Source: Escherichia phage SSBS18_WS_10_728. From it: DNA of 64,000 nucleotides. Where the stretch lies: the sequence record MT322327.1; one strand, given 5' to 3'. Made by a program: the position numbers and the translations under genes. Below the pieces are notes generated by a model. The model saw nothing but the letters and a program-made list of their open reading frames with translations. It made no database searches and had not been told where the DNA came from. Below are positions 1-64,000 of this stretch, one piece after another; the first letter of the stretch is position 1; each line of letters begins with the position of its first letter.

Positions 1-227
1 CTCATTATGTTTTCTCCAAATAATTAGTCATGTTTCTCCTTAAAAAAGACGGTACAGAGACCGTCAAGGAGAAACCACAATGTACGTCAGAGACATACTG
101 TATAAGGCTTCTTATAAAGTATAACTCTGTAAAAAAGCCCTGTCTAAAAATACTCTTCGGTAGCGAAAGGAAGAATACTTATAGCAGGGCATTATTATTA
201 TTTTAATTGAGAGAGAGTAAAATAACT

Positions 228-303
228 TGGAGAATCCGAAGGGACTCGAACCCTTATAAACCTGTTTTGCAGACAGGCACATAGCCATTTCTGTCACGGA
301 TTC
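228..303 (-). tRNA. tRNA-Cys (anticodon GCA)
   Basis: Manual fold: acceptor GAATCCG/CGGATTC, T-arm GGGTTCGAGTCCC, anticodon loop CUGCAAA, encoded CCA. Confidence 0.6.
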
Positions 304-307
304 AAAT

Positions 308-400
308 TGGAGGAAGATACCAGACTTGAACTGGTACACCGATTTCTCAGCTACTGGCAGTTTAGCAAACTGCTCCCTTACCTTTTAGGGTTAATCTTCC
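308..400 (-). tRNA. tRNA-Ser (anticodon GCU), class II with long variable arm
   Basis: Acceptor GGAAGAT/ATCTTCC, anticodon stem GCAGT/ACTGC with loop UUGCUAA, T-arm ACCAGTTCAAGTCTGGT, CCA encoded; 93 nt. Confidence 0.55.
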
Positions 401-401
401 A

Positions 402-1136
402 TTATTTCTGTAATGCGTTCTTCATTTCTGGTGTTGCAATAGTGTCAATCACACCAGTTTTACAAGCATCATCAAACCAGTCTGGTAAGATACCTGCTAA
501 GAACCCATTGATATTCGTTTTAAGGTACTCTGCAATAAGGGCAGCTTCTTCTTCAATCATCTGAACAACTTCATCTGCATAAGCTGTAATCTTTGAAATA
601 CCTTCATTAATCTTATTAACAGCTTGGTTAGCTAAATCAGAAATAGTATCAAGACCTTTATCAATAGCATCCTGTAAGTCACTTAATACATCATTAACAC
701 CATCTAGTGTACTGTTAATCATATCCATAGCTTTTTGACCATACTCTGTAGCAACACCCATAATACCACTAAACGGTGTACAGCCAACTTGTTCCCCTGC
801 TGCACCCATAACATTAGAATAGCCTTTTGCTACCTGCATACGTGATGAAAACTCATCAATGGACTTTTGACCATAATCCGTCAGTGTTTTAGTGGTTGAT
901 GTAGTGCTTGTCAGACTCGTTGTAAAGCTGTTAAGCAGAACTGTTGTAAGTCCAGCAGCAACAAGTTTATCCTTTATTGTAGGGTCTGTTACAGAGCTAA
1001 TAGAGCTTACAAGTGATGTAGAGGCAGCTACGGTTCCACCTAGAACTGCTGCACCAGTAATAAGGGGATTAGAAAACCCTCTACCGGTTTTTAAGAGATT
1101 AAAAATCTCCTTACCTTGTTCTGTCATCTCTTTCAT
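402..1136 (-). CDS. hypothetical protein (Thr/Ser-rich)
   Basis: ORF 402..1199; start moved to internal ATG at 1136 (AAAGG RBS) because the 5' end overlaps tRNA-Phe. Confidence 0.45.
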   Translation of the reverse strand: MKEMTEQGKEIFNLLKTGRGFSNPLITGAAVLGGTVAASTSLVSSISSVTDPTIKDKLVAAGLTTVLLNSFTTSLTSTTSTTKTLTDYGQKSIDEFSSRMQVAKGYSNVMGAAGEQVGCTPFSGIMGVATEYGQKAMDMINSTLDGVNDVLSDLQDAIDKGLDTISDLANQAVNKINEGISKITAYADEVVQMIEEEAALIAEYLKTNINGFLAGILPDWFDDACKTGVIDTIATPEMKNALQK

Positions 1137-1152
1137 TAAGCACCTTTGAAAT

Positions 1153-1228
1153 TGGTAGTCCAGTGGGATTTGAACCCTCTTCTCATGTTTTTCAGACACG
1201 CGCTTTAACCATATAAGCTACTTGGACT
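1153..1228 (-). tRNA. tRNA-Phe (anticodon GAA)
   Basis: Acceptor stem 6/7 bp, T-arm GGGTTCAAATCCC, anticodon loop CUGAAAA, CCA encoded. Confidence 0.6.
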
Positions 1229-1234
1229 ATAAAT

Positions 1235-1310
1235 TGGGGTGACCTACGGGATTTGAACCCGTATAGACCATGTTCACAGCATGGGTCATTACCGTTTATG
1301 ATAAGGCCAC
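1235..1310 (-). tRNA. tRNA-His (anticodon GUG)
   Basis: Acceptor GTGGCCT/AGGTCAC, T-arm ACGGGTTCAAATCCCGT, anticodon loop CUGUGAA. Confidence 0.55.
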
Positions 1311-1341
1311 ATTTAAGGACTCTCGTAAGAACCCTTAGAAG

Positions 1342-1417
1342 TGGCAGCGGCATAAGGATTTGAACCTTAATAAGACAGCTTCAGAGACTGCTGCATTGCC
1401 AGTTATGCTATACCGCT
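1342..1417 (-). tRNA. tRNA-Gln (anticodon CUG), tentative
   Basis: D-stem GCAT/ATGC, anticodon stem GCAGT/GCTGT with loop CUCUGAA, T-arm TAAGGTTCAAATCCTTA, CCA encoded. Confidence 0.5.
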
Positions 1418-1422
1418 AAATT

Positions 1423-1501
1423 TGGTACTCCATATCGGATTCGAACCGATACATAACACAGATTTTAAGTCTGGCCTCTCTGCCAATTGGAGTAATGGAG
1501 C
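1423..1501 (-). tRNA. tRNA with Leu-type anticodon UAA but short variable arm (isotype uncertain)
   Basis: T-arm ATCGGTTCGAATCCGAT, CCA encoded, D-loop AATTGGCAGAG shared with tRNA at 2246..2323; anticodon loop CUUAAAA. Confidence 0.4.
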
Positions 1502-1503
1502 AT

Positions 1504-1578
1504 TGGCGGGGGATGTTGGAATTGAACCAACTTCTTCGATTTCAAAGACCGAGGTTTTAACCTTGTAAACTAATCCCC
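1504..1578 (-). tRNA. tRNA-Gln (anticodon UUG), tentative
   Basis: T-arm GTTGGTTCAATTCCAAC, anticodon stem TCGGT/ATCGA with loop CUUUGAA, CCA encoded. Confidence 0.5.
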
Positions 1579-1587
1579 TTTAAATCT

Positions 1588-2145
1588 TTACTTTCTCAGT
1601 GGATGAATAAAGAATGCCAACATAACTCTTTCCCTTGAGAATGCTCTTTCTTCTGGGACAACACTTTTAAGTTTCCAACCAACATAAATTCTCCAGTAGA
1701 ATTGTTTACCAAAGACTTTAATTGATGGGATAAAAGCGAATAACCCCCAAGCATTGCTGTTCCACATTAGGAGATAACCTGTCTGATTATCTTCAGGGTC
1801 AGAGCTTACGTTGATATTACCTTTCCACTTAGTAACATCTTTTACATCTCTTCCTAACACATGGTAAGAGAAGTTATAAGCTTTGTTTCTCCAGAGCCAT
1901 CCAACTCTCTGCAAATAGACACCCAGCTTACCAATCTTTCTAATCTTAGCCCATCTTTTAATGTGACCTTCATCACCATCAATAGGGTTGTCATATGTCT
2001 CCATCCATCTGAATCCAAAAGGTAGATGTCCTTTCTTCTCACTATAGAATGGAACTACAAAAGGTGCTAAGATAACTGCTAAGATTGCTGCCAATGGGTC
2101 TAGCAAAGCTAGGAAAATCCATGAAGCATACTTCAAATATCTCAT
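1588..2145 (-). CDS. hypothetical membrane-anchored protein inside the tRNA cluster
   Basis: 185-aa ORF, hydrophobic N-terminus, AAGAGG RBS 8 nt upstream of ATG. Confidence 0.55.
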   Translation of the reverse strand: MRYLKYASWIFLALLDPLAAILAVILAPFVVPFYSEKKGHLPFGFRWMETYDNPIDGDEGHIKRWAKIRKIGKLGVYLQRVGWLWRNKAYNFSYHVLGRDVKDVTKWKGNINVSSDPEDNQTGYLLMWNSNAWGLFAFIPSIKVFGKQFYWRIYVGWKLKSVVPEERAFSRERVMLAFFIHPLRK

Positions 2146-2164
2146 TTAAATAGCCTCTTTAAAT

Positions 2165-2240
2165 TGGCGCAGGATAAGGGATTCGAACCCCTATTAACAG
2201 CTTCGTAGACTGTTGCTCTATCCATTTGAACTAATCCTGC
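2165..2240 (-). tRNA. tRNA-Arg (anticodon ACG)
   Basis: Acceptor GCAGGAT/ATCCTGC perfect, anticodon stem ACAGT/GCTGT with loop CUACGAA, T-arm GGGGTTCGAATCCCTT. Confidence 0.55.
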
Positions 2241-2245
2241 AAAAT

Positions 2246-2323
2246 TGGTGTTCCAAGACGGATTCGAACCGTCACTAGTACAAGGTTTGAGCTTGCATCC
2301 TCTGCCAATTGGGATACTGGAAC
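2246..2323 (-). tRNA. tRNA with Leu-type anticodon CAA but short variable arm (isotype uncertain)
   Basis: T-arm GACGGTTCGAATCCGTC, anticodon stem GCAAG/CTTGT with loop CUCAAAC, CCA encoded. Confidence 0.4.
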
Positions 2324-2324
2324 A

Positions 2325-2399
2325 TGGTACTCACTAAAGGACTTGAACCTTTTTCTTCATCTTGTAATGGTGATGTTTTACCATATAAACTAAGCGAGT
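2325..2399 (-). tRNA. tRNA-Val (anticodon UAC), tentative
   Basis: D-stem GTTT/AAAC, T-arm AAAGGTTCAAGTCCTTT, anticodon loop AUUACAA. Confidence 0.4.
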
Positions 2400-2494
2400 G
2401 TGGAAGAGGTCTGAAGTTGTGCCGCTAACTCAACTCCGTGGAATTTGTTACGGTCTTCAGTTGACACCAGCGGTCTTTCACTTGACCTCTGAAT

Positions 2495-2571
2495 TGGTGC
2501 TGCTCACAGGACTCGAACCTGCATTTCCATCCTTACAAGGGATGTGTAATAGCCAATTATACGAAAGCAGC
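2495..2571 (-). tRNA. tRNA-Thr (anticodon UGU)
   Basis: Anticodon stem CATCC/GGATG perfect with loop CUUGUAA, T-arm GCAGGTTCGAGTCCTGT, CCA encoded. Confidence 0.6.
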
Positions 2572-2577
2572 ATTGTT

Positions 2578-2652
2578 TGGAGCATCCAGAGGGAATCGAA
2601 CCCTCAACCTCAGTTTGGAAGACTGTAATTTTCCCGTTTAAACTATGGATGC
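2578..2652 (-). tRNA. tRNA-Gly (anticodon UCC)
   Basis: Acceptor GCATCCA/TGGATGC perfect, T-arm GAGGGTTCGATTCCCTC, anticodon loop CUUCCAA. Confidence 0.55.
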
Positions 2653-2658
2653 ACTAAT

Positions 2659-2734
2659 TGGTGGAGTCACTGAGAATTGAACTCAGTTCCCAAGTTTGCA
2701 AAACTCGAATTTTAACCATATAAACTATGACCCC
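2659..2734 (-). tRNA. tRNA-Ala (anticodon UGC)
   Basis: Acceptor GGGGTCA with G3:U70 pair, T-arm CTGAGTTCAATTCTCAG, anticodon loop UUUGCAA. Confidence 0.6.
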
Positions 2735-2740
2735 AATGTT

Positions 2741-2816
2741 TGGTACAGGTGGAGGGAATTGAACCCATCGTCTTACTGATTAAGAGTCAGCCGCATAACC
2801 ATTTTGCTACACCTGC
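2741..2816 (-). tRNA. tRNA-Lys (anticodon CUU), tentative
   Basis: Acceptor GCAGGTG/CACCTGT, anticodon stem GCTGA/TCAGT with loop CUCUUAA, weak T-stem; paralog of tRNA at 4057..4132. Confidence 0.45.
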
Positions 2817-2823
2817 ATTAATT

Positions 2824-2901
2824 TGGTAGGAGACAAGGGATTCGAACCCTCAAACACCAACTTCTAAGGATGGTAGGTTTACCAATTACCGTCAATCTCC
2901 C
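2824..2901 (-). tRNA. tRNA with Leu-type anticodon UAG but short variable arm (isotype uncertain)
   Basis: T-arm GAGGGTTCGAATCCCTT, CCA encoded, anticodon loop CUUAGAA with 4/5-bp stem. Confidence 0.4.
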
Positions 2902-3156
2902 ATTAAATCTTTTTAGAGAACTTCTAAGAACCTAAGCAACAAGGTTCCACAACAAGCTGTAATAACCTTAGAAGCCCTCTAAAAAGACCTAAATAGGTCT
3001 TTACATAGTCTTGTTTAATCCGGTGACTAGAACCTTTGGAGAGCTTGATATTATCTCTTCTCCGTGACACCTACTAGGTGCTTTACTGTGCGTGTACGAC
3101 AATACACGAGGGATAAACCGAAAATGCGAGCAAGCATGACGGTGTAAATCTTATTA

Positions 3157-3246
3157 GGCGGTAAGTAAAGGAGTCGAACCCTCACCGTATCTCTACAGTG
3201 GCAACAGTTTTCAAGACTGTTTGGCTGCCATTAGCCGCTACCTACC
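3157..3246 (-). tRNA. tRNA-Ser (anticodon UGA), class II
   Basis: Acceptor GGTAGGT/ACTTACC, anticodon stem ACAGT/ACTGT perfect with loop CUUGAAA, long variable arm, T-loop TTCGACT; 3' CC encoded. Confidence 0.6.
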
Positions 3247-3259
3247 CCTAATAAGACTT

Positions 3260-3342
3260 TGGCATGGGACGGAGGAGTTGAACCCCTTTGAAACGGTTTT
3301 GGAGGCCGTTGCTCATGCCTTAGAGTCTTAACATCGTCCCAC
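3260..3342 (-). tRNA. tRNA, possibly Trp (anticodon CCA); atypical length
   Basis: Acceptor GTGGGAC/GTCCCAT, T-arm AGGGGTTCAACTCCTCC, CCA encoded, hairpin with loop CUCCAAA; D region ~7 nt too long in my fold. Confidence 0.35.
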
Positions 3343-3484
3343 ACTATAATTCGAAGCTTACCGTATTTTCGCAACACTGTAAAGCCCCTTCTCAGATTAT
3401 TTACATGTTCTGGAAAACATGAGATACAGACCACCTCCTTACACGGAGACCCGATAAGGTCGTCTAAGCAATCTGCTAACTATT

Positions 3485-3561
3485 TGGCACACCCTACAGG
3501 ATTCGAACCTGTAACTCAATGATTAGAAGTCATTTGCTCTGTCCAGTTGAACTAAGGGTGC
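3485..3561 (-). tRNA. tRNA-Arg (anticodon UCU)
   Basis: Anticodon stem AATGA/TCATT perfect with loop CUUCUAA, T-arm ACAGGTTCGAATCCTGT, CCA encoded. Confidence 0.6.
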
Positions 3562-3854
3562 ATTAATCTTTAAAGACTCTCTTAGAAAGCCCTTAAAGAT
3601 GCCCACTTTATTAATCATACCGTGGGCTAGTACGCCAAATTCTTTGATGAGGGATTGGAAGACCTCACTGGTGTTTAGCCTATCAAGCTACTGCCAGAAA
3701 AACATTGTCGTTTGCATTTATTTTAAATTTGCAAAATAGACGCTACGCAACGAAAACTATTCAGAATATGTACAACAAATTTCCCCACATTGTGTTACGT
3801 CTAACGCTCATGTATTGGTGTTTGAATTATACATATTATGAATCATTTTTAGTT

Positions 3855-3883
3855 ACTATAAAGCGGTCACATCTCAATGTCAA
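3855..3883 (-). promoter_or_regulatory. sigma70-like promoter reading leftward into tRNA genes
   Basis: Minus strand: -35 TTGACA, 17-bp spacer, -10 TATAGT. Confidence 0.5.
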
Positions 3884-3898
3884 CAACTTTATTGAAAT

Positions 3899-3974
3899 TG
3901 GTACTGGTAGGTGGAATCGAACCACCGATATTCCCTTATCAGGGGAGTGTTATAACCTTCTTAACTATACCAGC
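3899..3974 (-). tRNA. tRNA-Ile (anticodon GAU)
   Basis: Acceptor GCTGGTA/TACCAGT, T-arm GGTGGTTCGATTCCACC, anticodon loop CUGAUAA. Confidence 0.55.
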
Positions 3975-3975
3975 T

Positions 3976-4052
3976 TGGAGGTTCAGATGGGAATCGAACC
4001 CACATTCATAGGGCTTATGAAACCCCTGCATTACCTTATCTGCGACTGAACC
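3976..4052 (-). tRNA. tRNA-Met (anticodon CAU; elongator or Ile2-type)
   Basis: Acceptor GGTTCAG/CTGAACC perfect, anticodon stem GGGGT/GCCCT with loop UUCAUAA, T-arm GTGGGTTCGATTCCCAT. Confidence 0.55.
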
Positions 4053-4056
4053 ATAT

Positions 4057-4132
4057 TGGTAGAAGTGGAGGGATTCGAACCCATCGCCTGTCAGATTAAA
4101 AGTCTGCCGCATCACCATTCTGCTACACTTCC
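4057..4132 (-). tRNA. tRNA-Lys (anticodon UUU)
   Basis: Acceptor GGAAGTG/CACTTCT, anticodon stem GCAGA/TCTGA with loop CUUUUAA, CCA encoded. Confidence 0.5.
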
Positions 4133-4333
4133 ATTAAATTATCTTTGTAGATAAGCTACCCAGACTTGCTTAAGGTCTGTAGCGATGTGCCTTGTTGGGT
4201 TTAAATCTAGAATTTACCCTTTCACCCTTTGTGGTCGCATACTCACAGGTAAGCTTAATAGCTCACCTACAAAGATAATTACCAGACCGTTGTTTATCAT
4301 CTTAAGTGCTACCATTACACCAACTCGACATCT

Positions 4334-4357
4334 GCCGAGTGAAGGAATCGAACCTTC
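4334..4357 (-). other. orphan tRNA T-arm-like element (possible tRNA remnant)
   Basis: Perfect T-arm GAAGGTTCGATTCCTTC on minus strand but no matching 5' acceptor strand or CCA nearby. Confidence 0.3.
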
Positions 4358-4393
4358 GCCTTTTCTTTACCGGAGAAATAGATTGTTTAAGTT

Positions 4394-4413
4394 TTGCTGT
4401 AAACGGTCTTCTG
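4394..4413. repeat. tRNA-cluster repeat copy A (TTGCTG-N5-GGTCTTCTG)
   Basis: One of four 20-nt copies; CCAGACC partner at 4281 and 4424. Confidence 0.6.
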
Positions 4414-4483
4414 TAAATTTGTTGAGCCAGACCAAGTTTTAAATTTTTTCAAAATTAAATTGGCTTGAAAATATCATACGTGC

Positions 4484-4503
4484 TTGCTGAATTTGGTCTT
4501 CTG
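4484..4503. repeat. tRNA-cluster repeat copy B
   Basis: TTGCTGAATTTGGTCTTCTG; CCAGACC partner at 4424. Confidence 0.6.
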
Positions 4504-4591
4504 CTCCTTTAAAGAACACTCGTAAGAACCCTTTAAGGGAGGGGCTAAAATAGCCCTCTCAAAACATCATCTTGAAATACTTATTATAATT

Positions 4592-4669
4592 TGGCGGTTA
4601 CGAAGGGATTTGAACCCTCATCATCTCCCGTGACAGGGGAGTATTTTAACCAGATTAAACTACATAACC
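4592..4669 (-). tRNA. tRNA-Asp (anticodon GUC)
   Basis: Anticodon stem CTCCC/GGGAG perfect with loop CUGUCAC, T-arm GAGGGTTCAAATCCCTT, CCA encoded. Confidence 0.65.
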
Positions 4670-4675
4670 TTTATT

Positions 4676-4763
4676 TGGTGTGCCGTGTAGGAGTCGAACC
4701 TACCGAGTCTCAATGACAAGGGATTTACAGTCCCCACCGCTACCATCTACGGGATAACGACAC
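4676..4763 (-). tRNA. tRNA-Tyr (anticodon GUA), class II
   Basis: Acceptor GTGTCGT/ACGGCAC, anticodon loop CUGUAAA, long variable arm, T-arm GTAGGTTCGACTCCTAC, CCA encoded; 88 nt. Confidence 0.6.
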
Positions 4764-4772
4764 ATTTAAATT

Positions 4773-4849
4773 TGGCGGTTAGTCAGGGATTCGAACCCTG
4801 TGCCATTCGCTTAACAGGCGACCGCACATACCTTATGTGCTTCCTAACC
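4773..4849 (-). tRNA. tRNA-Asn (anticodon GUU)
   Basis: D-stem GCAC/GTGC, anticodon loop CUGUUAA, T-arm CAGGGTTCGAATCCCTG, CCA encoded. Confidence 0.6.
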
Positions 4850-4900
4850 TTAATACATTGCCAGACCGTGTTTTTTCTTTTATCCGCAAAAAGTATTTTG

Positions 4901-4920
4901 TTGCTGAATACGGTCTTCTG
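4901..4920. repeat. tRNA-cluster repeat copy C
   Basis: TTGCTGAATACGGTCTTCTG, 6 nt from 3' end of tRNA-Met; CCAGACC partner at 4861. Confidence 0.6.
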
Positions 4921-4926
4921 CAAAAT

Positions 4927-5003
4927 TGGAGGCGGGTGCAGGAGTCGAACCTGCCGATACCATGCTAATGAGACATGTGAGACGCCCTTTCTCTATACCC
5001 GCA
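4927..5003 (-). tRNA. tRNA-Met (anticodon CAU), possible initiator
   Basis: Anticodon stem CATGT/GCATG with loop CUCAUUA, T-arm GCAGGTTCGACTCCTGC, unpaired 1:72 position, CCA encoded. Confidence 0.5.
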
Positions 5004-5067
5004 ATTCTTAATGACCAGACCAAATCTCTTCTTTGTCCGATTTACCTTCAGATGAATAAGATTAAGT

Positions 5068-5087
5068 TTGCTGTAATTGGTCTTCTG
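5068..5087. repeat. tRNA-cluster repeat copy D
   Basis: TTGCTGTAATTGGTCTTCTG, 7 nt from 3' end of tRNA-Glu; CCAGACC partner at 5015. Confidence 0.6.
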
Positions 5088-5094
5088 TCAAAAC

Positions 5095-5172
5095 TGGCGT
5101 TCCAGAAGGGATTTGAACCCTCAAATATCCACTTTGAAAGAGTGGTGACTTTACCATTTTGTCCACTGGAAC
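5095..5172 (-). tRNA. tRNA-Glu (anticodon UUC)
   Basis: Anticodon stem CCACT/AGTGG perfect with loop CUUUCAA, T-arm GAGGGTTCAAATCCCTT, CCA encoded. Confidence 0.6.
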
Positions 5173-5179
5173 ATTAATT

Positions 5180-5256
5180 TGGTCTCTGTTGGAGGACTTG
5201 AACCTCCGGCCTTACCGCCCCAAACGGAACGCTCTACCAAGCTGAGCTAAACAGAG
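5180..5256 (-). tRNA. tRNA-Pro (anticodon UGG)
   Basis: Acceptor CTCTGTT/AACAGAG perfect, anticodon loop UUUGGGG, T-arm GGAGGTTCAAGTCCTCC, CCA encoded. Confidence 0.6.
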
Positions 5257-5374
5257 ATAAACTTTTCAAACTCTATGTAACCACTTTAACATTATTTTTT
5301 AGTGGTTGTCAAGAACTTTTTTAAAATATTTTTCAGTATCTTAGAAAAGCTCTCATTTCGTTTCTATGTAGAAC

Positions 5375-5403
5375 ATATTAAAGGGTATCAAACACATTGT
5401 CAA
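5375..5403 (-). promoter_or_regulatory. sigma70-like promoter for the tRNA cluster, with palindromic spacer
   Basis: Minus strand: -35 TTGACA, 17-bp spacer, -10 TAATAT; spacer is part of hairpin AAGGGTAT...ATACCCTT. Confidence 0.5.
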
Positions 5404-5421
5404 TACCCTTTTTAAAACTTT

Positions 5422-6837
5422 TTACCAGATGTAACGGTCAATCATTACTGCTTTGAGCATTACGCTGGTTGGGTCAAACTTCTCACCACCAAGCAGAGCT
5501 TTTAAAGTGGCTGGAGAGAACCCTGATACCATTGCTACACCGTTATCCTTAACAGATACTTCGCAAGTACCATTACGGTTTGCTAAGTACCAGAATACCA
5601 GTTGTGGCATTTCGTATCCAGCTTTTTTGTACTTACTACGAATTGCTTCAAAGTTTGTACGACCATTTGCACCATCAACCTGATTAAACTCCATATCAGA
5701 GAAGATGATAAGCTTACTTGGCATATCTTTCTGAGTCAAGTTGTTTCTCTTACCTGTCTCAAGAATACGGTCAAAAGCTGCTTGTAAATTAGTTGAACCA
5801 TACTCAACATGACGCATCACCTGACGATGACGGTTTCGTAAATCACCACTCAGTTCGATGAAGTGAGGGTTTGTTGAGTAAACCATTAACTCATTCTTAA
5901 AGCAACCAGTATTGCGTTCTGCTACATACAAGGCAAGTGATACACCAATATCAAGTGCAGTGATTGAACCAAGATTCACCCAAGACATTGAGCTTGAAAC
6001 ATCAGTCATACACAAGATGTTCTCACCTTCTGCCATCCAGTTTGGTAGTGCTTTCCACTGCTCATTGGCAACATCTGCATTACCATGTTTGATAGACTTA
6101 ATCACATCGTATGGGTAAACAGCACCAGCGTTAATCTTAGCCTCACCCTTTGAGAGTGACTCGATGTAAGCTTTGTAACGTTCTCCATCTTTACGGTTAA
6201 AGAGTTTTTGGTAACGTGCAGCAGCAAGAGAAGGAATCTTACTGTAGTCGATTTTACCAAACTCATTAGCAGAGATTTTTTGCTCAACTGTATCAGAAAG
6301 TGCAGACAACAGTGTGCGGTACTCTTTCTCACTCAAGTTAGCAAACTTGCAGAAACGTTTTACAAACTGTTTGTGGCGTGGTTTTACTCGTGGTAACCAC
6401 TTGGCTGCTAAACCTGCTGTTTCAGGGTCTAGTAATGCTGCTTCTAAGTGCTTAAAGGCATCTGTCTCAAAACGAGTACCTACGAAGATTTTGAAGTCAT
6501 CAAAACGACCAAGCTCTGCAATCTTATCCATAATGCGAAGAACCTGTGTAGGCTCTAAAACTTTATCTTCAATTGCTTGAAGTAAAACAGTTCTGAAGGC
6601 TTTACGCTCACCCATACCTTCTCGTACATCTCGCATGTGAAGCAAAATACGAACTGCAACATCAACATCCTCACGCAAAGCTTTGTAGAACAAATCTGGT
6701 AAGATTTCTACATTACTACGGCTGGAACCAGCAGCTTTGTAAAAGTCCACAAGAGCAGACATTGATGAAGTATGGTTTACAGCACCATTTTCAGTTCGAC
6801 CTGCATGAAGGTGCGCATGTTTAAATAATTCGCTCAT
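5422..6837 (-). CDS. vWA-domain protein (MIDAS motif DxSxS), possibly DUF2828-like
   Basis: 471-aa ORF; motif MTDVSSSMS; GAGAG RBS upstream. Confidence 0.55.
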   Translation of the reverse strand: MSELFKHAHLHAGRTENGAVNHTSSMSALVDFYKAAGSSRSNVEILPDLFYKALREDVDVAVRILLHMRDVREGMGERKAFRTVLLQAIEDKVLEPTQVLRIMDKIAELGRFDDFKIFVGTRFETDAFKHLEAALLDPETAGLAAKWLPRVKPRHKQFVKRFCKFANLSEKEYRTLLSALSDTVEQKISANEFGKIDYSKIPSLAAARYQKLFNRKDGERYKAYIESLSKGEAKINAGAVYPYDVIKSIKHGNADVANEQWKALPNWMAEGENILCMTDVSSSMSWVNLGSITALDIGVSLALYVAERNTGCFKNELMVYSTNPHFIELSGDLRNRHRQVMRHVEYGSTNLQAAFDRILETGKRNNLTQKDMPSKLIIFSDMEFNQVDGANGRTNFEAIRSKYKKAGYEMPQLVFWYLANRNGTCEVSVKDNGVAMVSGFSPATLKALLGGEKFDPTSVMLKAVMIDRYIW

Positions 6838-6918
6838 ATTTTACTCTCTTCTCTCATTTGTTGTTTGATGTGACAGACTTTAGAGCAACTTTGTAGAGTC
6901 TGTCAACACCTTTTAAAA

Positions 6919-7290
6919 TTATTTTTTGAGAGTCGCTACAGCAGAGAACGTTGGTTTGTTATCTGTCTGAGGTTGACCAGCACTATCAGGGGTCTTCTTA
7001 GTGTCTGCTGCAAGTGCTTTCATCTCACCTGCTGAGTGAGTAAAGATGGTCTTACCGACCTCAATCATACTCTTGATGTTTACGTCATCTGTGTTTAACC
7101 CGAACTCTGCAAGCTTAGCAGCATCCCTTGTAACAATCGCCTCAAACAGCTTTGCAGCAAACTCAGCAGAATTATCAATGGTCAGTTGAGCTTTTACAAG
7201 TGAACTTTTGTTACGAGAGCCTTTTGGTCTTCCAGATGGGTTTCCAGATTGGCCTTTTTTAAACTGGCCTTTGTTTGTTCTGTTTTTCAT
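6919..7290 (-). CDS. hypothetical protein with basic Gly/Pro-rich N-terminus
   Basis: 123-aa ORF, AAGAGG RBS. Confidence 0.5.
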   Translation of the reverse strand: MKNRTNKGQFKKGQSGNPSGRPKGSRNKSSLVKAQLTIDNSAEFAAKLFEAIVTRDAAKLAEFGLNTDDVNIKSMIEVGKTIFTHSAGEMKALAADTKKTPDSAGQPQTDNKPTFSAVATLKK

Positions 7291-7539
7291 TGGTATGCCT
7301 CTTATAAGACCTCTTAAAAGGCTTTTAAGATAAAAGATAGATATCCAGAAAGATATCTGTTTAAATAGCCTTTTTAGAGGAACCTTTTAAGTTATCTTCT
7401 AAGTATTTATAAGCCTACACCTTGTCAAGTCCTTTGTCAACAACTTTTTTAACTTGCAATAGTTCTTGACTTGTTGTATGGATTACTGTACCATCTTACT
7501 TAAAGCTGTAGGTCTGCCTTGTTCTACAAAGGAGACTTA

Positions 7540-7701
7540 ATGAGAAAATCAAATAACCCGAAGAAAGGTAAAAATACCAATCACTGTAAGGAATCAAAAA
7601 GGGTAGAGTTACTCTACTATTCATCCTCTGAAATTGGTCTGTACCTGTTCTTTCAAAATTACAGAAGACAAGAGGATTATCTATGTGTAGTTCCCAATTA
7701 G
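7540..7701 (+). CDS. hypothetical small protein
   Basis: AAGGAGA RBS before ATG at 7540; downstream of TTGTCAA-type promoter motifs at 7420-7450. Confidence 0.35.
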   Translation: MRKSNNPKKGKNTNHCKESKRVELLYYSSSEIGLYLFFQNYRRQEDYLCVVPN

Positions 7702-7916
7702 AAATCGCAGATATTATAGATTTATATCAAACTGCAAAGAGTCATGGCTATATAACCTCAATTGGAAAGAATAGTCACTATGATGCTTTGACTGGAATGT
7801 ATTTCAGGGCAATGGCTCAATCTAGTGAACAACACTTAGTGGTTTCTTCCAGTGAGTTTACTTCGTTTCTCTATTGCAGCAAAATCATAAATCGCAGGAG
7901 AACTGAAAAATGTTAA
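7683..7916 (+). CDS. hypothetical protein
   Basis: 77-aa ORF with AAGAGGA RBS. Confidence 0.45.
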   Translation: MCSSQLEIADIIDLYQTAKSHGYITSIGKNSHYDALTGMYFRAMAQSSEQHLVVSSSEFTSFLYCSKIINRRRTEKC

Positions 7917-8500
7917 CAGTAAGTTTTAATTACAATAGTGATGGCTCTGTATCAATTAATTCACCGTATGCAAATGACCTATTGAAAGAGTTAGTTAACC
8001 AGTGTGAAAGAGGTCTTCACTATGTTCCAAATTCTTTTAAGCAGAAGACTATCGCTAACAATCTGATGCGTGTGACGGTTACAACATCAAATCCAAACTA
8101 TGATATTGATAGTGAAAGCCCTTATTCTTTAGTGGCTCTTGGAGAGTGTAGTCAATTTAAGCTTGTCTGCCACGACTCAGAAACATTTCTTAAGGTGTTT
8201 TCCAACCTTATTCACAATAATAAGTACGGGTATGTTGATGGTAGTGTAAACTTCTATCCAGCAAACTATACATGCCTATTGATTGATAATATGAGAAGTA
8301 GCAAGCAAGAGCCTACAGAAATCTCATTTGATGTGAACTCTAGTCCAGACGCAGAAACAAGTAATAACTTTGATATGAGTTACGCGCTATCACTTAGTAA
8401 GAAATCCGAGTTCATTGATTATGTCAATGGATTTGGTTTTAAGTTTGACGAGAACATGAATCTCAAAAAACTTAAGAACCTACTTAAGACCAAAGCTTAA
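7910..8500 (+). CDS. hypothetical protein
   Basis: 196-aa ORF with AGGAG RBS. Confidence 0.55.
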   Translation: MLTVSFNYNSDGSVSINSPYANDLLKELVNQCERGLHYVPNSFKQKTIANNLMRVTVTTSNPNYDIDSESPYSLVALGECSQFKLVCHDSETFLKVFSNLIHNNKYGYVDGSVNFYPANYTCLLIDNMRSSKQEPTEISFDVNSSPDAETSNNFDMSYALSLSKKSEFIDYVNGFGFKFDENMNLKKLKNLLKTKA

Positions 8501-8547
8501 GTATAAACAGGGGCTAATGCCCCTTTATCTATTTATAAGGATATTTA

Positions 8548-8919
8548 ATGAAGGCTAAGAGTGCAAAAGACTTTTATTGCTTCCTACAATCCTATATCAA
8601 TTCCGTGGAGAAAGGTGATAGATATAATCTTAAAGATGTTATTACATCACCTTTAACATGGAGACTTAGCAAATGGCCTGAAGAAGATATCACACCCACT
8701 AGTAAACAACCTACCTACATCCCAGATATTAATCTCCCAGATTCAGATAAGTTATTGTACCCAATGTTCCACATTGTTGGGCTTGGTACATTTCTTATGG
8801 ATATCCAGTATGTAATTGGTAAGGGTTATAAGGTTGAAGGTATTGTTGTTGGTGATGTATCTCCACAACATAAAGGCTATTTTAGATTAAACGCACGTTT
8901 AGAGGCTAAAAAGAAATGA
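8548..8919 (+). CDS. hypothetical protein; paralog of N-terminal domain of next gene
   Basis: 123-aa ORF; shares FxDLQYxI and W(P/R)Ex(D/A)I blocks with 8916..10049 product. Confidence 0.55.
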   Translation: MKAKSAKDFYCFLQSYINSVEKGDRYNLKDVITSPLTWRLSKWPEEDITPTSKQPTYIPDINLPDSDKLLYPMFHIVGLGTFLMDIQYVIGKGYKVEGIVVGDVSPQHKGYFRLNARLEAKKK

Positions 8920-10049
8920 TTAAAGCAAAGACTTACCCAGACTTCAAAGAATTTGTAAAAGGTTTCGTTGCAAATGTAAAGGCTGGTAAGAGATATGATT
9001 TTAGAACATATCAAGAAGCTATTTTACCACTCACCTATAGCTCATATTGGCCTGAAGCTGATATTGCAGAGGTTGAGAAGTTTGACTACAAACCAGACTA
9101 CAAAGTTCCTTTCAGTGATGAACTTCTTTACAGTGTTGGTGCACAGATGAGAACTGCTGATTTCTTCATGGATTTACAGTATGCAATCATCAATGGTAAA
9201 GATGTTGACACAGTATATTGTGAATGGTTGGCAAGAGTTAAGCCGTTCTCAATGTTGAATGCTAAGTTGAAGGATGCCATTAAGCCACCAGTAATTACTC
9301 AGCAGCCAACAAACCAAACAGTCAATGAGGGTGGAGCACTTACCCTAAGTGTTCTCGCAACCAATGCCACTGGGTATCAATGGAAGAAGGATGGTGAGGA
9401 TATCTCAAGTGCCACTTCTGCAACTTACACAAAACAGTCGGTAGCTCCTTCTGATGCTGGCTCATACACTTGCGTTGTGTCTGGAGAGGGTGGAACAAGT
9501 GTCACCTCAGATGCAGCAACAGTTACTGTTAACGCACTACCTGTTATTACCAAGCAACCTTCTAGTCAGACTATCAATGAAGGTGGGAACATCAACTTAG
9601 CAGTGACTGCAACAGGTGCAACTGGTTACCAATGGAAGAAAGATGGTGCTAACATCCCTTCAGCTACGAAGGCCAACTACAGCAAATCTGGTGCGCTTCC
9701 AGCAGATGCAGGTTCTTACACATGTGTTGTGACTGGTGCTGGAGGTTCTGTTACTTCTAGCCCTGCAACAATTACGGTAAAGGCTTTGCCAGTTATCACT
9801 CAACAGCCAGCAAATCAAGAAATCACTGAAGGAGAGACCTTAACGCTGAATGTTGTGGCTACTGGTGCAACAGGTTATCAGTGGAAGAAAGGTGAGGAAG
9901 TCATCCCAGACGCAACTGCTGCAACTTACACCAAAGAAGGTGCAACCGCTGCTGATGCAGGAAGCTACACCTGTGTAGTGACTGGCGCAGGTGGCTCTGT
10001 AACATCTAATGCAGCAACAGTTACAGTTAACCCAACAGGGGAGGCATAA
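8916..10049 (+). CDS. protein with three tandem Ig-like domains
   Basis: 377 aa; three ~90-aa repeats each with GYQWKKDG and GSYTCVV motifs; ATGA start overlap. Confidence 0.6.
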   Translation: MIKAKTYPDFKEFVKGFVANVKAGKRYDFRTYQEAILPLTYSSYWPEADIAEVEKFDYKPDYKVPFSDELLYSVGAQMRTADFFMDLQYAIINGKDVDTVYCEWLARVKPFSMLNAKLKDAIKPPVITQQPTNQTVNEGGALTLSVLATNATGYQWKKDGEDISSATSATYTKQSVAPSDAGSYTCVVSGEGGTSVTSDAATVTVNALPVITKQPSSQTINEGGNINLAVTATGATGYQWKKDGANIPSATKANYSKSGALPADAGSYTCVVTGAGGSVTSSPATITVKALPVITQQPANQEITEGETLTLNVVATGATGYQWKKGEEVIPDATAATYTKEGATAADAGSYTCVVTGAGGSVTSNAATVTVNPTGEA

Positions 10050-10513
10050 TGCAACTCTCAAGAAAAGGTTTAGAGGCTATTAAGTTCTTTGAAGGTCTGA
10101 AGTTAGAGGCTTACAAAGATTCTGCCGGAATCCCAACAATCGGGTATGGTACAATCCGTATTGACGGGAAACCTGTTAAGATGGGTATGAAAATCACGGC
10201 TGAACAAGCTGAACAGTATCTTCTCGCAGATGTTGAAAAGTTCGTTGCAGCAGTGAATAAAGCTATCAAGGTTCCAACTTCTCAGAATGAGTTTGACGCA
10301 CTTGTAAGTGAAACATACAACATCGGTATCACAGCTATGCAGGATTCTACATTTATCAAGCGCCACAATGCTGGTAATAAGGTAGGTTGTGCAGAAGCTA
10401 TGCAGTGGTGGAACAAGGTCACAGTCAAGGGTAAGAAGGTCACTTCAAACGGACTGAAAAACAGACGTAGAATGGAAGCTGACATTTATCTTGACAGTGT
10501 ATACCCAAAGTAA
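10049..10513 (+). CDS. lysozyme, GH24 (T4 lysozyme / P22 gp19-like)
   Basis: Motif FEGLKLEAYKDSAGIPTIGYGT matches T4 lysozyme catalytic region; GGAGG RBS. Confidence 0.75.
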   Translation: MQLSRKGLEAIKFFEGLKLEAYKDSAGIPTIGYGTIRIDGKPVKMGMKITAEQAEQYLLADVEKFVAAVNKAIKVPTSQNEFDALVSETYNIGITAMQDSTFIKRHNAGNKVGCAEAMQWWNKVTVKGKKVTSNGLKNRRRMEADIYLDSVYPK

Positions 10514-10523
10514 TATCTTCATA

Positions 10524-10550
10524 GGCTCCTTCGGGAGCCTTTTTTATTTT
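10524..10550 (+). terminator. rho-independent terminator
   Basis: Hairpin GGCTCC-TTCG-GGAGCC followed by TTTTTTATTTT. Confidence 0.6.
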
Positions 10551-10564
10551 CTAAGGAGAACACT

Positions 10565-10963
10565 ATGAAGCTTTGGGCTAGTGACTTTGGGACTTTTAAG
10601 TACACTCGTAACGGTTCACTTGTACGCATCATTGGAAACAATGTAGTTTCAAGAGGTGACAAGGTGTATACACGGTTTACTGTAGAGCTTGTTGAACTGT
10701 CACCTATTGAGTCTGTGAACAATGGCATGTTCAAGTTTGAGACTTACAATGTCAATGAGCATGGACAATTCAATCCTCTTGGTGAAAGTGGACTTGATAT
10801 TATTTCAGAGCACCCATTGACAAAAGAGCAACTTGCAGGTTACTATAAAACTGTTCTGGAAAGGCAGTTAGCAACACATGAACAAGAAGCTAACTACCAT
10901 TTACAGCATTGCGAAACTTTAAGAGCAAAAATCGAACAAGCAGAGAGAGGTTTTTATGAATAA
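10565..10963 (+). CDS. hypothetical protein
   Basis: 132-aa ORF, AAGGAGA RBS. Confidence 0.5.
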   Translation: MKLWASDFGTFKYTRNGSLVRIIGNNVVSRGDKVYTRFTVELVELSPIESVNNGMFKFETYNVNEHGQFNPLGESGLDIISEHPLTKEQLAGYYKTVLERQLATHEQEANYHLQHCETLRAKIEQAERGFYE

Positions 10964-11351
10964 TAACAGTCATATCCACGTTAAAGTTGATGTCAGTCGT
11001 TACAGCGAAAATGAGGAACTAGACCTGCAAGATGCTCTTCTATTTGAGAAGAATGGCAATCTCCATTTGCATTTTGAAGGTACAAATACGTACCTCCACA
11101 GATGCCGAGATGATGCAGACGGTTGTCCTGTTTTTGCTTGGTATAATTTAGAGTTTCCTCTTTATGCCATCCACTATCCAGATGGTGGAGAAGACTGGAC
11201 TACCCAATCAATCTTTGATGAACTTAACGGTATTCCTGTTGAGCAAGAAGAGCAAGAGCCTGTTGAACTCACCTTCACCTTCGTCAAAGAAGAAACGGTT
11301 GGTGATTTGTCAGTAACTGAAGCTATTCAGGTAACACAGGTTATTCGTTAA
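10956..11351 (+). CDS. hypothetical protein
   Basis: 131-aa ORF, overlapping start. Confidence 0.5.
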   Translation: MNNNSHIHVKVDVSRYSENEELDLQDALLFEKNGNLHLHFEGTNTYLHRCRDDADGCPVFAWYNLEFPLYAIHYPDGGEDWTTQSIFDELNGIPVEQEEQEPVELTFTFVKEETVGDLSVTEAIQVTQVIR

Positions 11352-11644
11352 TGAGTAAAGTACAGGTTATTTTCCCTATTTGTGACTTCTCACTAGAACG
11401 TGAACTTGACCTGTACGAAGAAATTACTGACGAAATCATCTGGTCTGTTGTAGAAGAGGCTATCAAGAAACTGTATGGTGGCCTCTTAAATCCATCAAGT
11501 AAAAAGCTTAACACTAAACAAGTAGCTGATACGTACACTTCATACGATGCTTACAACAAACCTTTTGAGAATACCTGCTTTGACCTTATGGTAGGTAATA
11601 ATAAAGTCAACTATTTCTTCGTCAGAGAGTTTAACGATGAGTAA
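11351..11644 (+). CDS. hypothetical protein
   Basis: 97-aa ORF. Confidence 0.45.
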   Translation: MSKVQVIFPICDFSLERELDLYEEITDEIIWSVVEEAIKKLYGGLLNPSSKKLNTKQVADTYTSYDAYNKPFENTCFDLMVGNNKVNYFFVREFNDE

Positions 11645-11981
11645 GCTCCATGTCACAGTGTACAAAAACTTCTCAGATATCAAAGAGTCTTTAACTAATA
11701 AGCTTGACATGCAACGGAAAAGGCTCTTTTTAATGTACGATATCGACAACTACAACCACCCTAAAGAGTTCAACTACAAAGATGGTACAAAGGTTGTCGA
11801 ATTTGAAGATTCTGTAACGGTGTATGTTAAACACGACTTACCAGCAAAGTACATAGGAATGCTAGAGTACTACATATTCAAACATACAGGTATGCGTGGT
11901 GAAGCTGTTAAGATATCTTCTATAGAAGTTTTTGAGAAACCTAACACACAACTTAAAAAGTATTTAATGAGGAAACTGTAA
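11637..11981 (+). CDS. hypothetical protein
   Basis: 114-aa ORF, ATGA overlap. Confidence 0.45.
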   Translation: MSKLHVTVYKNFSDIKESLTNKLDMQRKRLFLMYDIDNYNHPKEFNYKDGTKVVEFEDSVTVYVKHDLPAKYIGMLEYYIFKHTGMRGEAVKISSIEVFEKPNTQLKKYLMRKL

Positions 11982-12571
11982 TGTCTGAAGAGCAACAGGA
12001 TATTATCCCACAAGTAACACTGGTTCAACATTTTGGAAACATTGAAGGGTGTGTTGCACTTTTTCAACCAAGTATCAATTCCCCTGCAAAAGTTTGCAAG
12101 TTGACTATGAATGTTAATAACATTAGTGTCTGTCTTGTTGATGAAGTCCAGTACTTCAAGTTTAATGACAGAGAAGTTGACGCTGCACTATTGAAGTACC
12201 GAGCAAATCTCGAAAAAGATATTGACCATAAAGAGCTTGTCACATTGTTTGGTGACCTTCACAAGCTTCTTGAAAAGGTTATGAAGCGTACATACTACAT
12301 GAACAATGGTTCAATTATCACCACCATGATTTCACCATGTATCTCTGAGCCAATTCTGACCGATGATGGTGGGTACTATGTTGTAGCATCAGCAGATTCT
12401 GACTGGTGGATGAAAAATACAGCACTTAAGACGGTTATTGAGGCTATTCGTGAGCATATCCCTTCATTCAGCCCGTGGAAAGGTAAAGGTGATGACTTTA
12501 TCGCATTGTTGAGTGAAGAAAGCAGCAAACGTAGTGCATTGATGCCTAAGAAATACTCTTGCAGAGTATAA
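11981..12571 (+). CDS. hypothetical protein
   Basis: 196-aa ORF, GAGGA RBS. Confidence 0.5.
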   Translation: MSEEQQDIIPQVTLVQHFGNIEGCVALFQPSINSPAKVCKLTMNVNNISVCLVDEVQYFKFNDREVDAALLKYRANLEKDIDHKELVTLFGDLHKLLEKVMKRTYYMNNGSIITTMISPCISEPILTDDGGYYVVASADSDWWMKNTALKTVIEAIREHIPSFSPWKGKGDDFIALLSEESSKRSALMPKKYSCRV

Positions 12572-12629
12572 AATATTATCTATAATGGGAGCTATCGAGA
12601 GGTAGTTCCCTTTTTAGTTTCTTAAGAAG

Positions 12630-12863
12630 ATGCGTGGTGAAAGAATGAAAAAGCTAACTACAGTTGAAGATTACTACAAACTGTCCCTATTAGAACAATA
12701 TCGTAGAAGTCAGAATATCAGGAAATGCTATGGCAAACACGCTGAAGGTGACTTTTACCGTTGCTACGATGCAGATTTAAAAGGTGTAACACCTAGAGGG
12801 AAAGTCCTGCAAAGACTTGTTGACCTTGAGTGGGACAAACGATTGAGAGGGGTTGGGAAATGA
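12630..12863 (+). CDS. hypothetical protein
   Basis: 77-aa ORF; start ambiguous (12630 or 12645). Confidence 0.4.
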   Translation: MRGERMKKLTTVEDYYKLSLLEQYRRSQNIRKCYGKHAEGDFYRCYDADLKGVTPRGKVLQRLVDLEWDKRLRGVGK

Positions 12864-13363
12864 TTTACGAAGAAAGATATAAGATAGATTATCAGGATAC
12901 TCGTCATCATACTTCTTTGAGAGTAACCAAACCAAATGGAGATACTGGTATTATAGCACATTTTGGTGGTGATTATTGGTATGGCACAGGTTGCTTTGAA
13001 GGTTACAATAAAGAATACTTGAAAGCTTTCTACAGAGACTTTACAAATGACTACAACAGGGTTGTTGACGAAAAGAATAAGTGCATTAAGCATGAACACC
13101 ATGCCAGAGGTTGTTTAAGTACGGTAATGATACTGGCATTTTTCTTAGCAACATTACTGGCAGTATCAGCAATCAGTTACATAGCTCAAGATTTAACCAT
13201 TACACAGATTACCGCAAAGGTATATGATGTCTGGTACTTGTATGCTGTTCCTTTAGCTGGTATCATCATCTCACTAATGAGATTCAGAGTTCATAAGAAA
13301 CGACTCAAGGACTCTGAGGTTAAACTTGAAGAGGTAAGTAAAGAATGCAACCTACAATTATAG
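12860..13363 (+). CDS. hypothetical protein with C-terminal transmembrane segment
   Basis: Start moved to ATG 12860 (GAGGGG RBS, ATGA overlap). Confidence 0.45.
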   Translation: MIYEERYKIDYQDTRHHTSLRVTKPNGDTGIIAHFGGDYWYGTGCFEGYNKEYLKAFYRDFTNDYNRVVDEKNKCIKHEHHARGCLSTVMILAFFLATLLAVSAISYIAQDLTITQITAKVYDVWYLYAVPLAGIIISLMRFRVHKKRLKDSEVKLEEVSKECNLQL

Positions 13364-13439
13364 CTGTATGTATTCGTTTTGCAATCGCTGAAATGATTAA
13401 CAAGGCAATCTTGAAAGATGCCTATGGAGAAACTAAGTA

Positions 13440-13664
13440 ATGATTAAGACACCTGTACCAATTTTTGGATTCCCTTCTATTGAAGAGTTCAAAGTTTATC
13501 TTGACAAAAACTTCTACAATGAGCAGCCTGTTACTCTGCTGAAGAGTGATTTATCAGAGCTTCTTGATATGGTTATCAAGGCAACTTCTGAGAAGGAACC
13601 TGAGCAGAAAGCTGAGAAGAAGACTAGTAAGAAATCTGAAAAGAAAACTGAAAAGTCTGAGTAA
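13440..13664 (+). CDS. hypothetical protein, Lys/Glu-rich C-terminus
   Basis: 74-aa ORF. Confidence 0.4.
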   Translation: MIKTPVPIFGFPSIEEFKVYLDKNFYNEQPVTLLKSDLSELLDMVIKATSEKEPEQKAEKKTSKKSEKKTEKSE

Positions 13665-13717
13665 TAACTTGAGGGGTTACTTGATAGCCCCTTTGTAGAA
13701 ACTTAGAAGGTAGCGAA

Positions 13718-14182
13718 ATGAAAATTAAAGAAGTTGTTCAAAAAGCAATGCTTGACAACTCAACTAAAGATGAAATGTACAAAGAGATTTGTGATAAGTT
13801 GAATTGTTCAAGACATGCTGCTAAGGCTCTTGTACATTGCTTTATCTGGGAATGCTCAGAAGCTTATATGCAATATGTAGCTTTTGAAAGTTCTCATCTT
13901 CTAGGTGATGTAGAAGCTGGTGAGAAACTAAAAGAACCTGAGATGAAAACAGTCCCTAAAGTTGGAAATGTATACCCACTTAAAGATTTCAAGACTGGAA
14001 AGGTTGTTGCAAAAGGTGTAGTAGAGCATGTTTATGATGACGGTGAATACTTACTTAAAGTATTTGAGTATGATAGCCACCATACACACTTATGTGGGCT
14101 TACATTCTTTGTAACAAAAGAAGACCTCATTAAAAACAAAGACAACAAGTTTGCAGTCCCAGATTACCAAGTCTTACGATAA
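13718..14182 (+). CDS. hypothetical protein
   Basis: 154-aa ORF with RBS. Confidence 0.5.
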   Translation: MKIKEVVQKAMLDNSTKDEMYKEICDKLNCSRHAAKALVHCFIWECSEAYMQYVAFESSHLLGDVEAGEKLKEPEMKTVPKVGNVYPLKDFKTGKVVAKGVVEHVYDDGEYLLKVFEYDSHHTHLCGLTFFVTKEDLIKNKDNKFAVPDYQVLR

Positions 14183-14195
14183 TGGTGTAATAGAT

Positions 14196-14744
14196 ATGGA
14201 AAAAGATAATTTAAAAGATGTTGAAGGTAACTATCTAGTTCTTGACTGGAGTGATGCTCAAGAAGCACTCTCTGAAGAAAGCCTTGACAGATTAAAACAG
14301 ATTGTTTTTGCAGTACGGAGTTACAGAGAAGTTAAAAATGGTAAAGACCCACTTGAAGGAGTCTTTGTAGAGAAGTCTTATCCGTTCTATGAAGACACTT
14401 TACAGAAAGTTAAGATGTACTTTAGACAGAAGAACCGTAAAGTGGTCACTATGGTATCTCTTGGTGGACAGAGTATGTCTGTGATGGAAGATATCAACCC
14501 TAAGAGACCGAGTAAAGGTGTTTGTATAAAAATCACAGGTCATGAAGAGTATATCTCAGTGGATGACTTTAGTTCATTCTGTAATGGTTCTGCTGTCTTT
14601 AATGGGTTCCACTATGATATCCGAGTGTACCCAATCAAGGGAGATGATATCATGATGCAGATATTCGATAGTAACAATGGATTTGCTCATTTTTATCAGA
14701 CAACCAAGTCATCACTGAAGACAGTTCTAGAAACACTGATTTAA
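14196..14744 (+). CDS. hypothetical protein
   Basis: ORF 14151..14744; likely start at ATG 14196. Confidence 0.45.
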   Translation: MEKDNLKDVEGNYLVLDWSDAQEALSEESLDRLKQIVFAVRSYREVKNGKDPLEGVFVEKSYPFYEDTLQKVKMYFRQKNRKVVTMVSLGGQSMSVMEDINPKRPSKGVCIKITGHEEYISVDDFSSFCNGSAVFNGFHYDIRVYPIKGDDIMMQIFDSNNGFAHFYQTTKSSLKTVLETLI

Positions 14745-14752
14745 AATATTTT

Positions 14753-14787
14753 AAGAGCCTCCTTAATTGGGGGCTTTTTAATTTTTA
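14753..14787 (+). terminator. rho-independent terminator ending the plus-strand block
   Basis: Hairpin AGCCTCC...GGGGGCT followed by TTTTTAATTTTT. Confidence 0.55.
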
Positions 14788-14789
14788 TA

Positions 14790-16360
14790 AAATTTTATCG
14801 GTTGTCCCAACCTCTGGGTCACCATCATATGTGAATAAAATATCTATCCTTCTTAACAGCCTTCTTAATCTTACTCTCTATATAGTTATATAGTACTATA
14901 TAGTATCTTAGTATCTATCTAGTGGTCTTAATAGCACCTCTGTATAGCCCTTCTAAACACTCTTCTAACAAGCCTTCTTAACAGCCTATACAATCACCTT
15001 AACCATTCCTCTACACCCTCTTAGAAGCTCCTATACACCTCTTAATCTCTAGGTTAGCTATGATACTCTCTATAGGTGTTCACTAGGAAATACTAAGCCT
15101 CTATATAGACTGTTTTAACAAACTTAACAGGAATATCTTTACAGACCTTATCTCACAAGGTCTAACACGGTACTAACAAGGTATCTTATAAGCCTGTTTA
15201 TGCCTGTATTTTTAAAAGACTGTCTAGGTAATTATTCAGAATTTTAAAATTTTTATAAAATAGGACTATCAAGTCATTTTTTAGGGTCTTTGAAGGAACT
15301 GAAAAATATCTGTAGAGTTGATTCGGTAGAGCCTACCTCATGATGTATATCTGCTTGGTAGCCCTTAACATCCTTGTAACATCCCCTTTGCAGAATTTTA
15401 AAATATCATTAACAATCTCTTAACAGTTGCTACATCTTCTTAACATCTCTTCAGAGGTCTTAACAGATTCTTAACAGAACTAACAAGAGCTTAACAGTTT
15501 TTTAACAAGTGCTGAATAGTCTTTACAGAGGTTTAACAGATGACTAACAAGTCCTAAGAAGTTAATTTTAAAGGGTTATTTTGTAAAGATAATTAACAAG
15601 TTCCTAACAAGTGTTTAACCTTTTTAACAAGCTATTAACATGGTCACTATCTCTTGGTCTATAGTTCCCTCTCCCTCTTAGTGACCCTTTAAACATACCT
15701 CTTAAAAGCTCTCCATAGCTCTTTGTAAGCTCTTTTAAGTCTCTTCCTAGTAGTTACACCCCCAACTATACAGAAAGCTATTTATAGGGCTTTACAGGAG
15801 CTTTTAAGGCTATGTCAAAGACTCTTACAAGGCTTTTACGTGGTTTTAACAGAGATTTAACAAGGGGCTAACAAGTTGCTAACAAGTACCTTAAAAGCAT
15901 AACTATGTAGGGTTTGTTAAGAAATTGTTAAGAAAATGTTAAGGGGGCTAGCATTTACGTAACTTTATAGCCTCTTTTACGTAACTTTGAAGTAACTTTA
16001 TAGCCTCTTTTACGTAACTTTATAGCCCCTATAACATACTTTTTAGTGACTATCAAGGGGGTTGTTTAGTTATTCACAAGATACTAACGAGATGATAAAG
16101 CTTACACCCTTATAAGATTCTTTTAAGGCTCTGGTAAGCTTTATAAAGGGATTTTAAGGGTGAAGTAATGCAATCCCTTAAGTTAGGTTAAAAAGGCTGT
16201 TATAGGGCTTTATAGAGCGTTTTAGTGGTTGCCCTTCCCTTTCGGGTTATGGGCTTATATTTAAGTTGATTTGATAAAAGGCTATAGAGTAGACTATAGA
16301 GTTATTGCTTTTAAGGTCTAGTAAGATTCTGGAAAGGAAAGGGAAAGGATTTAATAAGAC
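14790..16360. repeat. 1.6-kb noncoding region dense in short direct repeats
   Basis: No ORF of 60 aa or more on either strand; about 20 copies of TTAACAG/TAACAAG, TATATAG runs, ~23-bp direct repeats TACGTAACTTTATAGCCTCTTT at 15955-16030. Confidence 0.7.
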
Positions 16361-16362
16361 GT

Positions 16363-16387
16363 AAAAAAGCCCCATTTAAGGGGCTGT
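16363..16387 (-). terminator. rho-independent terminator ending the minus-strand small-gene array
   Basis: Minus strand: hairpin AGCCCC-TTAAAT-GGGGCT followed by TTTTTT. Confidence 0.55.
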
Positions 16388-16423
16388 AAAGGTATCTGGG
16401 GCTATTTAGCCCCGTTGCGGCGT

Positions 16424-16672
16424 TTAGTTAGTGCCTTCTTTGTCGTAGTACAGGGAGACTATTTTTTCACCCCAATAGTGAAAAGTGTAACCATCTTTAA
16501 GAACTTCCTGTTTTGTTTCTTTCCAGAACTCATCAGAAGGATTATAGTCTTTGATGGTCTGACTGATAAGACCTTTCACCATTTCAAAGGCGTTATCAGT
16601 GCCAACAAGGTCAAATTTAACATCCAGAGAGTAGAAGCCGAATTCGTTAACAGTTGCGCGAATAGTTGCCAT
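16424..16672 (-). CDS. hypothetical small protein (array gene a)
   Basis: 82-aa ORF preceded by conserved leader cassette. Confidence 0.5.
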   Translation of the reverse strand: MATIRATVNEFGFYSLDVKFDLVGTDNAFEMVKGLISQTIKDYNPSDEFWKETKQEVLKDGYTFHYWGEKIVSLYYDKEGTN

Positions 16673-16745
16673 TTTAGAATCTCCTAGTTTAAGGACTTTG
16701 TTTAGTGGGGAAGGTCATTCCCTCCCGTTGATTAGTAATTTACTG
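16670..16745 (-). promoter_or_regulatory. conserved leader cassette, type A hairpin
   Basis: Minus sense GGGAGGGAATGACCTTCCCC-ACTAAACAAAGTCCTTAAACTAGGAGATTCTAAAATG. Confidence 0.6.
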
Positions 16746-17003
16746 CATGTTGGCGTATGTTGCAAGCCTTTTTTCGTTGTATTTTGTAAGAATCTCACAA
16801 GATAAAACATCATATTTTGTAATAGCGTTGCCTTTGTCGAGGTCAAAGAATCCAAATGTTTTACCATCTTTGAAGCCCACAACCTCGTAAGACTCTTTGA
16901 TGATTTCACCATTGAACAAATCACTTTCGATACGGTGGAATAATGCTACATCCTCTTTATCGGTTGCAATCTGTAACAGTGTGGTCAATTCTACGTGTTC
17001 CAT
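16740..17003 (-). CDS. hypothetical small protein (array gene b)
   Basis: 87-aa ORF with variant leader. Confidence 0.5.
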   Translation of the reverse strand: MEHVELTTLLQIATDKEDVALFHRIESDLFNGEIIKESYEVVGFKDGKTFGFFDLDKGNAITKYDVLSCEILTKYNEKRLATYANMQ

Positions 17004-17060
17004 TTTGAATCTCCAGTTTAGGATTTTATTTAGTGGGGGAGGTTATCCCCCGTTAAAAGA
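17001..17060 (-). promoter_or_regulatory. conserved leader cassette, type A variant
   Basis: Variant leader with GGGGGAGGTTATCCCCC hairpin. Confidence 0.5.
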
Positions 17061-17064
17061 CACT

Positions 17065-17595
17065 TTATAGATTCTTGGTTGTCTCGTCAATATCTTTTTC
17101 AATATCTTTTAAAGTTTTTTCTAAGTTCTTGATATTGAACGTTAAACCTTCACCGAGGGTCTGAGAGTAACCGTTAGGACGATGGTCGTAAAGCTCGATA
17201 TCTTCCACATCGGATAGGCTTACTCTTTCACCATTTGCAGCGTAGGCCATTGAAACAGTATTTACAGGGGCTTTATAGAACTTGTTTAAGGACTTGATAG
17301 AACGTTCGTAAGCCATTTTATAACCGTTTAAAAGGCTTTTAACGTGGTTGTGAACGTTTTTACACTCATCCAAGTAAATCCCTAAGAATAGCGGTAATAA
17401 TTCTGCTACAGCTTGCATAAAGTGAGAGACTACAACTGTTGCAACATTACGACGATGAACGTAATAAGCCCCGTTTTCTGATTTAGTGATGGTTGCAAAG
17501 TGTACCCCATTGCAGCGAAATTCATAGGTATCTTTAACAGGCTTAGACATTACAGCATTTGAGCGAATGTAGTTGATAGCTTGAAATTTGTTCAT
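17065..17595 (-). CDS. hypothetical protein (array gene c)
   Basis: 176-aa ORF with conserved leader. Confidence 0.5.
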   Translation of the reverse strand: MNKFQAINYIRSNAVMSKPVKDTYEFRCNGVHFATITKSENGAYYVHRRNVATVVVSHFMQAVAELLPLFLGIYLDECKNVHNHVKSLLNGYKMAYERSIKSLNKFYKAPVNTVSMAYAANGERVSLSDVEDIELYDHRPNGYSQTLGEGLTFNIKNLEKTLKDIEKDIDETTKNL

Positions 17596-17660
17596 TTTTG
17601 AATCTCCTAGTTTAAGGACTTTATTTAGTGAGGAAGTTCATTCCCTCACCGTTGATTAGT
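17593..17660 (-). promoter_or_regulatory. conserved leader cassette, type A
   Basis: Leader plus hairpin GTGAGGAAGTTCATTCCCTCAC. Confidence 0.6.
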
Positions 17661-17818
17661 AATTTACTTGTTTTGATATCTGATTGCAAGCAATTTTTTA
17701 AGTTTATCTATAAAGAATCTTTTAAGTTAATCCCTTTTAGATAAACCCCCTCGAACAAAGTTACCAATGTCAAGGGGTATTGTCAACACTTTTTTAAAAG
17801 TTTTTTGTAAGTTATTGA

Positions 17819-18160
17819 TTAACTGATGAATATTTTTTCAGGTTTTACATAGCTGATACGCTGACTTTTTAGGAGGTCATCCCAGATTAGCGCGGCAATA
17901 TGAGAATAACCGGATTCACGTAAGAGCTTCATTGCTTTACTTCTCGTTTCGAATCTGGTTGCATAGTACTCACTATTCAAAACAGTTTTATTCCCTTCGT
18001 TATCTGTATGGATAATCTGCATCACTTGAAAGGGGCTGGTATCCTCGCCTTTGTTCCATTGCTCAAAGTATTTTAGGCACTGCATAGGTGACAGCTTATC
18101 GCTTACTTGAGTTGACCAAGATGAATTCTCTTTATCAGTAATTACAGTTACATAAGCCAT
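17819..18160 (-). CDS. hypothetical protein (array gene d)
   Basis: ORF 17819..18205; start set to ATG 18160, which directly follows the conserved leader. Confidence 0.5.
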   Translation of the reverse strand: MAYVTVITDKENSSWSTQVSDKLSPMQCLKYFEQWNKGEDTSPFQVMQIIHTDNEGNKTVLNSEYYATRFETRSKAMKLLRESGYSHIAALIWDDLLKSQRISYVKPEKIFIS

Positions 18161-18235
18161 TTTTGAATCTCCTAGTTTAAGGACTTTATTTAGTAGGGAG
18201 GTCATCCCTCCCGTTGATTGACAATTTACAGACTT
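18160..18235 (-). promoter_or_regulatory. conserved leader cassette, type A
   Basis: Leader plus hairpin GGGAGGTCATCCCTCCC. Confidence 0.6.
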
Positions 18236-18248
18236 TTATCAGGCTTGT

Positions 18249-18482
18249 CTAGTCTTTTTCAATGATAATTTCATATTGACCATCTACGCTGTCAAAATAG
18301 ACACCATCTTCATCTTCTGTCTTAAAGTAACATTGTATATCATCACTGGCGGGGTAGTCTTGTCTTGCTATCTGACAGACCTGAACGGCATTTTCTTTAC
18401 TTCCTGTAAACTCCTCAAGCCCTTTAAAATCACATGAATGACCATTACAAATAGAAAGGATAAGATAAACGGTTGTCAGCAT
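18249..18482 (-). CDS. hypothetical small Cys-containing protein with hydrophobic N-terminus (array gene e)
   Basis: 77-aa ORF; non-conserved upstream region with AGAGGG RBS. Confidence 0.45.
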   Translation of the reverse strand: MLTTVYLILSICNGHSCDFKGLEEFTGSKENAVQVCQIARQDYPASDDIQCYFKTEDEDGVYFDSVDGQYEIIIEKD

Positions 18483-18545
18483 GATTGAAGCCCTCTAAAT
18501 GGCCCTGTGTGGGCCTTAAGTTAAAAGTTGGTGTCTTTGTACTGC

Positions 18546-19109
18546 TTATCCTAAAAAGTCCTTTAAATTGCGTTCTGTGAGGTTTTCCGTGATTTTATCC
18601 AGTAGGTCACAAAACACGGAACTATCACCGCTATTCTGTACAATTTTTGCAATACTCAACAAATCATCATCAATATAGCCCAAATTGCGGTTAGTTGTAT
18701 CAGGTACAAAGAAAGGTGCATACATCGCACTAAATTTTGTTGAGTGTATGCTAACAATCCAATTTTTATCAAAGTATCCGGTAAAGCTGGCAATTTCGCT
18801 CATGTTGTCACAAGAATAATCATCCTCTAGTTCTTCCTCTGGGATATCCATTTCAATAACAATCACGTCCTGCGTTTCCATTTGGAAAGCGGCCGTAATA
18901 AGCCCCGACTCTAAGGCACTTTGAATGCAGCGTTCACGGATGTAAGAGTCTTCCTCATCTTCCATACATTCCATTTTGATAACCTTATCCATTGGGTAAA
19001 CGTAGAAACAATCGTCCATGTAGGAGCAGTTCCAGATACCTTCCGGCTTGTCGCCACCATTCAGCAGGTTTACAAAGTTTTTCAGAGTAGTTCCGTGATA
19101 GCATTTCAT
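18546..19109 (-). CDS. hypothetical acidic protein (array gene f)
   Basis: 187-aa ORF with conserved leader. Confidence 0.5.
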   Translation of the reverse strand: MKCYHGTTLKNFVNLLNGGDKPEGIWNCSYMDDCFYVYPMDKVIKMECMEDEEDSYIRERCIQSALESGLITAAFQMETQDVIVIEMDIPEEELEDDYSCDNMSEIASFTGYFDKNWIVSIHSTKFSAMYAPFFVPDTTNRNLGYIDDDLLSIAKIVQNSGDSSVFCDLLDKITENLTERNLKDFLG

Positions 19110-19200
19110 TTTTGAATCTCCTAGTTTAAGGACTTTGTTTAGTGGTAAAGCTCTTTATCTGGGGCTTACTGTACAGACTTATAAGCCCCTTGTAAAGTAC
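19107..19200 (-). promoter_or_regulatory. conserved leader cassette, type B hairpin
   Basis: Minus sense AAAGTACTTTACAAGGGGCTTA-loop-TAAGCCCCAGATAAAGAGCTTTACCACTAAACAAAGTCCTTAAACTAGGAGATTCAAAAATG. Confidence 0.6.
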
Positions 19201-19201
19201 T

Positions 19202-19405
19202 TTATCGGTTATTTTTGACAACTTTTAAAACTGCAAGATAACCTAAGCAATAAGAGTCGCCGAAGAGAGTCCTACCCATGAAAGAATCCTCTTTAATATC
19301 CTTTGCAGTGACAGTTTTTTCTACGCCGTGGGAAAGGACTACATCGCCAACTTTGATATCTTTGATATGAGTAGTTTCAATGTTTAAACCGTTGATAATA
19401 GCCAT
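19202..19405 (-). CDS. hypothetical small protein (array gene g)
   Basis: 67-aa ORF with conserved leader. Confidence 0.45.
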   Translation of the reverse strand: MAIINGLNIETTHIKDIKVGDVVLSHGVEKTVTAKDIKEDSFMGRTLFGDSYCLGYLAVLKVVKNNR

Positions 19406-19470
19406 TTTTGAATCTCCTAGTTTAAGGACTTTGTTTAGTGGGAAGGTAATTCCCTCCCCGTTGATGTGTA
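19403..19470 (-). promoter_or_regulatory. conserved leader cassette, type A
   Basis: Leader plus hairpin GGGAAGGTAATTCCCTCCCC. Confidence 0.6.
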
Positions 19471-19505
19471 ATTTAATCTATCTGAAAACCAGTGTCAACA
19501 GTTTT

Positions 19506-19910
19506 TTAGAGTTCTGCATAAATTGCGTCGCAGATATTACGAAAATCGTGATTTGTTAAGTTACGTTGCAACCATGTTGCGAAAAAGTCAGCGATTGCAA
19601 AATTAGCGTCATACTCAACAGATAGCCACACTTTAACAGCAAATCGAAACATTTTCAAGTCTAATTCTTTATTCATAACCTTTGATTTGCCTAACATGTC
19701 AGCCATCTCATATTGTGCACCGTCTAGCGTGATACCTGCTGCAACGTCAGCCAATGAGTTTTTTACGCTTTCAACGTCTAAGATAACACTTTGAATCTTA
19801 CCAATAATGTTGTGTAATGTTTCGTCCGGTGCTGATGACGTGATAACATTAATCCGGTTGACGGTCAAACGCGCTTTTAAGATTGATAACTCACGATTAT
19901 TAATAGCCAT
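19506..19910 (-). CDS. hypothetical protein (array gene h)
   Basis: 134-aa ORF with variant leader. Confidence 0.5.
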   Translation of the reverse strand: MAINNRELSILKARLTVNRINVITSSAPDETLHNIIGKIQSVILDVESVKNSLADVAAGITLDGAQYEMADMLGKSKVMNKELDLKMFRFAVKVWLSVEYDANFAIADFFATWLQRNLTNHDFRNICDAIYAEL

Positions 19911-19995
19911 TTTAGAATCTCCAATTTAGGATTTAGTTAGTAAAGCTCTTTATCTGGGGCTTACTTTATCGAACTATAAGCCCCTTGTAAAGTAC
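19908..19995 (-). promoter_or_regulatory. conserved leader cassette, type B variant
   Basis: Type B hairpin GGGGCTTA...TAAGCCCC with variant RBS region GGAGATTCTAAAATG. Confidence 0.55.
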
Positions 19996-19996
19996 T

Positions 19997-20269
19997 TTAT
20001 GCTAAATGCAGCTTTTTACCTTTTACCATGATGTAAGTTGATGCGCTATTACTATAAACATCCTGATAAATTCTGCGCAAACGGCCTTCGTAGTATACTT
20101 TCCAACTGGTTGGAATCTTTTTCCCGTATCCTGTAGCAGTTTTTTGGAGTCCTGCAACTTGCCAATCTAAGATATGTTGTTCGGCTTGTAAATCCTCGAA
20201 GTGCATTACACCGTTCACATAGTGACGAAGGGTTACATTTAAAGTGCGACCGTTGTTAGTAGTATACAT
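19997..20269 (-). CDS. hypothetical protein (array gene i)
   Basis: 90-aa ORF with conserved leader. Confidence 0.5.
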   Translation of the reverse strand: MYTTNNGRTLNVTLRHYVNGVMHFEDLQAEQHILDWQVAGLQKTATGYGKKIPTSWKVYYEGRLRRIYQDVYSNSASTYIMVKGKKLHLA

Positions 20270-20340
20270 TTTTGAATCTCCTAGTTTAAGGACTTTACTT
20301 AGTGGGGAGGTTATTACCTCCCGTTGATTAGTAATTTACT
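20267..20340 (-). promoter_or_regulatory. conserved leader cassette, type A
   Basis: Leader plus hairpin GGGGAGGTTATTACCTCCC. Confidence 0.6.
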
Positions 20341-20357
20341 TGTTTTAAAAACCAAAA

Positions 20358-20690
20358 TCAAGAGGAATTTTTTCGTTTGTTCAATTCTTGGACAATTACA
20401 GCGTAATAGTCTTTTAAGTCACTAATATTTAAAGCATTTATCAGAGAGTTATAATCATCCACTAACTGAAAATCATCTTTGAAAATGTCACTTATCTGAT
20501 AGGTTTTCGCTTTATATCTGAAGCTCATCTCTAGCCGCTTTATTTGCTCATCACTGAGGCGCCCTAGAAAGCTTTCTACAAGGTTATTGCTAACCTGCTG
20601 TGTGATTGCCTTATTTGCTAGATTATAGGCTTTATATGCCTTATATAGCGCGAAAATGGCAATGATTGCAGTGATACCAGTCATTAACAT
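20358..20690 (-). CDS. hypothetical membrane-anchored protein (array gene j)
   Basis: 110-aa ORF with N-terminal TM helix; start overlaps stop of upstream gene (translational coupling). Confidence 0.45.
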   Translation of the reverse strand: MLMTGITAIIAIFALYKAYKAYNLANKAITQQVSNNLVESFLGRLSDEQIKRLEMSFRYKAKTYQISDIFKDDFQLVDDYNSLINALNISDLKDYYAVIVQELNKRKNSS

Positions 20691-20980
20691 GGTGTTTCCT
20701 CTTTACGTGATACTTTGCCATTTACAGTTATCTCATAAGAATCTAGTAAGTCACTTTTAGATTTTACTGGACTTTTAAAAGTATCATCATAGACATTTAC
20801 TTGCAATACAGGTTTTTTATATTCCCTGCAACTATTCCATAAGCAAATCACTACACGACGGCCTTTTATTTTGCCGTGTAACCATTCCATAACATCATGA
20901 CTATTCCTTGATGTCTCTATAAAATCAATTTTGTTGAGTAATTTGCTGAGGTTTTCCCTAACTTTATTTGATAATTTCAT
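20684..20980 (-). CDS. hypothetical protein (array gene k)
   Basis: 98-aa ORF with variant leader. Confidence 0.5.
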   Translation of the reverse strand: MKLSNKVRENLSKLLNKIDFIETSRNSHDVMEWLHGKIKGRRVVICLWNSCREYKKPVLQVNVYDDTFKSPVKSKSDLLDSYEITVNGKVSRKEETPC

Positions 20981-21070
20981 CTTTGAATCTCCTAGTTTAA
21001 GGGTTAATTTGATAAATCTCTTTATCTGGGGCTATCATATCCGCTTGTTAGCCCCGTGTAAAGAAATCTA
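20978..21070 (-). promoter_or_regulatory. conserved leader cassette, type B variant
   Basis: CTTTATCTGGGGCTA...TAGCCCCGTG hairpin with leader. Confidence 0.5.
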
Positions 21071-21071
21071 T

Positions 21072-21584
21072 TTAGTTCTTAAAGATATTCATCACTGAAT
21101 CTTTTAATGCTTCCAAGCGTTCTAATACTTCAGATTCTGCGTCTGCGTTGTTCACTTCCTCTTTTAGTCTGTCATCTAAATCATCGCCGTCACTGTAGCA
21201 CCAATCGAAAGCATAACCAATATAAAAACTCTCTAAAACCGTGCTACCGTTTGCATCTACAACTTTCGCGGCAATGTTATACTCTGAAGCCTCTAAATCC
21301 CTTTCTAGTTCTTTCTGTAAGCTCGTGTAAGCCTCTTTCGATGGATTCTCACGGCCTTGTTTTGCATAGTCACTTGAAAGCTGCTTAAGGCTGTAATGTA
21401 AAGGGATTGCATATTTAAATTCATTACGCTGACAGTTAAGATTTTTAATAGTTACACCGCCTTGATGGTCATCTGTAAATTTCCAATTATCAAGGTTATG
21501 ACTTGCTTCGTAGCAATTAACAGCCTCATAAATGATGGAAAATTTTTCTTTTACAACTTCAAAGGTAGCGTCTACAGTTTTCAT
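21072..21584 (-). CDS. hypothetical acidic protein (array gene l)
   Basis: 170-aa ORF with conserved leader. Confidence 0.5.
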   Translation of the reverse strand: MKTVDATFEVVKEKFSIIYEAVNCYEASHNLDNWKFTDDHQGGVTIKNLNCQRNEFKYAIPLHYSLKQLSSDYAKQGRENPSKEAYTSLQKELERDLEASEYNIAAKVVDANGSTVLESFYIGYAFDWCYSDGDDLDDRLKEEVNNADAESEVLERLEALKDSVMNIFKN

Positions 21585-21678
21585 TTTTGAATCTCCTAGT
21601 TTAAGGACTTGATTTAGTGGTAAAGCTCTTTATCTGGGGCTTAAGATATCAACTTTTAAGCCCCTTGTAAAGTACTTT
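21582..21678 (-). promoter_or_regulatory. conserved leader cassette, type B
   Basis: Same architecture as 19107..19200. Confidence 0.6.
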
Positions 21679-21679
21679 A

Positions 21680-21937
21680 TCAGATTAAATTGCCAGTTAA
21701 TGATAAGTGCATTTTGTAACCTTGTTTAGTAAACACGTTCACTTTACCGATGGATTTTACACCTTTAAAGAGGTTATTTGAACTGCGTTTTAAGGTTAAC
21801 TTTTTATCAGCCTTCACGCCCCATCTTACAGCAGTTTGTTTTCCGTTGTCAACCACTTTCCCGCCTAACTTTTTCGCCATGATGCGAGCGTCATCACGAG
21901 TTTTTGCAGGAACTACAACGTTTTTGATAATAGCCAT
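21680..21937 (-). CDS. hypothetical basic protein (array gene m)
   Basis: 85-aa ORF with leader. Confidence 0.5.
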   Translation of the reverse strand: MAIIKNVVVPAKTRDDARIMAKKLGGKVVDNGKQTAVRWGVKADKKLTLKRSSNNLFKGVKSIGKVNVFTKQGYKMHLSLTGNLI

Positions 21938-22024
21938 TTTAGAATCTCCAATTTAGGATTTAGTGGTAAAGCTCTTTATCTGGGGCTTACTTTATCTAAC
22001 TATAAGCCCCTTGTAAAGTACTTT
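21935..22024 (-). promoter_or_regulatory. conserved leader cassette, type B variant
   Basis: Near-identical to the copy at 19908..19995. Confidence 0.55.
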
Positions 22025-22025
22025 A

Positions 22026-22406
22026 TCAGTTAATTTTGAAAATTGTCACATAGCCGTCACTGCCGATTATTTGAGACACTCCAGCTTTTTCCACTGAATA
22101 GCCCATATTTTCAAGATGATAAACAGCATCATCATAACCATATGCGCCACCCTGATAACGTCTCTTATCGCATCTTATCAGGTTTTTACCACGTCCTGCA
22201 AGTGCATTCAGTACGGCTTTTTCACTTGATAGCGTACCATCTAACATGGTTGCCGTGTAATGGTTGATTTTATTCCCGTTAATATCATACTTAAAATTGA
22301 ATGCGTGAACAACAATCAATTTGCCGTTAAATTTTTCATCAAGTGACTTCTCCAGTGCGTTGCGGAAGTTGTCTTTGTTGATGAATTTCGGTGCACGATA
22401 AGCCAT
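22026..22406 (-). CDS. hypothetical protein (array gene n)
   Basis: 126-aa ORF with leader. Confidence 0.5.
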   Translation of the reverse strand: MAYRAPKFINKDNFRNALEKSLDEKFNGKLIVVHAFNFKYDINGNKINHYTATMLDGTLSSEKAVLNALAGRGKNLIRCDKRRYQGGAYGYDDAVYHLENMGYSVEKAGVSQIIGSDGYVTIFKIN

Positions 22407-22493
22407 TTTTGAATCTCCTAGTTTAAGGTTAATGTAGTAAAGCTCTTTATCTGGGGCTTAAGATATCAGCTTTTAAGCCCCCTGTAAAGTACT
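22404..22493 (-). promoter_or_regulatory. conserved leader cassette, type B
   Basis: Type B hairpin plus CTAGGAGATTCAAAAATG. Confidence 0.55.
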
Positions 22494-22494
22494 T

Positions 22495-22701
22495 TTATTT
22501 ATCGTAGTAGTAAATTGCTGTCTGTCTTGTAAACTTCTTAGTGTTTCTTGTAAGGTAGCAATTAGAATTAATAGCCGTTTCTACATAGTTGCAATAGTCG
22601 GCTTCTGATATTCTGGACCATACGCCACAGATTTTCATGTAAAAACGTTTTGCCTTTGTGTTAACGTTAGTTGTAACCATTAATTCACGATAGTAAGTCA
22701 T
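22495..22701 (-). CDS. hypothetical small Cys-containing protein (array gene o)
   Basis: 68-aa ORF with partial leader. Confidence 0.45.
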   Translation of the reverse strand: MTYYRELMVTTNVNTKAKRFYMKICGVWSRISEADYCNYVETAINSNCYLTRNTKKFTRQTAIYYYDK

Positions 22702-22740
22702 TTTTGGATTCTCCAGTTTAGGAAGTGGGCTGGCTTGCCC
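22699..22740 (-). promoter_or_regulatory. conserved leader cassette, divergent copy
   Basis: CATTTTTGGATTCTCCAGTTTAGGAAG then hairpin GGGCTGGCTTGCCC. Confidence 0.4.
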
Positions 22741-22799
22741 GTCTGATGCAAATATTAAATAACCATAGTCAAAGAGTCAATAGGAATTTTAAAAATATT

Positions 22800-23150
22800 T
22801 TTGCAAAAAAAAAAAAAACTGTAATGAAACGGGCGCACGCGACTACCACAAAACAGAACTACAATCAAGAATTATTTTTCAATCCGCTACAAATTTTTCT
22901 GTTGACTTTTATTTTCAGATGTGGTAGCCTTGTGAGAAATGGCGACATCCCCACCTGCACCCACCTACCTGCACAATTCTAAAATGATTTTTCTTGCCCG
23001 ACCTGAGCGGGGTCTGCACGTTTTGAAAATAAAAAAGCTCTTTGGAGATTATCTGCACAGTTTGAAAATGAATTTTCTCTTTGGAGTTCAAAATTTTCTC
23101 TACAGATTTCTCTACAGAACTCTACCTGCACAATTCTAAAATGAAAAAGC
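22800..23150. repeat. intergenic region with 14-nt poly(A) tract and four CTGCAC-N-TTTGAAAATG-like repeats
   Basis: A14 at 22805-22818; repeats at ~22966, ~23016, ~23058, ~23126. Confidence 0.6.
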
Positions 23151-23217
23151 CCTCCTTACCTGAAAAATTTACCAGATAAGAAAGGCTTAGTCTATTGTGA
23201 ATATTATACAGATTTTC

Positions 23218-24003
23218 TTAGTTCTTTGCGCCTAAAAAGGTAACTTCTGGTGAAGAGAAAATTTCCTCAACATTCTCATCAGTTCTTGCATAGATATATG
23301 TGTCTGCATCACTGCCAAATGTTACTGCAATTCTGTGATTGCTCTTCGACAGGTGGGTAACTAGAGCGTTACTTAGAGACATCTTTTCAACCGGAGGGTT
23401 ACTTTGATGTATCTCGCCTTTTCTTCGTCTGAAGAGGGTAACTGCATCATCAGTGAACGTTACTACACCTGCAAAGTATTCTGGTTCACAGTAGTTCTTC
23501 CAACCTGAGCGTAACTTGTGGTACATCTCCCCTTCGTAGACATACAGATACACATCTACACTCTTCATCACCTGATTAATGATAACGGTAACGGCTTGAG
23601 GGTCCAGTCCACCGATACCTGCACCAATCATAGGTAACCCAACTTTCTTCAACTGATTCACTTCACAGTATCTGTTAAACTGTTTCAAAGATGACTCTAA
23701 AGCACTGTATCGAGCATCTTTACCAGTCTTAAGCTGAGTGTAAAGGTTAGCTATACGGCCTTGTTTTAAACGTGCTACAGAGAAATTGCCTAGTAAATTC
23801 TCACAGGGCTTGTGGCCTATTCCACCTGCATACAGATAAACTTCTGTATCAGTCTCATATGCTTTTGGGTAAAGTTTAGAAATCTTGTCAGCGATACCTG
23901 CACCCATTAAGTTCATACAGTTGCAACCGTGACCGATGACGTCAAACTTACCTTTATCAAATGCTGCAAAGATATCACCATTGATAATTTTTACAATACC
24001 CAT
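23218..24003 (-). CDS. macro-domain protein (ADP-ribose binding/hydrolase-like) with C-terminal extension
   Basis: N-terminal motifs NGDIF, VIGHGCNCMNLMGAGIA, IGAGIGGL typical of Macro/Appr-1-p processing domains. Confidence 0.6.
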   Translation of the reverse strand: MGIVKIINGDIFAAFDKGKFDVIGHGCNCMNLMGAGIADKISKLYPKAYETDTEVYLYAGGIGHKPCENLLGNFSVARLKQGRIANLYTQLKTGKDARYSALESSLKQFNRYCEVNQLKKVGLPMIGAGIGGLDPQAVTVIINQVMKSVDVYLYVYEGEMYHKLRSGWKNYCEPEYFAGVVTFTDDAVTLFRRRKGEIHQSNPPVEKMSLSNALVTHLSKSNHRIAVTFGSDADTYIYARTDENVEEIFSSPEVTFLGAKN

Positions 24004-24240
24004 TTAGCATCTCTCCCAAGATTCTTTATCTTCTGAAGGTTTTACACGTTGCCCTTCGTGGTCTACCCAGATACATCCACAACCTTCACAGATTACTGGC
24101 ATTGCATAGCCAGCTTTAAAGTCATCTTCAGTGATAAGACCTTTTAAGTCCCCTGTATCACGTCCGAACATTTCGATAGCACAGTCTTTGCAGAAATCAG
24201 CCATGAATAATTGCCTCTTGAGTGATGATACCTTTACCAC
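24004..24240 (-). CDS. small Cys-rich (zinc-ribbon-like) protein
   Basis: 78-aa ORF with CKDC...CEGCGC motifs; abuts macro-domain gene. Confidence 0.4.
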   Translation of the reverse strand: MVKVSSLKRQLFMADFCKDCAIEMFGRDTGDLKGLITEDDFKAGYAMPVICEGCGCIWVDHEGQRVKPSEDKESWERC

Positions 24241-24430
24241 AGCGACTTTTAAAATCTTCTAATGGTTCAGATATGAAGCCACGTAAACGGTCACTGAATT
24301 TACGTTTTAAACCCTTCTTATAAGTTAACACATCTTCCCCTGCAAACGGAACGACTTCATCTCTCCCTATGAATACTGCTGAACGTACAATCTTGCGGGT
24401 CTTTTTATCTCTGGCTAGTATTACTTTCAT
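24197..24430 (-). CDS. hypothetical protein
   Basis: 77-aa ORF. Confidence 0.4.
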   Translation of the reverse strand: MKVILARDKKTRKIVRSAVFIGRDEVVPFAGEDVLTYKKGLKRKFSDRLRGFISEPLEDFKSRCGKGIITQEAIIHG

Positions 24431-24770
24431 AGTTTACCTTCTCAGTTAGCTCATACAAGTCAACATGCTCAATGCTATCAATGTTGATACCAATCTTTTT
24501 GAAGCGTTCTATCACTTCGTTGTCAGTCATCCATATCAGACACCAATGATTGTGGATGGATTCTTCAAGGAGGTCAACACAATCTTTAAAAGTTTTTGTA
24601 TCACTCCTTGTTCCGACTACTGCGATTGTTCCATACAACCACTTACCATTACCATAAGATACTTGTGCTACGCCAACTTCTTTATCTTTCTCGTAGTAAA
24701 CGGCTACAAAGTCTCTTCCATTAATCTGCATTTGTAAGTTCCTCTGTTGGTAATTCACCATTTTCAGCAA
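24405..24770 (-). CDS. hypothetical protein
   Basis: 121-aa ORF. Confidence 0.45.
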   Translation of the reverse strand: MLKMVNYQQRNLQMQINGRDFVAVYYEKDKEVGVAQVSYGNGKWLYGTIAVVGTRSDTKTFKDCVDLLEESIHNHWCLIWMTDNEVIERFKKIGINIDSIEHVDLYELTEKVNYESNTSQR

Positions 24771-25035
24771 AGTACTGAAGGTATGGCAATAACTCTTTCA
24801 CCTGTTCTTGGCTGAGCTTCATTCTTTGGTTACCTACAAAATCTTTGCCTACTAATGATGGGATATCAAGTGTTTTCCAGCCACCATCTAGGTACTGAAC
24901 AGAGACCTCTTTAGCACCTAGCCAAATACATGGTTCATATGATGAACTCTCTTGTAAAGTACAAATTTCCCCTTTAGCATCTTTAAATTCTGCATAAGAA
25001 AATCCACGATTGGTTGACTGGAATTGCATAATCAT
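24721..25035 (-). CDS. hypothetical protein
   Basis: 104-aa ORF. Confidence 0.45.
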   Translation of the reverse strand: MIMQFQSTNRGFSYAEFKDAKGEICTLQESSSYEPCIWLGAKEVSVQYLDGGWKTLDIPSLVGKDFVGNQRMKLSQEQVKELLPYLQYFAENGELPTEELTNAD

Positions 25036-25301
25036 TTCCTCGTTTTAAGAACTGCTAAGATTTCTTTAGAATCTGGTAAGAACCATGTGTAGTGATTCTC
25101 TTTGATTTCTGGATGAGTGTCAACCTTTATTTTGAACTCTTTACCAACATGCTTAAGCTGTGCTGTGACACCTTGCATAAAGATATGACACATCACGTTA
25201 TCCATAATGGTTGGTGAGAAATCAACCCGCATATAAGTTTCTTTTGGTCGTGGTAGCAGTAAGTACCCTTCTACATAGAAAGTGTCTTCGCTCTCTGTCA
25301 T
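25032..25301 (-). CDS. hypothetical protein
   Basis: 89-aa ORF. Confidence 0.45.
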   Translation of the reverse strand: MTESEDTFYVEGYLLLPRPKETYMRVDFSPTIMDNVMCHIFMQGVTAQLKHVGKEFKIKVDTHPEIKENHYTWFLPDSKEILAVLKTRK

Positions 25302-25567
25302 TGCTGTTTATTCCCTAATAAAATCATGTCAATAAGGTTATTAGCTTTTATTGTGCACTGATAAAAACCATCACGATAAAACTCAAGGGCTGCTGCCACA
25401 TCACTACCAGTATTACCTTTGACGGTGAATCTTGATTCTTCTTGTGTGTACTTATCACTCTCACTTACTTGGGAGTTTTTGAATGTACTGTTCACTTTGT
25501 TCGTTGAACACCCTGACATAGTTATCAGTAACACAAACATTATAAAACTCTGGCTTAGTTTTTTCAT
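25298..25567 (-). CDS. lipoprotein (lipobox MSGC); candidate o-spanin (Rz1-like)
   Basis: Signal peptide with lipobox Cys; gene overlaps the 3' part of 25461..25808 in another frame. Confidence 0.45.
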   Translation of the reverse strand: MKKLSQSFIMFVLLITMSGCSTNKVNSTFKNSQVSESDKYTQEESRFTVKGNTGSDVAAALEFYRDGFYQCTIKANNLIDMILLGNKQQ

Positions 25568-25808
25568 ATGTTAGTACCTCTTTTGTATGCTTATTCTTAG
25601 CAAGCACATCTTTCAAATCATTTTTGTAATTGGTGCTGAGTGTGGCTAAACCTTCCTGATAAGCATCTTTGGCAACACTTATTAGTTTCTCATTATTTAG
25701 TTCAGTTTCAGCAACTTGGTAGTCTCTGTAAGAGTATCCTCCCCAGACACCTGCTCCAACTAAGAAAACAATTATGAAAGTAGCTTGACAGAACTCTTTA
25801 AATGTCAT
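25461..25808 (-). CDS. N-terminal-TM protein; candidate i-spanin (Rz-like)
   Basis: TM helix FIIVFLVGAGVWGGY then helical domain; overlapping lipoprotein gene. Confidence 0.45.
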   Translation of the reverse strand: MTFKEFCQATFIIVFLVGAGVWGGYSYRDYQVAETELNNEKLISVAKDAYQEGLATLSTNYKNDLKDVLAKNKHTKEVLTYEKTKPEFYNVCVTDNYVRVFNEQSEQYIQKLPSK

Positions 25809-25825
25809 TTAACAATCTCCTGAAA

Positions 25826-25852
25826 TGAAAAAGGCTCCCGAAGGAGCCTGTA
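25826..25852 (-). terminator. rho-independent terminator
   Basis: Minus strand: GGCTCC-TTCG-GGAGCC then TTTTTCATTT. Confidence 0.55.
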
Positions 25853-25860
25853 TCTTAACC

Positions 25861-26325
25861 TTAACCGAGGACTTTAGCAAGGACATTTGCAGCCATCGAA
25901 GAAGCTTTTGCAGCAGCAGCTACCCCAGCTTTAATAGCGTTATCCTTGATAGCAGATACCGTTGCAGCATCAGTAAAGAGATAAGTAGTTGTTTTAGAAC
26001 CACTTGTAAAGGAAAGCATAAGAGCAGTTTCCAGATTGAAAGAGCGATACGGAGCACCTTCTTTAACGATACCTTCAGCACCTAACTCTGAAGCCATACC
26101 CATATCATAGATAGTCATCAGGTTTTCTTTGTGTGCAGTCGTTGAGCCAGCACCTTTGACGTGTTTCTTAACATTAAGAAGAGCACGGTATTCTCGGATG
26201 TTACCATCTGCTTTTACATTGACAGCACGGAAGATTTTACCCTCAAAGTTGCTTTTGATAATGTTACGAACTACTTCAGATTTGTTTGCCGTAACGTCCA
26301 GTGCTACCGTAATGATATTGTTCAT
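25861..26325 (-). CDS. hypothetical protein
   Basis: 154-aa ORF, Ala-rich C-terminus. Confidence 0.5.
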   Translation of the reverse strand: MNNIITVALDVTANKSEVVRNIIKSNFEGKIFRAVNVKADGNIREYRALLNVKKHVKGAGSTTAHKENLMTIYDMGMASELGAEGIVKEGAPYRSFNLETALMLSFTSGSKTTTYLFTDAATVSAIKDNAIKAGVAAAAKASSMAANVLAKVLG

Positions 26326-26335
26326 AAGTTTTCTC

Positions 26336-27031
26336 TCAATGTTTTACTAACATAGTTTTAATGTGCGGAAGGATTCTGTTTACCTTCTGAACATTCTTCT
26401 CTGTATCTTCTATAAAACATACTATATTAAAGTAAGGAAGAATGCAAGACTGAATCATCCTGACTTTCAAACTTTCTGCATTTATAGAGTTAGTTCCAAA
26501 ACCACGCATAAAAAGCATGTAATCGTGCTCTATGTTATGCCTTAAAAACATCTCAGTAGGTATTCTCTGAGATTCACCTCTCGCTGTCAAGAGTCCAATG
26601 GCAGCGTGATTAGCAATTGCATCAATAATACTAAAAACATACGTTGGTTTTGCTCTTACAGAGTCAAGAAGATTAGTGTACTGTGAGAATGACCCATCAG
26701 TCAATTCCGTTGAGCAATCTTCGTGATTAAAATTTGTAAGAACACCATCAATATCTGCTAAGATGAGGTTACCTTTTTCTACAAGGTCTTTATTGACTAT
26801 GACTAAACTGTCACGTCTTACACCTATAGATTGTCCAGTCTCTTTGTCCACAACGTTCACAATTGGTTCTGATGTGTGGAACTCTTCAAGTGAACATACA
26901 ACCTCTCTTGCAGTGTCTTCAAAATCCCTGCACTGTTCTGGAGTCCATATACAGGAATCAAGACCTAACTCATGAGGATGCAAGTCGTAAGCATGACACA
27001 GCACTTCATCAGACTTTCTTAATTTTTTCAT
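26336..27031 (-). CDS. HAD-like phosphatase / 5'-nucleotidase-like protein (tentative)
   Basis: DxDGV-type motif ILADIDGVLT; motif lies ~90 residues in, so assignment is weak. Confidence 0.4.
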   Translation of the reverse strand: MKKLRKSDEVLCHAYDLHPHELGLDSCIWTPEQCRDFEDTAREVVCSLEEFHTSEPIVNVVDKETGQSIGVRRDSLVIVNKDLVEKGNLILADIDGVLTNFNHEDCSTELTDGSFSQYTNLLDSVRAKPTYVFSIIDAIANHAAIGLLTARGESQRIPTEMFLRHNIEHDYMLFMRGFGTNSINAESLKVRMIQSCILPYFNIVCFIEDTEKNVQKVNRILPHIKTMLVKH

Positions 27032-27557
27032 GATTTACCTTAGAAATGTTTGTTGCAAATTCACATTGAGCGATGACTTTCATATTGTTATAGACATCTT
27101 GAGAGTATTTCTTAGCTTTAGGAATTTTGTACGAGTACCCAGCATTATATGATGCTAAAACTTTTTGTAAAGTCTTCTTTGACTTTGGTTGACCGTGTAC
27201 CTTAGTCCAAAATTCAAGCTCTTTGTGTGTTTCCTTTGCAGCATAGTCAAAATCTTTTAAGAGTTTCTTTTTAGCCACATTAGGACTAATTTTGTTACGC
27301 TTTACAACAGTCTTCAAGTGATTCTGGAAAATACCATAGTCATGGGTCTTTTTATTCTCTACCTTCAGACCTAACTCTGACTCTTGTAAGGCTATAGCTG
27401 CTAGAGTGATACCCCAGCCTTTGCCCATGTTGTTCTCACCATACTGGTAAGCCTTTAACATGTTAACTTTTTGGCTAATTGATAGCTCTGGGCAGTCAAC
27501 TGCATAAGCTAATTGTGCTGTAAACATTAAGCACAAACCTAGAATCAATTTCTTCAT
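27009..27557 (-). CDS. secreted lytic transglycosylase (SLT domain)
   Basis: Signal peptide MKKLILGLCLMFTAQLAYA; SLT motifs ALQESELG, GIFQ, SYNAGYS. Confidence 0.55.
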   Translation of the reverse strand: MKKLILGLCLMFTAQLAYAVDCPELSISQKVNMLKAYQYGENNMGKGWGITLAAIALQESELGLKVENKKTHDYGIFQNHLKTVVKRNKISPNVAKKKLLKDFDYAAKETHKELEFWTKVHGQPKSKKTLQKVLASYNAGYSYKIPKAKKYSQDVYNNMKVIAQCEFATNISKVNHEKIKKV

Positions 27558-27618
27558 TGGTTCTCCTGTTTAGTTTATCGTGACAACAATTATACAGCAC
27601 TCTGCACAAAATACAAAT

Positions 27619-27650
27619 AAAAAAGGCCGCCGAAGCAGCCTTTTAAGAAA
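27619..27650 (-). terminator. rho-independent terminator (possibly bidirectional)
   Basis: Hairpin GGCCGCCGAAGCAGCC flanked by A-run and T-run. Confidence 0.5.
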
Positions 27651-27657
27651 TTACTTA

Positions 27658-28767
27658 TTAGATTTCACGTTTACGTTGAGAGATGAGTTCACCAGCAGTA
27701 CCAACGATGACATGCAAAGCTTCAGTCTTACCATCCCATGCTTTCAGCACTTTACGTTGATTATCAACGATTGCTGCAACTTCATAACGAGAGGAACGCA
27801 TCTTCATATCGTTGTAATCAGTTGGAACAGATACAACATCTCGTGGATGGACACGAACCTTCAGGATGGTATCACCTGAGAAGCAACGAACATAATCCCA
27901 AGCACCAACATGAAGACCTTGAGAGCAAGTTACGTTACGGTTGTTATCAACCATCCAACGTGGCATCTCTACAATGTTACCCAAATCATTAGGTACTTTG
28001 TAGGTGTGAGAGTCAACCAGCTTGCCTTCACGAGTAGAGACTTTCTTCCAACCAATGATATAGCCTTCTTCATCAATTTCAACATCAAGGTGTGATACAA
28101 ATACCCAAAGTTGTTCTACAGAATCTTTAGATGGGTTTTCCATCAGTTTTTCGAAGAACATTACAAGTCGTTCAAAACCTTTATCACCAGTTTTCATCAT
28201 ATGAAGAATACGGTCAACCAGAGTAGAACGCATCTCAACAGCACCGTAGAAGAGCTTGTCACCTTTGATTGTGATAGCACCCTGAGTGAAGTTTTCGATA
28301 GACTTACGAATGTTCATCAGTTCAAATGCTTTCTTGAACTCACCTTTCACAACATGAACTACAATCTCTTGATAGTTCGGATGAGTAGACTCAACAATTT
28401 CAGATTCTGAACCGTAAGTCATAATTACAGAGTCACCAGTAATCATGTACTCAATCTTGTCATCTTTCTGCATAGCTTCATGCAGTTTATTTACTGGAGC
28501 TTTCTGTACAGCATCTTTAACGGCCTTTTCAACTGGTTTGCCAGCTTTCTTTTTAACTGACTTAGCAACTTGCTTTAAGGTCTTCTTAGCTGGTGTAGAA
28601 GTCACCTTCTTCTTACCTTTTAAGGTTGCTTCATGACGCTCTACAGCACGACCAACTGAACGGGTTGAAGTATTGAACTTCTGTGCAATAGCTGTTTTAG
28701 TCAGCTTACCTTCTTTAACCAGTTCGTAAATTTCTGCGTCAATCTGTGCTTTAGTTTTAGTAGTCAT
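27658..28767 (-). CDS. hypothetical protein with N-terminal HTH and Lys-rich linker
   Basis: 369 aa; HTH-like segment TKTAIAQKFNTSTRSVGRAVER. Confidence 0.5.
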   Translation of the reverse strand: MTTKTKAQIDAEIYELVKEGKLTKTAIAQKFNTSTRSVGRAVERHEATLKGKKKVTSTPAKKTLKQVAKSVKKKAGKPVEKAVKDAVQKAPVNKLHEAMQKDDKIEYMITGDSVIMTYGSESEIVESTHPNYQEIVVHVVKGEFKKAFELMNIRKSIENFTQGAITIKGDKLFYGAVEMRSTLVDRILHMMKTGDKGFERLVMFFEKLMENPSKDSVEQLWVFVSHLDVEIDEEGYIIGWKKVSTREGKLVDSHTYKVPNDLGNIVEMPRWMVDNNRNVTCSQGLHVGAWDYVRCFSGDTILKVRVHPRDVVSVPTDYNDMKMRSSRYEVAAIVDNQRKVLKAWDGKTEALHVIVGTAGELISQRKREI

Positions 28768-28813
28768 CTTATTACTCTCTCTTGTTAGTTAATAAATCAT
28801 TTTGTAAGGCTAT

Positions 28814-28842
28814 TCTAAGGGGCTTTGAAGCCCCTTGTCAAA
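28814..28842 (-). promoter_or_regulatory. sigma70-like promoter with palindromic 17-bp spacer
   Basis: Minus strand: -35 TTGACA, spacer AGGGGCTTCAAAGCCCC, -10 TAGAAT; upstream of 27658..28767. Confidence 0.55.
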
Positions 28843-28846
28843 CACT

Positions 28847-31213
28847 TTAATCGTAAATTGTAGTCCCTTCTGGAACACACTTCACATCAAAGCCTAAGAA
28901 CTTACTCACTTCGATGGGTGACACTTTATTCCAATCTAAATGAGAAAGCAAGAAGTTTTCTTGTTTTCTTTTTGAAAGGTAGTTTGTCACCTTAATGACC
29001 ATACGGTCACCAGCTTTCTTAATTTTCTTGTACAGCTTTGTATCGTTGTCAAGGCAGTCTTTCAAAGTTTGCAATCTACTAATAGTGTAAGTGTATGCAA
29101 ACGGTGCAGCAACGTATTGGATTTTACCAAACATTGCCTCAACAGCGTCTTCATTGCCTTCTAAGAAGATAGTTTTGTTTGTGTCTCGTGAATAGCAATA
29201 GCCACGAGAAATCTTCCTGTTATTGAACGTAAAGTTTCTGGCAATAATCCAACTGCTTGTAAGGTCAAGGACACCATTCATATAGATACGTGTCATATAT
29301 CTGTTATGGTTAATCCAGTGAACATCAGTTAAGCTGTCGTTCAAGAGCTTCTCATCTACTTCAATCCAGTCTTCTGGTATCTTTTTCCAATTTGCTTTTC
29401 GGAAAACATAGACTGTCTTTCCAATGACATTGGCAACTGACTTAGCTACATCATCTGGAGATGAGCAAAAACATTCACCATCAACAGTATCACCTACTGC
29501 CTTGATATAAAGTTGAGGCTCTTCAATTGTGTCTAAGTCTTCTGACACCTCTGTGTATGAGGCTACACCTTCTGCTGGAACAGCTTTCCAGAGTTTTACA
29601 ACACCTCTTACAGCTTCTTTACGCTGATAATGGTGTTCCTTATCAGACATCTTCACAATCTTTAACAAGCTTTTATCAAGTTTGTGCAGATTGATTAAGT
29701 CGTCTAACTCTTTCTCAGTAGAGAATACAAAGACAATACCGTTGTATCTGTGAAACAGATTTGACTCACTGGCATAGTCTCGACATGCACCACGCAAGAT
29801 TTGATTGCGTCCTACAGTCTTCTCAGTACCATTTTTATTGCGACGGTCATTGATAACAAACAAAAACTGTTCAATTTGGCTTTTACGCATTGCGCCAAAG
29901 ATATTGAACATACTTGCCTCTTGAGTGTAGGAAAGTGATGTTGCACGAATCTTACTCTCTAAAGAGTTGAACTTGACATAAGCAACTGGGTCATAAAGAT
30001 AATCTACTTTAGGGATATTGTTCCCGTTCCTATCAACCTTAATATTACCTTTACCGTCACGTTCATAAATGACTGAGCCGTCTTCTGCGTAGATAATTCC
30101 ACGACGAATGTTTAGTAATTCTTCTTCCAGAGAATCAAGCTTAACACCACCCCACTCTAGCTTTGGACACACAGCATTAAACATCTCTCGTGAGTTCAAA
30201 CGTAACTCAGCATAAGCCTGTGCAGCATCCATGAGTGTAGGTTGGTTATTAACTTTCTTGATAACATCCTTTGTAATTGCTTCGGTTATCTTTTTAGTAG
30301 CCTCAATGATAACATTTTTTGTCGTGTCATTCATCTGCAATGCTTCACGAGAAGCTGCAATAGCAACTGAACCAATAGGCATGTAGATGTTTACAAGGTC
30401 TACGCTCCTACGGAAAAATTCTGGCAAGACTTTGAAGAAATCATCACCAAGTAATGCTTCCATATTAACAGGGTATGCAATGTTACCCATCACCACATTA
30501 AACTCTGTCCTATTAGCACCAGAACGCCAGCTTTGCTTATGAATCATAGCATCGTAAACACCTTCTTCACGGGCAATGACGTTCATATCTGCTAGTACAT
30601 CGTCATACTCGATATTACTTTCCGGTTTTACAGCAAAGTATGAGTATACGTGACCAGCTTCTTCAAAGAACTTTGAAATACGGTGGTCAGCAACTGCTAC
30701 ACGTACAGCTAAGCCATTTGGCTCTTTTGTTGGGTTAGTAGTAAGTTTAGTCACTTGAGGGATACCATTCTCAAGATAAACAGAGTACTTATTAACAACA
30801 CCTCCAACATAGCTAGACACTGTGAATGACTGCGCAATTGCAAATGGGGATTTTGAGCCGATACCCATTGCACCAATGTAGTCATTAGAGTCATTCTTCG
30901 TAGAAGCCCCGTAGTTTAGGTACAAACTCATAACTTTATCATGAGTCAATCCAGTTCCAAAATCACGAACTTCAAAGTAAGGCTCAAAACGAGTAGGTAA
31001 ATGCACATGGAACGGGATGTTCTCTTTTCCAGCCTCTTTCTGAGCATCTACTGCGTTACATGACAGTTCACGAATCACTGCCCTTTCTTTAAAGGTATAT
31101 ACACCAGAACTTAAAAGGCTGAACATTTCAGGTGTCATTGTAATCTGTGCTTGAGACGTCTCTAAAGAAGTTGAACTCTTAATCACTTCTGCGTGGTCGT
31201 TTACCATGCGCAT
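28847..31213 (-). CDS. GHKL-family (Hsp90/HtpG-like) ATPase domain protein
   Basis: 788 aa; N-box RELSCNAVDA, G1 box VRDFGTGLT, G2 box GAMGIGSKS. Confidence 0.55.
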   Translation of the reverse strand: MRMVNDHAEVIKSSTSLETSQAQITMTPEMFSLLSSGVYTFKERAVIRELSCNAVDAQKEAGKENIPFHVHLPTRFEPYFEVRDFGTGLTHDKVMSLYLNYGASTKNDSNDYIGAMGIGSKSPFAIAQSFTVSSYVGGVVNKYSVYLENGIPQVTKLTTNPTKEPNGLAVRVAVADHRISKFFEEAGHVYSYFAVKPESNIEYDDVLADMNVIAREEGVYDAMIHKQSWRSGANRTEFNVVMGNIAYPVNMEALLGDDFFKVLPEFFRRSVDLVNIYMPIGSVAIAASREALQMNDTTKNVIIEATKKITEAITKDVIKKVNNQPTLMDAAQAYAELRLNSREMFNAVCPKLEWGGVKLDSLEEELLNIRRGIIYAEDGSVIYERDGKGNIKVDRNGNNIPKVDYLYDPVAYVKFNSLESKIRATSLSYTQEASMFNIFGAMRKSQIEQFLFVINDRRNKNGTEKTVGRNQILRGACRDYASESNLFHRYNGIVFVFSTEKELDDLINLHKLDKSLLKIVKMSDKEHHYQRKEAVRGVVKLWKAVPAEGVASYTEVSEDLDTIEEPQLYIKAVGDTVDGECFCSSPDDVAKSVANVIGKTVYVFRKANWKKIPEDWIEVDEKLLNDSLTDVHWINHNRYMTRIYMNGVLDLTSSWIIARNFTFNNRKISRGYCYSRDTNKTIFLEGNEDAVEAMFGKIQYVAAPFAYTYTISRLQTLKDCLDNDTKLYKKIKKAGDRMVIKVTNYLSKRKQENFLLSHLDWNKVSPIEVSKFLGFDVKCVPEGTTIYD

Positions 31214-31399
31214 AATACTTTCCTCTTAGTTTACTGTTAAGTCACTTATTAAACATTTTACCAGAACCGCCACACATAGGGCAACAACCTGCTCTTGTAT
31301 AACCTTCTCCATTACAGTAGTCACATTTTTTGTGCTCTGCATAGTACTTGCAAAGAAGGTAAACAAACACTGCTACACTACCAAGTGACAGTAAAATTT

Positions 31400-31747
31400 C
31401 TATCCAATACGCTTGCATGACTCACCTCTCATATTCTTGTAAAGGATAAAACTTCTGTCATGAACAATACTTGTAGACACTGCAAAATTACTTTCAAGCA
31501 TCTGTTTGTTTGGATTGTAGAAGCTTTCTTTAAACTCGTCAAGTGCAAATTGGTGATTGTCTGGAAGACCTTTTACACAGACCTTTATTGTAATTGCTGC
31601 TGCAACCTTGCCAGTCAGTTCTTCTTTGGCTGCTACTAAGATTTTGTTAAGGAACTTATGACCATTTTCAGGCTTCTTGATGTTCTCCCAACGCTCTTCT
31701 AAGACAATATTGATGTTCATTTCTTTGATTTTCATAATTTTTACCAA
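31400..31747 (-). CDS. hypothetical protein
   Basis: 115-aa ORF. Confidence 0.45.
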   Translation of the reverse strand: MVKIMKIKEMNINIVLEERWENIKKPENGHKFLNKILVAAKEELTGKVAAAITIKVCVKGLPDNHQFALDEFKESFYNPNKQMLESNFAVSTSIVHDRSFILYKNMRGESCKRIG

Positions 31748-32085
31748 GTCCAGTTAACGAGGATGCCATCGAAACCTTTTGCTAAAGGTACACCCTCGTG
31801 TTCATAAAACTCAGGATTAACTTCGAATCCACGATTTTCAATATACTCTATCATGTATTTCATTACAAAGCTAATCTCTTCGTAGTCATCTGGGTCTCTG
31901 CCAAAGAACTGTTCTATGACAAACATACCTTCTTTTGTAGCAAATTGGCAGTGATGATTGTAGACACCTTCACAAAACTTTTCAAACTTTTCTTTACCGA
32001 GAACTTCAAGGATGTCTGTATAGGCAACTTGTAAGTATTTCGGTTGTACAGGTTTCTTGTTAAACCATATGGAAAGGTTGTCCAT
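31741..32085 (-). CDS. hypothetical protein
   Basis: 114-aa ORF. Confidence 0.45.
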   Translation of the reverse strand: MDNLSIWFNKKPVQPKYLQVAYTDILEVLGKEKFEKFCEGVYNHHCQFATKEGMFVIEQFFGRDPDDYEEISFVMKYMIEYIENRGFEVNPEFYEHEGVPLAKGFDGILVNWTW

Positions 32086-32101
32086 AGCATTCTCCAGAAA
32101 T

Positions 32102-32124
32102 TAAAAAGGCTCCCGTAGGAGCCT
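32102..32124 (-). terminator. rho-independent terminator
   Basis: Minus strand: GGCTCC-TACG-GGAGCC then TTTTTAATTT. Confidence 0.55.
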
Positions 32125-32138
32125 CTTATCATATACTT

Positions 32139-33920
32139 TTAAAGCTGCTTGTCAATATTATTTCGAATATCACCAAGAGTTGTGTAGCCGAACTGCTCAG
32201 AGTCGCTAAAGACCAAGCGTAAAGCACAAGCTGGGTGTTCAAGTGCATCTGCAAAGCTTTGGAACCCATAGCCATCTACAGCTTTCAGATTTTCACCATC
32301 CCACATAGGTGCTACACCACCAAAAGCAGACTTCTTAACACCGCTGTCTGTTTTAGGGTCTTTTGCAAGCATAATCTCTTTACCACCAATGCTTGCCAGA
32401 GTTGCTTTAACAGCAAATGCAAAGGTGTCACGAGTCATGTACTGGTAAGTGTAAGAACCTACACCAAACACTACGTTAGAGCTTGCAAAACCCATTTCAT
32501 ACAAACGTTTCAGGATTTCGTTTGCACGTTCCAACGTGATAGAGTCACCATAAATAAGCCCGATATGCTCATCCAGTACTTTAAAGCCTTTAGAGTTGAT
32601 AGTTCCTCCAAAGATATTATACAGTGTCTTGATAGCTCCATCAATCTCCGCTACAGGACGTGTGACAACGTTTGCAGAACCAACCATATAAGCGTTTTTC
32701 AACAGCACTGTATCAGCAACTTCAAAGTCTTCTCTGTCAACAACCATTTCGTAGCCTTCTGACAGTAGCCACCCAGCAATACCATAGTTGATGTTTTCAA
32801 GCTTCATGTTCAGAACAGCATTCAACATTGTGTCGCTGGCTTCCAGCTTGCTTAGGTGTTCGTAATAAGCCTTTTTAGCACACTCTAAGTGGATTGCTTT
32901 ATAGCCTGTGACAATATGTACAGGGTCTCCAGAGTCAGGACGAATTACCAGTTTGCCATCACGTTCCATAATCTCTTTACGGAGTTCTGGGAGTATCACT
33001 GATACAGTTCTCCAGAAGTTATAAGTATCTGAAACAACACTTGCAATACCAGTTGGGTAAGTTTCTGTTAAGAAACGACGGAAGGTTTGTAACTCACCTT
33101 TAAAGCGTCTTTCTTCTTCAATCAACTCATTCCCACCTTCCCAAGCAATGTTTGCACACATGACAGAGTGCTCGGTGGCTGGTACAGAACTACCAATATC
33201 AGAGATTGGGTAGGACTGCCCATAGATGCGTTTAGCTGTATACACAGCAGGGAAGCTATCAGTCCCTTTAAAGCTGGTTAAGTGACCTACAGCGTTAAAT
33301 GCGTCATCAGTAAAGCCGGACATACCACGCATAGCAAAATCATGGCACTGATAAGGTAAATGTAAGTCATTGTCACAAGTAAGGTCAGACCACTTCTTAC
33401 AGATACGTTTGTAGTGCAATGCAATAGTTGCAATGGTACAAGCCTTCCAAATCTCAGCAGAGAAAGCATCTTCCAGATACCCCGCTACCCAATGGAAACC
33501 TGAAACAGTGTTCTGGAAGACAACCATTGGTACACGCATAGGAACAACTGTGCCTTCTTCTACAGCGTATACTTCAACTGGTAGATAACCTAAGTCGTGA
33601 AGTGCTTCCCAATGTTCTCGACCAATAGCATCTTTACCCAGAACACCGTTCATGACTTCTAAGATTTCGTCAATTGCTTCTTTTTTGTCACGTTCAAAGA
33701 AGGTGGCGTTCCAGTGGTCTATCAAGTAATCTTTAACAAAACGTTGAATACCAAAAGCTACTACACCATCAATTGCTAAAGGGCTGTTAAACCATTTATC
33801 ACTACGTGGTGTCAGGTTAAACATCAAGTACTCTGTCGCACTAGGATACTGATAAATATGGCCAGACTTGTAAGCATCCGCGTTTAAACCTGCTGGTACT
33901 GCATAAAGTGATTTAGTCAT
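32139..33920 (-). CDS. nicotinamide phosphoribosyltransferase-like (NAMPT/NadV family; possibly Namat)
   Basis: Motifs VPATEHSVM, VVSDTYN, IRPDSGDP; start set to ATG 33920 with GAGAGA RBS. Confidence 0.75.
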   Translation of the reverse strand: MTKSLYAVPAGLNADAYKSGHIYQYPSATEYLMFNLTPRSDKWFNSPLAIDGVVAFGIQRFVKDYLIDHWNATFFERDKKEAIDEILEVMNGVLGKDAIGREHWEALHDLGYLPVEVYAVEEGTVVPMRVPMVVFQNTVSGFHWVAGYLEDAFSAEIWKACTIATIALHYKRICKKWSDLTCDNDLHLPYQCHDFAMRGMSGFTDDAFNAVGHLTSFKGTDSFPAVYTAKRIYGQSYPISDIGSSVPATEHSVMCANIAWEGGNELIEEERRFKGELQTFRRFLTETYPTGIASVVSDTYNFWRTVSVILPELRKEIMERDGKLVIRPDSGDPVHIVTGYKAIHLECAKKAYYEHLSKLEASDTMLNAVLNMKLENINYGIAGWLLSEGYEMVVDREDFEVADTVLLKNAYMVGSANVVTRPVAEIDGAIKTLYNIFGGTINSKGFKVLDEHIGLIYGDSITLERANEILKRLYEMGFASSNVVFGVGSYTYQYMTRDTFAFAVKATLASIGGKEIMLAKDPKTDSGVKKSAFGGVAPMWDGENLKAVDGYGFQSFADALEHPACALRLVFSDSEQFGYTTLGDIRNNIDKQL

Positions 33921-33966
33921 CTTTTTAATCTCTCTCAAAATGGGGCTTGTAAGCCCCTATAAAGTT

Positions 33967-34848
33967 TCAATCAATGGTTACTACAGTAACTTGTGCATAA
34001 TGTGTTAAGCCACGGTCTTTAGCTTCCCCTAAAGAGTTTGTAGTGTAGATATGGTCAATACCATTGTCAAGTAAGTTTTCAACCCCTTTAGAGAAAATGC
34101 CATGAGTTACATAGAGTTCCACACGTTTTGCACCTGCTTCACGAAGATGTTTAGCTGCCTCTATGAAGGTTCGACCACCATCACAAATATCATCCAGAAT
34201 CATGACGGTTTTATCTGTCAAATCAACATCATCAAGGATTCGCATACCAGTAATTTCACCAGTCTTAAGGTTGCGTACTTTAGACATTGTGATATATGGT
34301 TTATCCACCTCTTTAGCAGTCTCTTCAGTCTTCTTAGCTGCACCTGCATCTGGGGCTACCAAGAAATCAATGCGTGGGTCACTTGCAAAGTGTGCTGCTA
34401 CATCTTTTTGCTTCATGCTCTGAAAGCACTTAAATAAGTTTTCTGCAACATTACTGTGAGGGTCAAGAGCACATACTGCATCAAAACCCATTGCATTAAC
34501 GAGGTTGGAAAAAGCTTTCAGTGCTGCTGAATCACCTTTGAACATATGGCGGTCATATCGAGCATTCGGTAAGAACCCGAAAACAACGGTTTTCATCGCT
34601 GATTTGTATGGAACAAGGCTGTCAACGGCATCCTTAGCCAAAGCTAATGCAAACAGTGTATCTTTATCATATCCCTGCACAGTCAATATAACATTGTCAA
34701 TCTTACCAGCATTACGCTCAGTAAACTTAACAAAATCTTCAGAGAAGTTTCCACCAATTTCTCCAGATGGGAATTGGATGATATTAAATTTTTCTGTGTG
34801 GAAGAATTTCTCTTGTGCGGTGACAACGGCTTCAATAATAGTTTTCAT
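33967..34848 (-). CDS. ribose-phosphate pyrophosphokinase-like (Prs family; possibly ADPR pyrophosphokinase)
   Basis: PRPP-binding loop VMILDDICDGGRT and Prs-like N-terminal half; start set to ATG 34848. Confidence 0.7.
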   Translation of the reverse strand: MKTIIEAVVTAQEKFFHTEKFNIIQFPSGEIGGNFSEDFVKFTERNAGKIDNVILTVQGYDKDTLFALALAKDAVDSLVPYKSAMKTVVFGFLPNARYDRHMFKGDSAALKAFSNLVNAMGFDAVCALDPHSNVAENLFKCFQSMKQKDVAAHFASDPRIDFLVAPDAGAAKKTEETAKEVDKPYITMSKVRNLKTGEITGMRILDDVDLTDKTVMILDDICDGGRTFIEAAKHLREAGAKRVELYVTHGIFSKGVENLLDNGIDHIYTTNSLGEAKDRGLTHYAQVTVVTID

Positions 34849-34861
34849 AGCTCTCTCTCTC

Positions 34862-35140
34862 TTAATCAAAAGTTACGTTTGTTACTGCCATTGCAGATTT
34901 GCATTTTGCAGGGTCTACAACGTGATAAAGTACACTACAGTTGCCTGTGCTGTCTGGTACAGGTTTAACCCATTGTTGCTTGACAGTTGGTTCTCCTAAG
35001 TCTTTGTAAGAGCCATCTGTAAAATTGTTTACCATCTCAAGTGCAATTGGTTCTGGAACATGACCACGAATCATATACATCTCACAACCATTTCCAGCAT
35101 CACTTATTAGGTCTTTTATTTCCCAATCTGCTTTAGCCAT
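34862..35140 (-). CDS. hypothetical protein
   Basis: ORF 34862..35167; start probably ATG 35140. Confidence 0.4.
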   Translation of the reverse strand: MAKADWEIKDLISDAGNGCEMYMIRGHVPEPIALEMVNNFTDGSYKDLGEPTVKQQWVKPVPDSTGNCSVLYHVVDPAKCKSAMAVTNVTFD

Positions 35141-35648
35141 TGTAAGTTGCCCTATAAACTGTCTCAAACTTCAACAGGAGAGATATTGCCAAATCTGTAT
35201 AGTTGTTGTCAAGCACATCTGGCATATTATTTTTGATATATTTCTCTTGCTCTTCATAGGTCATCTTAGGAATGCTTAGGAGTCTATCTCCTTGCTTCTG
35301 GTTATCAGCTTTAGTTTGGATAAACCAGTTTGCACAGTGATGCTCGCCACCTTTTGTAACAGGCTTGTGGTGACCTAATGTGAAGGACTGGTTACCTGTG
35401 TACCTACAAAGCTTATTGAGCACTGCAATGGTGTTCTTAACAACAAAACATTCATACAGGTTGTCTATGGTGTAATATGGATAATAGCGGAATAGTGCTC
35501 TTTCACGAGTACTATCACGATTCCAGAGAATCATGTGATTTGAGTTAGAAGGGTCGTATTGGTGGGAGTCAATGAACTCTTGACGTTCCTCAAAGCTTAG
35601 TCTTAGAACTGACATTGCAGCCGAACGTTTTAGATTTGACAGATACAT
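35133..35648 (-). CDS. HNH endonuclease
   Basis: Motif GHHKPVTKGGEHHCANW. Confidence 0.55.
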   Translation of the reverse strand: MYLSNLKRSAAMSVLRLSFEERQEFIDSHQYDPSNSNHMILWNRDSTRERALFRYYPYYTIDNLYECFVVKNTIAVLNKLCRYTGNQSFTLGHHKPVTKGGEHHCANWFIQTKADNQKQGDRLLSIPKMTYEEQEKYIKNNMPDVLDNNYTDLAISLLLKFETVYRATYNG

Positions 35649-35699
35649 TTTATCTCCAAAATAAAAAGGGAACCTTTACAGTCCCCTTATAGTATCTGT

Positions 35700-36020
35700 T
35701 TACTGAGCTACTTTCAAGATGCTTGTGAACGAGATTTCACTCTCATCCATAAACTCTTTTGCTTCTCCAGTAACTTTTACAAAGTTATCTAGGCAGATAA
35801 TCTTCTTATCTTTCTTGCTGTAGGTTAGTTTAACCTTTTCAATATCTTTCTTAGAGCTTTCCTCTTCATTGAAGAGTTTTACAGCTTCTTTGAATGGTAG
35901 ATATGAGCCGTCATCATCACTAATGAACCCTGTACCACAATAGTAGTAGTTATGTTCTTTAGCCATAAACTGGCACAGTACGAAAATCTGTAATTTACGA
36001 GTGTTATAAACTTTGCTCAT
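35700..36020 (-). CDS. hypothetical protein
   Basis: 106-aa ORF. Confidence 0.45.
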   Translation of the reverse strand: MSKVYNTRKLQIFVLCQFMAKEHNYYYCGTGFISDDDGSYLPFKEAVKLFNEEESSKKDIEKVKLTYSKKDKKIICLDNFVKVTGEAKEFMDESEISFTSILKVAQ

Positions 36021-36022
36021 GA

Positions 36023-36307
36023 TTATTTAGCCTTCTTGTTACGTTTACGGTTACGAGCTTTCTTAGCTGCACGTTTAATTGCTGCTGCACCAGTTGGTCG
36101 ATGTGCTTGTTTTTTACCACCTTTTCCACGTCCAACGTGGATGTAAGGCTGCTGTTCAATTTGGCTTGCAAGAACCTGTGCAACTGCTGAAGCATCTACA
36201 CCAACTTGCTTTCCAGTCATAGAAACAATTGCTGCTGCTTTTGCCAGTGCCTTCAAGAAGCCAGCTTTCATATTACCTAAAATTCCCATTTTTAGTCTCT
36301 CTCTCAT
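36023..36307 (-). CDS. hypothetical basic protein
   Basis: 94-aa ORF, Lys/Arg-rich C-terminus. Confidence 0.4.
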   Translation of the reverse strand: MRERLKMGILGNMKAGFLKALAKAAAIVSMTGKQVGVDASAVAQVLASQIEQQPYIHVGRGKGGKKQAHRPTGAAAIKRAAKKARNRKRNKKAK

Positions 36308-36582
36308 TAAAGTTTAATACAGAACTTATGAAGTTCTTCTTCAGTGATACCTATCGGAGTGATACCTTCTCTGATATTTTGAATCCTGTAGAAGTCTCCA
36401 AACTTATCTGATTCATGAATGACAAACGTGACATTCTTTACAATCGTTGCAAGAGCACATAATGAACGTGAACCAAATTTTTCTCTCGTATAAATCATCC
36501 AAGCATCTAACTTGTTGATGTCGTAAGTCCACTTACCAGAATAATCATTCTGCTCGCCATTGACAATCACCTTGCCACCCAT
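36307..36582 (-). CDS. hypothetical protein
   Basis: ORF 36307..36663 trimmed to ATG 36582 (GGAG RBS) to limit overlap with nrdG. Confidence 0.4.
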   Translation of the reverse strand: MGGKVIVNGEQNDYSGKWTYDINKLDAWMIYTREKFGSRSLCALATIVKNVTFVIHESDKFGDFYRIQNIREGITPIGITEEELHKFCIKL

Positions 36583-37030
36583 ACTCTTTTCTCCAGAGGT
36601 TTTGGTTATCAGAACCACGATATGGTTTAACTGTGGGTTTAGATGAATCATACTTACCATCAATCACCACGTCAACATATTTCATCACATCTAGGTGGAT
36701 TTTTTCGTGTAACTGAAAACCTGTCCAAAGCCATATAGACTTTTCTGGATAAACAGTTTTAATACGCTTGCATATGTTGGTGACCTCTTGAATGTTTCTA
36801 TCATCCAGAGGCTCCCCACCAAGTATTGATAGCCCACTGATGGCCTTATCATCCATTAACTTAATGATGCCGTAGAGGTTTGCATAAGTAAACTCTTTAC
36901 CAGCATTAAACTTCCAAGACTCCCTGTTAAAGCAGCCTTCACAGTGATGTTTACAGCCAGCTACGAAGAGACTTACACGAACCCCTTCACCATTAGCTGT
37001 GTCAAATGGTCGAATCTCCATGTAATTCAT
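36545..37030 (-). CDS. nrdG: anaerobic ribonucleotide reductase activating protein (radical SAM)
   Basis: Cys cluster GCKHHCEGCFN; adjacent to nrdD. Confidence 0.75.
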   Translation of the reverse strand: MNYMEIRPFDTANGEGVRVSLFVAGCKHHCEGCFNRESWKFNAGKEFTYANLYGIIKLMDDKAISGLSILGGEPLDDRNIQEVTNICKRIKTVYPEKSIWLWTGFQLHEKIHLDVMKYVDVVIDGKYDSSKPTVKPYRGSDNQNLWRKEYGWQGDCQWRAE

Positions 37031-37061
37031 CTAGTTACCTCACCAATACTATTTAATTGTT

Positions 37062-37457
37062 TTACTCATACACTACCTGACAAGGAACATATTTAGTAAT
37101 AAACTCTTCACAGTGCTCTTTAATGAAGTCTTGTAAGAGCACACAGTCTTGTGCACAAGTCATGAGTGCAATATACTCTGGGTTCATAATGTTTTCAATG
37201 GTGTAGAAGACAACATTGTCAGATAATTCATGACCGTCTTCTTCAGACCAAGTTCCAGTGACTACAGCTAGTTTATCAAGTAACTCATTAGTTAATGCTA
37301 CACCGTCTTCTACGGAATCACTTAGAACGTTGTCACTGATATACAATGTGAAGGTTGTATGGAATATTGAATATCTTACGTGACTCTTTTCGCAAGAGCC
37401 ACACTCTGAGGCGTAATCTTTAATCCACTCTAACTGTTTTTTGTTCAACTTAATCAT
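37062..37457 (-). CDS. hypothetical protein
   Basis: 131-aa ORF. Confidence 0.5.
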   Translation of the reverse strand: MIKLNKKQLEWIKDYASECGSCEKSHVRYSIFHTTFTLYISDNVLSDSVEDGVALTNELLDKLAVVTGTWSEEDGHELSDNVVFYTIENIMNPEYIALMTCAQDCVLLQDFIKEHCEEFITKYVPCQVVYE

Positions 37458-37654
37458 AATTTCACCTTAGTTGGCAATGCACTGAATGCTATAGCTAACC
37501 CTAAAAATGGTTTGAAGCATGACCATAAATCCATCTGACCATGATATGCGAAACTCCATTGTGGGTCTGAAAAACCCCATACCATAACACTAACCCCAAA
37601 GAAGAAGATTAGTATGTGGAGTATGTATATCAACGTTTTTGGTGTTTTAAACAT
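37454..37654 (-). CDS. small membrane protein
   Basis: 66-aa hydrophobic ORF. Confidence 0.4.
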   Translation of the reverse strand: MFKTPKTLIYILHILIFFFGVSVMVWGFSDPQWSFAYHGQMDLWSCFKPFLGLAIAFSALPTKVKL

Positions 37655-37808
37655 TTTAACTTATCTCTCAACTCACAATAGGAGAGTCCTAAAAAGAACC
37701 CTAGTAAGACAGAACCTATGAAAAACCCAATAATACTCTCTGCCATATCTAACATCCAATAAAAAAGGTGATGTAAGCCTATCAAGACTCACACCACCTT
37801 GTCAAGTT

Positions 37809-39953
37809 TTACATAGAGACTCTATCACGAATCTCAGCAATTTTTGCATCGTTCATTCGGGATTCACCTTTAATCTTAGTCCACCCAAGATACCCACACA
37901 CCCTGTTAATCACAGAGATATCATGTGAATGGCAAACCTCACATTCTTCAACATCAGCCTTTGGTCTGTTACCACAATGCTCACAGATTGCTAGGTCAAA
38001 GTTAAGTCCCTGATAAAAACCTTTCAGCATCCCTCTTGTAATACAACTCTTAAGTGCTGTTAAGTTTTCTGGGTTAGCTACCCTGACATACTGGATTCTG
38101 CCACCTCTACAGATATGGAAGAATGGCTCTTCTAAGTCCTGCTTCTCAAATGGTGAGATGTCTGCTGCAACATTCATATGGAAACTATTTGTAAAGTATT
38201 CCTTGTCAGAAACACCTTTGATAACACCAAACATTTCTCTGAACTGTTTTAGCTGAGTTCCACAAAGTGATTCTGCTGGAGTACCATAGACAGCGTATAA
38301 GAAGCCATCTTCATTTTTAAACTCTTCAGTTTTCATGTTGATGTATGCCAGAACATCGTATGCAAAACTATAGCTTCCAACTTCATGAAGTCGTTTACCT
38401 TCAGCGAGAACAGATAACTCATCAAGCGCAGTAACCCCAAAAGAAGCTGTGAAGGACTTCACGATATCCCAACCAACCTTATCAGTAGGCTTCTTAGTCC
38501 CTTTGTACAGACCACCTTGTGTGAACGCAAGAGGGTTAGAGCTTGCTGGCATGTTAGCAATCATTTCATAGCGTTTCTTGTGGAAGCTGCGAATCATCTC
38601 TAGGTACTTATCAAGCTCTTTCCAGAAATCTAAACCATTATCTTTAGAATACTGGTAAATCATTGGCAAGTTCAAAGATACAGCACCAATGTTAGCACGA
38701 CCTACATAGAACTCTTCCCCATTCTCGTTAAGATATGGAGATAAGAAAGCTCTGCAACCCATCGGTGAAATCACCTTACCAGAACGCTTAAAAGCATCTG
38801 CTACAGCACCATGACCAGATACACTTAAGAAATCTGGATACATCGCTTTAGAGCAACACTCAATAGCTTTTTCAAACAACCTTGCTTGGCATACATCAAG
38901 TTTATGTCTTGTCTCTTCATAGATATACACAAGTTTAGGAAACACAACAGGTTTTTTGCTTTTTCCTTGCCCGTTCATCCTTACATTAAGGATTGTATTG
39001 GCAATCATAAACTGAAGGCGGTTATCTTCATTGTGCATATCTGGTTCCAACAGGCCAAATGTCAGAGTAGTAAATGCAAAATCACCGCGACTGCAAGGAA
39101 CAGTGTTAAGTTTCATTTCAAGAGATTGGAAACCTTGTGTTAACTCATTCTGTAATTGCTCCATTACGTAATTATAGTGTTGCTCTTTAGGTATTCCGTA
39201 CTCTTCAGCTTTCTCTGAGTGGTACACTAAAGATTTTTTAGCATACGGTACAAGTACCTTGTCAATCTCTGCTAAAGTAAAGCCACCAAATTGCTGTGCA
39301 GTTGCTGAAAGAACTACATCACCAATAACCTGTAAGGCTGACAGCACAGACTTCGGTTCACAGTATTCAATTCCAGACATTTCAAAGCCACCTTTCAGTA
39401 CTTTACCAATGTCGAACAGGCAACAGTTGATACCACCAAAAATTAGGTCTCTCAAGTCATGGATGTAGATAAACCCTTTTTCAATGGCTTCAAGTTCCTC
39501 TGGTGTTAAATGGTACTGTTTAAAGATTTCTTTAGTCAGATAACCACGAATAATTGAACCTTTTGTAGAAATTAAACTGCTGTCAAAGTTAGCATTTTCA
39601 CGGTCACCTAAGAAGAGTGTATCTCTAGTCTTTTGGTAAAGCTCGTCCCAATTTTGAGCAACCTCTTTACGGTAATTTCTATATGTTGAGTAGGACTCAT
39701 AAATCTCGTGATTAACTTCTGCCAAAGCACCCTCAACAATACTGTGAATATCATTTACCGAGATGAGCAAATTATTCTGCTTAGTGGACTTTACCAGAAT
39801 CCTCATAAATGCTGACTCAAGAGCTTGGGTAACATCTGGTGGAAGTTCTTTATACCCAACCCTGTTAGCTGACTTAGTTACTGCTGCTAAAACTTTTTTG
39901 ATATCAGGTTCTTCAAGTGAGCCATTCTTTTTAATAATCTGTACTTTGTTCAT
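37809..39953 (-). CDS. nrdD: anaerobic ribonucleoside-triphosphate reductase
   Basis: C-terminal Zn ribbon CEHCG...CEVCH and glycyl-radical motif RVCGYLG. Confidence 0.8.
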   Translation of the reverse strand: MNKVQIIKKNGSLEEPDIKKVLAAVTKSANRVGYKELPPDVTQALESAFMRILVKSTKQNNLLISVNDIHSIVEGALAEVNHEIYESYSTYRNYRKEVAQNWDELYQKTRDTLFLGDRENANFDSSLISTKGSIIRGYLTKEIFKQYHLTPEELEAIEKGFIYIHDLRDLIFGGINCCLFDIGKVLKGGFEMSGIEYCEPKSVLSALQVIGDVVLSATAQQFGGFTLAEIDKVLVPYAKKSLVYHSEKAEEYGIPKEQHYNYVMEQLQNELTQGFQSLEMKLNTVPCSRGDFAFTTLTFGLLEPDMHNEDNRLQFMIANTILNVRMNGQGKSKKPVVFPKLVYIYEETRHKLDVCQARLFEKAIECCSKAMYPDFLSVSGHGAVADAFKRSGKVISPMGCRAFLSPYLNENGEEFYVGRANIGAVSLNLPMIYQYSKDNGLDFWKELDKYLEMIRSFHKKRYEMIANMPASSNPLAFTQGGLYKGTKKPTDKVGWDIVKSFTASFGVTALDELSVLAEGKRLHEVGSYSFAYDVLAYINMKTEEFKNEDGFLYAVYGTPAESLCGTQLKQFREMFGVIKGVSDKEYFTNSFHMNVAADISPFEKQDLEEPFFHICRGGRIQYVRVANPENLTALKSCITRGMLKGFYQGLNFDLAICEHCGNRPKADVEECEVCHSHDISVINRVCGYLGWTKIKGESRMNDAKIAEIRDRVSM

Positions 39954-39972
39954 TATTGCCCCTTTACATGCT

Positions 39973-39998
39973 AAAAAGGTCTCCGAAGAGACCCTTTC
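39973..39998 (-). terminator. rho-independent terminator
   Basis: Minus strand: GGTCTC-TTCG-GAGACC then TTTTTAG. Confidence 0.5.
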
Positions 39999-40001
39999 AT
40001 T

Positions 40002-40208
40002 TTAAATCTTTTTAGAAAACTTTGAAATGAGTTTTCTTAGTTTTTTAGTGATGCCTAGCTGTATCTCTAATATTTCAATGATAACCCATAGTAACATGGC
40101 TCCAAACAATGAACCTTGTTCAAAATCAGTAAATAGGTTAACAACAAGCATACCAATCACAATGGCTGGTGCATCAACAACCAAGCCTTCCCAAAGGCGT
40201 TTAAGCAT
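40002..40208 (-). CDS. small membrane protein
   Basis: 68-aa hydrophobic ORF. Confidence 0.4.
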   Translation of the reverse strand: MLKRLWEGLVVDAPAIVIGMLVVNLFTDFEQGSLFGAMLLWVIIEILEIQLGITKKLRKLISKFSKKI

Positions 40209-40443
40209 TATTCACCTCTGCCATAAAATTCTGTAGTGTTCCGACAGGCTTTAGATTTTGACCATCCGTTTTCATGATGAATGGCATCTGGCGAACTGGC
40301 ATCTGTGCAATATCTATCAGGTCTGACAGTTCATAATCCTGCCCTAACATTCTCACAACATGGTCAACACCACGAGCTTTTGCAAAATTCTTTGCAGTCT
40401 CACACTGAGGGCATCCAGTTTTGGAGTAAATTACATAAGTCAT
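40201..40443 (-). CDS. glutaredoxin/NrdH-like redoxin
   Basis: CPQC active-site motif; between nrdB and nrdD. Confidence 0.65.
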   Translation of the reverse strand: MTYVIYSKTGCPQCETAKNFAKARGVDHVVRMLGQDYELSDLIDIAQMPVRQMPFIMKTDGQNLKPVGTLQNFMAEVNNA

Positions 40444-41516
40444 TAAGGAACCTCTAAAAATCCACTATTCAAATCATCTACAACAGTATTCAATAAATAC
40501 GCACCGTTCTGTTGCTCCTGATTAGCATTCTGCTCTTTATCAATTTCCATCTTCTTAATCATATACTTCAAAGGTGGTTCTTTAGGAGCTACAAAATCTC
40601 TAGGAATGCCAAACATATCATACAGTGGGGCAGCATTATAGTAAACCCACTCATGAAGAAGCTTTGTATTTAACCCAACTACAGCACGTCCTTCGGAGAA
40701 GATATAATACGACCATTTTTCTTCGCTTTCAACTACTTCATCTAAGATTACTTTAATCTCTGGAAGAATTTGTTGGAAAGCTTTTTGCCACTCATCATCT
40801 CTTAAAGTTTCTTTTAAAACTTCAATATCAATTTTAGTGTGAAGGATTTCATCAAGCATAATTTTCTGGACAGCTTGAGCAATACCCTGAAATTTATCTT
40901 GAGCATCAAGTGCAAAAGTACATGCAAAGGATGCCATAAAGGATATACCTTCCAGTGCAGTCACTGCAAATAGACCTTTTAGAATCACTTTATGGAAGTG
41001 CAAAGGGTCTTTGTCCAGAAGTGAGTCACGGACATAACTCAGCCGATAGTTGATACCTTCATCCAGCAATTCTTCAAGAACACGATTCACAGTTTTTAAT
41101 CGGTCTTGTACAGCAATGTTCTGGTTAATCTCATCTAAGATTGTTTCAGGGTTTTTAATACACTGTCTTACAATCTCCGAGTAAGTAAGAGCATGTAGGT
41201 TTTCAATCTCAGACTGCTTCATAATTGCAGTTGCATAAATGTCATCAGAGATGAATGGTGCAAAAGCAAACGCTAAACTCTTAGCAACTTGGGTGTCTGC
41301 TTCCCACTGCCACTTAAGAATCTCAAGCATTACACCTGACATTGATGCTGGTACGCTTTCAAAGTCAAGACGTGATTGTTCAAAAGGGAACTCATCTTCT
41401 GACCAATCTTGTGCTTTTTGTTGTTTGTACAGTTCAAAGATTTTTGGGTAGTGTTTATTAAGTGAGTCAAATGTCTTTCTCTCACCACCTAAAAAGATTG
41501 GGTGTTGGTTAATCAT
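40443..41516 (-). CDS. nrdB: ribonucleotide reductase class Ia beta subunit
   Basis: Start set to ATG 41516 (AAGGAGA RBS); adjacent to nrdA. Confidence 0.8.
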   Translation of the reverse strand: MINQHPIFLGGERKTFDSLNKHYPKIFELYKQQKAQDWSEDEFPFEQSRLDFESVPASMSGVMLEILKWQWEADTQVAKSLAFAFAPFISDDIYATAIMKQSEIENLHALTYSEIVRQCIKNPETILDEINQNIAVQDRLKTVNRVLEELLDEGINYRLSYVRDSLLDKDPLHFHKVILKGLFAVTALEGISFMASFACTFALDAQDKFQGIAQAVQKIMLDEILHTKIDIEVLKETLRDDEWQKAFQQILPEIKVILDEVVESEEKWSYYIFSEGRAVVGLNTKLLHEWVYYNAAPLYDMFGIPRDFVAPKEPPLKYMIKKMEIDKEQNANQEQQNGAYLLNTVVDDLNSGFLEVP

Positions 41517-41770
41517 AGTGTGATTTCTCCTTTCTTTATCATCTCTAAGGCTTGTTTTCTGTCTAAAACTTCCCAATTTTCTTTGTTAAACATGTCATAA
41601 GGTCTTGCATAGATTTTACCATCTGCTGTAGAGATGTAAGAGACACCAGCGACCCATGAGTCATCCTTCTGTTTTATCATCATATCTGTGCTACTCACAT
41701 AGTACAGCGTTTTCCGAGGTTTGTGGAGCAAGTATATGGGCCATTCGTGATTTGCTATTAAGTCTTTCAT
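41513..41770 (-). CDS. hypothetical protein between nrdA and nrdB
   Basis: ORF trimmed to ATG 41770 (GGAGAAA RBS). Confidence 0.4.
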   Translation of the reverse strand: MKDLIANHEWPIYLLHKPRKTLYYVSSTDMMIKQKDDSWVAGVSYISTADGKIYARPYDMFNKENWEVLDRKQALEMIKKGEITL

Positions 41771-41825
41771 AGTTTCTCCAAAGTTATTTTTAGAGGGTCT
41801 TTTACGACCCTCATAGTTATTAAAA

Positions 41826-44060
41826 CTAAACACCACAACCCTCGCAATAAGCATCTTGCAGTGCAGACTTACCTACACCGATGCGACTGTTAAGGTAGTA
41901 CATGGTTTTCATACCTACTGAGTTGGCATAAATCATGTACTTCAAAGCTTGAGCCAATGATACCTTCTTAGCTTTTGCGTAGTCAACATAGAAATCTGAA
42001 GAGATAGCTTGACCAGTGAACTTTTGAACAATTGCATAACAATCAATAAGGTCAAAGGTGTCAATATCCCAAGCAATTTCATAGACATACTTCAACTCTT
42101 CATAATCTGGAACAATAAACAGTACGTTACCAGTTGCAGACTTTTTAGTTAAAATAAAGTCACGAATTGGGTACAAGCCATTTGTCGTATTAGTTGCCAG
42201 TGAAGAACTCTCATTAGGCATGTAAGCTTCTAATACAGAGTTACGGATTCCACCATTTTCTTTAATACGTTGTGCTAAGTCATCCCAATCATATCTTAGT
42301 TTTGCATCATGCTTCTCATCAATCTTCTTGTTAGCTGTCTTTGGAGGAACCCACCCTTCAGGATACTTAGTGAACTTCATGTATTCAGGTACACCACGTT
42401 CTTTAGCAAGTCTTAAAGAAGCTTCATGCAGATAGTAAGAGTGCATCTCTGCAAGTTCGTGAAGCTTTGTCTTACCTGCTCTTGAAGAGTAGTTCACGTA
42501 GTTTTTCGCAAGGTAATGAGCCACATTTGTAAGGCCAATACCAACAGAGCGACGCTTCTGAACATGGTTACGCATCGACGGATACGGATAATCCATAAGG
42601 TCAATAACGGAGTCAACCATTGCAAGAGCATAATAAGCAACGTCAGCGTATTCATCTTCTGAAATTCTCCCTGCAACCAAACTAGCTAGGAAGCAAAGAG
42701 CCACCTCACCATCCTCTTTCACAGCATCATCTCTGTAAAGGTCTGTCTCCTTCTCAAAGCCATATACTGGCAACACAATTTCCATACAAAGATTTGACAT
42801 CTTCAAAGGTTCTTTAAATGGTGTATGTGTGTTTGCATTATTCGTGAAGAATGGGTACACACGACCTGTTGCATAACGCTGCTGGATAAACAGTTTAGCA
42901 ATTTCACGAGCCTTTACTCGTCTGTGCTTAACACCTGAATGAACTGCGTGACCAACTGCCATAGCAAACTCATCAGCAGATGCTGTGTAGAACATGTCAT
43001 AGAGTTTTGGTGCATCCTTGTAAGAGAATAACAACCAGTCTGTATCATATTGAACACACTGCCAGAAATAATCATTTGTGCCGAATGAGTAGTCCATCTC
43101 GTTAATACGTTTCGAAGGAACCGTTGTAGGGTGCTTCAAACGTAGTAAATCTTCAATCTGCGGGTCTAGAGCAGTGTAGAAGTTGTTAGCTGAACCACCA
43201 CGACTCTTCTGTTTATTTGCCTCTACAGATGAACGTACAAGCTTGTAATAAGGTAGCTTACCCATGTGTTCGATAGTGTTTTGACGGATACCATCACCAA
43301 TAGTGCGAGTCTCCATCAGCATACCAATACCAGCTTGCTTTGTAGTCATATCATAAGCAACCTTTGCAGCAATACCAAGTGACTCAGCAGTATCATTTGC
43401 CTTAATCAAACAACATGACGCATAACCTGACTTAGTGGCTCTTAAACCATTCAGATAAGGCGTAGGAGCATTAATCTTCAGGTCAGATAGGTAAGTGTAC
43501 AGCTTAATAACATCTTGCAGTCTACGGTGTTTTGGTTGCTTCTCAAAGGCTTTCATAGCCATACCCATAAACATAAATTGTGGTGACTCAAAAAGTCTTC
43601 CAGTTTTAATATCACGGATACCATATTTGTCTCTGAACTGTTTCAACACTGCATAGCCGTAAGAGATATCTTTTGAGTGCACAATGTACCCTTGCAGGTA
43701 TTCAAGCTCTTCCTGAGAATAGTCCATCTTCTCCCAAAGTCCTGCTCTCTCCATATTTTTAACGAAGGTAACCAGCGTAGGAACCTTAGTAAAGCCGCCA
43801 AAGGCTTCTTTGTAGATAATACCCAGAAGTAGCCGTCCAGCCATGTCTGAGTACTCTTGAGTTTGTTTATCAACACAAACATCAATCATGGCTTGGTGCA
43901 TTTCTTTTGTAGTGCAACCTTCATAGACACGTTTCATGGCTTCCATAGTGACTTCTGACCAGATAATTCCACGCTTGTCTGCCCATGATGCCCACTTATT
44001 CAGTCTTTCTGGGTCAAAGCTTACTACTGTACCGTTTGATTTTTTAATTGTCTTAATCAT
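41826..44060 (-). CDS. nrdA: ribonucleotide reductase class Ia alpha subunit
   Basis: 744 aa; active-site region SNLCMEIVLP. Confidence 0.8.
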   Translation of the reverse strand: MIKTIKKSNGTVVSFDPERLNKWASWADKRGIIWSEVTMEAMKRVYEGCTTKEMHQAMIDVCVDKQTQEYSDMAGRLLLGIIYKEAFGGFTKVPTLVTFVKNMERAGLWEKMDYSQEELEYLQGYIVHSKDISYGYAVLKQFRDKYGIRDIKTGRLFESPQFMFMGMAMKAFEKQPKHRRLQDVIKLYTYLSDLKINAPTPYLNGLRATKSGYASCCLIKANDTAESLGIAAKVAYDMTTKQAGIGMLMETRTIGDGIRQNTIEHMGKLPYYKLVRSSVEANKQKSRGGSANNFYTALDPQIEDLLRLKHPTTVPSKRINEMDYSFGTNDYFWQCVQYDTDWLLFSYKDAPKLYDMFYTASADEFAMAVGHAVHSGVKHRRVKAREIAKLFIQQRYATGRVYPFFTNNANTHTPFKEPLKMSNLCMEIVLPVYGFEKETDLYRDDAVKEDGEVALCFLASLVAGRISEDEYADVAYYALAMVDSVIDLMDYPYPSMRNHVQKRRSVGIGLTNVAHYLAKNYVNYSSRAGKTKLHELAEMHSYYLHEASLRLAKERGVPEYMKFTKYPEGWVPPKTANKKIDEKHDAKLRYDWDDLAQRIKENGGIRNSVLEAYMPNESSSLATNTTNGLYPIRDFILTKKSATGNVLFIVPDYEELKYVYEIAWDIDTFDLIDCYAIVQKFTGQAISSDFYVDYAKAKKVSLAQALKYMIYANSVGMKTMYYLNSRIGVGKSALQDAYCEGCGV

Positions 44061-44077
44061 TTTTGAATCCTACAGAT

Positions 44078-44100
44078 GAAAAGAGCCTCCGAAGAGGCTC
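44078..44100 (-). terminator. rho-independent terminator
   Basis: Minus strand: GAGCCTC-TTCG-GAGGCTC then TTTTCATC. Confidence 0.5.
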
Positions 44101-44106
44101 CCTAGT

Positions 44107-44442
44107 TTAAATCTTGAAAATTTGCTCATTCTGCCACATATCGTAAAACTTATCACTTACCTTTGTGACTGAAGAGGTGTGCATACAATTCAGGAACCAT
44201 GATGGTGCACTAGCATCCATAATTGTTTCAAGTTTTTGTGTGACATTCACATCCATGTCTGCAACAACGTAATTACCTCGCATCTTGCAAACAATTCTTC
44301 CAAACAAGATTGCACTTCTACCTCTTCGGTCGTCACAGTACATAACTGTGTCCCCGTGCTTAACATCTTGTCCGATACTATCAACACCTAATTTAGCACC
44401 TGAGATAATGTCATCATAAGACAGCTTTTTTGCTTTAGACAC
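44107..44442 (-). CDS. hypothetical protein
   Basis: 111-aa ORF. Confidence 0.5.
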   Translation of the reverse strand: MSKAKKLSYDDIISGAKLGVDSIGQDVKHGDTVMYCDDRRGRSAILFGRIVCKMRGNYVVADMDVNVTQKLETIMDASAPSWFLNCMHTSSVTKVSDKFYDMWQNEQIFKI

Positions 44443-44767
44443 GGTATTTCTCCAAGTTTCTTTTTAGATATAACCAACCATAGTCAGTTCTTTCTACACC
44501 CATGAAGAGTGGAGCCATTACAACTTTACCAAAAGTATTCCTGTGTTGACAGATTTCAAAAGAATACTCTTTCTCAATATCAATCCCGTATTTGTACAGA
44601 ACTGCTTTTAAAACTTGTTCATTATCCAGAAGTGTATCTGGAGTCTCACCATACTTCTCAAGTAACGGGTCATTCATAAACACCGTCATAGAGATATTGT
44701 AGTTTGAGAAGTGGCTCTTCTGAGCCACACCTTCTTTATTAATGTTCTGTGAATCCATTATAACCAA
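44435..44767 (-). CDS. hypothetical protein
   Basis: 110-aa ORF. Confidence 0.5.
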   Translation of the reverse strand: MVIMDSQNINKEGVAQKSHFSNYNISMTVFMNDPLLEKYGETPDTLLDNEQVLKAVLYKYGIDIEKEYSFEICQHRNTFGKVVMAPLFMGVERTDYGWLYLKRNLEKYRV

Positions 44768-45494
44768 CCCCTTTTAACCAGCACTTCAGGTTATTAGCAT
44801 CATAATTCAGTTTCGGGTATGAGGTTACATGGAACTGCTCACCATCATAGTAGATAATATCTGCAATCCATAGTCCATTCTCTTTACAGAAATCTTTATC
44901 TGCTTTAGAGGTAATTGGATTAACTTCTACAAAACCATCTACACCCAAATCCTTTAAGCTACCTACAATACCTTTGCAGATAACGCATGTGTCAGATACT
45001 ACCACAAAAAGTTCTTGGCTTTCAAGTTCTACAATGTATTCACCAAGCTGAACTTTAGGGAGATTAGACTGTTTCATAATCTTCCCATCGGCTGCACGAA
45101 CAATTGCATACCACTCTTTACCATCAACTACTGACATTCTGATGATACACTCTTGACCAGTACGCTTCTCAATATCTGCAAGACGTTTTAAAGCTTCTTC
45201 ATAGTCATCTGTGTACTTCAGGTCATTATTATGGCAAACAGCTTTCATAGCACCGTTATGGTCATGTTGTGACAGGTAAATCAAACCGTCAAGAACATAT
45301 TGCAAATCTGCCTGAGCATCCAGTGTCTCAATTGGGTCTTTCTCTTCAATTGCCTTCACAAGTTCTTTTGCTTCTTCAAGCATACATAAAGATTGAGACT
45401 TTAAAGATTCCCAATACTCGTCACTGTAAGGCTGCTTTTGGGTGTTTCCACAACGAAGGTTCCAGTTTTTTACTGATTCTCTTGAGTTAAACAT
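44739..45494 (-). CDS. MazG-like nucleotide pyrophosphohydrolase domain protein with C-terminal extension
   Basis: N-terminal motif EEAKELVKAIE...DAQADLQYVLDGL. Confidence 0.45.
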   Translation of the reverse strand: MFNSRESVKNWNLRCGNTQKQPYSDEYWESLKSQSLCMLEEAKELVKAIEEKDPIETLDAQADLQYVLDGLIYLSQHDHNGAMKAVCHNNDLKYTDDYEEALKRLADIEKRTGQECIIRMSVVDGKEWYAIVRAADGKIMKQSNLPKVQLGEYIVELESQELFVVVSDTCVICKGIVGSLKDLGVDGFVEVNPITSKADKDFCKENGLWIADIIYYDGEQFHVTSYPKLNYDANNLKCWLKGVGYNGFTEH

Positions 45495-45733
45495 TCGGAC
45501 TCCTTAAAATATTTGTTAACCTTTAGCTCTCGCGTTTCAATATATTCCAGATGCTCACGTAGCTCTTGACGTTTAAGCATTAGGTGCTGCATTTGAGATT
45601 CAACAGCTTCAACTTCTTTAATGATTGACTCTCTGGCATTTGCAAGAATGCGCTCAAGTTCTTCAATCTTGCTGTCAACTTTTGCTACATGACTCACAGC
45701 TTTACTTTTGTTAAACATTTTATTCTCTCTCAA
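45470..45733 (-). CDS. hypothetical coiled-coil protein
   Basis: 87-aa ORF. Confidence 0.4.
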   Translation of the reverse strand: MRENKMFNKSKAVSHVAKVDSKIEELERILANARESIIKEVEAVESQMQHLMLKRQELREHLEYIETRELKVNKYFKESECLTQENQ

Positions 45734-45739
45734 TAGTTA

Positions 45740-46237
45740 TCAAGCACAATTCGCTTTCATTACCTTATGGATTCTTTTTTCAGCATCTTCATAAGTTTCT
45801 TTAGTAATAAACTTAATTGCTGCAATATTGGCATTGTAGAAGAGTCTGAGCTTAGAGTCAATCCTTTTTGTCATTACATCGAATTTATGTTGGAGATTTG
45901 CTTCACCATAAACTAGGCCACCTTTCGTGTAGTAGGTTTGGATAATGTAAAAGTCAAAAAATTCCTTTCCAAAGCTCTCGATATCTTTTTTAATATACTC
46001 AGAAGAAGTCTCATAAGTCATCCAATCACTCTCCTTAGTGACTACCTTCTTCCGAGTCTTGCCAGCAACTTTTCTTTTGGTCACACTATTAAGCTGTTTC
46101 TTTCCAATATAATACTGTCCGGTTTTCTTACAGTGTACTAAATAGACAAAACCAAAATGTTTAGTGGGGTCAACTTCCCCACATAAAGATACCCAATGAC
46201 CATAGGTAGGGCAATTACCAAATCCTTTAATCTTCAT
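45740..46237 (-). CDS. GIY-YIG endonuclease-like protein
   Basis: N-terminal GFVYLVHCKKTGQYYIGKK resembles GIY-x10-YIG motif. Confidence 0.5.
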   Translation of the reverse strand: MKIKGFGNCPTYGHWVSLCGEVDPTKHFGFVYLVHCKKTGQYYIGKKQLNSVTKRKVAGKTRKKVVTKESDWMTYETSSEYIKKDIESFGKEFFDFYIIQTYYTKGGLVYGEANLQHKFDVMTKRIDSKLRLFYNANIAAIKFITKETYEDAEKRIHKVMKANCA

Positions 46238-47267
46238 TCATACACGGCTCCCAATTATATTTCTTAAAAGAGAAATCGTCTTTCTTGTTTCTTTCCTGAT
46301 AAGCTAAGAAAAAGTGTTGCTGCATTAATTCTAAAGGTGTTCTGGTGATTGTCTGACCATCCCACGATACATAGGTGTATGACTCTTTCTTAGCATAAAG
46401 CTCATAAATTGCATCAAGACACTCTTTGTAAGTGGTTTTACCTTCAAGGGCTTTCATTATAGTAGCCTTACCAACGCCCTTCAAACCAAAATAATTATCC
46501 GCATTATCACCAGCCACAGCTTGGTAGCAAAGAAATTTAAAACCTACCCCTACTGTCTTTTTAGCTTTTGGTGTCGATTTTATTGGGCAATCCCAGATAT
46601 CACCAACGTTATTGTCAGCAATAAAAATTAGTGGTGACTTTTCATAAGTCATATCAATACAATAAGTACCTTCAGCTTGTCGAAGGTCTTTATCAATGCT
46701 CATAAGAGCAGCTTTCTTACCCATCTTTTCAGCTTTAGCAATTACGATTGAATCGGCTTCGAAGCCACCCCTTAAGAGCTTGAACTCTGGTCTGGATAAA
46801 AGATATTCACGACAAGCGACTAAGTGCGTTGGTGTGACAGCATCTTTACGGTTACCTTGATATTGGTGCTCAAGACCTTTAACGTCTTTATGTTTATGTA
46901 CACCTTTCTCTGTTAAGTAACCTACCCAAATTCTTTCTTTACCAACAACCTTAAGCCATTCCTGAAGAACCTGCTGAGTAGCCATGATAGCTTCTTTTTC
47001 ACTCTTAGCTTCTTTCCAGGTCTGTCTTTCCCATTCATCCTCATCAAATGTTAGGCCAAGCTCTTCCACAAAGATTCTCTGGTCTGCTAACCATCTTGCA
47101 GCATCTTTTGCATTATCAAATGGTTCAGACTCTTCTGCTGTGAGTTTATTGACGTATTTATATTTTGCTTTCTCAACTACACAAGCACCTTTATAGGCAA
47201 TACTGTCAGAGTCAATAAAGACATGTGTAACTGAATCGGGAAGTTTTGTTAGCGTATACTTCTCCAT
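46227..47267 (-). CDS. 5'-3' exonuclease / flap endonuclease
   Basis: H3TH motif GVGFKFLCYQAVAGDNADNYFGLKGVGKATIMKAL; GGAGAG RBS. Confidence 0.75.
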   Translation of the reverse strand: MEKYTLTKLPDSVTHVFIDSDSIAYKGACVVEKAKYKYVNKLTAEESEPFDNAKDAARWLADQRIFVEELGLTFDEDEWERQTWKEAKSEKEAIMATQQVLQEWLKVVGKERIWVGYLTEKGVHKHKDVKGLEHQYQGNRKDAVTPTHLVACREYLLSRPEFKLLRGGFEADSIVIAKAEKMGKKAALMSIDKDLRQAEGTYCIDMTYEKSPLIFIADNNVGDIWDCPIKSTPKAKKTVGVGFKFLCYQAVAGDNADNYFGLKGVGKATIMKALEGKTTYKECLDAIYELYAKKESYTYVSWDGQTITRTPLELMQQHFFLAYQERNKKDDFSFKKYNWEPCMNED

Positions 47268-47329
47268 TGTGACTCTCCATATGAAAAAGCCCCATACTAA
47301 GTACAGGGCTTTAAAGTAACTTTTAGAGA

Positions 47330-48187
47330 TTAATCTTCTGTATCGAAGTCTTCATCTTCTTCATCATCTGGGTCTGGCAAGTCTTCATCGTCGCCATCAT
47401 CAGAAGCATTAGAAGGTTTGTGGTCTGTTGCGTCTTCTTCAGTGATTTCACCGTTATCTTCAACACCATCAAGACCAAGCATAGCCAGTTCGTCTTCATC
47501 CAGTTCAGGTTCACCGTTAGCACCGTTACCACCAGTGTAAGGTACAAGGGTATCAATGATAAACTGTTCCTGAATAGGTTTTGTCAGAACATTGTTCTCA
47601 AAAGTGTAGAAGTGAGTAGAAAGAATCACACTACCGAAAGAACCGTTACCGACTGCAATATCTGGATGAATTACATCATAGTTCTTGTCATCTTCATGTT
47701 TATCAGATGCCTGAGCTTTGATTTTCTTCATCGGCTGTTTAACAGCTACACGCTTACCATTCACTTCTTCAATCAGCATTACAGGGAATGACTGTTTAGC
47801 TGTCCACACAGCACCATCTTTATAAGCTGCTGCACGACTTACTTTCAAGATGTAGTAAGTGTCTGCTTCAAATGGTGGTTTGCAACCAAACTTCTCTTCG
47901 AAGTCATCTGCATCAACTGCTTCAGTAGTAACTTTATCCCAACCTTCTGGGTTTTTCTTGGACTTAGTAAACTCTTTAAATAGTTTGTTACCATCTTCTG
48001 CCAGAATTGAAACACTGTAGTTACAGTCTTTGCCTGGGAATTTCTTATCAATGGATTTACCTTTTCCCGGACGTGGTGAAGTGTTCAGGTAATAAAACCA
48101 GACATCTTTCAGAAGGTAACGCAGAGTTTGACGTTCAGTACCGTTGTACTTCTCTACCGGAGCTTTCATTTTAACAACTTTAGACAT
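47330..48187 (-). CDS. single-stranded DNA-binding protein-like (acidic C-terminal tail)
   Basis: C-terminus DDGDDEDLPDPDDEEDEDFDTED; sits in the replication block. Confidence 0.5.
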   Translation of the reverse strand: MSKVVKMKAPVEKYNGTERQTLRYLLKDVWFYYLNTSPRPGKGKSIDKKFPGKDCNYSVSILAEDGNKLFKEFTKSKKNPEGWDKVTTEAVDADDFEEKFGCKPPFEADTYYILKVSRAAAYKDGAVWTAKQSFPVMLIEEVNGKRVAVKQPMKKIKAQASDKHEDDKNYDVIHPDIAVGNGSFGSVILSTHFYTFENNVLTKPIQEQFIIDTLVPYTGGNGANGEPELDEDELAMLGLDGVEDNGEITEEDATDHKPSNASDDGDDEDLPDPDDEEDEDFDTED

Positions 48188-48405
48188 TATTTAAACCTCT
48201 ATCTCAATTTATGAAGAGTACCAATTCTAATTTGTTGATACTCTATTGTCAAATATTAATTACTGGAAGTTGTGCTTATCTTTAGAAGCTGCTTTACGTG
48301 CAGTTTTTCCAGTTCTCACACGCTTCTCTTCATAGTATTTTGCTGGTTTACCAGCAGTGGCTTTTAAGGAATCCCCAAAAACTTGTTCAAATGCTTTAGA
48401 GTGTT

Positions 48406-48699
48406 TCATGATATTCTCCGATATACTTGATATTCAAACACATTTTCTTTAATTATAAACAGCCAACCAATATTATGTTTAGGTATAGTAATGGTGACTG
48501 TGATTATGCTGTGATGGAACTTTTCTTCTACCTCAACGCCTCCATCACATTTCATGTAGAGCATTCTATAGAACCTATCAACCTTTGTCAAACACTCTTC
48601 CTGAAATTCATTTAAACTTTTTTCTTCAAAGAAGGGTATGAACCCCTCTCTTTTATAACTATCATTCAGTTTCGAATGGGCAGTCATCTGCATCCTCAC
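48406..48699 (-). CDS. hypothetical protein
   Basis: 97-aa ORF. Confidence 0.4.
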   Translation of the reverse strand: MRMQMTAHSKLNDSYKREGFIPFFEEKSLNEFQEECLTKVDRFYRMLYMKCDGGVEVEEKFHHSIITVTITIPKHNIGWLFIIKENVFEYQVYRRIS

Positions 48700-50647
48700 T
48701 TAATACAGGTGGAATCGTTGAGCTTTGACGCTGTTCTTCAGTATAGACTTCACCAGTCTCACGGTCAAATACTTCATCCTCATAATGAGGTAAAGAGTCA
48801 TCATAATGGTCTTCAGCTTCACCAATACCAAACTGTTGACGAATATTTTCTGCTGCACCATCAATGTCAACACCACATCCAGAAGCTTTGATAAGACGCC
48901 CTGTATCTGGATTGTACCAAGTATGACCAGCAATACCTGTTGACTTACCATGACGACGACACTTAGTTAACTTGATTTTTGTCAAGTTTTTCTTAACAGG
49001 GTCTGGGTCAACCTTGTTACGCATTAACAGAATGTTGTTCATGGAAATCTGGAAATACGCACCAGAACCCTTAATATCCTCTTCAGAGATGTCCCCACCT
49101 TCAGAGTTAGCTTTCTGACCACCTGCGCTCTTACGAACGTGGCAGACGTTCACCTGTGCATACTGGTAGCGTTTGCAACGACGCAATAGCTCAGACAAAA
49201 CTTCCTCTTCATCCGTATCTGAACGTGACAGAGCCAACGTAATAGGGTCAAGAATGATAATCTTACAGTCTAAACTATTAACAAGATAGTCTACAAACTC
49301 AAGCAGGTTATCTTGGTCAATTGCCCCTTGATGGTCAACAATATGGATGCGACGGCCTTTTGAAAGCTCGGCGTGTGCTTCCTTTAATTCATCCCAATCT
49401 CGTTCATCATAAGGAATCTCAGAAATCTGCTTACTAAGGTGGATTGCACAGAGCATCTCCATCAACTCTTCATAGGTATCTTCTACCGGAATTACACCAA
49501 TATTATAATCAGTTTCTTTCCAAGCAGTGTAAATCATTTCACGGGTGTAAGCTGATTTGCCTACTGAAGATGGTGCTGCCAGAGTTGTAATCTCACCTAA
49601 ACCGTAACCACCATAAGTTAGCCTGTTCAAGTCCCCGAAAGATTCTGGGAAAGGAATCAATGGAATCTGACCACGATTCTTCATTGCCTCAAAACCATCT
49701 GCAAAGTTCTTGATACCAGCAGGGCAGTAGCGAGGTGCGTTATAGATACGCTGCTTAAATCCTTCCAGAACTGTATCTTTCTCTTTATAGAACTTTGTCC
49801 ACCATTCGTTAAGGTCTTTTACACCCTCTGGATACTGGAATAAGCGAACCTTCTCAATCGGAAGGATACCAGCAGCCTCTTTGGTAGCTTTAGCACCTGC
49901 TTCATCATTATCGAAGCACAAGTAAATCTCATCAAATGATGTGATGTACTGATAGTTATCTTTGATAGATTTAATGTTTGCGCCTGATGGGACAGATACG
50001 TGACAGTAATTCTTACGGCGAGACTTGTCTTTAATCGCCAAAGAAGTCATATAGATTGCTGTGGCACATTCCATCTCACCTTCCCAGATGAATAGACGGT
50101 TGCCACCTTCTGGAGCAATCCATGAACCGAACATTGCCAGTTCACCTTTAATATCTCCAACACCACCTGAAAAGTCTTTTAGCTTACCACGTAGGTGTTC
50201 TTTTGGATGGTCTTCGGGATAACGGTGACGAACACGGTAGCCAACATGTTCTAGCTTGCCATCTTCATTACGTTTGTAAGTTGGGTAGAAATGTGCATCA
50301 ATTTCACCGTCACTGTCAATGTCAACCTTGATGCCTAAACGTTCAAGGACTTTTGCAGGAATCTTCCTGTCTTTCAAGTCCATTGCTTCTAGGTTTTCTT
50401 TTACATCGTCTAAATCCATTCCACGGAAAGTACGGTTTTTATTATCTGAACCAGTAGAATAAGTGCTCACGATTTGTCCTTTATCAAAATCCCACTCTGG
50501 GAAACCTTTGTTACAACTAAAGCAAGTCATCGAATAAGAATCATCGTCATGATGATAGATTGAACCAGCATCTGATGAACCACAACGTGGACATGCACAA
50601 TGACCAATAAACTGACCAGCCTCTTTCAATTTACGACCTTTAGACAT
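48662..50647 (-). CDS. bifunctional DNA primase-helicase (T7 gp4-like)
   Basis: N-terminal Zn finger CxxC...CxxC, TOPRIM LCFDNDEAG, Walker A APSSVGKS, Walker B IIILDPIT; start at ATG 50647 with GAAGAGG RBS. Confidence 0.8.
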   Translation of the reverse strand: MSKGRKLKEAGQFIGHCACPRCGSSDAGSIYHHDDDSYSMTCFSCNKGFPEWDFDKGQIVSTYSTGSDNKNRTFRGMDLDDVKENLEAMDLKDRKIPAKVLERLGIKVDIDSDGEIDAHFYPTYKRNEDGKLEHVGYRVRHRYPEDHPKEHLRGKLKDFSGGVGDIKGELAMFGSWIAPEGGNRLFIWEGEMECATAIYMTSLAIKDKSRRKNYCHVSVPSGANIKSIKDNYQYITSFDEIYLCFDNDEAGAKATKEAAGILPIEKVRLFQYPEGVKDLNEWWTKFYKEKDTVLEGFKQRIYNAPRYCPAGIKNFADGFEAMKNRGQIPLIPFPESFGDLNRLTYGGYGLGEITTLAAPSSVGKSAYTREMIYTAWKETDYNIGVIPVEDTYEELMEMLCAIHLSKQISEIPYDERDWDELKEAHAELSKGRRIHIVDHQGAIDQDNLLEFVDYLVNSLDCKIIILDPITLALSRSDTDEEEVLSELLRRCKRYQYAQVNVCHVRKSAGGQKANSEGGDISEEDIKGSGAYFQISMNNILLMRNKVDPDPVKKNLTKIKLTKCRRHGKSTGIAGHTWYNPDTGRLIKASGCGVDIDGAAENIRQQFGIGEAEDHYDDSLPHYEDEVFDRETGEVYTEEQRQSSTIPPVLSEDADDCPFETE

Positions 50648-50840
50648 TAGCACCTCTTCGTTGTAGTTCTGCCTTCAATCCGTTTTCAATTTTGTCCAGT
50701 TCATGAATTTCATCTGCAATCTCTTTCCTTCGTGATTCAACTCTCTTAAGACGTTCAATCATTACCTCATTGGAAAGAGATGAGAGTTCCACTAAACGAT
50801 GGTCAATAACTTTGAAATTATCTTTTACTCTCATCTTCAT
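50640..50840 (-). CDS. hypothetical small coiled-coil protein
   Basis: 66-aa ORF. Confidence 0.35.
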   Translation of the reverse strand: MKMRVKDNFKVIDHRLVELSSLSNEVMIERLKRVESRRKEIADEIHELDKIENGLKAELQRRGANV

Positions 50841-50848
50841 CCTCTCTT

Positions 50849-51592
50849 TTAAATTTTCAGGATAGCTCTTAGCTTGCTTTCAAGGTCTTCAAGAGTACCA
50901 TTATTATGGATAATGTCACGCGCATATTTGGTAGAAATTCCATTTTCTGAAACATGTGATGAAACCTTATCCACATTGTCTCTTTTTACTTCAATAATTT
51001 GGTGTGCAAATCTACTCAGCCACTCAGCTTCAGAGTCAAATCTTAAGTCACTGATTAAAACAACACCTTCTTGATTTCTAAGTGAGCAAACGTCAAAGAA
51101 ATTTGCCATTCGTTTTTCAAGGTCTTTAGCCCAGAATTTGTCACCCATAACTTTACGGATAACTTCAGTTCCCCAAATCTGTTGAATTTGTCTTGATGAA
51201 AATTTATACTTTTTACTAAACCCCAGACGTGTTAACAAAGTTGGTTTAGCAACCTTCTTTAGTTCCATAATTAACCGTCCGGTTAACTCTGACATAAGTT
51301 TAAAGTCCGTATGATAACGTTCACCTCTGAAGGTAAACTCCATAGCTTCTGTGACTTTGAACATCAGTTCAGGGTATGATAAATCAAAAACCTGTGGAGT
51401 TTCTTTAGTTTCACCGTACAGGTCATTCCAAGTCAAGTCAAATATCTTTGATGCAGAGAGTTTAAGGTTGTCTGCATAGGCCATTACTGCAACATTGTAA
51501 CCATACTCATCTTCTAGGATATTCTTAACAATCGAACATGAGGTATCCTTTCCAGAACGTGCCTTTCCAGTAAATGCGATAATACTACTCAT
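50849..51592 (-). CDS. deoxynucleoside monophosphate kinase (T4 gp1-like)
   Basis: P-loop AFTGKARSGKDT; start set to ATG 51592 with AAGGGAGA RBS. Confidence 0.65.
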   Translation of the reverse strand: MSSIIAFTGKARSGKDTSCSIVKNILEDEYGYNVAVMAYADNLKLSASKIFDLTWNDLYGETKETPQVFDLSYPELMFKVTEAMEFTFRGERYHTDFKLMSELTGRLIMELKKVAKPTLLTRLGFSKKYKFSSRQIQQIWGTEVIRKVMGDKFWAKDLEKRMANFFDVCSLRNQEGVVLISDLRFDSEAEWLSRFAHQIIEVKRDNVDKVSSHVSENGISTKYARDIIHNNGTLEDLESKLRAILKI

Positions 51593-51653
51593 TCTATCTC
51601 CCTTCATTACTAAAAAGCCCCCAACTAAGGAGGCTTGTAAGGTTTATAAAGAC

Positions 51654-52466
51654 TTAGTGCAGTTGGTCAGTATTAATCTGTGAATACTCTTTTTCAGCCA
51701 TAGCTGAGATTTGCTTCACAAAATCGTCACCAAAGTTAATACGCAGTTTCTCTTCAATGATTGAAGCACCGATGTTAACCAAAACATCATTGATTGCTTG
51801 CATACTCACACCACCAGTCATGCTCTCAATGAACTCAATGCTTGTACCCATCATCTGTGAAAGTTGGATTAGTGCAGTGATATTCATCATCGTGGAGATA
51901 GCTGGAATCATCAATGCAACTTTCACCTGAAGTGGTTCTATATCAGCTACAGAATCATTTTTTACAGCTTCTTCCAAAGATTCTTTGGTTTGCTGGATAA
52001 TCTCTTTGATTCGTGGGTTTAACTCTTCTACACCCCAATCAAGTTTTTCATATCGTGACAGCTTCTCTTCCATTCGCTTCTCAAGAGCAGCCATAACAGC
52101 ACTCGTTGACGAAATTAACAGGTCAATTAGCTCATTATTATCTAAGAGCAGTAGCGAGTCTTTTTCTTCAGAAGTCATAGCAATATAGTCATTTTTCTGC
52201 ATTTCATAAAAAATGAACTCTGCAAGAGCATCAACACCTACAACGATAGATGCTAAAGCAAGTTTTTTGTCGCAAAGCATCATGTTGACCTGTTCTGCAA
52301 AAGCACCGTTATCAGACTTGTCTTTAGGTAGGTTATAGCTTGCAGGCATAAACTGTTCTGTGTAGTTGTTTCCACGAAGAATCATAGCCATGCTTTCTAC
52401 GGCATTGATTAAGAATGCTTCGTCAATACCTTTTTCTTCAAGCATTTGTTCTACATTGATATTCAT
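51654..52466 (-). CDS. hypothetical protein
   Basis: 270-aa ORF. Confidence 0.5.
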   Translation of the reverse strand: MNINVEQMLEEKGIDEAFLINAVESMAMILRGNNYTEQFMPASYNLPKDKSDNGAFAEQVNMMLCDKKLALASIVVGVDALAEFIFYEMQKNDYIAMTSEEKDSLLLLDNNELIDLLISSTSAVMAALEKRMEEKLSRYEKLDWGVEELNPRIKEIIQQTKESLEEAVKNDSVADIEPLQVKVALMIPAISTMMNITALIQLSQMMGTSIEFIESMTGGVSMQAINDVLVNIGASIIEEKLRINFGDDFVKQISAMAEKEYSQINTDQLH

Positions 52467-52467
52467 A

Positions 52468-52890
52468 TTATTTCTCTCTCAGTTGGTTAAGTTTCTTTCT
52501 AGAACATTTTAAGTTTTCGGATGAAGAAAAGTCAAGTGTCTTTTCAGAACGTGGATAGTAATGTCTATCCCAAGAAGTTTCAACATCGTTAATCAGTGAC
52601 GCTAGATTACACAGGTCTGTACCACTTTGCAACCTCTTTTTAAGAGAATCTAGTAAAGCAACTGTGTCTTTAGCTTTACGCCTCGCTGTAGCAACATCTT
52701 TCATATGCTCAAATACAGAGCATTTTAAGTCATCTTCATAGTTTTCAGACAACTCTATTTCATGTTGTATATCAACCATTCTCCTGTGATGGTGAGCATA
52801 TTCCCGTTGAGCAGCAATGTCAAGTTCTTCCAACTTCTGCAAAGCTCTAACAAAGTCAGCTATGTCTGGGTGAACAAACATTTTCTGCAT
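52468..52890 (-). CDS. hypothetical protein
   Basis: 140-aa ORF. Confidence 0.5.
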   Translation of the reverse strand: MQKMFVHPDIADFVRALQKLEELDIAAQREYAHHHRRMVDIQHEIELSENYEDDLKCSVFEHMKDVATARRKAKDTVALLDSLKKRLQSGTDLCNLASLINDVETSWDRHYYPRSEKTLDFSSSENLKCSRKKLNQLREK

Positions 52891-53147
52891 GTAAGCCTCT
52901 TTTAAGTAACTATTAAGTTTTAATCTTTTATCTTAACGTATTCTATACGTTATACTTTAAAGCTTTTTAAAAGCTATTAAATAATCTTTTAAGAGTTTTA
53001 AAGTATCTGTATAGTTAAACTGTTAAGTAACCTTTTAAGTAAAAACCCACTTCGCAAAGATTAACACCTTGTCAAGTACATTGTCAACTTGCTTTTTATA
53101 ATTTTTTGCAGTAATGTATGAGGTTAATGATTTTAGAGGGAGTAAAA

Positions 53148-55290
53148 ATGGAAAACGTAGATTTTAAAAACTTACATTTAGTTGGTGATACAGAAACTGA
53201 TGGTTTACTCCTTGAGTTCACTAAGGTGCACGTAATGGCTTTCGCAGACTATAAATCTGACGATGAAGAGCCACCTGTATGGGTCTTTACAGACGAGCCT
53301 ATCCTCGGTCACAAGTATACCAAGCACATTAAGGGTGGTTTACGTGAAGGTGTTGAGTTTGCGTTAAAGGCAAAACGACTTTGCATCCATAATGGTCTGG
53401 GATATGACTGGTGGGTTTTCAATCACATCGCACCTGATTTGTGGAACTTTGATAATCCAAAGTGTAAACCGTGGAGTAATTTCTTTCAGGACTCTCTTAT
53501 CCAGTCTCGTGTTCAGTGGATGGATAGACCAACTCCAAAAGGCTATAAAGGTGCTCATGGCTTGGCTGCATGGGGTGCTCGTGTTGGTGTACGTAAACCA
53601 GAGATTGAACATTGGGGTGTGTGGAATGCAGAAATCTTCACTCGTGTTGTGGAAGATATCCGTATTAACGCCAAAACTAAACGTGCACTGGATAATGAAT
53701 ACCTGAAGTTAAAGAAGTGTGGTATAGACACTTATGAAACCTATATGCGAGCTAAAGAAACATCTTTCTGGATGAGTCAACAAGCTATCAATGGTTGGAA
53801 AGCTGATAAAGAGCTTATGGAGTTCCATGTAAAGGAGCTTGACAAGTTGACTAATGAGCTTGCTTCGGAAGTTGAACCACACCTTCCTCCAACTATTAAG
53901 ACCAAAGGTAAAGTCACTGGAGAAGAGTTTGCAAAAGCTTGGAATGAGTATGTGGAAGCGTTCGGTCATGCAGATGGACTGAAGAGAATTACCAAGTACC
54001 CTAAGACGAAGTACCGTCAGCAGGTACGTAACGGTGAGATGCAGACATACGAAATCAAACCATTTGGTAAGCCAACTACAAAGATTTTTAACATTGAAAA
54101 GAGAAATTGTTATACACCAACCAACTCTGTAACTGGTGAAGAGTACAAGGAAGGTTTTGTAGCAATGAAGGATGCTCGTGCAATTTGCAATGAGTTGAAT
54201 GCAAAGATTGGTAAGAAATGCAAAGACTGGAAGCCAGTAAAAACAGTTAAAACTGTGAAGTACTATAACAGTCATGTTGTTAACCACTTTGAGCTTGAGT
54301 CAAGTCGCTACACAGGTTTGATTGATGCACCATATACCCCAATTGAGTTCGAAGTTTCTCGTATGACTCAGGTAGCAGTTGTTAAAGACTACTTGAAATC
54401 AGTTGGTTGGATTCCAGATGACTGGAACTACAAGAAAGACTCAGATGGTCGTCCTGTCAAAGTTTGTCGTTTCAAAGACAACAAAAAGATGATTACAAAG
54501 CATCCTAAGTGGCAGGAGATGGTTGAACGGTGTGGCTTGAGTTATGTTGAACATGAAGGTGTCCAGTACATTGAACATAACTGGTCTGTGAAGAAGTACA
54601 CAGATTTGCTTGAGCCTTGCTTAATCCGTACTTCACCAAAACTTACTGAATCTTCTTACGATACGATTGAAGGTGAGCTTGGACAGAAGATTGCTAAGTA
54701 CTACACTTTGATGCACCGACGCAGAACTATTGAGAACTCAAAGGATGATGAAAAAGGCTGGTTGAACCAGATTCGTCCTGATGGTCGCCTTAGTGCTGGT
54801 GCAATGGTATTTGGTACTTCAACTGGACGTATGACACAATATGGTATTGTAAACGTACCGTCTGGTGCTGCTGTCTATGGGGAACCGATGAGGGCAGTGT
54901 GGATTTGTGAAGAAGGTACTAACGTTGTCTCTGTAGACATGAACTCAGCCCAGCTAGTTCTCCTTTGTAACTTTATGGGTGACAAAGAGTTCACTAAAGC
55001 AGTAACTGAAGGTAAAGAGTCAGTAGAATTTACCAAGCAAGAAGATGGGAGATATTATTGCAAACATCTTGATAAGTACCTTAATCCAGAAACTGATAAG
55101 TATCTTCGTTATGATGCTGAGAATGACCTCTATGAAGTCTACACAGGTACTGATGCACATACACTGAACAGTATCTATTTTGCATTGAACAAAGAGGATG
55201 ACATTATTCGTTGTAGAGAAACTCAGGATGAAGAACTTCTTCACGAGATAACTAAAGGCCGTAAGAAGGCTAAGAATGGTATCTATGCGT
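53148..55290 (+). CDS. DNA polymerase family A, exon 1 (3'-5' exonuclease and N-terminal polymerase domains)
   Basis: Exo I motif VGDTETDGL; motif A VDMNSAQLVLL; AGAGGGA RBS before ATG 53148; reading frame is interrupted where polymerase motif B begins. Confidence 0.75.
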
Positions 55291-55557
55291 CAGTGGCGCA
55301 TGTAAAACGTTGTGAATTGCTGGAAGCCTAAGTCTGAGAAGATACGGTAATCAGCAGCGAAGCCTCTTGAGAGGAACGTTCAGAGACTATCGAAAAGCAT
55401 ACTTAATGTATGAACTGAGTAGAGTAGGGTGGTAAGCTAATGACCATTCCCAAGTGCAACGGTAGCATCCTGCTACGTGATATAGTCCGACACTCCGTAG
55501 AAATGCGGAGAAGTTCATAAGAGAACTGGTACACCTTGCGAGTGTATTGACCAGATG
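55291..55557 (+). ncRNA. group I self-splicing intron in the DNA polymerase gene
   Basis: Exon 1 ends in U paired to G of internal guide GCGCA (P1 = exon UGCGU with intron GCGCA); intron ends in G; splicing restores in-frame motif B ...IYALLFGAGDEKF... Confidence 0.7.
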
Positions 55558-56114
55558 TATTGTTCGGTGCAGGTGATGAGAAGTTTGCCAAAACTATCAA
55601 GGCATCATCTACGGAAGAAGGTGCATTGACTAAACAAACTTACTATATGCGTCTGCCAAAGATTAAGAAGTTACTTGATAGCTTAGAAGCCGATTTTAAG
55701 GCGTCTAAAAAGGCTCTGGAAGAGGTTTTCGGGAAGAACTCTTCAATTGCTAAAGGTGGTTATATCAGGGTTGCTGGAGCATGGATATGGTGCAAATCTC
55801 CACATAAACTGCTGAACTACCTTCTGATGAGTTCGGAAGCACAGATTCAGAATGAGGCCATCAACCTAGCAGCAAGAAAAGCTTGTGAAGATGGTCTGAC
55901 AAAACTGAATGCTCGAAAACCAGCTATCGGAGCAAGGTTACTTCTGGCATATCACGATGAAAATAGTTGGGAATGTCCAGAGGGTATGACACATGATATG
56001 AAAGCAATTGCTGACTGGATGTATGGACAAGCTTCAAAAAACTTAGGTTTGAGGAAAGAAACACTTGTAACTGGCACAGCAAAGGTTGGTAAGAGTTGGT
56101 ATGAGGTACATTGA
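55558..56114 (+). CDS. DNA polymerase family A, exon 2 (motifs B and C)
   Basis: LFGAGDEKFAK matches T7-type motif B YGAGDEK; motif C YHDE; no ATG start, in frame after splicing. Confidence 0.75.
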
Positions 56115-56117
56115 TTG

Positions 56118-56651
56118 ATGGATTTTATTTCACAAGAACGTTTAAAGGAGCTGCTGCACTATGACCCCGAAACAGGGGTCTTTACTTGGCTTCGTAGAGA
56201 AGGTAAATCAAGAGCTGTTAGTGTTTTTAACAGTAACTATGCAGGAAAGGTAGCAGGTAATATCCAGACTGATTCAAGTGGTCATAAACAGATTAGTATC
56301 TATTTTGACAAGAAAGCACATAAAGCACACAGACTCGCATGGCTTTACGTGTATGGCAAGATGCCAAAAGGTATCATTGACCATATCAACGGAGACTCAC
56401 TTGACAACAGGATTGTAAACTTAAGGGAAGCAGATGATTTTCAAAGTGCTTGGAATAAAGGTAAACCAGTCACCAATAAATCTGGGTACAAGGGTGTAAG
56501 CCTTAAGAAGAAGTCTGGTAAGTGGGTCGCACAGATAAGTTATAAAGGTAAGAAGATGTTTTTAGGTTACCATGATACACCTGAAGAAGCCCATAAAGCT
56601 TACTGTGAAGCTGCTGTGAAACTCCACGGAGAGTTTGCAAAACTATCTTGA
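56118..56651 (+). CDS. HNH endonuclease with AP2 DNA-binding domain
   Basis: HNH motif DHINGDSLDNRIVNLR and AP2-like GYKGVSLKKKSGKWVAQISYKGKKMFLGYH; directly after the polymerase. Confidence 0.65.
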   Translation: MDFISQERLKELLHYDPETGVFTWLRREGKSRAVSVFNSNYAGKVAGNIQTDSSGHKQISIYFDKKAHKAHRLAWLYVYGKMPKGIIDHINGDSLDNRIVNLREADDFQSAWNKGKPVTNKSGYKGVSLKKKSGKWVAQISYKGKKMFLGYHDTPEEAHKAYCEAAVKLHGEFAKLS

Positions 56652-56702
56652 CAAGGTGCTCATGGAAGAGTACCTTATACAATATCTTATATAGGAGGTG
56701 AT

Positions 56703-56921
56703 ATGAAACTTTCAGACGTTATTCAGCAACTTCACGACAACTGCTATACTCCAGAGTTGATTCAAGATATGCTTATTGTAGTTATGCCTAGCAAGTTCGT
56801 AAAAGGTTTTAATAGTGAATCTTTAAAGTCTGCGCATATCCTTATCGTTGACGGTAAGATTGCAAGAGACCGTACAGGTGTTCTTAAGGGTGAACGTATC
56901 AATATTGACTTATCATTTTAA
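56703..56921 (+). CDS. hypothetical protein
   Basis: 72-aa ORF with GGAGG RBS. Confidence 0.45.
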   Translation: MKLSDVIQQLHDNCYTPELIQDMLIVVMPSKFVKGFNSESLKSAHILIVDGKIARDRTGVLKGERINIDLSF

Positions 56922-56930
56922 GGAAAAGGT

Positions 56931-57137
56931 ATGGAAGTCCTAGTAAACTATATCTATTGTTATGATGTTGTTCACTCCACTACAACCGTAGCTCAACGTA
57001 ACCCAATCGTCCCACGAGAAGGTGAGTTTGTTCGAATCGATGGTTGGACTTACACTGTGGAAAGCATCATTCATAAGTTTGATGTTGCTGGTGATGTACA
57101 GGTTATTGACGTAGAGATTGGTGGTAAGAGAAAATGA
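56931..57137 (+). CDS. hypothetical protein
   Basis: 68-aa ORF. Confidence 0.4.
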   Translation: MEVLVNYIYCYDVVHSTTTVAQRNPIVPREGEFVRIDGWTYTVESIIHKFDVAGDVQVIDVEIGGKRK

Positions 57138-57352
57138 CTGTAGAAGATAAATTAAAGAACGCAGTTCTTACAGAAGATGGTGCGCTTGAAACATTCATTC
57201 TTCGTGTTGATGGTAAGTTATTCCGGTGTCGTTGTGGGTCAAACTGTTTCCATAAACCAGATAAAAACGACTTAGAGCTTTACGCATGTAATGCTTGCGA
57301 CACTTGGTATCACTCAGAGGTTAAAAATGACAATTCTATACAAACAAAATAA
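57134..57352 (+). CDS. zinc-ribbon protein
   Basis: CRCGSNC...CNAC motifs. Confidence 0.45.
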   Translation: MTVEDKLKNAVLTEDGALETFILRVDGKLFRCRCGSNCFHKPDKNDLELYACNACDTWYHSEVKNDNSIQTK

Positions 57353-58427
57353 AGATGGCTCTTTTAACGTCTGGTCATGCGTTGCTGTAGGTGACAAAGT
57401 TATTACAACCTACGGTAAAGAAAATGGCAAGATGATGTTTGAAGAGTATACAGCAGAACCGAAAAACATCGGTAAAAAGAATGAGCGTAACGCTGAACAG
57501 CAAGCTCTCTTTGAAGTTGCTGCTAAGTATAAAAAGCAGGTTGACCGTAAAGGCTACGCTTACACAAAAGAGTCTGCACAGAATACTGAGAAGGTAGGTG
57601 TGCAGCTTGCTCATGATGCTGCAAAGGTTAGTCATGCAAAGTATCTGAAGTTCCCTGCTGACGCTCAACCAAAACTTGATGGTGTCCGTTGTAGGATTTC
57701 AAGAGATGCTGATTCAGTCAGCTTCACGGCTTATTCTCGTGAGAATACTGTTTACAACGTCCCAGAAGAACTAATCCCAGATTTGCTTTTGTTGCTTAAA
57801 TTTCATCCACAAGTAGAAGACTTTGATGGTGAGATTTATGCTCATGGTTGGGACTTAGAAGATATTGTGTCTATGATTAAGAATGCTGACAATCCAGACC
57901 GACATCTACTCCAGTTCTACTGGTACGATATCTGTGACAGTACTAAGACGTGGCCTGAGCGTAGAGATATTATTGAGACTTCACCATTGAATGACTTTAG
58001 AGATGGCTGTAAAGTTGTCCCTGTTAAGTCTCGTCGTGTAAATTCTTGGGAAGAGTTCGATGAAGCTCATGATAAGTGGGTTGAAGTTAAGTTTGAAGGT
58101 GCAATGTACCGTTCAATCTCTGAAGACTCCTTTTATGAGTGCTGTCACCGTTCATACTTCTTGATTAAGCACAAGAAGATGCACACTGAAGAGTTTAAAG
58201 TAACTGGTGTAAAGACCGATAAACGTGGTCATGGCAAGTTCGTTGTAGAGACTCTTCCTAACGTCTTTGTAGATGTCTCATGGAAGACTACTCATGAGAA
58301 GAAACAGTATCTTGCTGAGCATCCTGAAGAGTTTATCGGGAAACCTTTAACGGTTCAGTTCCAGAAGATGACTCGTAAGGGGTCTTTACAGTTTCCTGTT
58401 GGTCTCGTTATTAGGGATTATGAGTAA
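57327..58427 (+). CDS. ATP-dependent DNA ligase
   Basis: Motif I KLDGVR with downstream EGAMYR and IKHKK; start at ATG 57327 (GAGG RBS). Confidence 0.65.
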   Translation: MTILYKQNKDGSFNVWSCVAVGDKVITTYGKENGKMMFEEYTAEPKNIGKKNERNAEQQALFEVAAKYKKQVDRKGYAYTKESAQNTEKVGVQLAHDAAKVSHAKYLKFPADAQPKLDGVRCRISRDADSVSFTAYSRENTVYNVPEELIPDLLLLLKFHPQVEDFDGEIYAHGWDLEDIVSMIKNADNPDRHLLQFYWYDICDSTKTWPERRDIIETSPLNDFRDGCKVVPVKSRRVNSWEEFDEAHDKWVEVKFEGAMYRSISEDSFYECCHRSYFLIKHKKMHTEEFKVTGVKTDKRGHGKFVVETLPNVFVDVSWKTTHEKKQYLAEHPEEFIGKPLTVQFQKMTRKGSLQFPVGLVIRDYE

Positions 58428-58499
58428 AAAGTTGTTGACATAGAAAATTTGGTGAGTATACTGAGCAGCATAAACCAACGGGTACTCACCAGCATCACT

Positions 58500-58760
58500 T
58501 AAGAGTCTTTTAAGAGGGTTTTTAAGTGATGTCCGGTCGGGTGAGGTAGGGTTAAGTATTGTCCGGTACGGTCGGGTAAAGTACGGTATGGTAAGGCAAG
58601 GCTAGGTCTGGTATGGGTAGTTAATCGGAGCTACATTAAAATGAGACTTACCTTTTTAAAAGGTCTTTGAAGAGGGTCTTTTAACAAAGTATTGTATGGT
58701 ATAGTTTGGTTAGGTATGGTAGGGTATGGTAAGGTAATGTATGGAAGGATGGCAGTAGCC
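58500..58760. repeat. G/T-rich tandem short-repeat array
   Basis: About 15 spaced copies of GGTAtGG / GGTAAGG / GGTAGGG; noncoding. Confidence 0.6.
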
Positions 58761-58868
58761 TTATAAAAAATCTGCCAAATAAGCTATAAAATCTGTTGAC
58801 AAGTCAGGTGTTATAGCTTATTTTTATACTCAATGTAATACAAAATTTAATATAACTTTGAGGTCATT

Positions 58869-59252
58869 ATGAAAAAGATTTTATTAGCTGCTGCAATGGT
58901 TATGGCAATAAATTTACCAGTCAATGCAACAGAACTCCCAAATGTGGACTTATCAGGTGTTCCAGAAGATACTTGCCAGATTGTTAAAGGTGTTGCGCTA
59001 TCTAAAGGTGAGCTACTTAAACCAATCTCTGAAGAGTCTTTGACAGAGATGACTGATAAGGTAACTGACTACCAGTATCGTGTTCTTGGAGAGTATTTCC
59101 TGCAATCTGCAAATATTAAAGAAAAGCACCATGATGATATTGATGTACAGGCTATGCTCAACCATCGCATCCAGTTTAAAGAAGATTTGATGCAAAAAGC
59201 TATGTATGGTGTTGAGTATTTCTTAGAAAACAGAAGCTGCACAGGTATTTGA
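58869..59252 (+). CDS. secreted protein (signal peptide)
   Basis: N-terminus MKKILLAAAMVMAINLPVNA. Confidence 0.5.
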   Translation: MKKILLAAAMVMAINLPVNATELPNVDLSGVPEDTCQIVKGVALSKGELLKPISEESLTEMTDKVTDYQYRVLGEYFLQSANIKEKHHDDIDVQAMLNHRIQFKEDLMQKAMYGVEYFLENRSCTGI

Positions 59253-59253
59253 T

Positions 59254-59466
59254 ATGGCTCTTAAAAAGTTACACCCCAGAAGCGGTTATGGTAAGATAAT
59301 TGACGATACAGACGGCTTTACAGTCTTTACAGTTATCTGTCAAGATGATTCACAGATTGAAAAGGCTCTTGACGATTATCTTAATGATGAACGTGAAAAG
59401 GTTAGGGCTACAAACATAGATTCACTGATTGACACTTCACGCAAACGGAAGAAGAAAGATGAATGA
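59254..59466 (+). CDS. hypothetical protein
   Basis: 70-aa ORF. Confidence 0.4.
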   Translation: MALKKLHPRSGYGKIIDDTDGFTVFTVICQDDSQIEKALDDYLNDEREKVRATNIDSLIDTSRKRKKKDE

Positions 59467-59758
59467 GGTTTTTGACCCTTATGCTCCACAAGATGATTGG
59501 GAGGCTGACAGAGAGGCTGAAATGGAGAGTTATATTTGTCCAATGGATGTAGACGAAATGAGAGATTTCGTTGCACATCGTTTTAAGAGAGAGATTAAAT
59601 CCAGAGGTCTTTCTCAAGAGCAAGTTGCTAAAATTTGTGGTATCTCTCAGGCTCGTGTATCCAACATAATCCACCTCACTGGTAATGTCTCCCTTGAGTA
59701 TATGTTGGAAGTATGCGAAAAATTTGGTGTTAATTTTAATTTAAGGCTGGCAGATTAA
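59459..59758 (+). CDS. HTH (XRE-like) DNA-binding protein
   Basis: HTH segment LSQEQVAKICGISQARVSNI; start likely ATG 59459. Confidence 0.5.
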   Translation: MNEVFDPYAPQDDWEADREAEMESYICPMDVDEMRDFVAHRFKREIKSRGLSQEQVAKICGISQARVSNIIHLTGNVSLEYMLEVCEKFGVNFNLRLAD

Positions 59759-59759
59759 T

Positions 59760-60119
59760 ATGAAACGTGAAAACATTATCCACTCTGAAAACTTCGCATT
59801 AGGCTTTTATGGTGTGCCTACTCACCTTGAAAAGTATTATGGTGTAAAGATTCTCTCCAATCTCATTATGGCTTACAAAGATGGTAAGATTAAGCACACT
59901 GAGAAGAAACGTGTCATGGGTTATATGGCTGTAGGTTCAGCAATCTCTAACATTAAGCTGGAGACAACTAGCAGCCAGATTGTGAAAGACCACTTCATCA
60001 AAGAGCTTTACCACAATCTTGATGGTGTAGATGTTCAGGCTGTTTGGCTGGATGTTGATGGTCACAACTACACAAGCTTCGTTTTCAAAAACGATGACAT
60101 TAAATGTTTGTTCCCATAA
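59760..60119 (+). CDS. hypothetical protein
   Basis: 119-aa ORF. Confidence 0.45.
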   Translation: MKRENIIHSENFALGFYGVPTHLEKYYGVKILSNLIMAYKDGKIKHTEKKRVMGYMAVGSAISNIKLETTSSQIVKDHFIKELYHNLDGVDVQAVWLDVDGHNYTSFVFKNDDIKCLFP

Positions 60120-60132
60120 TAGGTGATTAACT

Positions 60133-60648
60133 ATGATTGATATCTACTTACAAGATGCCCATGCAGATTTCCTTAAAACGATGCTTAAAAAGTTTATGGC
60201 TTCACAGGGTGATAATGAAGCATCTTTTAAAATAGTTACATGTGGCGACGAAGCTGGTTTTGTTGAGATTGAACATGAAGGTACTGGAAAGACTGTTTGT
60301 AAGCTACCTGATAGCATGTTCTCTAGCACATTCTTAACAAAGACTAGTATAAATGTTAAGCTTGTACCTCAGATTGAAACATACTCTGGTACAGATTACC
60401 CCAAAGGTTTTAAGTCACTGATGAAGTACTTCTTAGATGACTTTGTGAGTAATCTTCTGAGAGAGGTAAAAGAAAGTCGTACAGTGTTGACTGTAGAGAA
60501 TATGGGAGGCACTATTAGAGTTACTTCTGACTGCTTTGTTATGAGCCTCTTTGACTTCGTTCCTAAGAACTTTTATGGTATTCTGGATGAAGAAGATGAC
60601 TGTGTAGACTTTATATTGGCTCTTGAGCCAGTTTTTGAGGTTAAATAA
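60133..60648 (+). CDS. hypothetical protein
   Basis: 171-aa ORF. Confidence 0.45.
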   Translation: MIDIYLQDAHADFLKTMLKKFMASQGDNEASFKIVTCGDEAGFVEIEHEGTGKTVCKLPDSMFSSTFLTKTSINVKLVPQIETYSGTDYPKGFKSLMKYFLDDFVSNLLREVKESRTVLTVENMGGTIRVTSDCFVMSLFDFVPKNFYGILDEEDDCVDFILALEPVFEVK

Positions 60649-60909
60649 ATGAAAATTGAACACTGCTATGAGTCTGACGGAGCACCTATCCGTTGTCCAC
60701 ATTGTGGATGTACAGACTTACAAGGCGAGGTAAGTGAAATAGTCAACGGTCATATTGCGGAAGAGAGTACAAGGTGCACAGGGTGTAGTGAAATTATTGC
60801 TTTCTGGGCTTATGGTTCATACCAACCTACACCACACTTAATCTACCATAGCAATAAAGCTGTGAAGAATGTTATCAACTGGTTCATTAAGAAAGGATTT
60901 ACAAAATGA
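60649..60909 (+). CDS. hypothetical zinc-binding protein
   Basis: CPHCGC...CTGCS motifs. Confidence 0.4.
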   Translation: MKIEHCYESDGAPIRCPHCGCTDLQGEVSEIVNGHIAEESTRCTGCSEIIAFWAYGSYQPTPHLIYHSNKAVKNVINWFIKKGFTK

Positions 60910-61451
60910 TTAAATTAATCTTTGCAAGTGGTGAAAATGGTGAGTTTGGTACTCCAACTGGTATGCCGTGGCCTCGACATAAACAGGATATGCAAGAGTT
61001 TAAGAGACTCACTAAAAACAACTTAGTAGTGATGGGTAATGAAACTTTCAAGACTCTGGGAAGTAAGCCTTTACCAGAACGTGCAAACCTCATCTTAACA
61101 AATTCTGTACCATATTTAGGCATAGATTTTGGCAAAGATGATGTAATGTATGCTAAGGCCAGTAAAGAATCCTTTGGAGCATTTTTGAACTATCTTGATA
61201 GCTCTATTGATGAAGATGTCTTTGTAATTGGTGGTGCAGGTGTCCTTGTCAATGCTTTACCGTATGCTGGTGTAGTTTTCCATACAGTTTTCCATAAAGT
61301 TACTGAAGAGGCCACTGTGCATTTACCTTTTGAAAACTTCTTTGAGAAGCTGTATGATAACCGTGTATTTACAAAGGTGCAGTCAAAACCATCAGAGGAT
61401 GGTAAAGCAACCTTTGAAATTTATGTTCCACAAGTAAAAGGACACTTTTGA
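60906..61451 (+). CDS. folA: dihydrofolate reductase
   Basis: N-terminal LIFASGENGEFG...MPW and VVMGNETF align with DHFR. Confidence 0.8.
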   Translation: MIKLIFASGENGEFGTPTGMPWPRHKQDMQEFKRLTKNNLVVMGNETFKTLGSKPLPERANLILTNSVPYLGIDFGKDDVMYAKASKESFGAFLNYLDSSIDEDVFVIGGAGVLVNALPYAGVVFHTVFHKVTEEATVHLPFENFFEKLYDNRVFTKVQSKPSEDGKATFEIYVPQVKGHF

Positions 61452-61452
61452 T

Positions 61453-62352
61453 ATGTCACAAGCAGATACAAGTTACAAAAATATCCTGAACCATGTTTTA
61501 TCAGTTGGTGAACTGCGTACTACACGAACTGGAGATGTTATCTCTGCTTTTGCTCCACCTCAGTTTCGTTTTGATATGCGAACTGGTTTCCCGCTCTTAA
61601 CATCTAAACAGGTGTTTACACGGCAAGTTATTGGGGAAGCTTTATGGTTCCTGAACGGTGAGAATAAACTGGGTGAACTCCGTTACCGTACTTGGGGTGA
61701 AAATGATGGGGAACGCTGGACTATCTGGTCAGATGATTTTAAACGCTGGTTAAGCTCTAATTATTCTTCTGAACAAGATTGGTTAGAGGATGCAGGTGGG
61801 AGAATCTATGGGGTTCAGTGGAGAAACTTCGAAGGTCATAACGGTTGTGTTGTAGACCAGCTAGAGACCTTAGTAACGAAGATGAAGGGTGATATCACAG
61901 ACCGTTACATGCTTGTTAATGCTTGGAATGCAGCAGATATTGCAGCAAACTCAATGGCTTTAGCACCTTGTCATGTTCTGTTTCAGATTTATATCACTAA
62001 TGAGGGTGAAGTTGACTTACAATGGTATCAACGTTCAGTAGACACCTTTTTAGGACTTCCGTTTAATATTGCTTCTTATGGTTTTATTCTGGAAGTTCTT
62101 TGTAAGATGACTGGATACACTCCACGGTACTTGATAGGTGTCTTTGGAGATACTCAGATTTATCAGAACCATATGAAGCAGGTTTATGAACTGATGAACA
62201 ATGAAGAGTTCCATGCACCAACTTTTGAGATTGGCCTACCACTTAACACTTTAAGTGACTTAAAACATCTTACCGCAAGTGACTTTATCGGTGGAATTAA
62301 CAACTACCAACATGCAGGAAAGATTGAAGCACCTTTGTCAGTAGGTAAATAA
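61453..62352 (+). CDS. thyA: thymidylate synthase
   Basis: Active-site region LAPCHVLFQIYI and R..RTGD..S motif. Confidence 0.8.
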   Translation: MSQADTSYKNILNHVLSVGELRTTRTGDVISAFAPPQFRFDMRTGFPLLTSKQVFTRQVIGEALWFLNGENKLGELRYRTWGENDGERWTIWSDDFKRWLSSNYSSEQDWLEDAGGRIYGVQWRNFEGHNGCVVDQLETLVTKMKGDITDRYMLVNAWNAADIAANSMALAPCHVLFQIYITNEGEVDLQWYQRSVDTFLGLPFNIASYGFILEVLCKMTGYTPRYLIGVFGDTQIYQNHMKQVYELMNNEEFHAPTFEIGLPLNTLSDLKHLTASDFIGGINNYQHAGKIEAPLSVGK

Positions 62353-62355
62353 AAC

Positions 62356-62382
62356 AAAAAGGCTCCCGTAAAAAAAGGAGCC
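62356..62382. terminator. bidirectional rho-independent terminator
   Basis: Hairpin GGCTCC-N-GGAGCC flanked by A-runs and T-runs between convergent genes. Confidence 0.55.
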
Positions 62383-62389
62383 TTAAACT

Positions 62390-62761
62390 TTACTTTTCAG
62401 TATTCTTTGTGTTCTTTTCAGTAATAGCTTGGAGGGCTGATACTGACTGAGCCAGATTGTTCACACTATCAGAGAATTTATCAAGAGTCTTAGTAAGTTT
62501 TGCGTTTTCACCCTTAACATTCTCTAACTGGACTTTCTGGTTCTCCATCCCTAGCTGAAGCAGCCTCATATCAGACTGTAAATCACGAATAGCTGAATAA
62601 TTACTTTTGGAATAATTATCTAGCTGCTGTAACTTTGTTGTGATAGACACTTCTTGCTTACCATCCGAGACTTGCATGGTGGTATACATACCAATAACAC
62701 TAAAAATACCAACTACAATTGCACCAATATTATTTTTAAAAGCTTCCTCTAGCCACTTCAT
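62390..62761 (-). CDS. membrane-anchored coiled-coil protein
   Basis: N-terminal TM helix then Gln/Leu-rich helical region. Confidence 0.45.
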   Translation of the reverse strand: MKWLEEAFKNNIGAIVVGIFSVIGMYTTMQVSDGKQEVSITTKLQQLDNYSKSNYSAIRDLQSDMRLLQLGMENQKVQLENVKGENAKLTKTLDKFSDSVNNLAQSVSALQAITEKNTKNTEK

Positions 62762-62955
62762 TTATTCTCCCCCTTAAAAGCTTTTTCTAAGTTATCTACG
62801 AACTCATCATCAATAGGTGTGTCTGTCTTACTCGCAAGGTATCTTGCAAGCCTAAAGAACACTTTCTCAATCATGTATTCACTTAGAAGGGATAAAATGA
62901 GTTTCCAGAAGAAGCTACCTAGATTTTTTAGAAGAATTGCTAGGATTGTAGGCAT
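62758..62955 (-). CDS. small membrane protein (holin-like?)
   Basis: 65-aa ORF with hydrophobic N-terminus. Confidence 0.35.
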   Translation of the reverse strand: MPTILAILLKNLGSFFWKLILSLLSEYMIEKVFFRLARYLASKTDTPIDDEFVDNLEKAFKGENK

Positions 62956-63034
62956 TTAATCACCTCATCAGCCAAGATGGTGAGAATACCCATAAAGAAT
63001 ATTAACACCATCTTAACAATCAGTCAACAAGGGA

Positions 63035-63973
63035 TTAAGCAGTTCTCACCCAAGCCATTAACTTGTAGAACTGGTTAGTAACACTAAATGCTGAACCAGA
63101 ACCTGTACCACCAGTGTTGCCACTTACTGTATGACTGTGAGCACCAATACCAACACTGTGAGCGTGGTTACCAGCAGAACCAGCAGTACCACTTACAGAG
63201 TGGGTGTGAGCACCACCGCCATCAGTGTAACCCGGACCTGTACCGATTCTACCACCACCACCACCAGAATAGTGTGTAGAGTTCTGACCAATCCATGAGA
63301 TAGCGTGGTTGTGGTGACCAGCAGATGAAGTAGAGCCACTTACAGAGTGGGTGTGAGCACCAGTCGTGTTAGTGTTTTTGGTTCCGTAGTCAAAAGATGA
63401 AGTGGTAGCAGAAAAACTGTGAGTGTGTGAAGGCAAGTTCCCAACAGCTAACGTCACAGAGTCTGAACCACCAGTTGTAGCAACATCTGAACCGTTTGCT
63501 GCTGCAATTCTGATAGTTCTACCAACACCATTGTTGAGGTACGTCCAAGTTAGACCAGGCAGTGCTGTATTAGGGTTAACATTACTGTTAAACCACGTTA
63601 CAATACCAACTGGATAGATTTTATTAAGGTCTGTAGAGTCACTTACTGCCTGTGCAATCTTCTGGTCAGTTTCAGCTTTAGTGTATGCACCAAGCTCCGA
63701 AGGGGTTGGCTTCTGAGCCTCTGTGTAAACCTTAGACCACTTAGCCTCAAAACCTTTACTGTCTACAGATGTTCTGTACCACATCCCACCATTTTTATAC
63801 TGGAACTTTAGTTGCGCACAGGCAGTAGAAGATGGCACCGCCTGATACATTTGAAATACAAGTGATGTGTAATCACCATTTGGTGATGTTACATTATATA
63901 AGCCTGTTTTAGCGTTCCATGCCACACCATCTGCATTCTGCTCTGTGCCATTCCCTGTAGAACCTGCAAGCAT
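63035..63973 (-). CDS. tail fibre protein fragment with His-rich HxH repeats (possibly continues beyond window)
   Basis: Repeated GxHTHSVSG / HAHSV / HSHTVSG motifs like metal-binding fibre tips. Confidence 0.5.
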   Translation of the reverse strand: MLAGSTGNGTEQNADGVAWNAKTGLYNVTSPNGDYTSLVFQMYQAVPSSTACAQLKFQYKNGGMWYRTSVDSKGFEAKWSKVYTEAQKPTPSELGAYTKAETDQKIAQAVSDSTDLNKIYPVGIVTWFNSNVNPNTALPGLTWTYLNNGVGRTIRIAAANGSDVATTGGSDSVTLAVGNLPSHTHSFSATTSSFDYGTKNTNTTGAHTHSVSGSTSSAGHHNHAISWIGQNSTHYSGGGGGRIGTGPGYTDGGGAHTHSVSGTAGSAGNHAHSVGIGAHSHTVSGNTGGTGSGSAFSVTNQFYKLMAWVRTA

Positions 63974-64000
63974 GAATCTCTGATTAGCTGCTGTCTGAGT

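What the first reader, a model, noticed from the sequence alone, without database searches (positions are those of the whole stretch)
35133..56651. Three different homing-endonuclease types beside core replication and metabolism genes
An HNH endonuclease (35133-35648) follows the NAD+ pair, a GIY-YIG-like endonuclease (45740-46237) sits beside the flap endonuclease, and an HNH-AP2 endonuclease (56118-56651) follows the intron-containing polymerase. This marks local mosaicism and possible recent gene conversion at these loci.
Basis: partly seen in the sequence, partly recalled or inferred. Interest (0 to 1): 0.35.

Follow-up and report, generated by a model that had tools for sequence, protein, structure and literature searches.

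The report
One mobile endonuclease, two fixed ones
In this Felix O1-like phage only one of the three flagged nuclease genes behaves as a mobile homing endonuclease: it sits just after a DNA polymerase gene that carries a protein-less self-splicing intron, and it probably drives that intron's spread, while the other two are fixed, conserved genes.

Summary
The window is a Felixounavirus genome segment, about 95% identical to Salmonella phages BPS17W1, SPJ41 and D1-2. All three ORFs exist at the stated coordinates.

- **56118-56651:** a confirmed HNH_3+AP2 endonuclease. It is a 537-bp cassette (56115-56651) inserted exactly after the polymerase stop codon. Relatives lack it or carry one of at least four allelic types.
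- **45740-46237:** a confirmed SegE-like GIY-YIG domain protein. It is 93-99% conserved in essentially every relative, so it is fixed rather than sporadic.
- **35133-35648:** below every curated profile threshold. It has an invariant H...N...N motif and weak convergent HNH signals. It is conserved across the subfamily, and its rare absences are deletions or replacements.

The polymerase does carry a group I intron (55291-55557) with no ORF, splitting motif B. The pol 3' end through the cassette (about 54990-56651) is a fine-scale mosaic.

Of 96 relatives with this intron, ORF-less copies always have the downstream HNH-AP2 cassette. Copies carrying their own EndoVII-type ORF mostly lack it. This fits trans or collaborative homing, a known mechanism, but cleavage is untested.

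Homing endonuclease gain and loss in Felix O1-like phages, and their intron-encoded EndoVII genes, are already published. This is a new member of a known kind, of modest interest.

The parts
35133..35648 (-). ORF1, 171 aa. A conserved Ounavirinae protein with a divergent HNH-like beta-beta-alpha motif (LGHHKPVTKGGEHHCANWFIQTKADNQKQG; H93, N107, N116) inside a helical domain. It is fixed rather than sporadic.
34300..34869 (-). 5' part of the prs (ribose-phosphate pyrophosphokinase) gene. This is a deeply divergent allele block next to the small ORF 34862-35167 and ORF1.
   Evidence: 68-79% identity to BPS17W1, REP10, Alf5 and L27, against 97-100% to SP4. Flanking sequence is 90-99% identical.
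45740..46237 (-). ORF2, 165 aa. A SegE-like GIY-YIG nuclease-domain protein with no recognisable DNA-binding domain. It is a core gene of the subfamily, often annotated 'NAD synthetase' or 'GIY-YIG homing endonuclease'.
   Evidence: PF19835, E=9.4e-28. PHROG 447; invariant G29 F30 Y32, Y43 G45 K46, E112, N135, with R62 nearly invariant; 211 of 227 records; all homologues carry PF19835 and most, including the closest, lie on contigs of 85-90 kb.
46227..46700 (-). 3' end of the 5'-3' exonuclease gene and its junction with ORF2. This is the empty site where relatives (bumzen, Felix O1 and others) carry a 516-nt HNH-AP2 cassette. The locally divergent tract seen in those relatives lies here.
   Evidence: two-piece matches about 490 bp longer; bumzen annotation; 71-82% identity at 46200-46600. 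HNH_3, plus a weak, sub-threshold AP2 match (17.7 bits, cut-off 33.3), in the bumzen protein.
53118..55290 (+). DNA polymerase (family A) exon 1. It ends with ...KAKNGIYA and the first base of a Leu codon. The last base, U55290, is the 5' splice-site U.
55291..55557 (+). Group I intron, 267 nt, with no ORF, ending in G55557. The P6 hairpin is closed by a short loop at the position where relatives carry an Endonuclease_7-type ORF.
   Evidence: Rfam RF00028, 60.6 bits; ends fixed by comparison with five intronless relatives; alignment with ORF-containing forms; present in 96 records at 95-99% identity; the relatives' ORF is PF02945, E=6e-20.
55558..56114 (+). DNA polymerase exon 2 (LLFGAGDEKF ... 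EVH, then stop). This is allele 'A', 96-99% identical to relatives with cassette type W or S and 70-79% identical to all other alleles.
56115..56651 (+). Free-standing HNH_3+AP2 homing endonuclease cassette. The CDS is 56118-56651, 177 aa, type W. It is inserted immediately after the pol stop codon and flanked by a TTGA repeat. A GAGGT ribosome-binding site lies in the last pol codons.
   Evidence: alignment with the cassette-less wV8 and HK3; types W, S, F and X at the same slot, 40-54% identical; distribution.
54990..56651 (+). Mosaic block covering the last 300 nt of exon 1, the intron, exon 2 and the cassette. In this window it is a patchwork of different nearest relatives.

Best explanation
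The three genes are different things.

**(1) The mobile unit: cassette 56115-56651 plus intron 55291-55557.**
- The cassette is a free-standing HNH+AP2 homing endonuclease gene. It has no promoter of its own that I could identify and is probably read from the polymerase transcript.
- It lies 825 nt downstream of the intron insertion site. The intron is ORF-less, sits in polymerase motif B, and cannot move by itself.
- *Inferred mechanism:* in mixed infections the endonuclease nicks or cuts the polymerase 3' region of a phage that lacks it. Repair copies the cassette, and with it exon 2 and the intron, from this genome. This would be trans homing (as with T4 mobE and the nrdB intron) or, if the cut falls at the intron insertion site, collaborative homing (Bonocora and Shub; Zeng et al.).
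- *Shown here:* the domains, the exact insertion point, the splice junction, the presence/absence polymorphism, the mosaic block, and the association between ORF-less introns and the cassette.
- *Inferred, not shown:* cleavage, its position, and the direction of transfer.

**(2) ORF2 (GIY-YIG) and ORF1 (HNH-like).** Both are nuclease-domain genes fixed and vertically inherited across Ounavirinae. They do not mark recent conversion.

**(3) What this phage lacks.** It has none of the cassettes that relatives carry in nrdD or between the exonuclease and the GIY-YIG gene.
For: **Domains and intron.** Domains. Intron and precise in-frame splice restoring KNGIYA|LLFGAGDEKF. Cassette boundaries against cassette-less wV8 and HK3.

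**States seen in relatives.**
- No intron, no cassette: wV8, UAB_Phi87, AYO145A.
- Cassette only: CRP22, HY02, SP116, Felix O1, SUSP1/2.
- ORF-less intron plus cassette: the window, BPS17W1, phiWec177, fKMPT1 and others.
- EndoVII-carrying intron without cassette: HK3, FSL SP-010/012/107, JH2, EC6 and others.
- EndoVII-carrying intron with cassette: GEC_vB_B1.

**Association between intron form and cassette.**
- Of 96 intron-bearing records, only 25 lack a cassette after pol. Of these, 24 carry the EndoVII ORF in the intron. The 25th, GEC_vB_BS, has lost exon 2 as well.
- Every ORF-less intron checked has a cassette. They occur with types W, S, F and X and on several exon-2 alleles.
- Rough Fisher test by records: p about 4e-12. 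The records are not independent.

**Recent intron transfer.** Intron cores are 96-99.6% identical while flanking exons differ by 20-30%.

**Shape of the divergent block.**
- The cassette-less, intron-less relatives examined all share one exon-2 allele, the one closest to the outgroup genus Suspvirus.
- The block extends leftwards from the cassette into pol and stops at the conserved cassette tail.

**Fixity of ORF1 and ORF2.**
Against: - No cleavage data exist for any of these proteins.
- Four cassette-bearing, intron-less genomes have a 'cassette-less-type' sequence at the intron insertion site: the metagenomic Felixounavirus contigs L014 and L015 (IMG/VR 3300045988_003641 and 3300045988_004931), SUSP1 and SUSP2. 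In L014 and L015 the divergent tract starts only 250 nt into exon 2. This argues that at least some cassette types do not cut at the insertion site and do not need the intron for self-protection.
- The 311-nt ORF-less intron form is a visible deletion derivative of the EndoVII form. Part of the pattern is therefore ORF decay.
- The association is counted over database records that share ancestry and sampling bias.
- The joining rule used could miss an ORF-less, cassette-less genome that has more than about 430 nt of other DNA inserted after pol.
Confidence: 0.6

Rival explanations
1. Decay cycle without collaboration. The ORF-less intron is simply a relic of the EndoVII-carrying mobile intron after loss of its ORF (the Goddard-Burt cycle). 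The HNH-AP2 cassette is an unrelated free-standing element that homes into the pol/downstream junction. The two are merely neighbours.
For: - The 311-nt form keeps remnants of the ORF flanks. GEC_vB_BS against GEC_vB_B1 shows such a deletion in otherwise identical genomes.
- Cassette-bearing, intron-less genomes with an unaltered insertion site exist.
- Cassettes occur without the intron in other genera (SUSP1/2, Sf13).
Against: - Under pure decay, ORF-less introns without a cassette should be common, because 24 records carry the EndoVII form without a cassette. None with an intact polymerase was found.
- The ORF-less intron is nearly identical across exon alleles that differ by up to 29% and across four cassette types. 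It therefore kept moving after losing, or without ever having, its own ORF.
Confidence: 0.25
2. The ORF-less intron is mobilised in trans by the EndoVII-type endonuclease of co-infecting relatives, not by the neighbouring HNH-AP2. In this genome the intron mainly protects the insertion site from that enzyme.
For: - EndoVII-carrying copies of the same intron circulate in the same genus and hosts. About 37 of 96 intron-bearing records are estimated to carry one (23 of the 60 rows listed; the ORF is identified).
- Different intron-bearing genomes show different right-hand crossovers only 15-40 nt from the insertion site. This is as expected for breaks made at that site.
- Intron-encoded EndoVII-motif endonucleases of JH2, EC6 and FSL SP-010 are listed as such in PMC6083498.
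Against: - A donor with the ORF should usually pass on the ORF as well.
- This reading does not explain why ORF-less introns are never found without the downstream cassette.
Confidence: 0.1
3. The mosaic at the polymerase 3' end reflects ordinary recombination plus diversifying selection on the polymerase (for example escape from host defence), with endonuclease genes as passengers.
For: Other mosaic spots without an endonuclease gene exist nearby: prs 5', and the ligase at 57650-57800 and 58550.
Against: - The divergence is almost wholly synonymous in the motif B stretch examined.
- The block ends exactly at the cassette tail.
- Cassette-less, intron-less genomes share a single allele.
Confidence: 0.05

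Closest known systems
Trans homing of the T4 nrdB intron by the free-standing HNH endonuclease MobE (Wilson and Edgell 2009, PMC2790892)
   Same: A promoter-less free-standing HNH endonuclease gene lies next to a gene whose group I intron has no working endonuclease. The intron lies within co-conversion distance of the cassette: 825 nt here, against up to about 2 kb reported for T4. Flanking sequence is dragged along.
   Different: The host gene is a family A DNA polymerase rather than nrdB. The endonuclease has an AP2 DNA-binding domain. The intron here has no ORF at all, rather than a defunct one. Activity is not tested here.
Collaborative homing: the phage PhiI DNA polymerase intron with a downstream free-standing HNH gene (Bonocora and Shub 2009), and the S-PM2 psbA intron with F-CphI (Zeng et al. 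2009). Both as summarised in PMC3984707 and PMC2988022.
   Same: [quoted passage not shown] As I recall it, the PhiI case also involves a family A polymerase with the endonuclease gene downstream.
   Different: The defining feature, cleavage at the intron insertion site, is untested here. It is partly contradicted by cassette-bearing, intron-less genomes with an unchanged site. The insertion site (motif B) differs from the three polymerase intron sites listed in PMC3428280 (674, 676 and 881 in E. coli Pol I numbering). By my own alignment from memory this one is near residue 763-764, which I did not test.
Intron-encoded EndoVII-motif (DHHRN) homing endonucleases of Felix O1-like phages JH2, EC6 and FSL SP-010 (Fang et al. 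2018, PMC6083498)
   Same: It is the same intron at the same site in the same genus. The window's intron core is 96-97% identical to those copies.
   Different: The window's copy has no ORF. Its P6 hairpin is closed by a 3-nt loop, with a compensatory C-G to U-A change in the stem.
T4 Seg proteins (free-standing GIY-YIG homing endonucleases, e.g. SegE)
   Same: ORF2 matches the SegE GIY-YIG domain model over its full length.
   Different: No DNA-binding domain is recognisable. The gene shows no presence/absence polymorphism and is conserved at the same locus across genera.
HNH endonuclease genes of Felix O1 (six copies; Whichard et al. 2010, PMC3185647) and their gain and loss as the main difference between Felix O1-like genomes (Moreno Switt et al. 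2013, PMC3728262)
   Different: Felix O1 itself has no polymerase intron. This phage has fewer cassettes than Felix O1 or BPS17W1.

Membership tests
Free-standing HNH(+AP2) homing endonuclease (ORF3) | HNH catalytic domain above curated threshold | tested here: met
   PF13392 HNH_3 at 54.4 bits against a cut-off of 24.8.
Free-standing HNH(+AP2) homing endonuclease (ORF3) | Separate DNA-binding domain | tested here: met
   PF00847 AP2 at 44.7 bits against a cut-off of 33.3.
Free-standing HNH(+AP2) homing endonuclease (ORF3) | Presence/absence polymorphism at a fixed intergenic site among close relatives | tested here: met
   The cassette lies exactly after the pol stop codon. wV8 and HK3 have the uninterrupted junction.
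Free-standing HNH(+AP2) homing endonuclease (ORF3) | Co-converted or divergent flanking tract | tested here: met
Free-standing HNH(+AP2) homing endonuclease (ORF3) | Site-specific nicking or cleavage of the cassette-less allele, and super-Mendelian inheritance | not testable with these tools
   Requires enzyme assays and phage crosses.
GIY-YIG homing endonuclease (ORF2) | GIY-YIG catalytic domain with conserved Tyr, Tyr, Arg, Glu and Asn | tested here: met
   PF19835 at 97.4 bits. Invariant Y32, Y43, G45, E112, N135 and nearly invariant R62. The catalytic role assigned to each residue is inferred.
GIY-YIG homing endonuclease (ORF2) | C-terminal DNA-binding module joined by a linker | tested here: not met
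   The domain spans residues 21-138 of 165. No other Pfam, NCBIfam or PHROG domain was found.
GIY-YIG homing endonuclease (ORF2) | Sporadic distribution among close relatives | tested here: not met
   211 of 227 records cover at least 80% of the query, and 214 of 227 match at 90-95% identity. The gene is also present in Mooglevirus and on contigs of 85-90 kb at 50-87% amino-acid identity.
HNH endonuclease superfamily (ORF1) | Match to a curated HNH profile above threshold | tested here: not met
   No Pfam or NCBIfam hit reaches its cut-off. Only sub-threshold hits were found.
HNH endonuclease superfamily (ORF1) | Conserved His ... Asn ... Asn/His triad on a beta-beta-alpha element | tested here: met
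   H93, G100, G101 and N107 are invariant and N116 nearly so. The model places them on strands 89-93 and 108-112 and helix 113-119. They align to a genuine HNH protein.
HNH endonuclease superfamily (ORF1) | Significant structural similarity to solved HNH nucleases | tested here: inconclusive
HNH endonuclease superfamily (ORF1) | Homing behaviour (sporadic distribution, empty sites) | tested here: not met
   ORF1 is present in nearly all relatives. L27 retains the first 16 or so codons, so it is a deletion. SP4 is a replacement and ESCO45 a large deletion.
Group I intron | Covariance-model match above the Rfam gathering score | tested here: met
   RF00028 at 60.6 bits against 50.
Group I intron | U before the 5' splice site, G at the 3' end, and in-frame ligation restoring a conserved protein motif | tested here: met
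   U55290 and G55557. The joined exons read KNGIYALLFGAGDEKF, as in five intron-less relatives.
Group I intron | Self-splicing | not testable with these tools
   Needs RT-PCR or in vitro transcription.
Trans or collaborative homing unit | Endonuclease-less intron with a free-standing endonuclease gene within co-conversion distance | tested here: met
   825 nt separate the insertion site from the cassette.
Trans or collaborative homing unit | Intron and endonuclease gene inherited together | tested here: met
   ORF-less introns have a cassette in every checked case. The 24 cassette-less introns all carry their own ORF. Counts are by record and are not corrected for phylogeny.
Trans or collaborative homing unit | Endonuclease cuts at the intron insertion site (collaborative homing proper) | tested here: inconclusive
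   This was only indirectly testable. Five cassette-bearing, intron-less genomes have a divergent site, while four have the cassette-less-type site. The divergence at the site is no greater than that of the whole allele.

The most novel reading that the evidence does not exclude
Felixounaviruses may be a natural population caught at every stage of the proposed route to mobile introns. One ribozyme intron in polymerase motif B is driven either by its own EndoVII-type endonuclease or by any of at least four interchangeable HNH-AP2 cassettes parked after the gene. An intron with no driver nearby does not persist. [quoted passage not shown]
Probability: 0.4. Interest if true: 0.55.

Novelty: new member of a known kind. 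Interest (0 to 1): 0.35.

Why it matters
- **Annotation.**
  - Only one of the three genes should be called a homing endonuclease.
  - 'NAD synthetase' for the GIY-YIG gene is a poor label.
  - 'HNH endonuclease' for the 106-aa neighbour of ORF1 is also a poor label.
  - The split polymerase should be annotated as one spliced gene.
- **Phage taxonomy and therapy work.** The pol 3' end is unsuitable as a phylogenetic marker in this genus.
- **Biology.** The strict pairing of ORF-less introns with a downstream endonuclease cassette, across many easily grown phages, offers a tractable system. It could be used to test how non-autonomous introns persist and how composite mobile introns arise.

Tried and rejected
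[quoted passage not shown] I rejected this. That allele differs from the cassette-less allele by 10-18 per 50 nt throughout, so the site is not special. In addition, L014, L015 and SUSP1/2 carry a cassette with the unchanged site.
2. **First AlphaFold model of ORF1.** Built from 12 close homologues, it was unusable (pLDDT 55.8). A more diverse alignment gave pLDDT 92.
3. **Profile search of ORF1 against PDB sequences.** It returned only a repeat-inflated match of the N-terminus to staphylococcal protein A. I treat this as chance.
5. **GEC_vB_BS as a counter-example.** It looked like an ORF-less intron without a cassette. It turned out to lack exon 2 from +35 through to the cassette tail, compared with a sibling genome that is identical in the flanking sequence. 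I set it aside as defective or mis-assembled.
6. **IMG/VR scan.** It yielded only 16 loci. Population counts therefore rest on GenBank records listed 60 at a time. A full cross-table of all records was not possible.
7. **Other endonuclease copies in the window.** tblastn with the relatives' nrdD, exonuclease-slot and EndoVII endonucleases found no further copies.
8. **Bonocora and Shub 2009.** The paper could not be read. Its content is taken from reviews and from memory.

Full report
**Origin of the window.** The 21.7-kb stretch named in the finding matches 265 phage records. 216 of them match over most of its length, and the best matches are 94-95% identical: Salmonella phages SPJ41, SWJM-02, BPS17W1 and D1-2, all Felixounavirus, subfamily Ounavirinae. 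The gene order is that of Felix O1:
- nadV (32139-33938) and prs (33967-34869), the 'NAD+ pair';
- nrdG, nrdD, nrdB, nrdA and mazG;
- the 5'-3' exonuclease (46227-47267), primase/helicase and dNMP kinase, all on the minus strand;
- then the polymerase on the plus strand.

**ORF3 (56118-56651).**
- It matches Pfam HNH_3 (E=9.3e-15) and AP2 (E=1.7e-11), both above their cut-offs, and PHROG 99 'HNH endonuclease'.
- Alignment with wV8 and HK3, which lack it, shows a 537-bp cassette (56115-56651) inserted directly after the polymerase stop codon: ...GTACATTGA | TTGATGG...TCTTGA | CAAGGTGC. A TTGA repeat sits at both ends.
- The cassette-bearing form has GAGGT ten bases before the ATG, where the empty form has GAAGT.
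- At the same slot relatives carry at least four types (W, S, F, X). These are 40-54% identical in protein sequence and all match HNH_3. AP2 is above its Pfam cut-off in S and F and below it (28.2 bits) in X. W, S and F share an almost identical 24-residue C-terminal tail.
- This is a genuine, polymorphic, free-standing homing endonuclease cassette.

**The polymerase intron.**
- Rfam places a group I intron at 55279-55510 (60.6 bits, gathering score 50).
- Comparison with five intron-less polymerases fixes it at 55291-55557 (267 nt), with U55290 before the 5' splice site and G55557 at the end.
- Joining the exons gives ...RKKAKNGIYA|LLFGAGDEKF..., the family A motif B. The intron holds no ORF.
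- In many relatives the same intron, with a core 96-97% identical, carries a 160-aa Endonuclease_7-type ORF (PF02945, E=6e-20) in the P6 loop. The stem shows a compensatory C-G to U-A change between the two forms.
- Such intron-encoded EndoVII-motif proteins of JH2, EC6 and FSL SP-010 are already listed in Fang et al. 2018 (PMC6083498).
- Felix O1 itself has no intron, in line with Whichard et al. 2010.

**Mosaic structure at the polymerase locus.**
- Against 15 relatives, polymerase sequence from 53118 to about 54900 is 93-99% identical.
- From about 54950-54990 to the polymerase end, identity falls to 71-82% against phages that lack the cassette or carry another type. It stays at 94-99% against phages with type W and some with type S, and returns to 90% or more right after the cassette.
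- Exon 2 falls into at least five alleles that differ by 20-30%.
- The cassette-less, intron-less phages examined all share one allele, the one nearest the outgroup genus Suspvirus.
- The left edge of the divergent tract lies 300-400 nt upstream of the insertion site in most cassette-bearing genomes. In two metagenomic contigs it lies 250 nt inside exon 2.
- The window itself is a patchwork:
  - 55020-55139 is identical to NBSal004;
  - 55200-55319 is identical to GEC_vB_B1;
  - the intron differs at 1 of 267 positions from fKMPT1, which has cassette type F and exon 2 only 71% identical;
  - exon 2 and the cassette are 97-98% identical to BPS17W1, CRP22 and L27;
  - the best match for 54960-55290 as a whole is only 92.7%.

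**Intron form versus cassette.**
- The intron occurs in 96 records at 95-99% identity, in three lengths:
  - 267-268 nt, ORF-less;
  - about 311 nt, ORF-less with remnants of the ORF flanks;
  - about 800 nt, with the EndoVII ORF.
- A synthetic query joined the intron to the sequence downstream of the cassette. It reports a single joined match only when no cassette lies between them. It found 25 such records: 24 carry the EndoVII ORF, and the 25th, GEC_vB_BS, lacks exon 2 as well and is probably defective or mis-assembled.
- Every ORF-less intron that I could check has a cassette. These cover types W, S, F and X, exon-2 alleles A, B-like and F, and one frameshifted cassette in IME338.
- Roughly 0-1 of 58 ORF-less introns lack a cassette, against 24 of 37 ORF-bearing introns. 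By records, p is about 4e-12. The records are not independent, and the joining rule could miss unusual layouts.
- The simplest reading is that an intron persists and spreads only with an endonuclease gene linked to it, either inside it or 825 nt away. This matches the arrangement of trans homing (T4 mobE and the nrdB intron, PMC2790892) and of collaborative homing (reviews PMC3984707 and PMC2988022).
- Whether the HNH-AP2 enzyme cuts at the insertion site is unknown. Cassette-bearing, intron-less genomes with an unchanged site argue that at least some types do not.

**ORF2 (45740-46237).**
- The SegE-type GIY-YIG domain is confirmed (E=9.4e-28, full model length). The expected invariant residues are present.
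- No DNA-binding domain is detectable.
- The gene is present in 211 of 227 matching records, 214 of which match at 90-95% identity. It is 93-99% identical locally and conserved in related genera.
- It is a fixed gene, not a marker of mobility.
- The mosaic tract at the exonuclease 3' end belongs to a different element. That element is a 516-nt HNH-AP2 cassette which bumzen, Felix O1 and others carry between the exonuclease and ORF2, and which is absent here.

**ORF1 (35133-35648).**
- No curated model reaches threshold.
- Independent weak hits all fall on residues 62-152. A profile of the family reaches a genuine HNH protein at E=1.4e-4.
- H93, G100, G101 and N107 are invariant and N116 nearly so in a family only 22-46% identical to the window protein.
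- A confident model (pLDDT 92) places them on a beta-beta-alpha element inside a helical domain.
- I regard ORF1 as a probable, divergent HNH-like protein, at about 0.8.
- It is present in nearly all relatives, including Mooglevirus at 76% DNA identity and a Yersinia phage at 48% protein identity.
- Its rare absences are secondary. L27 keeps the first 16 or so codons, SP4 has methylase genes in its place, and ESCO45 has a large deletion.
- A divergent block in the prs 5' part lies nearby, but nothing ties it to ORF1.

**Comparison with the literature.** Homing endonuclease gain and loss is already described as the main difference among Felix O1-like genomes (PMC3185647, PMC3728262, PMC4837284, PMC9951933). 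I found no paper describing the pairing of ORF-less polymerase introns with the downstream cassette in this genus. My literature access is limited.

**Verdict.** The finding is a new member of a known kind, of modest interest.

Noticed in passing
L034 (MW006475, GEC_vB_BS) 3000-3470, compared with L005 (GEC_vB_B1) 3600-5313: GEC_vB_BS lacks both the EndoVII ORF and a 966-bp stretch running from 35 nt into polymerase exon 2 to the tail of the HNH cassette. Its flanks are 99-100% identical to those of its sibling GEC_vB_B1. The polymerase would lack motif C, so this is probably an assembly artefact or a defective genome.
   Followed up: partly
L036 (MH051914, IME338) 2729-3258: The type W HNH-AP2 cassette is split over two reading frames. 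It is a decaying copy sitting next to an ORF-less intron.
   Followed up: partly
window 35700-36020 (-): RefSeq and GenBank records (BPS17W1, ESCO45, Sf19) label the homologue of this 106-aa ORF 'HNH endonuclease' or 'putative endonuclease'. Pfam gives only DUF7390 (E=8e-17), with no HNH signal. The HNH-like gene is its neighbour at 35133-35648, so the label looks misplaced.
   Followed up: yes
window 37809-39953 (-): The anaerobic ribonucleotide reductase gene nrdD is uninterrupted here. BPS17W1 has two endonuclease genes splitting it, and UAB_Phi87 has one.
   Followed up: partly
window 34300-34870 (-): The 5' part of prs is a deeply divergent allele. It is 68-79% identical to BPS17W1, REP10, Alf5 and L27, and 97-100% identical to SP4. 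The small ORF 34862-35167 next to it is absent from BPS17W1 and L27.
   Followed up: partly
window 35133-35648 (-), residues 12-53: The N-terminus (LSFEERQEFIDSHQYDPSNSN) resembles the repeated B-domain motif of staphylococcal protein A ([22 protein letters not shown]). The E-value is inflated by the repeats, and each single match is insignificant.
   Followed up: no
window 55291-55557, and alignment A2: There are two independent ORF-less forms of the intron. One is a clean 267-nt form with identical boundaries in the four copies aligned. The other is a 311-nt form that keeps remnants of the ORF flanks. The P6 stem shows a compensatory C-G to U-A change between the ORF-less and ORF-bearing forms.
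   Followed up: partly
window 57650-57800 and 58500-58600: Further short drops in identity (71-87%) occur inside and just after the DNA ligase gene. They appear in most relatives, and no endonuclease gene lies nearby in this window.
   Followed up: no
window 231-5256 (-): A dense array of 24 tRNA genes above the Rfam threshold lies here, as is typical of Felix O1-like phages.
   Followed up: no
window 45740-46237 (-): Many database records name this GIY-YIG protein 'NAD synthetase', and PHROG 447 carries that label. No NAD synthetase domain is detected.
   Followed up: partly

What the first reader, a model, noticed from the sequence alone, without database searches (positions are those of the whole stretch)
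53148..56651. Group I intron splitting the DNA polymerase gene, with a free-standing HNH-AP2 endonuclease downstream
The polymerase frame stops at 55331, but an in-frame continuation (LFGAGDEKF, motif B) resumes at 55558. A 267-nt element (55291-55557) has the hallmarks of a group I intron: 5' exon ends in U, P1 pairing exon UGCGU with intron guide GCGCA including the U-G wobble, and a terminal G. Splicing gives the contiguous motif-B sequence ...AKNGIYALLFGAGDEKFAK.... The intron has no ORF, but an HNH-AP2 endonuclease follows the polymerase.
Basis: seen in the sequence. Interest (0 to 1): 0.6.

Follow-up and report, generated by a model that had tools for sequence, protein, structure and literature searches.

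The report
ORF-less group I intron in phage polymerase
A 267-base self-splicing-type (group I) intron interrupts the DNA polymerase gene of this Felix O1-like phage, with a separate homing-endonuclease gene just downstream; the reading is correct, but the intron is already noted in the literature and correctly annotated in at least one public record.

Summary
Window 55291-55557 is a 267-nt group I intron (Rfam RF00028, 60.6 bits against a gathering score of 50). It splits the family A DNA polymerase gene of a Felixounavirus inside motif B. Intronless relatives (Felix O1, bumzen) lack exactly these 267 nt, and removing them gives one 899-aa ORF reading ...AKNGIYALLFGAGDEKF.... The downstream ORF (56118-56651) is an HNH_3 + AP2 protein.

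The element is not new. The phage Meda announcement (2019) reports an ORF-less intron in its polymerase gene, and its GenBank record joins the two exons. Fang et al. (2018) list the endonuclease of the long form as intron-encoded. Most records still annotate two "DNA polymerase" CDSs.

Among relatives the same site is empty, holds the ORF-less intron, holds a 311-nt deletion remnant, or holds an about 800-nt form with an Endo VII-type (DHHRN) endonuclease gene in P6. Short exon patches identical between otherwise divergent phages, centred on the insertion site, show horizontal transfer of the intron.

The HNH-AP2 gene is one of five divergent alleles in a present/absent slot after the polymerase stop codon. 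It reassorts independently of the intron, so a functional link (collaborative homing) is not supported, though not excluded.

The parts
53148..55290 (+). DNA polymerase exon 1 (family A; N-terminal part through the first half of motif B). It ends with U55290, the first base of a split Leu codon.
   Evidence: ORF listing; Pfam DNA_pol_A, weak; alignment to T7 gp5; same start as the CDS annotated in BPS17W1.
55291..55557 (+). Group I intron, 267 nt, with no ORF; it begins CAGUGG and ends with G55557.
   Evidence: Rfam RF00028 at 60.6 bits, gathering score 50. Exactly absent from intronless alleles. 96 phage records carry it.
55285..55301 (+). P1: exon AUGCGU (55285-55290) pairs with the internal guide GCGCAU (55296-55301), with U55290.G55296 at the 5' splice site.
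   Evidence: Sequence; invariant and fully paired in 10 variants; also the P1 of the Rfam alignment.
55558..55562 (+). Proposed P10 partner: exon 2 UAUUG pairs with intron CAGUG (55291-55295).
   Evidence: Proposed from the sequence. Every intron-containing allele has T|TATTG here, whereas intronless alleles use other synonymous codons. This pairing is an inference.
55308..55461 (+). Core domain: P3 (55308-13 with 55456-61), P4 (55318-23 with 55351-56), P5/P5a (55326-28 with 55346-48; 55332-35 with 55340-43, GNRA loop), P6/P6a (55357-58 with 55378-79; 55363-66 with 55371-74), the 5' strand of P7 (55385-89), P7.1 (55398-402 with 55408-12) and P7.2 (55428-33 with 55443-48).
   Evidence: Rfam alignment; the unconstrained MFE fold recovers most of these helices; pair counts are 100% paired, with a CG<->UA change in P6a and GU<->GC in P7.2.
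55462..55557 (+). P8 (55462-66 with 55472-76), J8/7 and the 3' strand of P7 (55483-87), P9 with a GAAA loop (55493-99 with 55504-10), P9.1 (55513-16 with 55523-26), P9.2/9.2a (55527-30 with 55550-53; 55531-34 with 55542-45), and the terminal G55557.
   Evidence: compensatory CG<->UA change in P8.
55329..55331 (+). In-frame TAA that ends translation of unspliced RNA 13 codons into the intron.
55558..56114 (+). DNA polymerase exon 2 (second half of motif B to the C terminus). There is no start codon with a ribosome-binding site of its own.
   Evidence: Pfam DNA_pol_A profile positions 218-381; alignment to T7 gp5; sequence.
56118..56651 (+). Free-standing HNH_3 + AP2 endonuclease gene ('allele A'), 177 aa. 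Its ATG lies 3 nt after the polymerase stop codon, and GAGGT lies inside the polymerase 3' end.
   Evidence: Pfam; AP2 matches to plant AP2/ERF structures; present/absent and allelic among relatives.
56648..56680 (+). Conserved motif TTGACAAGGTGCTCATGGAAGAGTACCTTATAC. It forms the right-hand edge of the HNH slot and overlaps the HNH stop codon.
   Evidence: Present directly after the polymerase stop (plus 6 nt) in phages without the HNH gene; pattern search. Its function is not tested.

Best explanation
The window comes from a Felix O1-like myophage (Felixounavirus). Its family A DNA polymerase gene is interrupted inside motif B (the O-helix) by a 267-nt group I intron of IA-like architecture: P7.1 and P7.2 are present and P2 is absent.

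Splicing (inferred). The pre-mRNA is expected to self-splice. An external guanosine attacks after U55290, which is held in P1 by the guide GCGCAU. The 3' exon is aligned by a 5-bp P10, and the exons are ligated after G55557. This gives one 899-aa polymerase. Splicing itself is inferred, not shown.

Relation to the longer forms. This copy is the endonuclease-less form of an intron that is, or recently was, mobile within the genus. Sister phages carry the same core with a roughly 160-codon Endo VII-motif (DHHRN, F-CphI-like) endonuclease gene in the P6 loop, or with a remnant of that gene. That endonuclease most likely cuts intronless polymerase genes at or near the insertion site. Repair from an intron-containing genome then copies in the intron together with about 30-120 nt of flanking exon.

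The ORF-less form is maintained and spread by recombination between co-infecting relatives. It should be immune to cleavage because the intron splits the target site.

The downstream HNH-AP2 gene is a separate selfish element. It is one of five divergent alleles of a free-standing homing-endonuclease cassette that sits, or not, between the polymerase stop codon and a conserved downstream motif. It moves independently of the intron.
For: Intron identity
- Rfam hit above the gathering score.
- An insert of exactly 267 nt relative to Felix O1 and bumzen.
- A spliced ORF of 899 aa that restores motif B collinear with T7 gp5.
- All 76 proposed pairs are kept in 10 variants, with compensatory CG<->UA changes in P6a and P8, a GU<->GC change in P7.2, and a GNRA loop preserved in three versions.
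- The MFE fold alone recovers most helices.

Related forms at the same site
- Inserts of 0, 267/268, 311 and 802/805 nt occur.
- The ORF of the long form is Pfam Endonuclease_7 at E = 1e-19, with the DHDH, R, CxxC and N residues intact. It is 33% identical over 96% of its length to F-CphI.
- The 311-nt form keeps both ends of the ORF insert.

Horizontal transfer
- The window matches intronless L003-type phages almost perfectly from +30 to the polymerase stop, yet is identical to the otherwise divergent FG1m from -120 to +30.
- BPS17W1 and warpig show similar patches of about 30 nt on each side, on other backgrounds.
- The four-gamete test fails for 37 of 78 site pairs inside the intron.

Independence from the HNH gene
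- The ORF-less intron occurs with HNH alleles A, C-Felix, C-FG1m and C-warpig.
- Allele A also occurs in intronless phages.
- In the phage collection, 96 records carry the intron, 54 carry allele A or B, and 32 carry both.
- The co-converted patches stop more than 500 nt short of the HNH gene.

Prior reports
- PMC6486253, the joined CDS in MH586731, and PMC6083498.
Against: - No RNA or biochemical data exist here, so splicing is inferred from sequence and from the fact that these phages are viable isolates with an essential polymerase.
- The variants are very similar, so covariation support is thin: two compensatory pairs. The structure was also derived from the window sequence, which biases the slid-partner control.
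- Cleavage by the DHHRN protein at this site has not been tested.
- The ORF-less form has one and the same P6 hairpin in several genomic backgrounds. It therefore spreads without its own endonuclease, and I cannot say whether this happens by ordinary recombination, by an endonuclease supplied in trans, or by repeated exchange of the P6 region.
- Every ORF-less-intron genome I examined (9 distinct, counting Meda) has some HNH allele in the slot. A weak dependence on a free-standing endonuclease is therefore not ruled out.
Confidence: 0.8

Rival explanations
1. Collaborative (trans) homing. The free-standing HNH-AP2 enzyme cuts intronless polymerase genes at the intron insertion site. The ORF-less intron protects its own genome from this cut and is copied into cut genomes. 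This would parallel F-CphI with the psbA intron of cyanophage S-PM2, and T3 gp5.3 with the phiI polymerase intron.
For: - The arrangement is the right one: an ORF-less intron with an endonuclease gene 558 nt downstream of it and directly after the same gene.
- T3 gp5.3, in the same position after a family A polymerase gene, is also a Pfam HNH_3 protein.
- Allele A co-occurs with the intron about twice as often as independence would predict: 32 observed against about 16 expected from 96 and 54 in about 330 records. In the rows sampled it never occurs with the ORF-containing form.
- All ORF-less-intron genomes examined have some HNH allele in the slot.
- Intronless phages carrying allele A all have an unusual cluster of synonymous changes at the insertion site (GCCC|TGTTATTTGGAGCCGGAGAC). 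These could make the site resistant to cleavage.
Against: - Allele A sits in intronless genomes (bumzen, L007, L009 and others), so the intron is not needed for self-protection there.
- The same ORF-less intron occurs next to four alleles that are only 45-52% identical to each other. They are unlikely to share one target.
- The window and BPS17W1 look like allele-A genomes that received the intron, not donors. The co-converted patches are 30-150 nt long and do not extend to the HNH gene.
- The association is confounded by shared descent and by close physical linkage.
- A dedicated intronic endonuclease exists in sister phages.
Confidence: 0.1
2. The ORF-less intron is an immobile passenger. 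It is inherited vertically and occasionally reshuffled by ordinary homologous recombination, with no site-specific endonuclease involved in its present distribution. It is the end stage of the gain, degeneration and loss cycle of homing elements.
For: - The intron has no ORF.
- A 311-nt form is an evident ORF-deletion remnant, so endonuclease loss does occur in this lineage.
- Recombination among these phages is pervasive, even within the intron.
- The surrounding polymerase gene is itself a mosaic.
Against: At least three independent backgrounds carry short patches tightly centred on the insertion site. This pattern is expected from repair of a break at that site rather than from random crossovers. 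Intact DHHRN genes, with all catalytic residues, are present in an estimated 38 of 96 intron-bearing records.
Confidence: 0.08
3. There is no splicing: the polymerase is made as two separate polypeptides (727-aa and 184-aa fragments) that assemble. This is what most GenBank records imply by annotating two DNA polymerase CDSs.
For: Many deposited records annotate two CDSs. An in-frame TTG lies at 55560.
Against: - The break falls inside the O-helix, between the equivalents of T7 Y526 and Y530.
- The second ORF has no ATG or GTG start and no ribosome-binding site.
- The insert scores as a complete group I intron.
- It is absent without trace from close relatives whose polymerase is one ORF.
- Its stems keep pairing through compensatory changes.
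Confidence: 0.02

Closest known systems
The same intron in other Felixounaviruses: ORF-less form in Salmonella phage Meda (PMC6486253; GenBank MH586731); endonuclease-bearing form in JH2, EC6 and FSL SP-010 (PMC6083498)
   Same: Same gene, same insertion point and same exon context (TATGCGT|TATTGTTCGG). Meda's 268-nt intron is identical to the window's at 260 of 268 positions, and its polymerase is annotated as a joined CDS followed by an HNH gene. JH2 and EC6 carry the same core with the ORF in P6.
   Different: There is no difference of kind. The window's copy has a GAGA P5a loop and a P8 loop 1 nt shorter, and it is paired with HNH allele A rather than Meda's 513-nt allele. None of these introns has been shown experimentally to splice or to home.
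Group IA2 introns in DNA polymerase genes of T7-like phages phiI and W31, with I-TslI in P6a, and the free-standing T3 gp5.3 (Bonocora & Shub 2004 and 2009, as summarised in PMC3428280 and PMC3984707)
   Same: A family A polymerase host gene; the endonuclease ORF, where present, sits in P6/P6a; P7.1 and P7.2 are present. A free-standing HNH_3 endonuclease gene lies directly after the polymerase gene in T3, as here.
   Different: The insertion site differs: Pol I position 881 for phiI and W31, against motif B here. The intronic endonuclease here is Endo VII/DHHRN-type, not HNH. It shows no detectable similarity to gp5.3. The window's free-standing protein has an added AP2 domain and only marginal similarity to gp5.3 (E = 0.006). 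The shared target of I-TslI and gp5.3 was demonstrated experimentally; nothing comparable is known here.
F-CphI and the ORF-less psbA intron of cyanophage S-PM2 (collaborative homing; PMC6083498, PMC3984707)
   Same: [quoted passage not shown] The DHHRN endonuclease found in the long form of this intron is a full-length homologue of F-CphI (33% identity over 96% of its length).
   Different: Here the DHHRN protein is intron-encoded in sister phages and absent from the window. The free-standing gene belongs to a different family (HNH_3-AP2). The distribution data argue against the obligatory partnership seen in S-PM2.
ORF-containing group I-like insert in motif B of the polymerase gene of T7-like Yersinia phages (L030; the Berlin-type case cited in PMC6083498)
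   Same: It interrupts motif B of a family A polymerase. Its ORF is 51% identical to the Felixounavirus intronic DHHRN protein. It shares the P9.1 sequence AGUUCAUAAGAGAAC and the GAUAUAGUC core segment with the window intron.
   Different: It is inserted 11 nt further upstream (after nt 2 of codon F524, against nt 1 of the codon equivalent to F528, T7 numbering), with a different guide sequence. It scores only 26 bits in Rfam, below the gathering score, probably because of the ORF insert.
HNH-AP2 endonucleases of phages and cyanobacteria
   Same: An HNH nuclease domain followed by an AP2 DNA-binding domain. As I recall it, Felix O1 itself was one of the original examples. Pfam confirms both domains in the window protein and in the Felix O1 allele.
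   Different: That work concerned the origin of the plant AP2 domain. As far as I know, no target site or homing activity has been reported for the Felix O1-group proteins.

Membership tests
Group I intron (Rfam RF00028) | Covariance-model score at or above the curated gathering score | tested here: met
   60.6 bits against 50; full-length match to model positions 1-253; E = 6.7e-13 for the whole window.
Group I intron (Rfam RF00028) | 5' exon ends in U, paired with G in P1 formed with an internal guide sequence; 3'-terminal G | tested here: met
   U55290.G55296 lies within a 6-bp P1; G55557 is the last base; invariant in 10 variants.
Group I intron (Rfam RF00028) | Conserved core helices P3-P9, including the P3/P7 pseudoknot | tested here: met
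   All 76 proposed pairs form in all 10 variants. There are compensatory changes in P6a and P8. The Rfam alignment covers P3-P9 and the MFE fold recovers most helices. Covariation is limited by low diversity.
Group I intron (Rfam RF00028) | Precise removal restores an uninterrupted host gene | tested here: met
   An 899-aa ORF results. Intronless alleles differ by exactly 267 nt. The product is collinear with T7 gp5 motif B.
Group I intron (Rfam RF00028) | Guanosine-dependent self-splicing in vitro, or spliced mRNA in vivo | not testable with these tools
   No RNA data are available. Inferred only from the viability of the many isolates that carry the intron.
Subgroup IA2 | P7.1 and P7.2 between P7 and the 3' strand of P3, joined by a G-U-A-containing linker | tested here: inconclusive
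   Two hairpins fit (55398-55412 and 55428-55448), with GUAGAGUAG between them, and P7.2 shows a GU<->GC change. P2 is absent. No formal subgroup classifier was available.
Mobile (homing) group I intron | Intron-encoded homing endonuclease gene | tested here: not met
   The window's intron has no ORF. Sister alleles carry an Endonuclease_7/DHHRN ORF in P6.
Mobile (homing) group I intron | Presence/absence polymorphism at one site, with co-conversion of flanking exon sequence | tested here: met
   96 of about 330 related records carry it. Patches identical to divergent donors, centred on the insertion site, occur in at least three backgrounds.
Collaborative homing pair (free-standing endonuclease plus ORF-less intron) | ORF-less intron with a free-standing endonuclease gene adjacent to the interrupted gene | tested here: met
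   The HNH-AP2 gene starts 3 nt after the polymerase stop codon, 558 nt from the intron.
Collaborative homing pair (free-standing endonuclease plus ORF-less intron) | The endonuclease cuts the intronless allele at the insertion site, and the intron protects the genome that carries it | not testable with these tools
   Needs cleavage assays. Indirect evidence is negative: allele A is found in intronless genomes.
Collaborative homing pair (free-standing endonuclease plus ORF-less intron) | Intron and endonuclease gene are inherited or co-converted together | tested here: not met
   The intron occurs with four different HNH alleles, and allele A occurs with and without the intron. The co-converted patches do not reach the HNH gene.
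Free-standing HNH homing endonuclease (HNH_3-AP2 type) | HNH_3 nuclease domain with catalytic residues, plus a DNA-binding domain | tested here: met
   Pfam HNH_3 E = 9e-15 and AP2 E = 2e-11. The D-H...N...N-L-R motif is kept in all five alleles despite 45-52% identity. The AP2 domain matches plant AP2/ERF structures.
Free-standing HNH homing endonuclease (HNH_3-AP2 type) | Present/absent at a fixed intergenic position among close relatives | tested here: met
   The slot between the polymerase stop codon and the TTGACAAGGTGC motif is empty in wV8-type phages and filled by one of five alleles in others.
Free-standing HNH homing endonuclease (HNH_3-AP2 type) | Site-specific cleavage of genomes that lack the gene | not testable with these tools
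   No biochemical data.

The most novel reading that the evidence does not exclude
The free-standing HNH-AP2 enzymes after the polymerase gene may target the polymerase gene itself, near motif B, and supply in trans the break that lets the ORF-less intron spread. One phage genus would then hold every stage proposed for the birth and decay of mobile introns: an empty site with a free-standing endonuclease, an ORF-less intron with a free-standing endonuclease, an intron with an internal endonuclease, and a decayed remnant. Two observations hint at this. Every ORF-less-intron genome I examined has the slot filled. The Felix O1-type allele travels with a divergent block of the polymerase gene that starts about 60 nt past the insertion site.
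Probability: 0.1. Interest if true: 0.55.

Novelty: already known. Interest (0 to 1): 0.27.

Why it matters
- Annotation. This is a correct and useful call. Most public Felixounavirus records list two "DNA polymerase" genes and miss the intron. Propagating the joined CDS, as in phage Meda, would correct dozens of records of phages that are being developed for Salmonella and E. coli biocontrol.
- Biology. The intron adds a motif B insertion site to the polymerase-gene sites listed in PMC3428280 (Pol I 674, 676 and 881).
- Study system. These phages are easy to grow and cross. One site is naturally empty, occupied by an ORF-less intron, occupied by an endonuclease-bearing intron, or occupied by a decayed remnant. 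Beside it lies a slot with five exchangeable free-standing endonuclease alleles. That makes the genus a convenient system for testing how introns and homing endonucleases associate and part.
- Limits. None of this is surprising to a specialist, and the element itself is already on record.

Tried and rejected
- Other introns. I scanned the whole window with Rfam for further introns or RNAs. It found only this intron and 25 tRNAs.
- Paralogues. I looked for paralogues of the HNH-AP2 gene and of the Endo VII-type gene elsewhere in the window by tblastn and found none.
- Viral contig collection. The scan gave only 16 loci, too few for statistics. I used chimeric BLAST queries against the phage collection instead. 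These give counts but not a full per-record table, so the split of 96 intron records into about 46 ORF-less, 38 ORF-bearing and 12 remnant is extrapolated from an evenly spaced sample of rows.
- Promoter. I first took the TTGACA...TATACAAT motif after the HNH gene for a sigma-70 promoter. The consensus scan did not report it, and the spacer of 22-24 nt is too long, so I dropped that reading.
- Origin of the ORF-less P6 hairpin. I considered whether it arose by deletion of the ORF or is ancestral. The sequence does not decide this.
- Literature. Searches for a fuller description of the Felixounavirus intron found only passing mentions.
- Yersinia phage insert. The Rfam gathering-threshold scan of the Yersinia phage locus found nothing. 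A permissive scan gave a sub-threshold 26-bit hit.
- Not run. I did not run structure prediction or the large protein-database searches, because Pfam and direct comparisons answered the questions at hand.


Full report
**What is there.** The window comes from a Felix O1-like myophage (Felixounavirus). The 3.5-kb region is 95-96% identical to Salmonella phages SPJ41, BPS17W1 and many others. The polymerase ORF runs from 53148 to a TAA at 55329-55331. A second ORF in another frame covers 55560-56114, and a third covers 56115/56118-56651. Pfam places the first two in DNA_pol_A: weakly for each half, with the second matching profile positions 218-381. The third matches HNH_3 plus AP2, both above the curated cut-offs.

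**Is it a group I intron?** Yes.
- Rfam's RF00028 model matches 55279-55510 at 60.6 bits against a gathering score of 50. This is a full-length match with E = 1.5e-14, and it is the only such hit in the 64-kb window.
With an 867-nt query spanning the element, intronless relatives such as Felix O1, bumzen and wV8 match over 598-600 bp. Direct alignment shows that they lack precisely 267 nt.
- Joining 55290 to 55558 gives an 899-aa protein with no internal stop.
- The junction ...RKKAKNGIYA|LLFGAGDEKF... aligns without a gap to T7 gp5 RDNAKTFIYGFLYGAGDEK. The splice point therefore falls after the first base of the codon equivalent to T7 F528, between the equivalents of Y526 and Y530 in the O-helix.
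- From textbook equivalences (T7 K522 = Pol I K758; T7 Y526 = Pol I F762; T7 Y530 = Pol I Y766) this is about Pol I residue 764. That number is my own inference.
- The polymerase-gene intron sites listed in PMC3428280 are 674, 676 and 881, so this is a different site.

**Anatomy.**
- P1 pairs exon AUGCGU (55285-55290) with intron GCGCAU (55296-55301), with the U.G wobble at the splice site.
- A 5-bp P10 can form between intron CAGUG (55291-55295) and exon 2 UAUUG (55558-55562).
- P3, P4, P5/P5a (GNRA loop), P6/P6a, P7, P7.1, P7.2, P8, P9 (GAAA loop), P9.1 and P9.2 can all be drawn. The last base is G55557.
- There is no P2. P7.1 and P7.2 give the intron an IA2-like look, but I could not classify the subgroup formally.
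- An unconstrained energy fold recovers P3, P4, P5, P7.1, P7.2, P8, P9 and P9.1.
- In ten variants of the intron, all 76 proposed pairs form in every sequence. The only stem variation keeps the pairing: CG<->UA in P6a, CG<->UA in P8 and GU<->GC in P7.2. The P5a loop stays GNRA in three versions.
- The variants are close relatives and the structure was drawn from the window sequence, so this is supporting evidence rather than proof.

**Variation at the site.** Related phages show four states at the same position.

| State | Insert length | Examples |
|---|---|---|
| No intron | 0 | Most records, including Felix O1 and wV8 |
| ORF-less intron | 267/268 nt | Window, BPS17W1, Meda, tootiki, fBSPA4 and others |
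| Remnant | 311 nt | warpig, Mushroom |
| ORF-bearing intron | 802-805 nt | FG1m, BPS15Q2, JH2, EC6, Si3 |

- The cores are nearly identical, and the forms differ only in the P6 loop.
- The long form carries a roughly 160-codon ORF closed by a perfect 12-bp P6/P6a stem. The ORF matches Pfam Endonuclease_7 (E = 1e-19) and has the CxxC, DHDH, R, CxxC and N residues that define the DHHRN family.
- That protein is 33% identical over 96% of its length to F-CphI of cyanophage S-PM2.
- The 311-nt form keeps both ends of that insert, so it is a deletion derivative.
- In the phage collection, 96 records carry the intron in some form.

**Evidence that the intron moves.**
- Every intron-containing allele has the exon context TATGCGT|TATTGTTCGG. 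Intronless alleles use other synonymous codons there.
- Counting mismatches in 30-nt windows shows a clear mosaic. The window is almost identical to intronless L003-type phages from +30 to the end of the polymerase gene. From -120 to +30 it is instead identical to FG1m, which differs from it by up to 12 mismatches per 30 nt elsewhere.
- BPS17W1 is L003-like except for a patch of about 30 nt on each side that is identical to BPS15Q2.
- warpig is L010-like except for a patch of about 30 nt on each side that is identical to FG1m.
- tootiki and fBSPA4 have Felix O1-like backgrounds with a patch at the same place.
- Short patches centred on the insertion site, in several backgrounds, are what repair of a break at that site would leave.
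- Inside the intron, 37 of 78 pairs of informative sites show all four haplotypes, so the variants also recombine with each other.

**The HNH-AP2 gene.**
- It lies exactly between the polymerase stop codon and a conserved motif, TTGACAAGGTGCTCATGGAAGAGTACCTTATAC. Phages without the gene have only TTAGTA there.
- Five alleles occupy the slot: A (the window), B (85% identical to A), and three C types (45-52% identical). All are HNH_3 + AP2. All keep the D-H...N...N-L-R motif, and all end in the same 22 residues encoded by nearly identical DNA.
- The ORF-less intron is found next to alleles A, C-Felix, C-FG1m and C-warpig.
- Allele A is also found in intronless phages (bumzen, L007, L009, and further records).
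- ORF-bearing introns occur with a C allele (FG1m) or with an empty slot (BPS15Q2).
- In the phage collection, 54 records have a full-length A or B allele and 32 have both the intron and allele A.
- The excess over chance (about 16 expected) is confounded by shared descent and by 558 nt of physical linkage.
- The window and BPS17W1 look like allele-A genomes that received the intron, and the transferred patches stop far short of the HNH gene. I therefore read the HNH gene as an independent free-standing homing-endonuclease cassette.
- T3 gp5.3, the documented free-standing endonuclease after a T7-like polymerase gene, is also HNH_3. It lacks AP2 and is only marginally similar to allele A (E = 0.006).

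**Most likely mechanism.**
- Shown here: the intron's identity, its exact boundaries, the restored ORF, the polymorphism at the site, the transferred patches, and the independence of the two elements.
- Inferred: guanosine-initiated self-splicing of the pre-mRNA; cleavage of intronless alleles near the site by the DHHRN enzyme of the long form, with repair copying in the intron; and persistence and spread of the ORF-less form by recombination among co-infecting relatives, protected from cleavage because the intron splits the target.
- Translation of unspliced RNA would stop 13 codons into the intron. Exon 2 has no start signal of its own, so a split polymerase is very unlikely.

**What is already known.**
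- The Felix O1 genome paper stated that introns were absent, which is correct for that strain.
- Meda's GenBank record joins the exons (2,968 nt = 2,700 + 268). Its intron has the same context and is identical to the window's at 260 of 268 positions.
- Fang et al. (2018) list the Endo VII-motif proteins of JH2, EC6 and FSL SP-010 as intron-encoded.
- The SPJ41 paper mentions two introns from an ncRNA scan.
- I found no experimental work on splicing or homing of this intron.
- Most records annotate two polymerase CDSs.

**A related case elsewhere.** A T7-like Yersinia phage carries a 680-nt ORF-containing insert in motif B of its polymerase gene.
- It sits after the second base of codon F524, which is 11 nt upstream of the Felixounavirus site.
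- Its ORF is 51% identical to the Felixounavirus DHHRN protein.
- It shares the P9.1 sequence AGUUCAUAAGAGAAC and the GAUAUAGUC core segment with the window intron.
- It scores only 26 bits in Rfam, below threshold.
- This suggests that related intron and endonuclease lineages use neighbouring positions in the most conserved stretch of family A polymerases.

**Verdict.** The element is an ordinary, already reported ORF-less group I intron with a neighbouring free-standing homing-endonuclease gene. The survey adds context: a motif B insertion site, four states of the site, transfer footprints and five HNH alleles. It also argues against, without excluding, a functional partnership between the intron and the HNH gene.

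Noticed in passing
window 56648-56680 (also 58796-58829): The motif TTGACAAGGTGCTCATGGAAGAGTACCTTATAC overlaps the HNH stop codon. It is conserved at the right edge of the HNH slot in every relative, whether or not the HNH gene is present. A second match to the loose pattern TTGACA-N(19-24)-TTATAC lies at 58796. The spacer is too long for a standard sigma-70 promoter, so it may be a phage-specific regulatory site.
   Followed up: partly
L002, L025, L027 versus L003: polymerase exon 2, from about +60 after the insertion site to the stop codon: The Felix O1-type HNH allele always travels with a strongly divergent roughly 500-nt block of the polymerase 3' region (up to 17 mismatches per 30 nt), which begins about 60 nt past the intron site. 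The other alleles swap with a boundary right at the polymerase stop codon. This could be a co-conversion tract that marks a cleavage site for that allele inside the polymerase gene.
   Followed up: partly
window 56572-56651 and the equivalent positions in L002, L004, L006, L017: All five HNH-AP2 alleles, otherwise 45-85% identical, end in the same 22 residues (TPEEAHKAYCEAA[IV]KLHGEFAKLS), encoded by 92-100% identical DNA. This looks like a shared recombination arm for exchanging the cassette.
   Followed up: partly
L030 2417-3097 (Yersinia phage AKS2022HT54F_phi, T7-like): A 680-nt ORF-containing group I-like insert lies in motif B of the polymerase gene, 11 nt upstream of the Felixounavirus site. 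Its DHHRN endonuclease is related (51% identity) and its P9.1 sequence is identical. The record has no annotation.
   Followed up: yes
window 231-5256, minus strand: A cluster of 25 tRNA genes, as expected for a Felix O1-like phage.
   Followed up: no
window 56163-56180: A terminator-like hairpin (GACCCCGAAACAGGGGTC followed by TTTACTT) lies inside the 5' part of the HNH gene, over the conserved YDPETGVF coding segment. It is probably coincidental.
   Followed up: no
window 57134-58427: Overlapping ORFs (57134-57352 and 57291-58427) cover the DNA ligase region. Relatives annotate 'DNA ligase' in two or three pieces with extra small ORFs between them (BPS17W1, warpig, tootiki), so this region may also be polymorphic or inconsistently annotated.
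   Followed up: no
phage collection records MG065664/MG065668 (Campylobacter phages A132 and A126) and GU169904 (Staphylococcus phage SA1): Records labelled as Campylobacter or Staphylococcus phages match this Felixounavirus region at 92-95% identity. They are probably contaminated or mislabelled.
   Followed up: no
other phages, hits H116-H150: The conserved P3-P7 core of the intron has 73-94% matches over 40-130 nt in unannotated stretches of many unrelated phages, including Flavobacterium, Vibrio, Shewanella, Staphylococcus and Bacillus phages and jumbo Salmonella phages. This probably marks unannotated group I introns in those genomes.
   Followed up: no

What the first reader, a model, noticed from the sequence alone, without database searches (positions are those of the whole stretch)
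58500..58760. G/T-rich tandem array (GGTAtGG-type) upstream of a plus-strand promoter
About 15 spaced copies of GG-TA-(A/T/G)-GG lie in the ~430-bp noncoding gap after the ligase gene, just upstream of a TTGACA-containing promoter-like sequence near 58796. This could be a binding-site array or a G-tract structure-forming region.
Basis: seen in the sequence. Interest (0 to 1): 0.4.

Follow-up and report, generated by a model that had tools for sequence, protein, structure and literature searches.

The report
Orphan VIPR guide-RNA genes in phage
The G/T-rich array is a pair of genes for "vrRNAs", the recently described repeat-coded guide RNAs that phages use to silence rival genetic elements, but this phage carries the guides without the protein that reads them.

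Summary
The 441-bp gap after the ligase gene (58428-58868) holds two strictly 5-nt-periodic arrays, 17 units at 58530-58614 and 11 at 58688-58742. Their logo is D-G-Y-N-N, and nothing else in the 64 kb resembles them.

Each array sits between a leader hairpin and a hairpin-plus-pseudoknot tail. A near-consensus sigma-70 promoter (58435-58462) lies upstream.

Promoter, leaders and tails are the same as those of the four vrRNAs of phage SUSP1. SUSP1 is the model for VIPR systems (bioRxiv 10.64898/2026.04.26.720920). There, a small RAMP protein (Vipr) reads the variable NN of GGY/NN repeats against DNA, skipping one base between dinucleotides.

I reproduced that rule. Of 54 guides from relatives, 34 match an E. 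coli phage satellite at 80% or better with a 1-nt skip, against 0-2 with other skips.

Window guide A matches a satellite gene at 29/34 bases, in codon phase (0/1000 shuffles). Guide B matches at 19/22 (9/1000), which is weak.

The twist is that the vipr-vap cassette, present in 15 of 23 informative related loci, is absent from the window. It is also absent from the complete collinear genome KEP1. Tail A has a broken pseudoknot.

So these are orphan vrRNA genes: a known kind in an undescribed effector-less state.

The parts
58435..58462 (+). Sigma-70-type promoter P1 (TTGACA-16-TATACT) that would transcribe both vrRNA modules.
   Evidence: 11/12 match to consensus. The 28-nt sequence is identical upstream of SUSP1 vrRNA1 and in KEP1. 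An 8-bp inverted repeat GGTGAGTA/TACTCACC (58451-58458 / 58483-58490) overlaps the -10.
58493..58531 (+). Leader A: long hairpin (CAUCACUUAAGAGUCUUUU-AAG-AGGGUUUUUAAGUGAUG). Its 3' arm runs into the first repeat units. It may be a 5' processing signal (inferred).
   Evidence: RNAfold -18.6 kcal/mol for 58490-58535, about 19 bp. The same leader precedes SUSP1 vrRNA1 and vrRNA4.
58530..58614 (+). vrRNA-A variable region: 17 DGYNN units. Guide dinucleotides: CC CG GA AG TA AT CC AC CG AA AC AT AA AA TA CT AT.
   Evidence: Register and logo. The 1-nt-skip match is 29/34 to L148 11001-11050 (E. coli C7 satellite gene WP_000999791.1), in codon phase, with 0/1000 unit shuffles reaching it (max 24).
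58615..58648 (+). vrRNA-A 3' tail: hairpin GUAG/CUAC intact, pseudoknot stem 2 broken (loop AAUCGG against downstream UGAGAC). It is a chimera of two tail types.
   Evidence: Unique among 71 modules. All three unpaired cells in the covariation count belong to this sequence (pairs 10-33, 13-30, 14-29). KEP1 has the intact version, and the best GenBank match is 96.5%.
58650..58687 (+). Leader B (ACCUUUUUAAAAGGUCUUUGAAGAGGGUCUUUUAACAA). By eye, AAAAGGUCUU can pair with AGGGUCUUUU.
   Evidence: The same leader precedes SUSP1 vrRNA2 and vrRNA3 and many relatives' modules. The hairpin is read from the sequence and was not folded separately.
58688..58742 (+). vrRNA-B variable region: 11 DGYNN units. 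Guide dinucleotides: AT AT AT TT TA AT AG AT AA AA AT.
   Evidence: Register. The best 1-nt-skip match is 19/22 to L151 7076-7107, in a replication-initiator-like HTH_36 gene of a satellite. 9/1000 shuffles reach it, it is not in wobble phase, and no better variant exists in 5,426 E. coli genomes.
58743..58777 (+). vrRNA-B 3' tail: hairpin AAGG/CCUU plus pseudoknot UGGCAG/CUGCCA, intact.
   Evidence: Identical to the tail of SUSP1 vrRNA4 and 20 other modules. 100% of cells are paired, with compensatory changes against the GUGG/CCAC + UGGUAG/CUACCA type.
58778..58825 (+). Terminator-like inverted repeat (AAUAAGCUAUAA...UUAUAGCUUAUU followed by UUUUU).
   Evidence: RNAfold -17.8 kcal/mol. P2 scores 10/12. 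It is not called by the terminator scan, whose rule needs at least 3 G-C pairs in the stem. It is conserved in SUSP1.

Best explanation
The region encodes two vrRNAs, the guide RNAs of a type II VIPR (Viral Interference Programmable Repeat) system. They are orthologous to the experimentally characterised vrRNAs of Escherichia phage SUSP1. Promoter P1 would make a precursor of about 360 nt (inferred). It would be processed into two RNAs, each a tract of DGY-NN pentamers capped by a hairpin/pseudoknot tail (inferred from SUSP1 small-RNA sequencing). In a complete system the Vipr protein forms a complex with the vrRNA. The NN dinucleotides then pair with double-stranded DNA, skipping one base between dinucleotides, and this blocks transcription of the target. 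Guide A is programmed against a gene of a roughly 13-kb phage satellite carried by about 9% of complete E. coli genomes. Guide B possibly targets the replication-initiator-like gene of another variant of that satellite. This phage, however, has no vipr or vap gene. The guides are orphans and can act only if Vipr is supplied in trans. Most likely they are a recent remnant of loss of the vipr-vap cassette. That cassette sits between directly repeated vrRNA modules and so should be prone to deletion and re-acquisition by recombination.
For: Homology: promoter, both leader types and both tail types are the same as in the SUSP1 locus. That locus is syntenic: ligase - vrRNA1 - vipr - vap1 - three vrRNAs - homologue of the 127-aa ORF. 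The cassette proteins of relatives are 97% and 99% identical to the SUSP1 proteins.
Defining pattern: across 48 distinct arrays (571 units), position 1 is G 75% and never C, position 2 is G 99%, position 3 is Y 100%, and positions 4-5 are free. Array lengths change only by multiples of 5. This matches the published GGY/NN description.
Tail pseudoknot: 97.7% and 100% of cells paired, with compensatory changes.
Targeting rule reproduced on independent guides: 34/54 reach 80% or better with skip 1, against 0, 0 and 2 with skips 0, 2 and 3, and 0 with unit order reversed.
Window guides: A 29/34 in codon phase, 0/1000 shuffles. B 19/22, 9/1000.
Absence of the effector: tblastn finds nothing significant in the window (best E 0.66-0.77). 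A six-sequence Vipr HMM gives a best E of 0.48 in the window and 0.17 in the complete collinear KEP1 genome, against 3e-95 for the positive control. KEP1 has the same two-module locus and no other arrays.
Cassette turnover: 15 of the 24 fetched related loci carry the cassette, 8 lack it and one (L020) is truncated upstream of the locus. The loci hold 1-5 modules.
Against: No expression data exist for this phage. Processing sites are inferred from SUSP1.
The window covers about 64 of roughly 87 kb. Absence of vipr in the remainder is inferred from KEP1 and from synteny with SUSP1, where that part holds structural genes.
GGY conservation in cassette-less arrays (G1 0.75, G2 0.98, Y3 1.00) is as high as in cassette-bearing ones (0.77, 0.97, 0.99). 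So there is no sign of decay. That fits recent loss, but it fits continued function equally well.
The guide B target is statistically weak and out of wobble phase.
The VIPR mechanism itself rests on one preprint.
Confidence: 0.85

Rival explanations
1. The orphan vrRNAs are maintained because they work in trans. In mixed infections they would load onto Vipr made by a co-infecting vipr+ Felixounavirus or Suspvirus, adding anti-satellite specificities. Alternatively they would compete for that Vipr as decoys.
For: There is a precedent for vrRNA genes without a detected vipr. 43 E. coli chromosomes carry a vrRNA-like array plus tail, and the one examined lies inside the satellite. No vipr was detectable by DNA search in 5,426 genomes. 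That satellite guide hits other satellites at 21/24, as the paper reports. GGY is undecayed in 15 orphan arrays, none of which is identical to a cassette-linked array in the sample. About half of the orphan guides still have matches of 80% or better. P1 is near-consensus.
Against: A lytic phage cannot count on co-infection. Tail A has lost 3 of 7 pseudoknot pairs, as expected under relaxed selection. Overall divergence among these phages is only about 5%, so lack of decay is uninformative. P1 and the terminator/P2 element may be kept for the downstream genes.
Confidence: 0.25
2. A divergent Vipr, or the standard cassette, is encoded in the roughly 23 kb of the genome outside the window, so the system is complete.
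For: Only 64 kb was available. The paper reports that Vipr proteins are very diverse in sequence.
Against: The complete genome of KEP1 is collinear with the window at 85-97% identity and has the same locus. It has no hit to a six-member Vipr HMM (best E 0.17) or by tblastn. In SUSP1 the corresponding segment holds only terminase-to-tail-fibre genes. In every relative with the cassette it lies between the vrRNA modules.
Confidence: 0.05
3. The arrays act at the DNA or RNA-structure level independently of VIPR. Candidates are G-quadruplexes, an R-loop-prone origin downstream of a strong promoter, or a DNA-binding-protein array regulating the promoter at 58796.
For: The arrays are G-rich and C-poor on the non-template strand, directly downstream of a strong promoter and next to replication genes. 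Runs of GG spaced 3 nt apart could in principle form two-tier quadruplexes.
Against: The first G is dispensable in 25% of units, while the pyrimidine after GG is invariant. G4Hunter is 0.67. The cumulative GC-skew minimum is near 52 kb, where gene orientation flips, not here. The NN positions carry specific, skip-1-phased matches to satellite genes. The same kind of array lies next to a Vipr-family ORF in 30 of the 120 viral loci found by the repeat pattern alone, most of them outside Felixounavirus.
Confidence: 0.03

Closest known systems
vrRNAs of the type II VIPR system of Escherichia phage SUSP1 (bioRxiv 10.64898/2026.04.26.720920)
   Same: Same genomic position (between the ligase gene and the homologue of the 127-aa ORF). 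Identical promoter, same two leader types, same tail types, same GGY/NN pentamer scaffold. Same class of target (the E. coli satellite) under the same 1-nt-skip rule.
   Different: No vipr and no vap1. Two modules instead of four. Array A has 17 units, just above the published 9-16 range. Tail A is a chimera with a broken pseudoknot stem.
vrRNA genes carried by the targeted E. coli satellites
   Same: vrRNA-like array plus pseudoknot tail with no vipr detected in the same genome, implying dependence on Vipr made by another element.
   Different: A satellite is by definition active with a helper that can supply Vipr. A lytic phage without vipr has no guaranteed supplier. The satellite tail is a further sequence variant.
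Orphan CRISPR arrays (arrays without adjacent cas genes)
   Same: Guide-encoding repeats that persist without the effector genes. They are either relics or served in trans.
   Different: No repeat-spacer structure. Specificity is spread over dinucleotides inside 5-nt repeats. No acquisition machinery is known.
TRAP-binding sites in Bacillus trp leaders ((G/U)AG triplets with 2-3-nt spacers)
   Same: An RNA tract of conserved triplets separated by two free bases, read by a repeating protein assembly. This was my working analogy before finding the VIPR paper (from my own knowledge).
   Different: The motif is GGY, not NAG. The spacers carry information here. Unit number varies from 9 to 21. No TRAP homologue is involved.

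Membership tests
VIPR vrRNA (type II, SUSP1 clade) | Tract of about 9-16 tandem pentamers with conserved GGY alternating with variable NN | tested here: met
   17 and 11 units. Logo over 571 units: G1 75%, G2 99%, Y3 100%, N4 and N5 free. Length changes only in steps of 5.
VIPR vrRNA (type II, SUSP1 clade) | NN hypervariable between close relatives while the flanks are invariant | tested here: met
   48 distinct arrays among 24 loci whose leaders and tails are nearly identical.
VIPR vrRNA (type II, SUSP1 clade) | Invariable 3' tail of about 40 nt with hairpin and pseudoknot | tested here: inconclusive
   Tail B meets it fully. Tail A keeps the hairpin but has 3 of 7 pseudoknot pairs broken, the only such case in 71 modules.
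VIPR vrRNA (type II, SUSP1 clade) | Sequence homology to experimentally detected vrRNA genes | tested here: met
   Promoter, leaders and tails match SUSP1 vrRNA1-4.
VIPR vrRNA (type II, SUSP1 clade) | Natural target matching at least 80% of NN under the 1-nt-skip rule | tested here: met
   Guide A 29/34 (85%), in frame, 0/1000 shuffles. Guide B 19/22 (86%) but 9/1000 and out of phase.
VIPR system (complete locus) | Adjacent vipr gene (minimal RAMP, about 20 kDa) | tested here: not met
   No hit in the window by tblastn or Vipr HMM (best E 0.48). Present in 15 of 24 related loci.
VIPR system (complete locus) | Accessory vap gene | tested here: not met
   No significant vap1 hit in the window (best E 0.66).
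VIPR vrRNA (type II, SUSP1 clade) | Expressed as a roughly 100-nt RNA that co-purifies with Vipr | not testable with these tools
   Shown for SUSP1 only.
G-quadruplex-forming element | Four or more G-runs, conserved as runs, with a G4 propensity score above the usual thresholds | tested here: not met
   G1 is absent in 25% of units. G4Hunter mean is 0.67, best 25-nt window 1.0-1.08. The commonly used cut-off of about 1.2 is quoted from memory.
CRISPR array | Identical direct repeats of 25-40 nt separated by unique spacers | tested here: not met
   Repeat analysis shows only 5/10-nt periodicity and two dissimilar module flanks.
Any Rfam family | Match at or near the gathering score | tested here: not met
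   Nothing relevant at E up to 10 in 58000-59300. No gathering-level hits in seven array-bearing loci.

The most novel reading that the evidence does not exclude
Orphan vrRNA genes are a maintained strategy, not debris. On this reading, Felixounaviruses that have shed vipr-vap keep strongly transcribed guides. These guides either exploit Vipr produced by co-infecting relatives (cheating on a public good) or soak it up as decoys. The vrRNA modules flanking the cassette would act as the recombination substrate that flips the effector in and out of phage populations.
Probability: 0.2. Interest if true: 0.75.

Novelty: new member of a known kind. Interest (0 to 1): 0.5.

Why it matters
VIPR was described only in mid-2026 and, in the Felix O1 group (Ounavirinae), only for the SUSP1 clade. 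This window shows that the same guide-RNA genes are present in ordinary Felix O1-like phages. About a third of the IMG/VR relatives examined, and by a rough count about half of the GenBank Felix O1-like genomes, carry them without the effector. My scan of five satellite islands reproduces the published one-base-skip code on guides the authors did not use. That scan is an independent computational check of a surprising claim.

The effector-less state raises a concrete, testable question: are guides without a reader relics, or do they work in trans? It also points to recombination between vrRNA modules as the way the cassette is lost and regained.

Practically, these arrays are unannotated, or marked only as 'repeat_region', in GenBank records. 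In at least one phage (Gordonia phage Trine) an annotated CDS overlaps such an array.

Tried and rejected
Before finding the VIPR paper I considered the following, and dropped each for the reason given.
- Coding potential: the short ORFs through the arrays differ in length and frame between relatives.
- CsrA sponge: position 3 is never A, so GGA is avoided.
- TRAP-like site: wrong triplet and variable unit number.
- Anti-Shine-Dalgarno mimic or ribosome standby site: GGAGG is excluded by Y3.
- Rho rut site on the minus strand, and rrn-like boxA antitermination (GGTCTTTTAACAA resembles boxA): both were superseded by the direct homology to SUSP1 and were not tested further.
- R-loop origin: the GC-skew minimum is at about 52 kb.
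- T7-like primase-site cluster: position 4 is not conserved.
- BREX site GGTAAG (motif recalled from memory): only 12% of units are GGTAA.

Searches that found nothing useful:
- Rfam.
- The Felix O1 genome paper does not mention the arrays.
- The PhageMaP paper on the Felixounavirus Bas63 gave no data on this gap.
- Exact (NNx)n patterns of guides A and B have no match in IMG/VR.
- An 'ideal target' BLAST for guide B found no variant better than 19/22.

One inference withdrawn. I first read the chimeric tail A as the scar of the deletion that removed vipr-vap. KEP1 has the same cassette-less two-module locus with an intact tail. The chimera is therefore a separate conversion event, not necessarily the deletion junction.

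Full report
**1. What is in the sequence**

The window is from a Felix O1-like phage (Felixounavirus). Its closest GenBank relatives are about 95% identical.

The flagged region lies in a 441-bp gap (58428-58868). The gap separates an ATP-dependent DNA ligase gene (57291-58427) from a 127-aa ORF (58869-59252) whose N-terminus looks like a signal peptide (read by eye).

The G/T-rich repeat is real, but it is two arrays with a strict 5-nt period:
- Array A: 58530-58614, 17 units.
- Array B: 58688-58742, 11 units.

In a phased count of GG over 12 consecutive pentamers the arrays score 10 and 8. The rest of the 64 kb never exceeds 5.

Each array belongs to a larger module: a leader hairpin, the array, then a roughly 35-nt tail. 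A near-consensus sigma-70 promoter lies upstream of both modules (58435-58462, TTGACA-16-TATACT, 11/12). Downstream is an A/T-rich terminator-like hairpin (58778-58825).

**2. Comparative anatomy**

I fetched 23 IMG/VR relatives through the downstream ORF, plus phage Andreotti. These loci hold one to five such modules, in one or two gaps.

Leaders and tails are almost invariant, while the arrays differ wildly. Across 48 distinct arrays (571 units):

| Position | Composition |
|---|---|
| 1 | G 75%, T 16%, A 8%, never C |
| 2 | G 99% |
| 3 | pyrimidine 100% (T 88%) |
| 4 and 5 | unconstrained |

Array lengths (49-99 nt) differ only by multiples of 5, apart from two arrays (70 and 74 nt) that depart from the 5-nt register.

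A pattern scan of IMG/VR for six consecutive GGTNN units found the same kind of heterogeneous array in many unrelated viral contigs. Some fill more than 1 kb of non-coding DNA.

**3. Identification**

A full-text search for 'pentanucleotide repeats' in phages returned a June 2026 preprint on VIPR systems (read). The paper reports the following:
- A minimal RAMP protein (Vipr, about 20 kDa), usually with an accessory gene (vap).
- vrRNAs of about 100 nt, built from 9-16 YNNGG repeats: conserved GGY alternating with hypervariable NN.
- An invariable 3' tail, which in the SUSP1 clade contains a pseudoknot.
- The NN dinucleotides pair with double-stranded DNA, skipping one base between dinucleotides, usually the codon wobble base. 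Binding represses transcription.
- SUSP1-clade guides mostly target a phage satellite in E. coli.

SUSP1 belongs to the same subfamily (Ounavirinae) as this window. I fetched its locus. The gene order is ligase - promoter + vrRNA1 - 195-aa gene - 146-aa gene - three vrRNAs - homologue of the 127-aa ORF.

The promoter, both leader types and the tail types match the window's. The two-gene cassette that splits the modules in 15 of the fetched relatives is 97% and 99% identical to the SUSP1 pair. I take the 195-aa protein to be Vipr, because the paper describes vipr as adjacent to vrRNA1 and about 20 kDa.

**4. Tests of the vrRNA reading**

*(a) Tail structure.* Four tail types share a hairpin plus an H-type pseudoknot, with compensatory changes:

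| Hairpin stem | Pseudoknot stem |
|---|---|
| GUAG/CUAC | GUCUCA/UGAGAC |
| GUAG/CUAC | AAUCGG/UCGAUU |
| GUGG/CCAC | UGGUAG/CUACCA |
| AAGG/CCUU | UGGCAG/CUGCCA |

In the pair counts, 97.7% and 100% of cells are paired. No shuffle reached the observed covariation score, and slid registers collapse to 23-50%.

*(b) Targeting rule.* I located the satellite with the SUSP1 baseplate gene. It is an island of roughly 13 kb with its own tape-measure and baseplate genes, present in 474 of 5,426 complete E. coli genomes. I scanned five islands with 54 distinct guides:

| Rule tested | Guides with best NN match of 80% or more |
|---|---|
| 0-nt skip | 0 |
| 1-nt skip | 34 |
| 2-nt skip | 0 |
| 3-nt skip | 2 |
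| 1-nt skip, unit order reversed | 0 |

*(c) Window guide A.* It matches L148 11001-11050 (E. coli C7, gene WP_000999791.1) at 29 of 34 bases. The first 14 units match at 26/28. The match is gapless and in frame, with the skipped base at the wobble position. None of 1,000 unit shuffles exceeded 24. Several relatives' guides hit the same gene.

*(d) Window guide B.* It is A/T-rich. Its best match is 19/22, in a replication-initiator-like HTH_36 gene of another satellite variant (L151 7076-7107). The match is out of wobble phase, 9/1000 shuffles reach it, and no better variant exists in the E. coli collection. I treat this target as tentative.

*(e) Self-targeting.* Neither guide has a target in the window or in KEP1.

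*(f) Arrays and Vipr go together elsewhere.* A profile built from six Vipr homologues finds a Vipr-family ORF next to the arrays in 30 of the 120 loci recovered by the repeat pattern alone, most of them unrelated to Felixounavirus.

**5. The peculiarity of this window**

The vipr-vap cassette is missing. Ligase, two vrRNA modules and the next gene follow directly.
- tblastn with both cassette proteins finds nothing in the 64 kb (best E 0.66-0.77).
- The Vipr profile gives a best E of 0.48 in the window, against 3e-95 for the control.
- The window lacks about 23 kb of the genome. KEP1 is a complete 88,443-bp genome, collinear with the window, with the same two-module locus. It has no vipr or vap anywhere and no further arrays.
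- In SUSP1 the missing segment is purely structural genes.

Among the IMG/VR relatives, 8 lack the cassette yet keep one or two modules. In GenBank about 230 records match the gap and about 118 carry vipr at 90% identity or better. This is a rough count, because the two sets were not intersected.

Tail A of the window is unique. Its pseudoknot 5' strand is of one tail type (AAUCGG) and its 3' strand of another (UGAGAC), so 3 of 7 pairs are broken. KEP1 has the intact version.

**6. Mechanism, with shown and inferred steps separated**

Shown here:
- Homology to SUSP1 vrRNA genes.
- The GGY/NN constraint.
- Tail covariation.
- The skip-1 match of guide A to a satellite gene.
- Absence of any detectable vipr or vap.

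Shown by others for SUSP1: expression, Vipr binding, the skip rule, and transcriptional repression.

Inferred for this phage:
- Transcription from P1.
- Processing at the leader hairpins.
- That the RNAs can act only with Vipr supplied in trans.

My preferred reading is a recent remnant. The cassette lies between direct repeats (the modules), so recombination can delete or restore it. Module number varies from 1 to 5, and tail A looks like the product of relaxed selection.

GGY conservation is as high in orphan arrays as in cassette-linked ones. Overall divergence is only about 5%, though, so this cannot separate recent loss from maintained function.

A trans-acting or decoy role remains open. 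The satellites themselves carry vrRNA genes, and no vipr was detected in any of the 5,426 E. coli genomes.

**7. Verdict**

The feature is real. It is now explained by a very recently described system.
- 'Binding-site array' is right only at the RNA level.
- Novelty: these are new members of a known kind, vrRNA genes in a Felixounavirus. The state is not mentioned in the preprint: the terms 'orphan', 'standalone' and 'without vipr' have no occurrences.
- Interest is moderate. The identification is not surprising once the paper is known. The orphan state and the independent reproduction of the skip-1 code are useful and testable.

Noticed in passing
window 16660-22730 (minus-strand gene starts): Seven to ten copies of an 80-100-nt intergenic module. 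Each contains a ribosome-binding site plus start codon (CAT...TCTCCT on the + strand), a conserved box (TAGTTTAAGGACTTT) and a G+C hairpin, or a second box with GGGGCTTA...TAAGCCCC. They look like repeated promoter/terminator cassettes of an early-gene region, and match some of the direct repeats listed in the Felix O1 genome paper.
   Followed up: no
window 15954-16043: Four to five tandem copies of an 11/22-nt unit (TTTACGTAACTTTATAGCCTC) in a non-coding stretch at the edge of the early region. It looks iteron-like and could be a replication or regulatory site.
   Followed up: no
window 53118-56651: The family A DNA polymerase gene is split into two ORFs (53118-55331 and 55560-56114). An HNH-AP2 homing-endonuclease-like ORF (56115-56651) follows them.
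   Followed up: partly
window 56703-57352: Three small ORFs in tandem (72, 68 and 72 aa) just upstream of the ligase gene, the last overlapping its start. Relatives show Cys-X-X-Cys motifs that suggest zinc ribbons. No Pfam hit.
   Followed up: partly
window 58451-58490: An 8-bp inverted repeat, GGTGAGTA ... TACTCACC, spans the -10 of promoter P1 and the start of the transcript. It is conserved in SUSP1 and KEP1. It may be an operator for P1 or a 5' structure of the precursor.
   Followed up: no
L060 2213-3407; L046 3327-5324; L048 (reverse complement) 3392-3849: Unrelated IMG/VR contigs carry very large vrRNA-like arrays: 13 modules over 1.2 kb in L060, with a conserved linker GGAATGGTTTAATGAATTTAATTT. 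A Vipr-family ORF lies on the same locus as the arrays in each (directly upstream in L060 and L046). The linkers and module ends differ from the SUSP1 type.
   Followed up: partly
L155 2113-2202 (Gordonia phage Trine, NC_047991): A phased GGYNN array lies inside the annotated CDS gp40, directly after a Vipr homologue (gp41). The start of that CDS is probably mis-annotated non-coding vrRNA sequence.
   Followed up: no
L158, about 8950-9080 (E. coli MS 196-1 satellite): The satellite carries its own vrRNA (12 units plus a GTGG/CCAC tail with a further loop variant) but no vipr. Its guide matches other satellite variants (21/24 in L151) and not the phage. 43 of 5,426 E. coli genomes carry such a sequence.
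   Followed up: partly
L147-L151, L158: The satellite islands sit at three or more chromosomal sites: inside the DUF72 gene near yecD/yecN, between yciI and tonB, and between ymdF and wrbA. Each has a serine-recombinase-family gene. Several are disrupted by IS3-family elements.
   Followed up: no
window 200-5200: A dense cluster of repeats with the tRNA T-arm signature (GGTTCGAATCC on the minus strand) indicates the phage tRNA gene cluster. The tRNA finder was not run.
   Followed up: no
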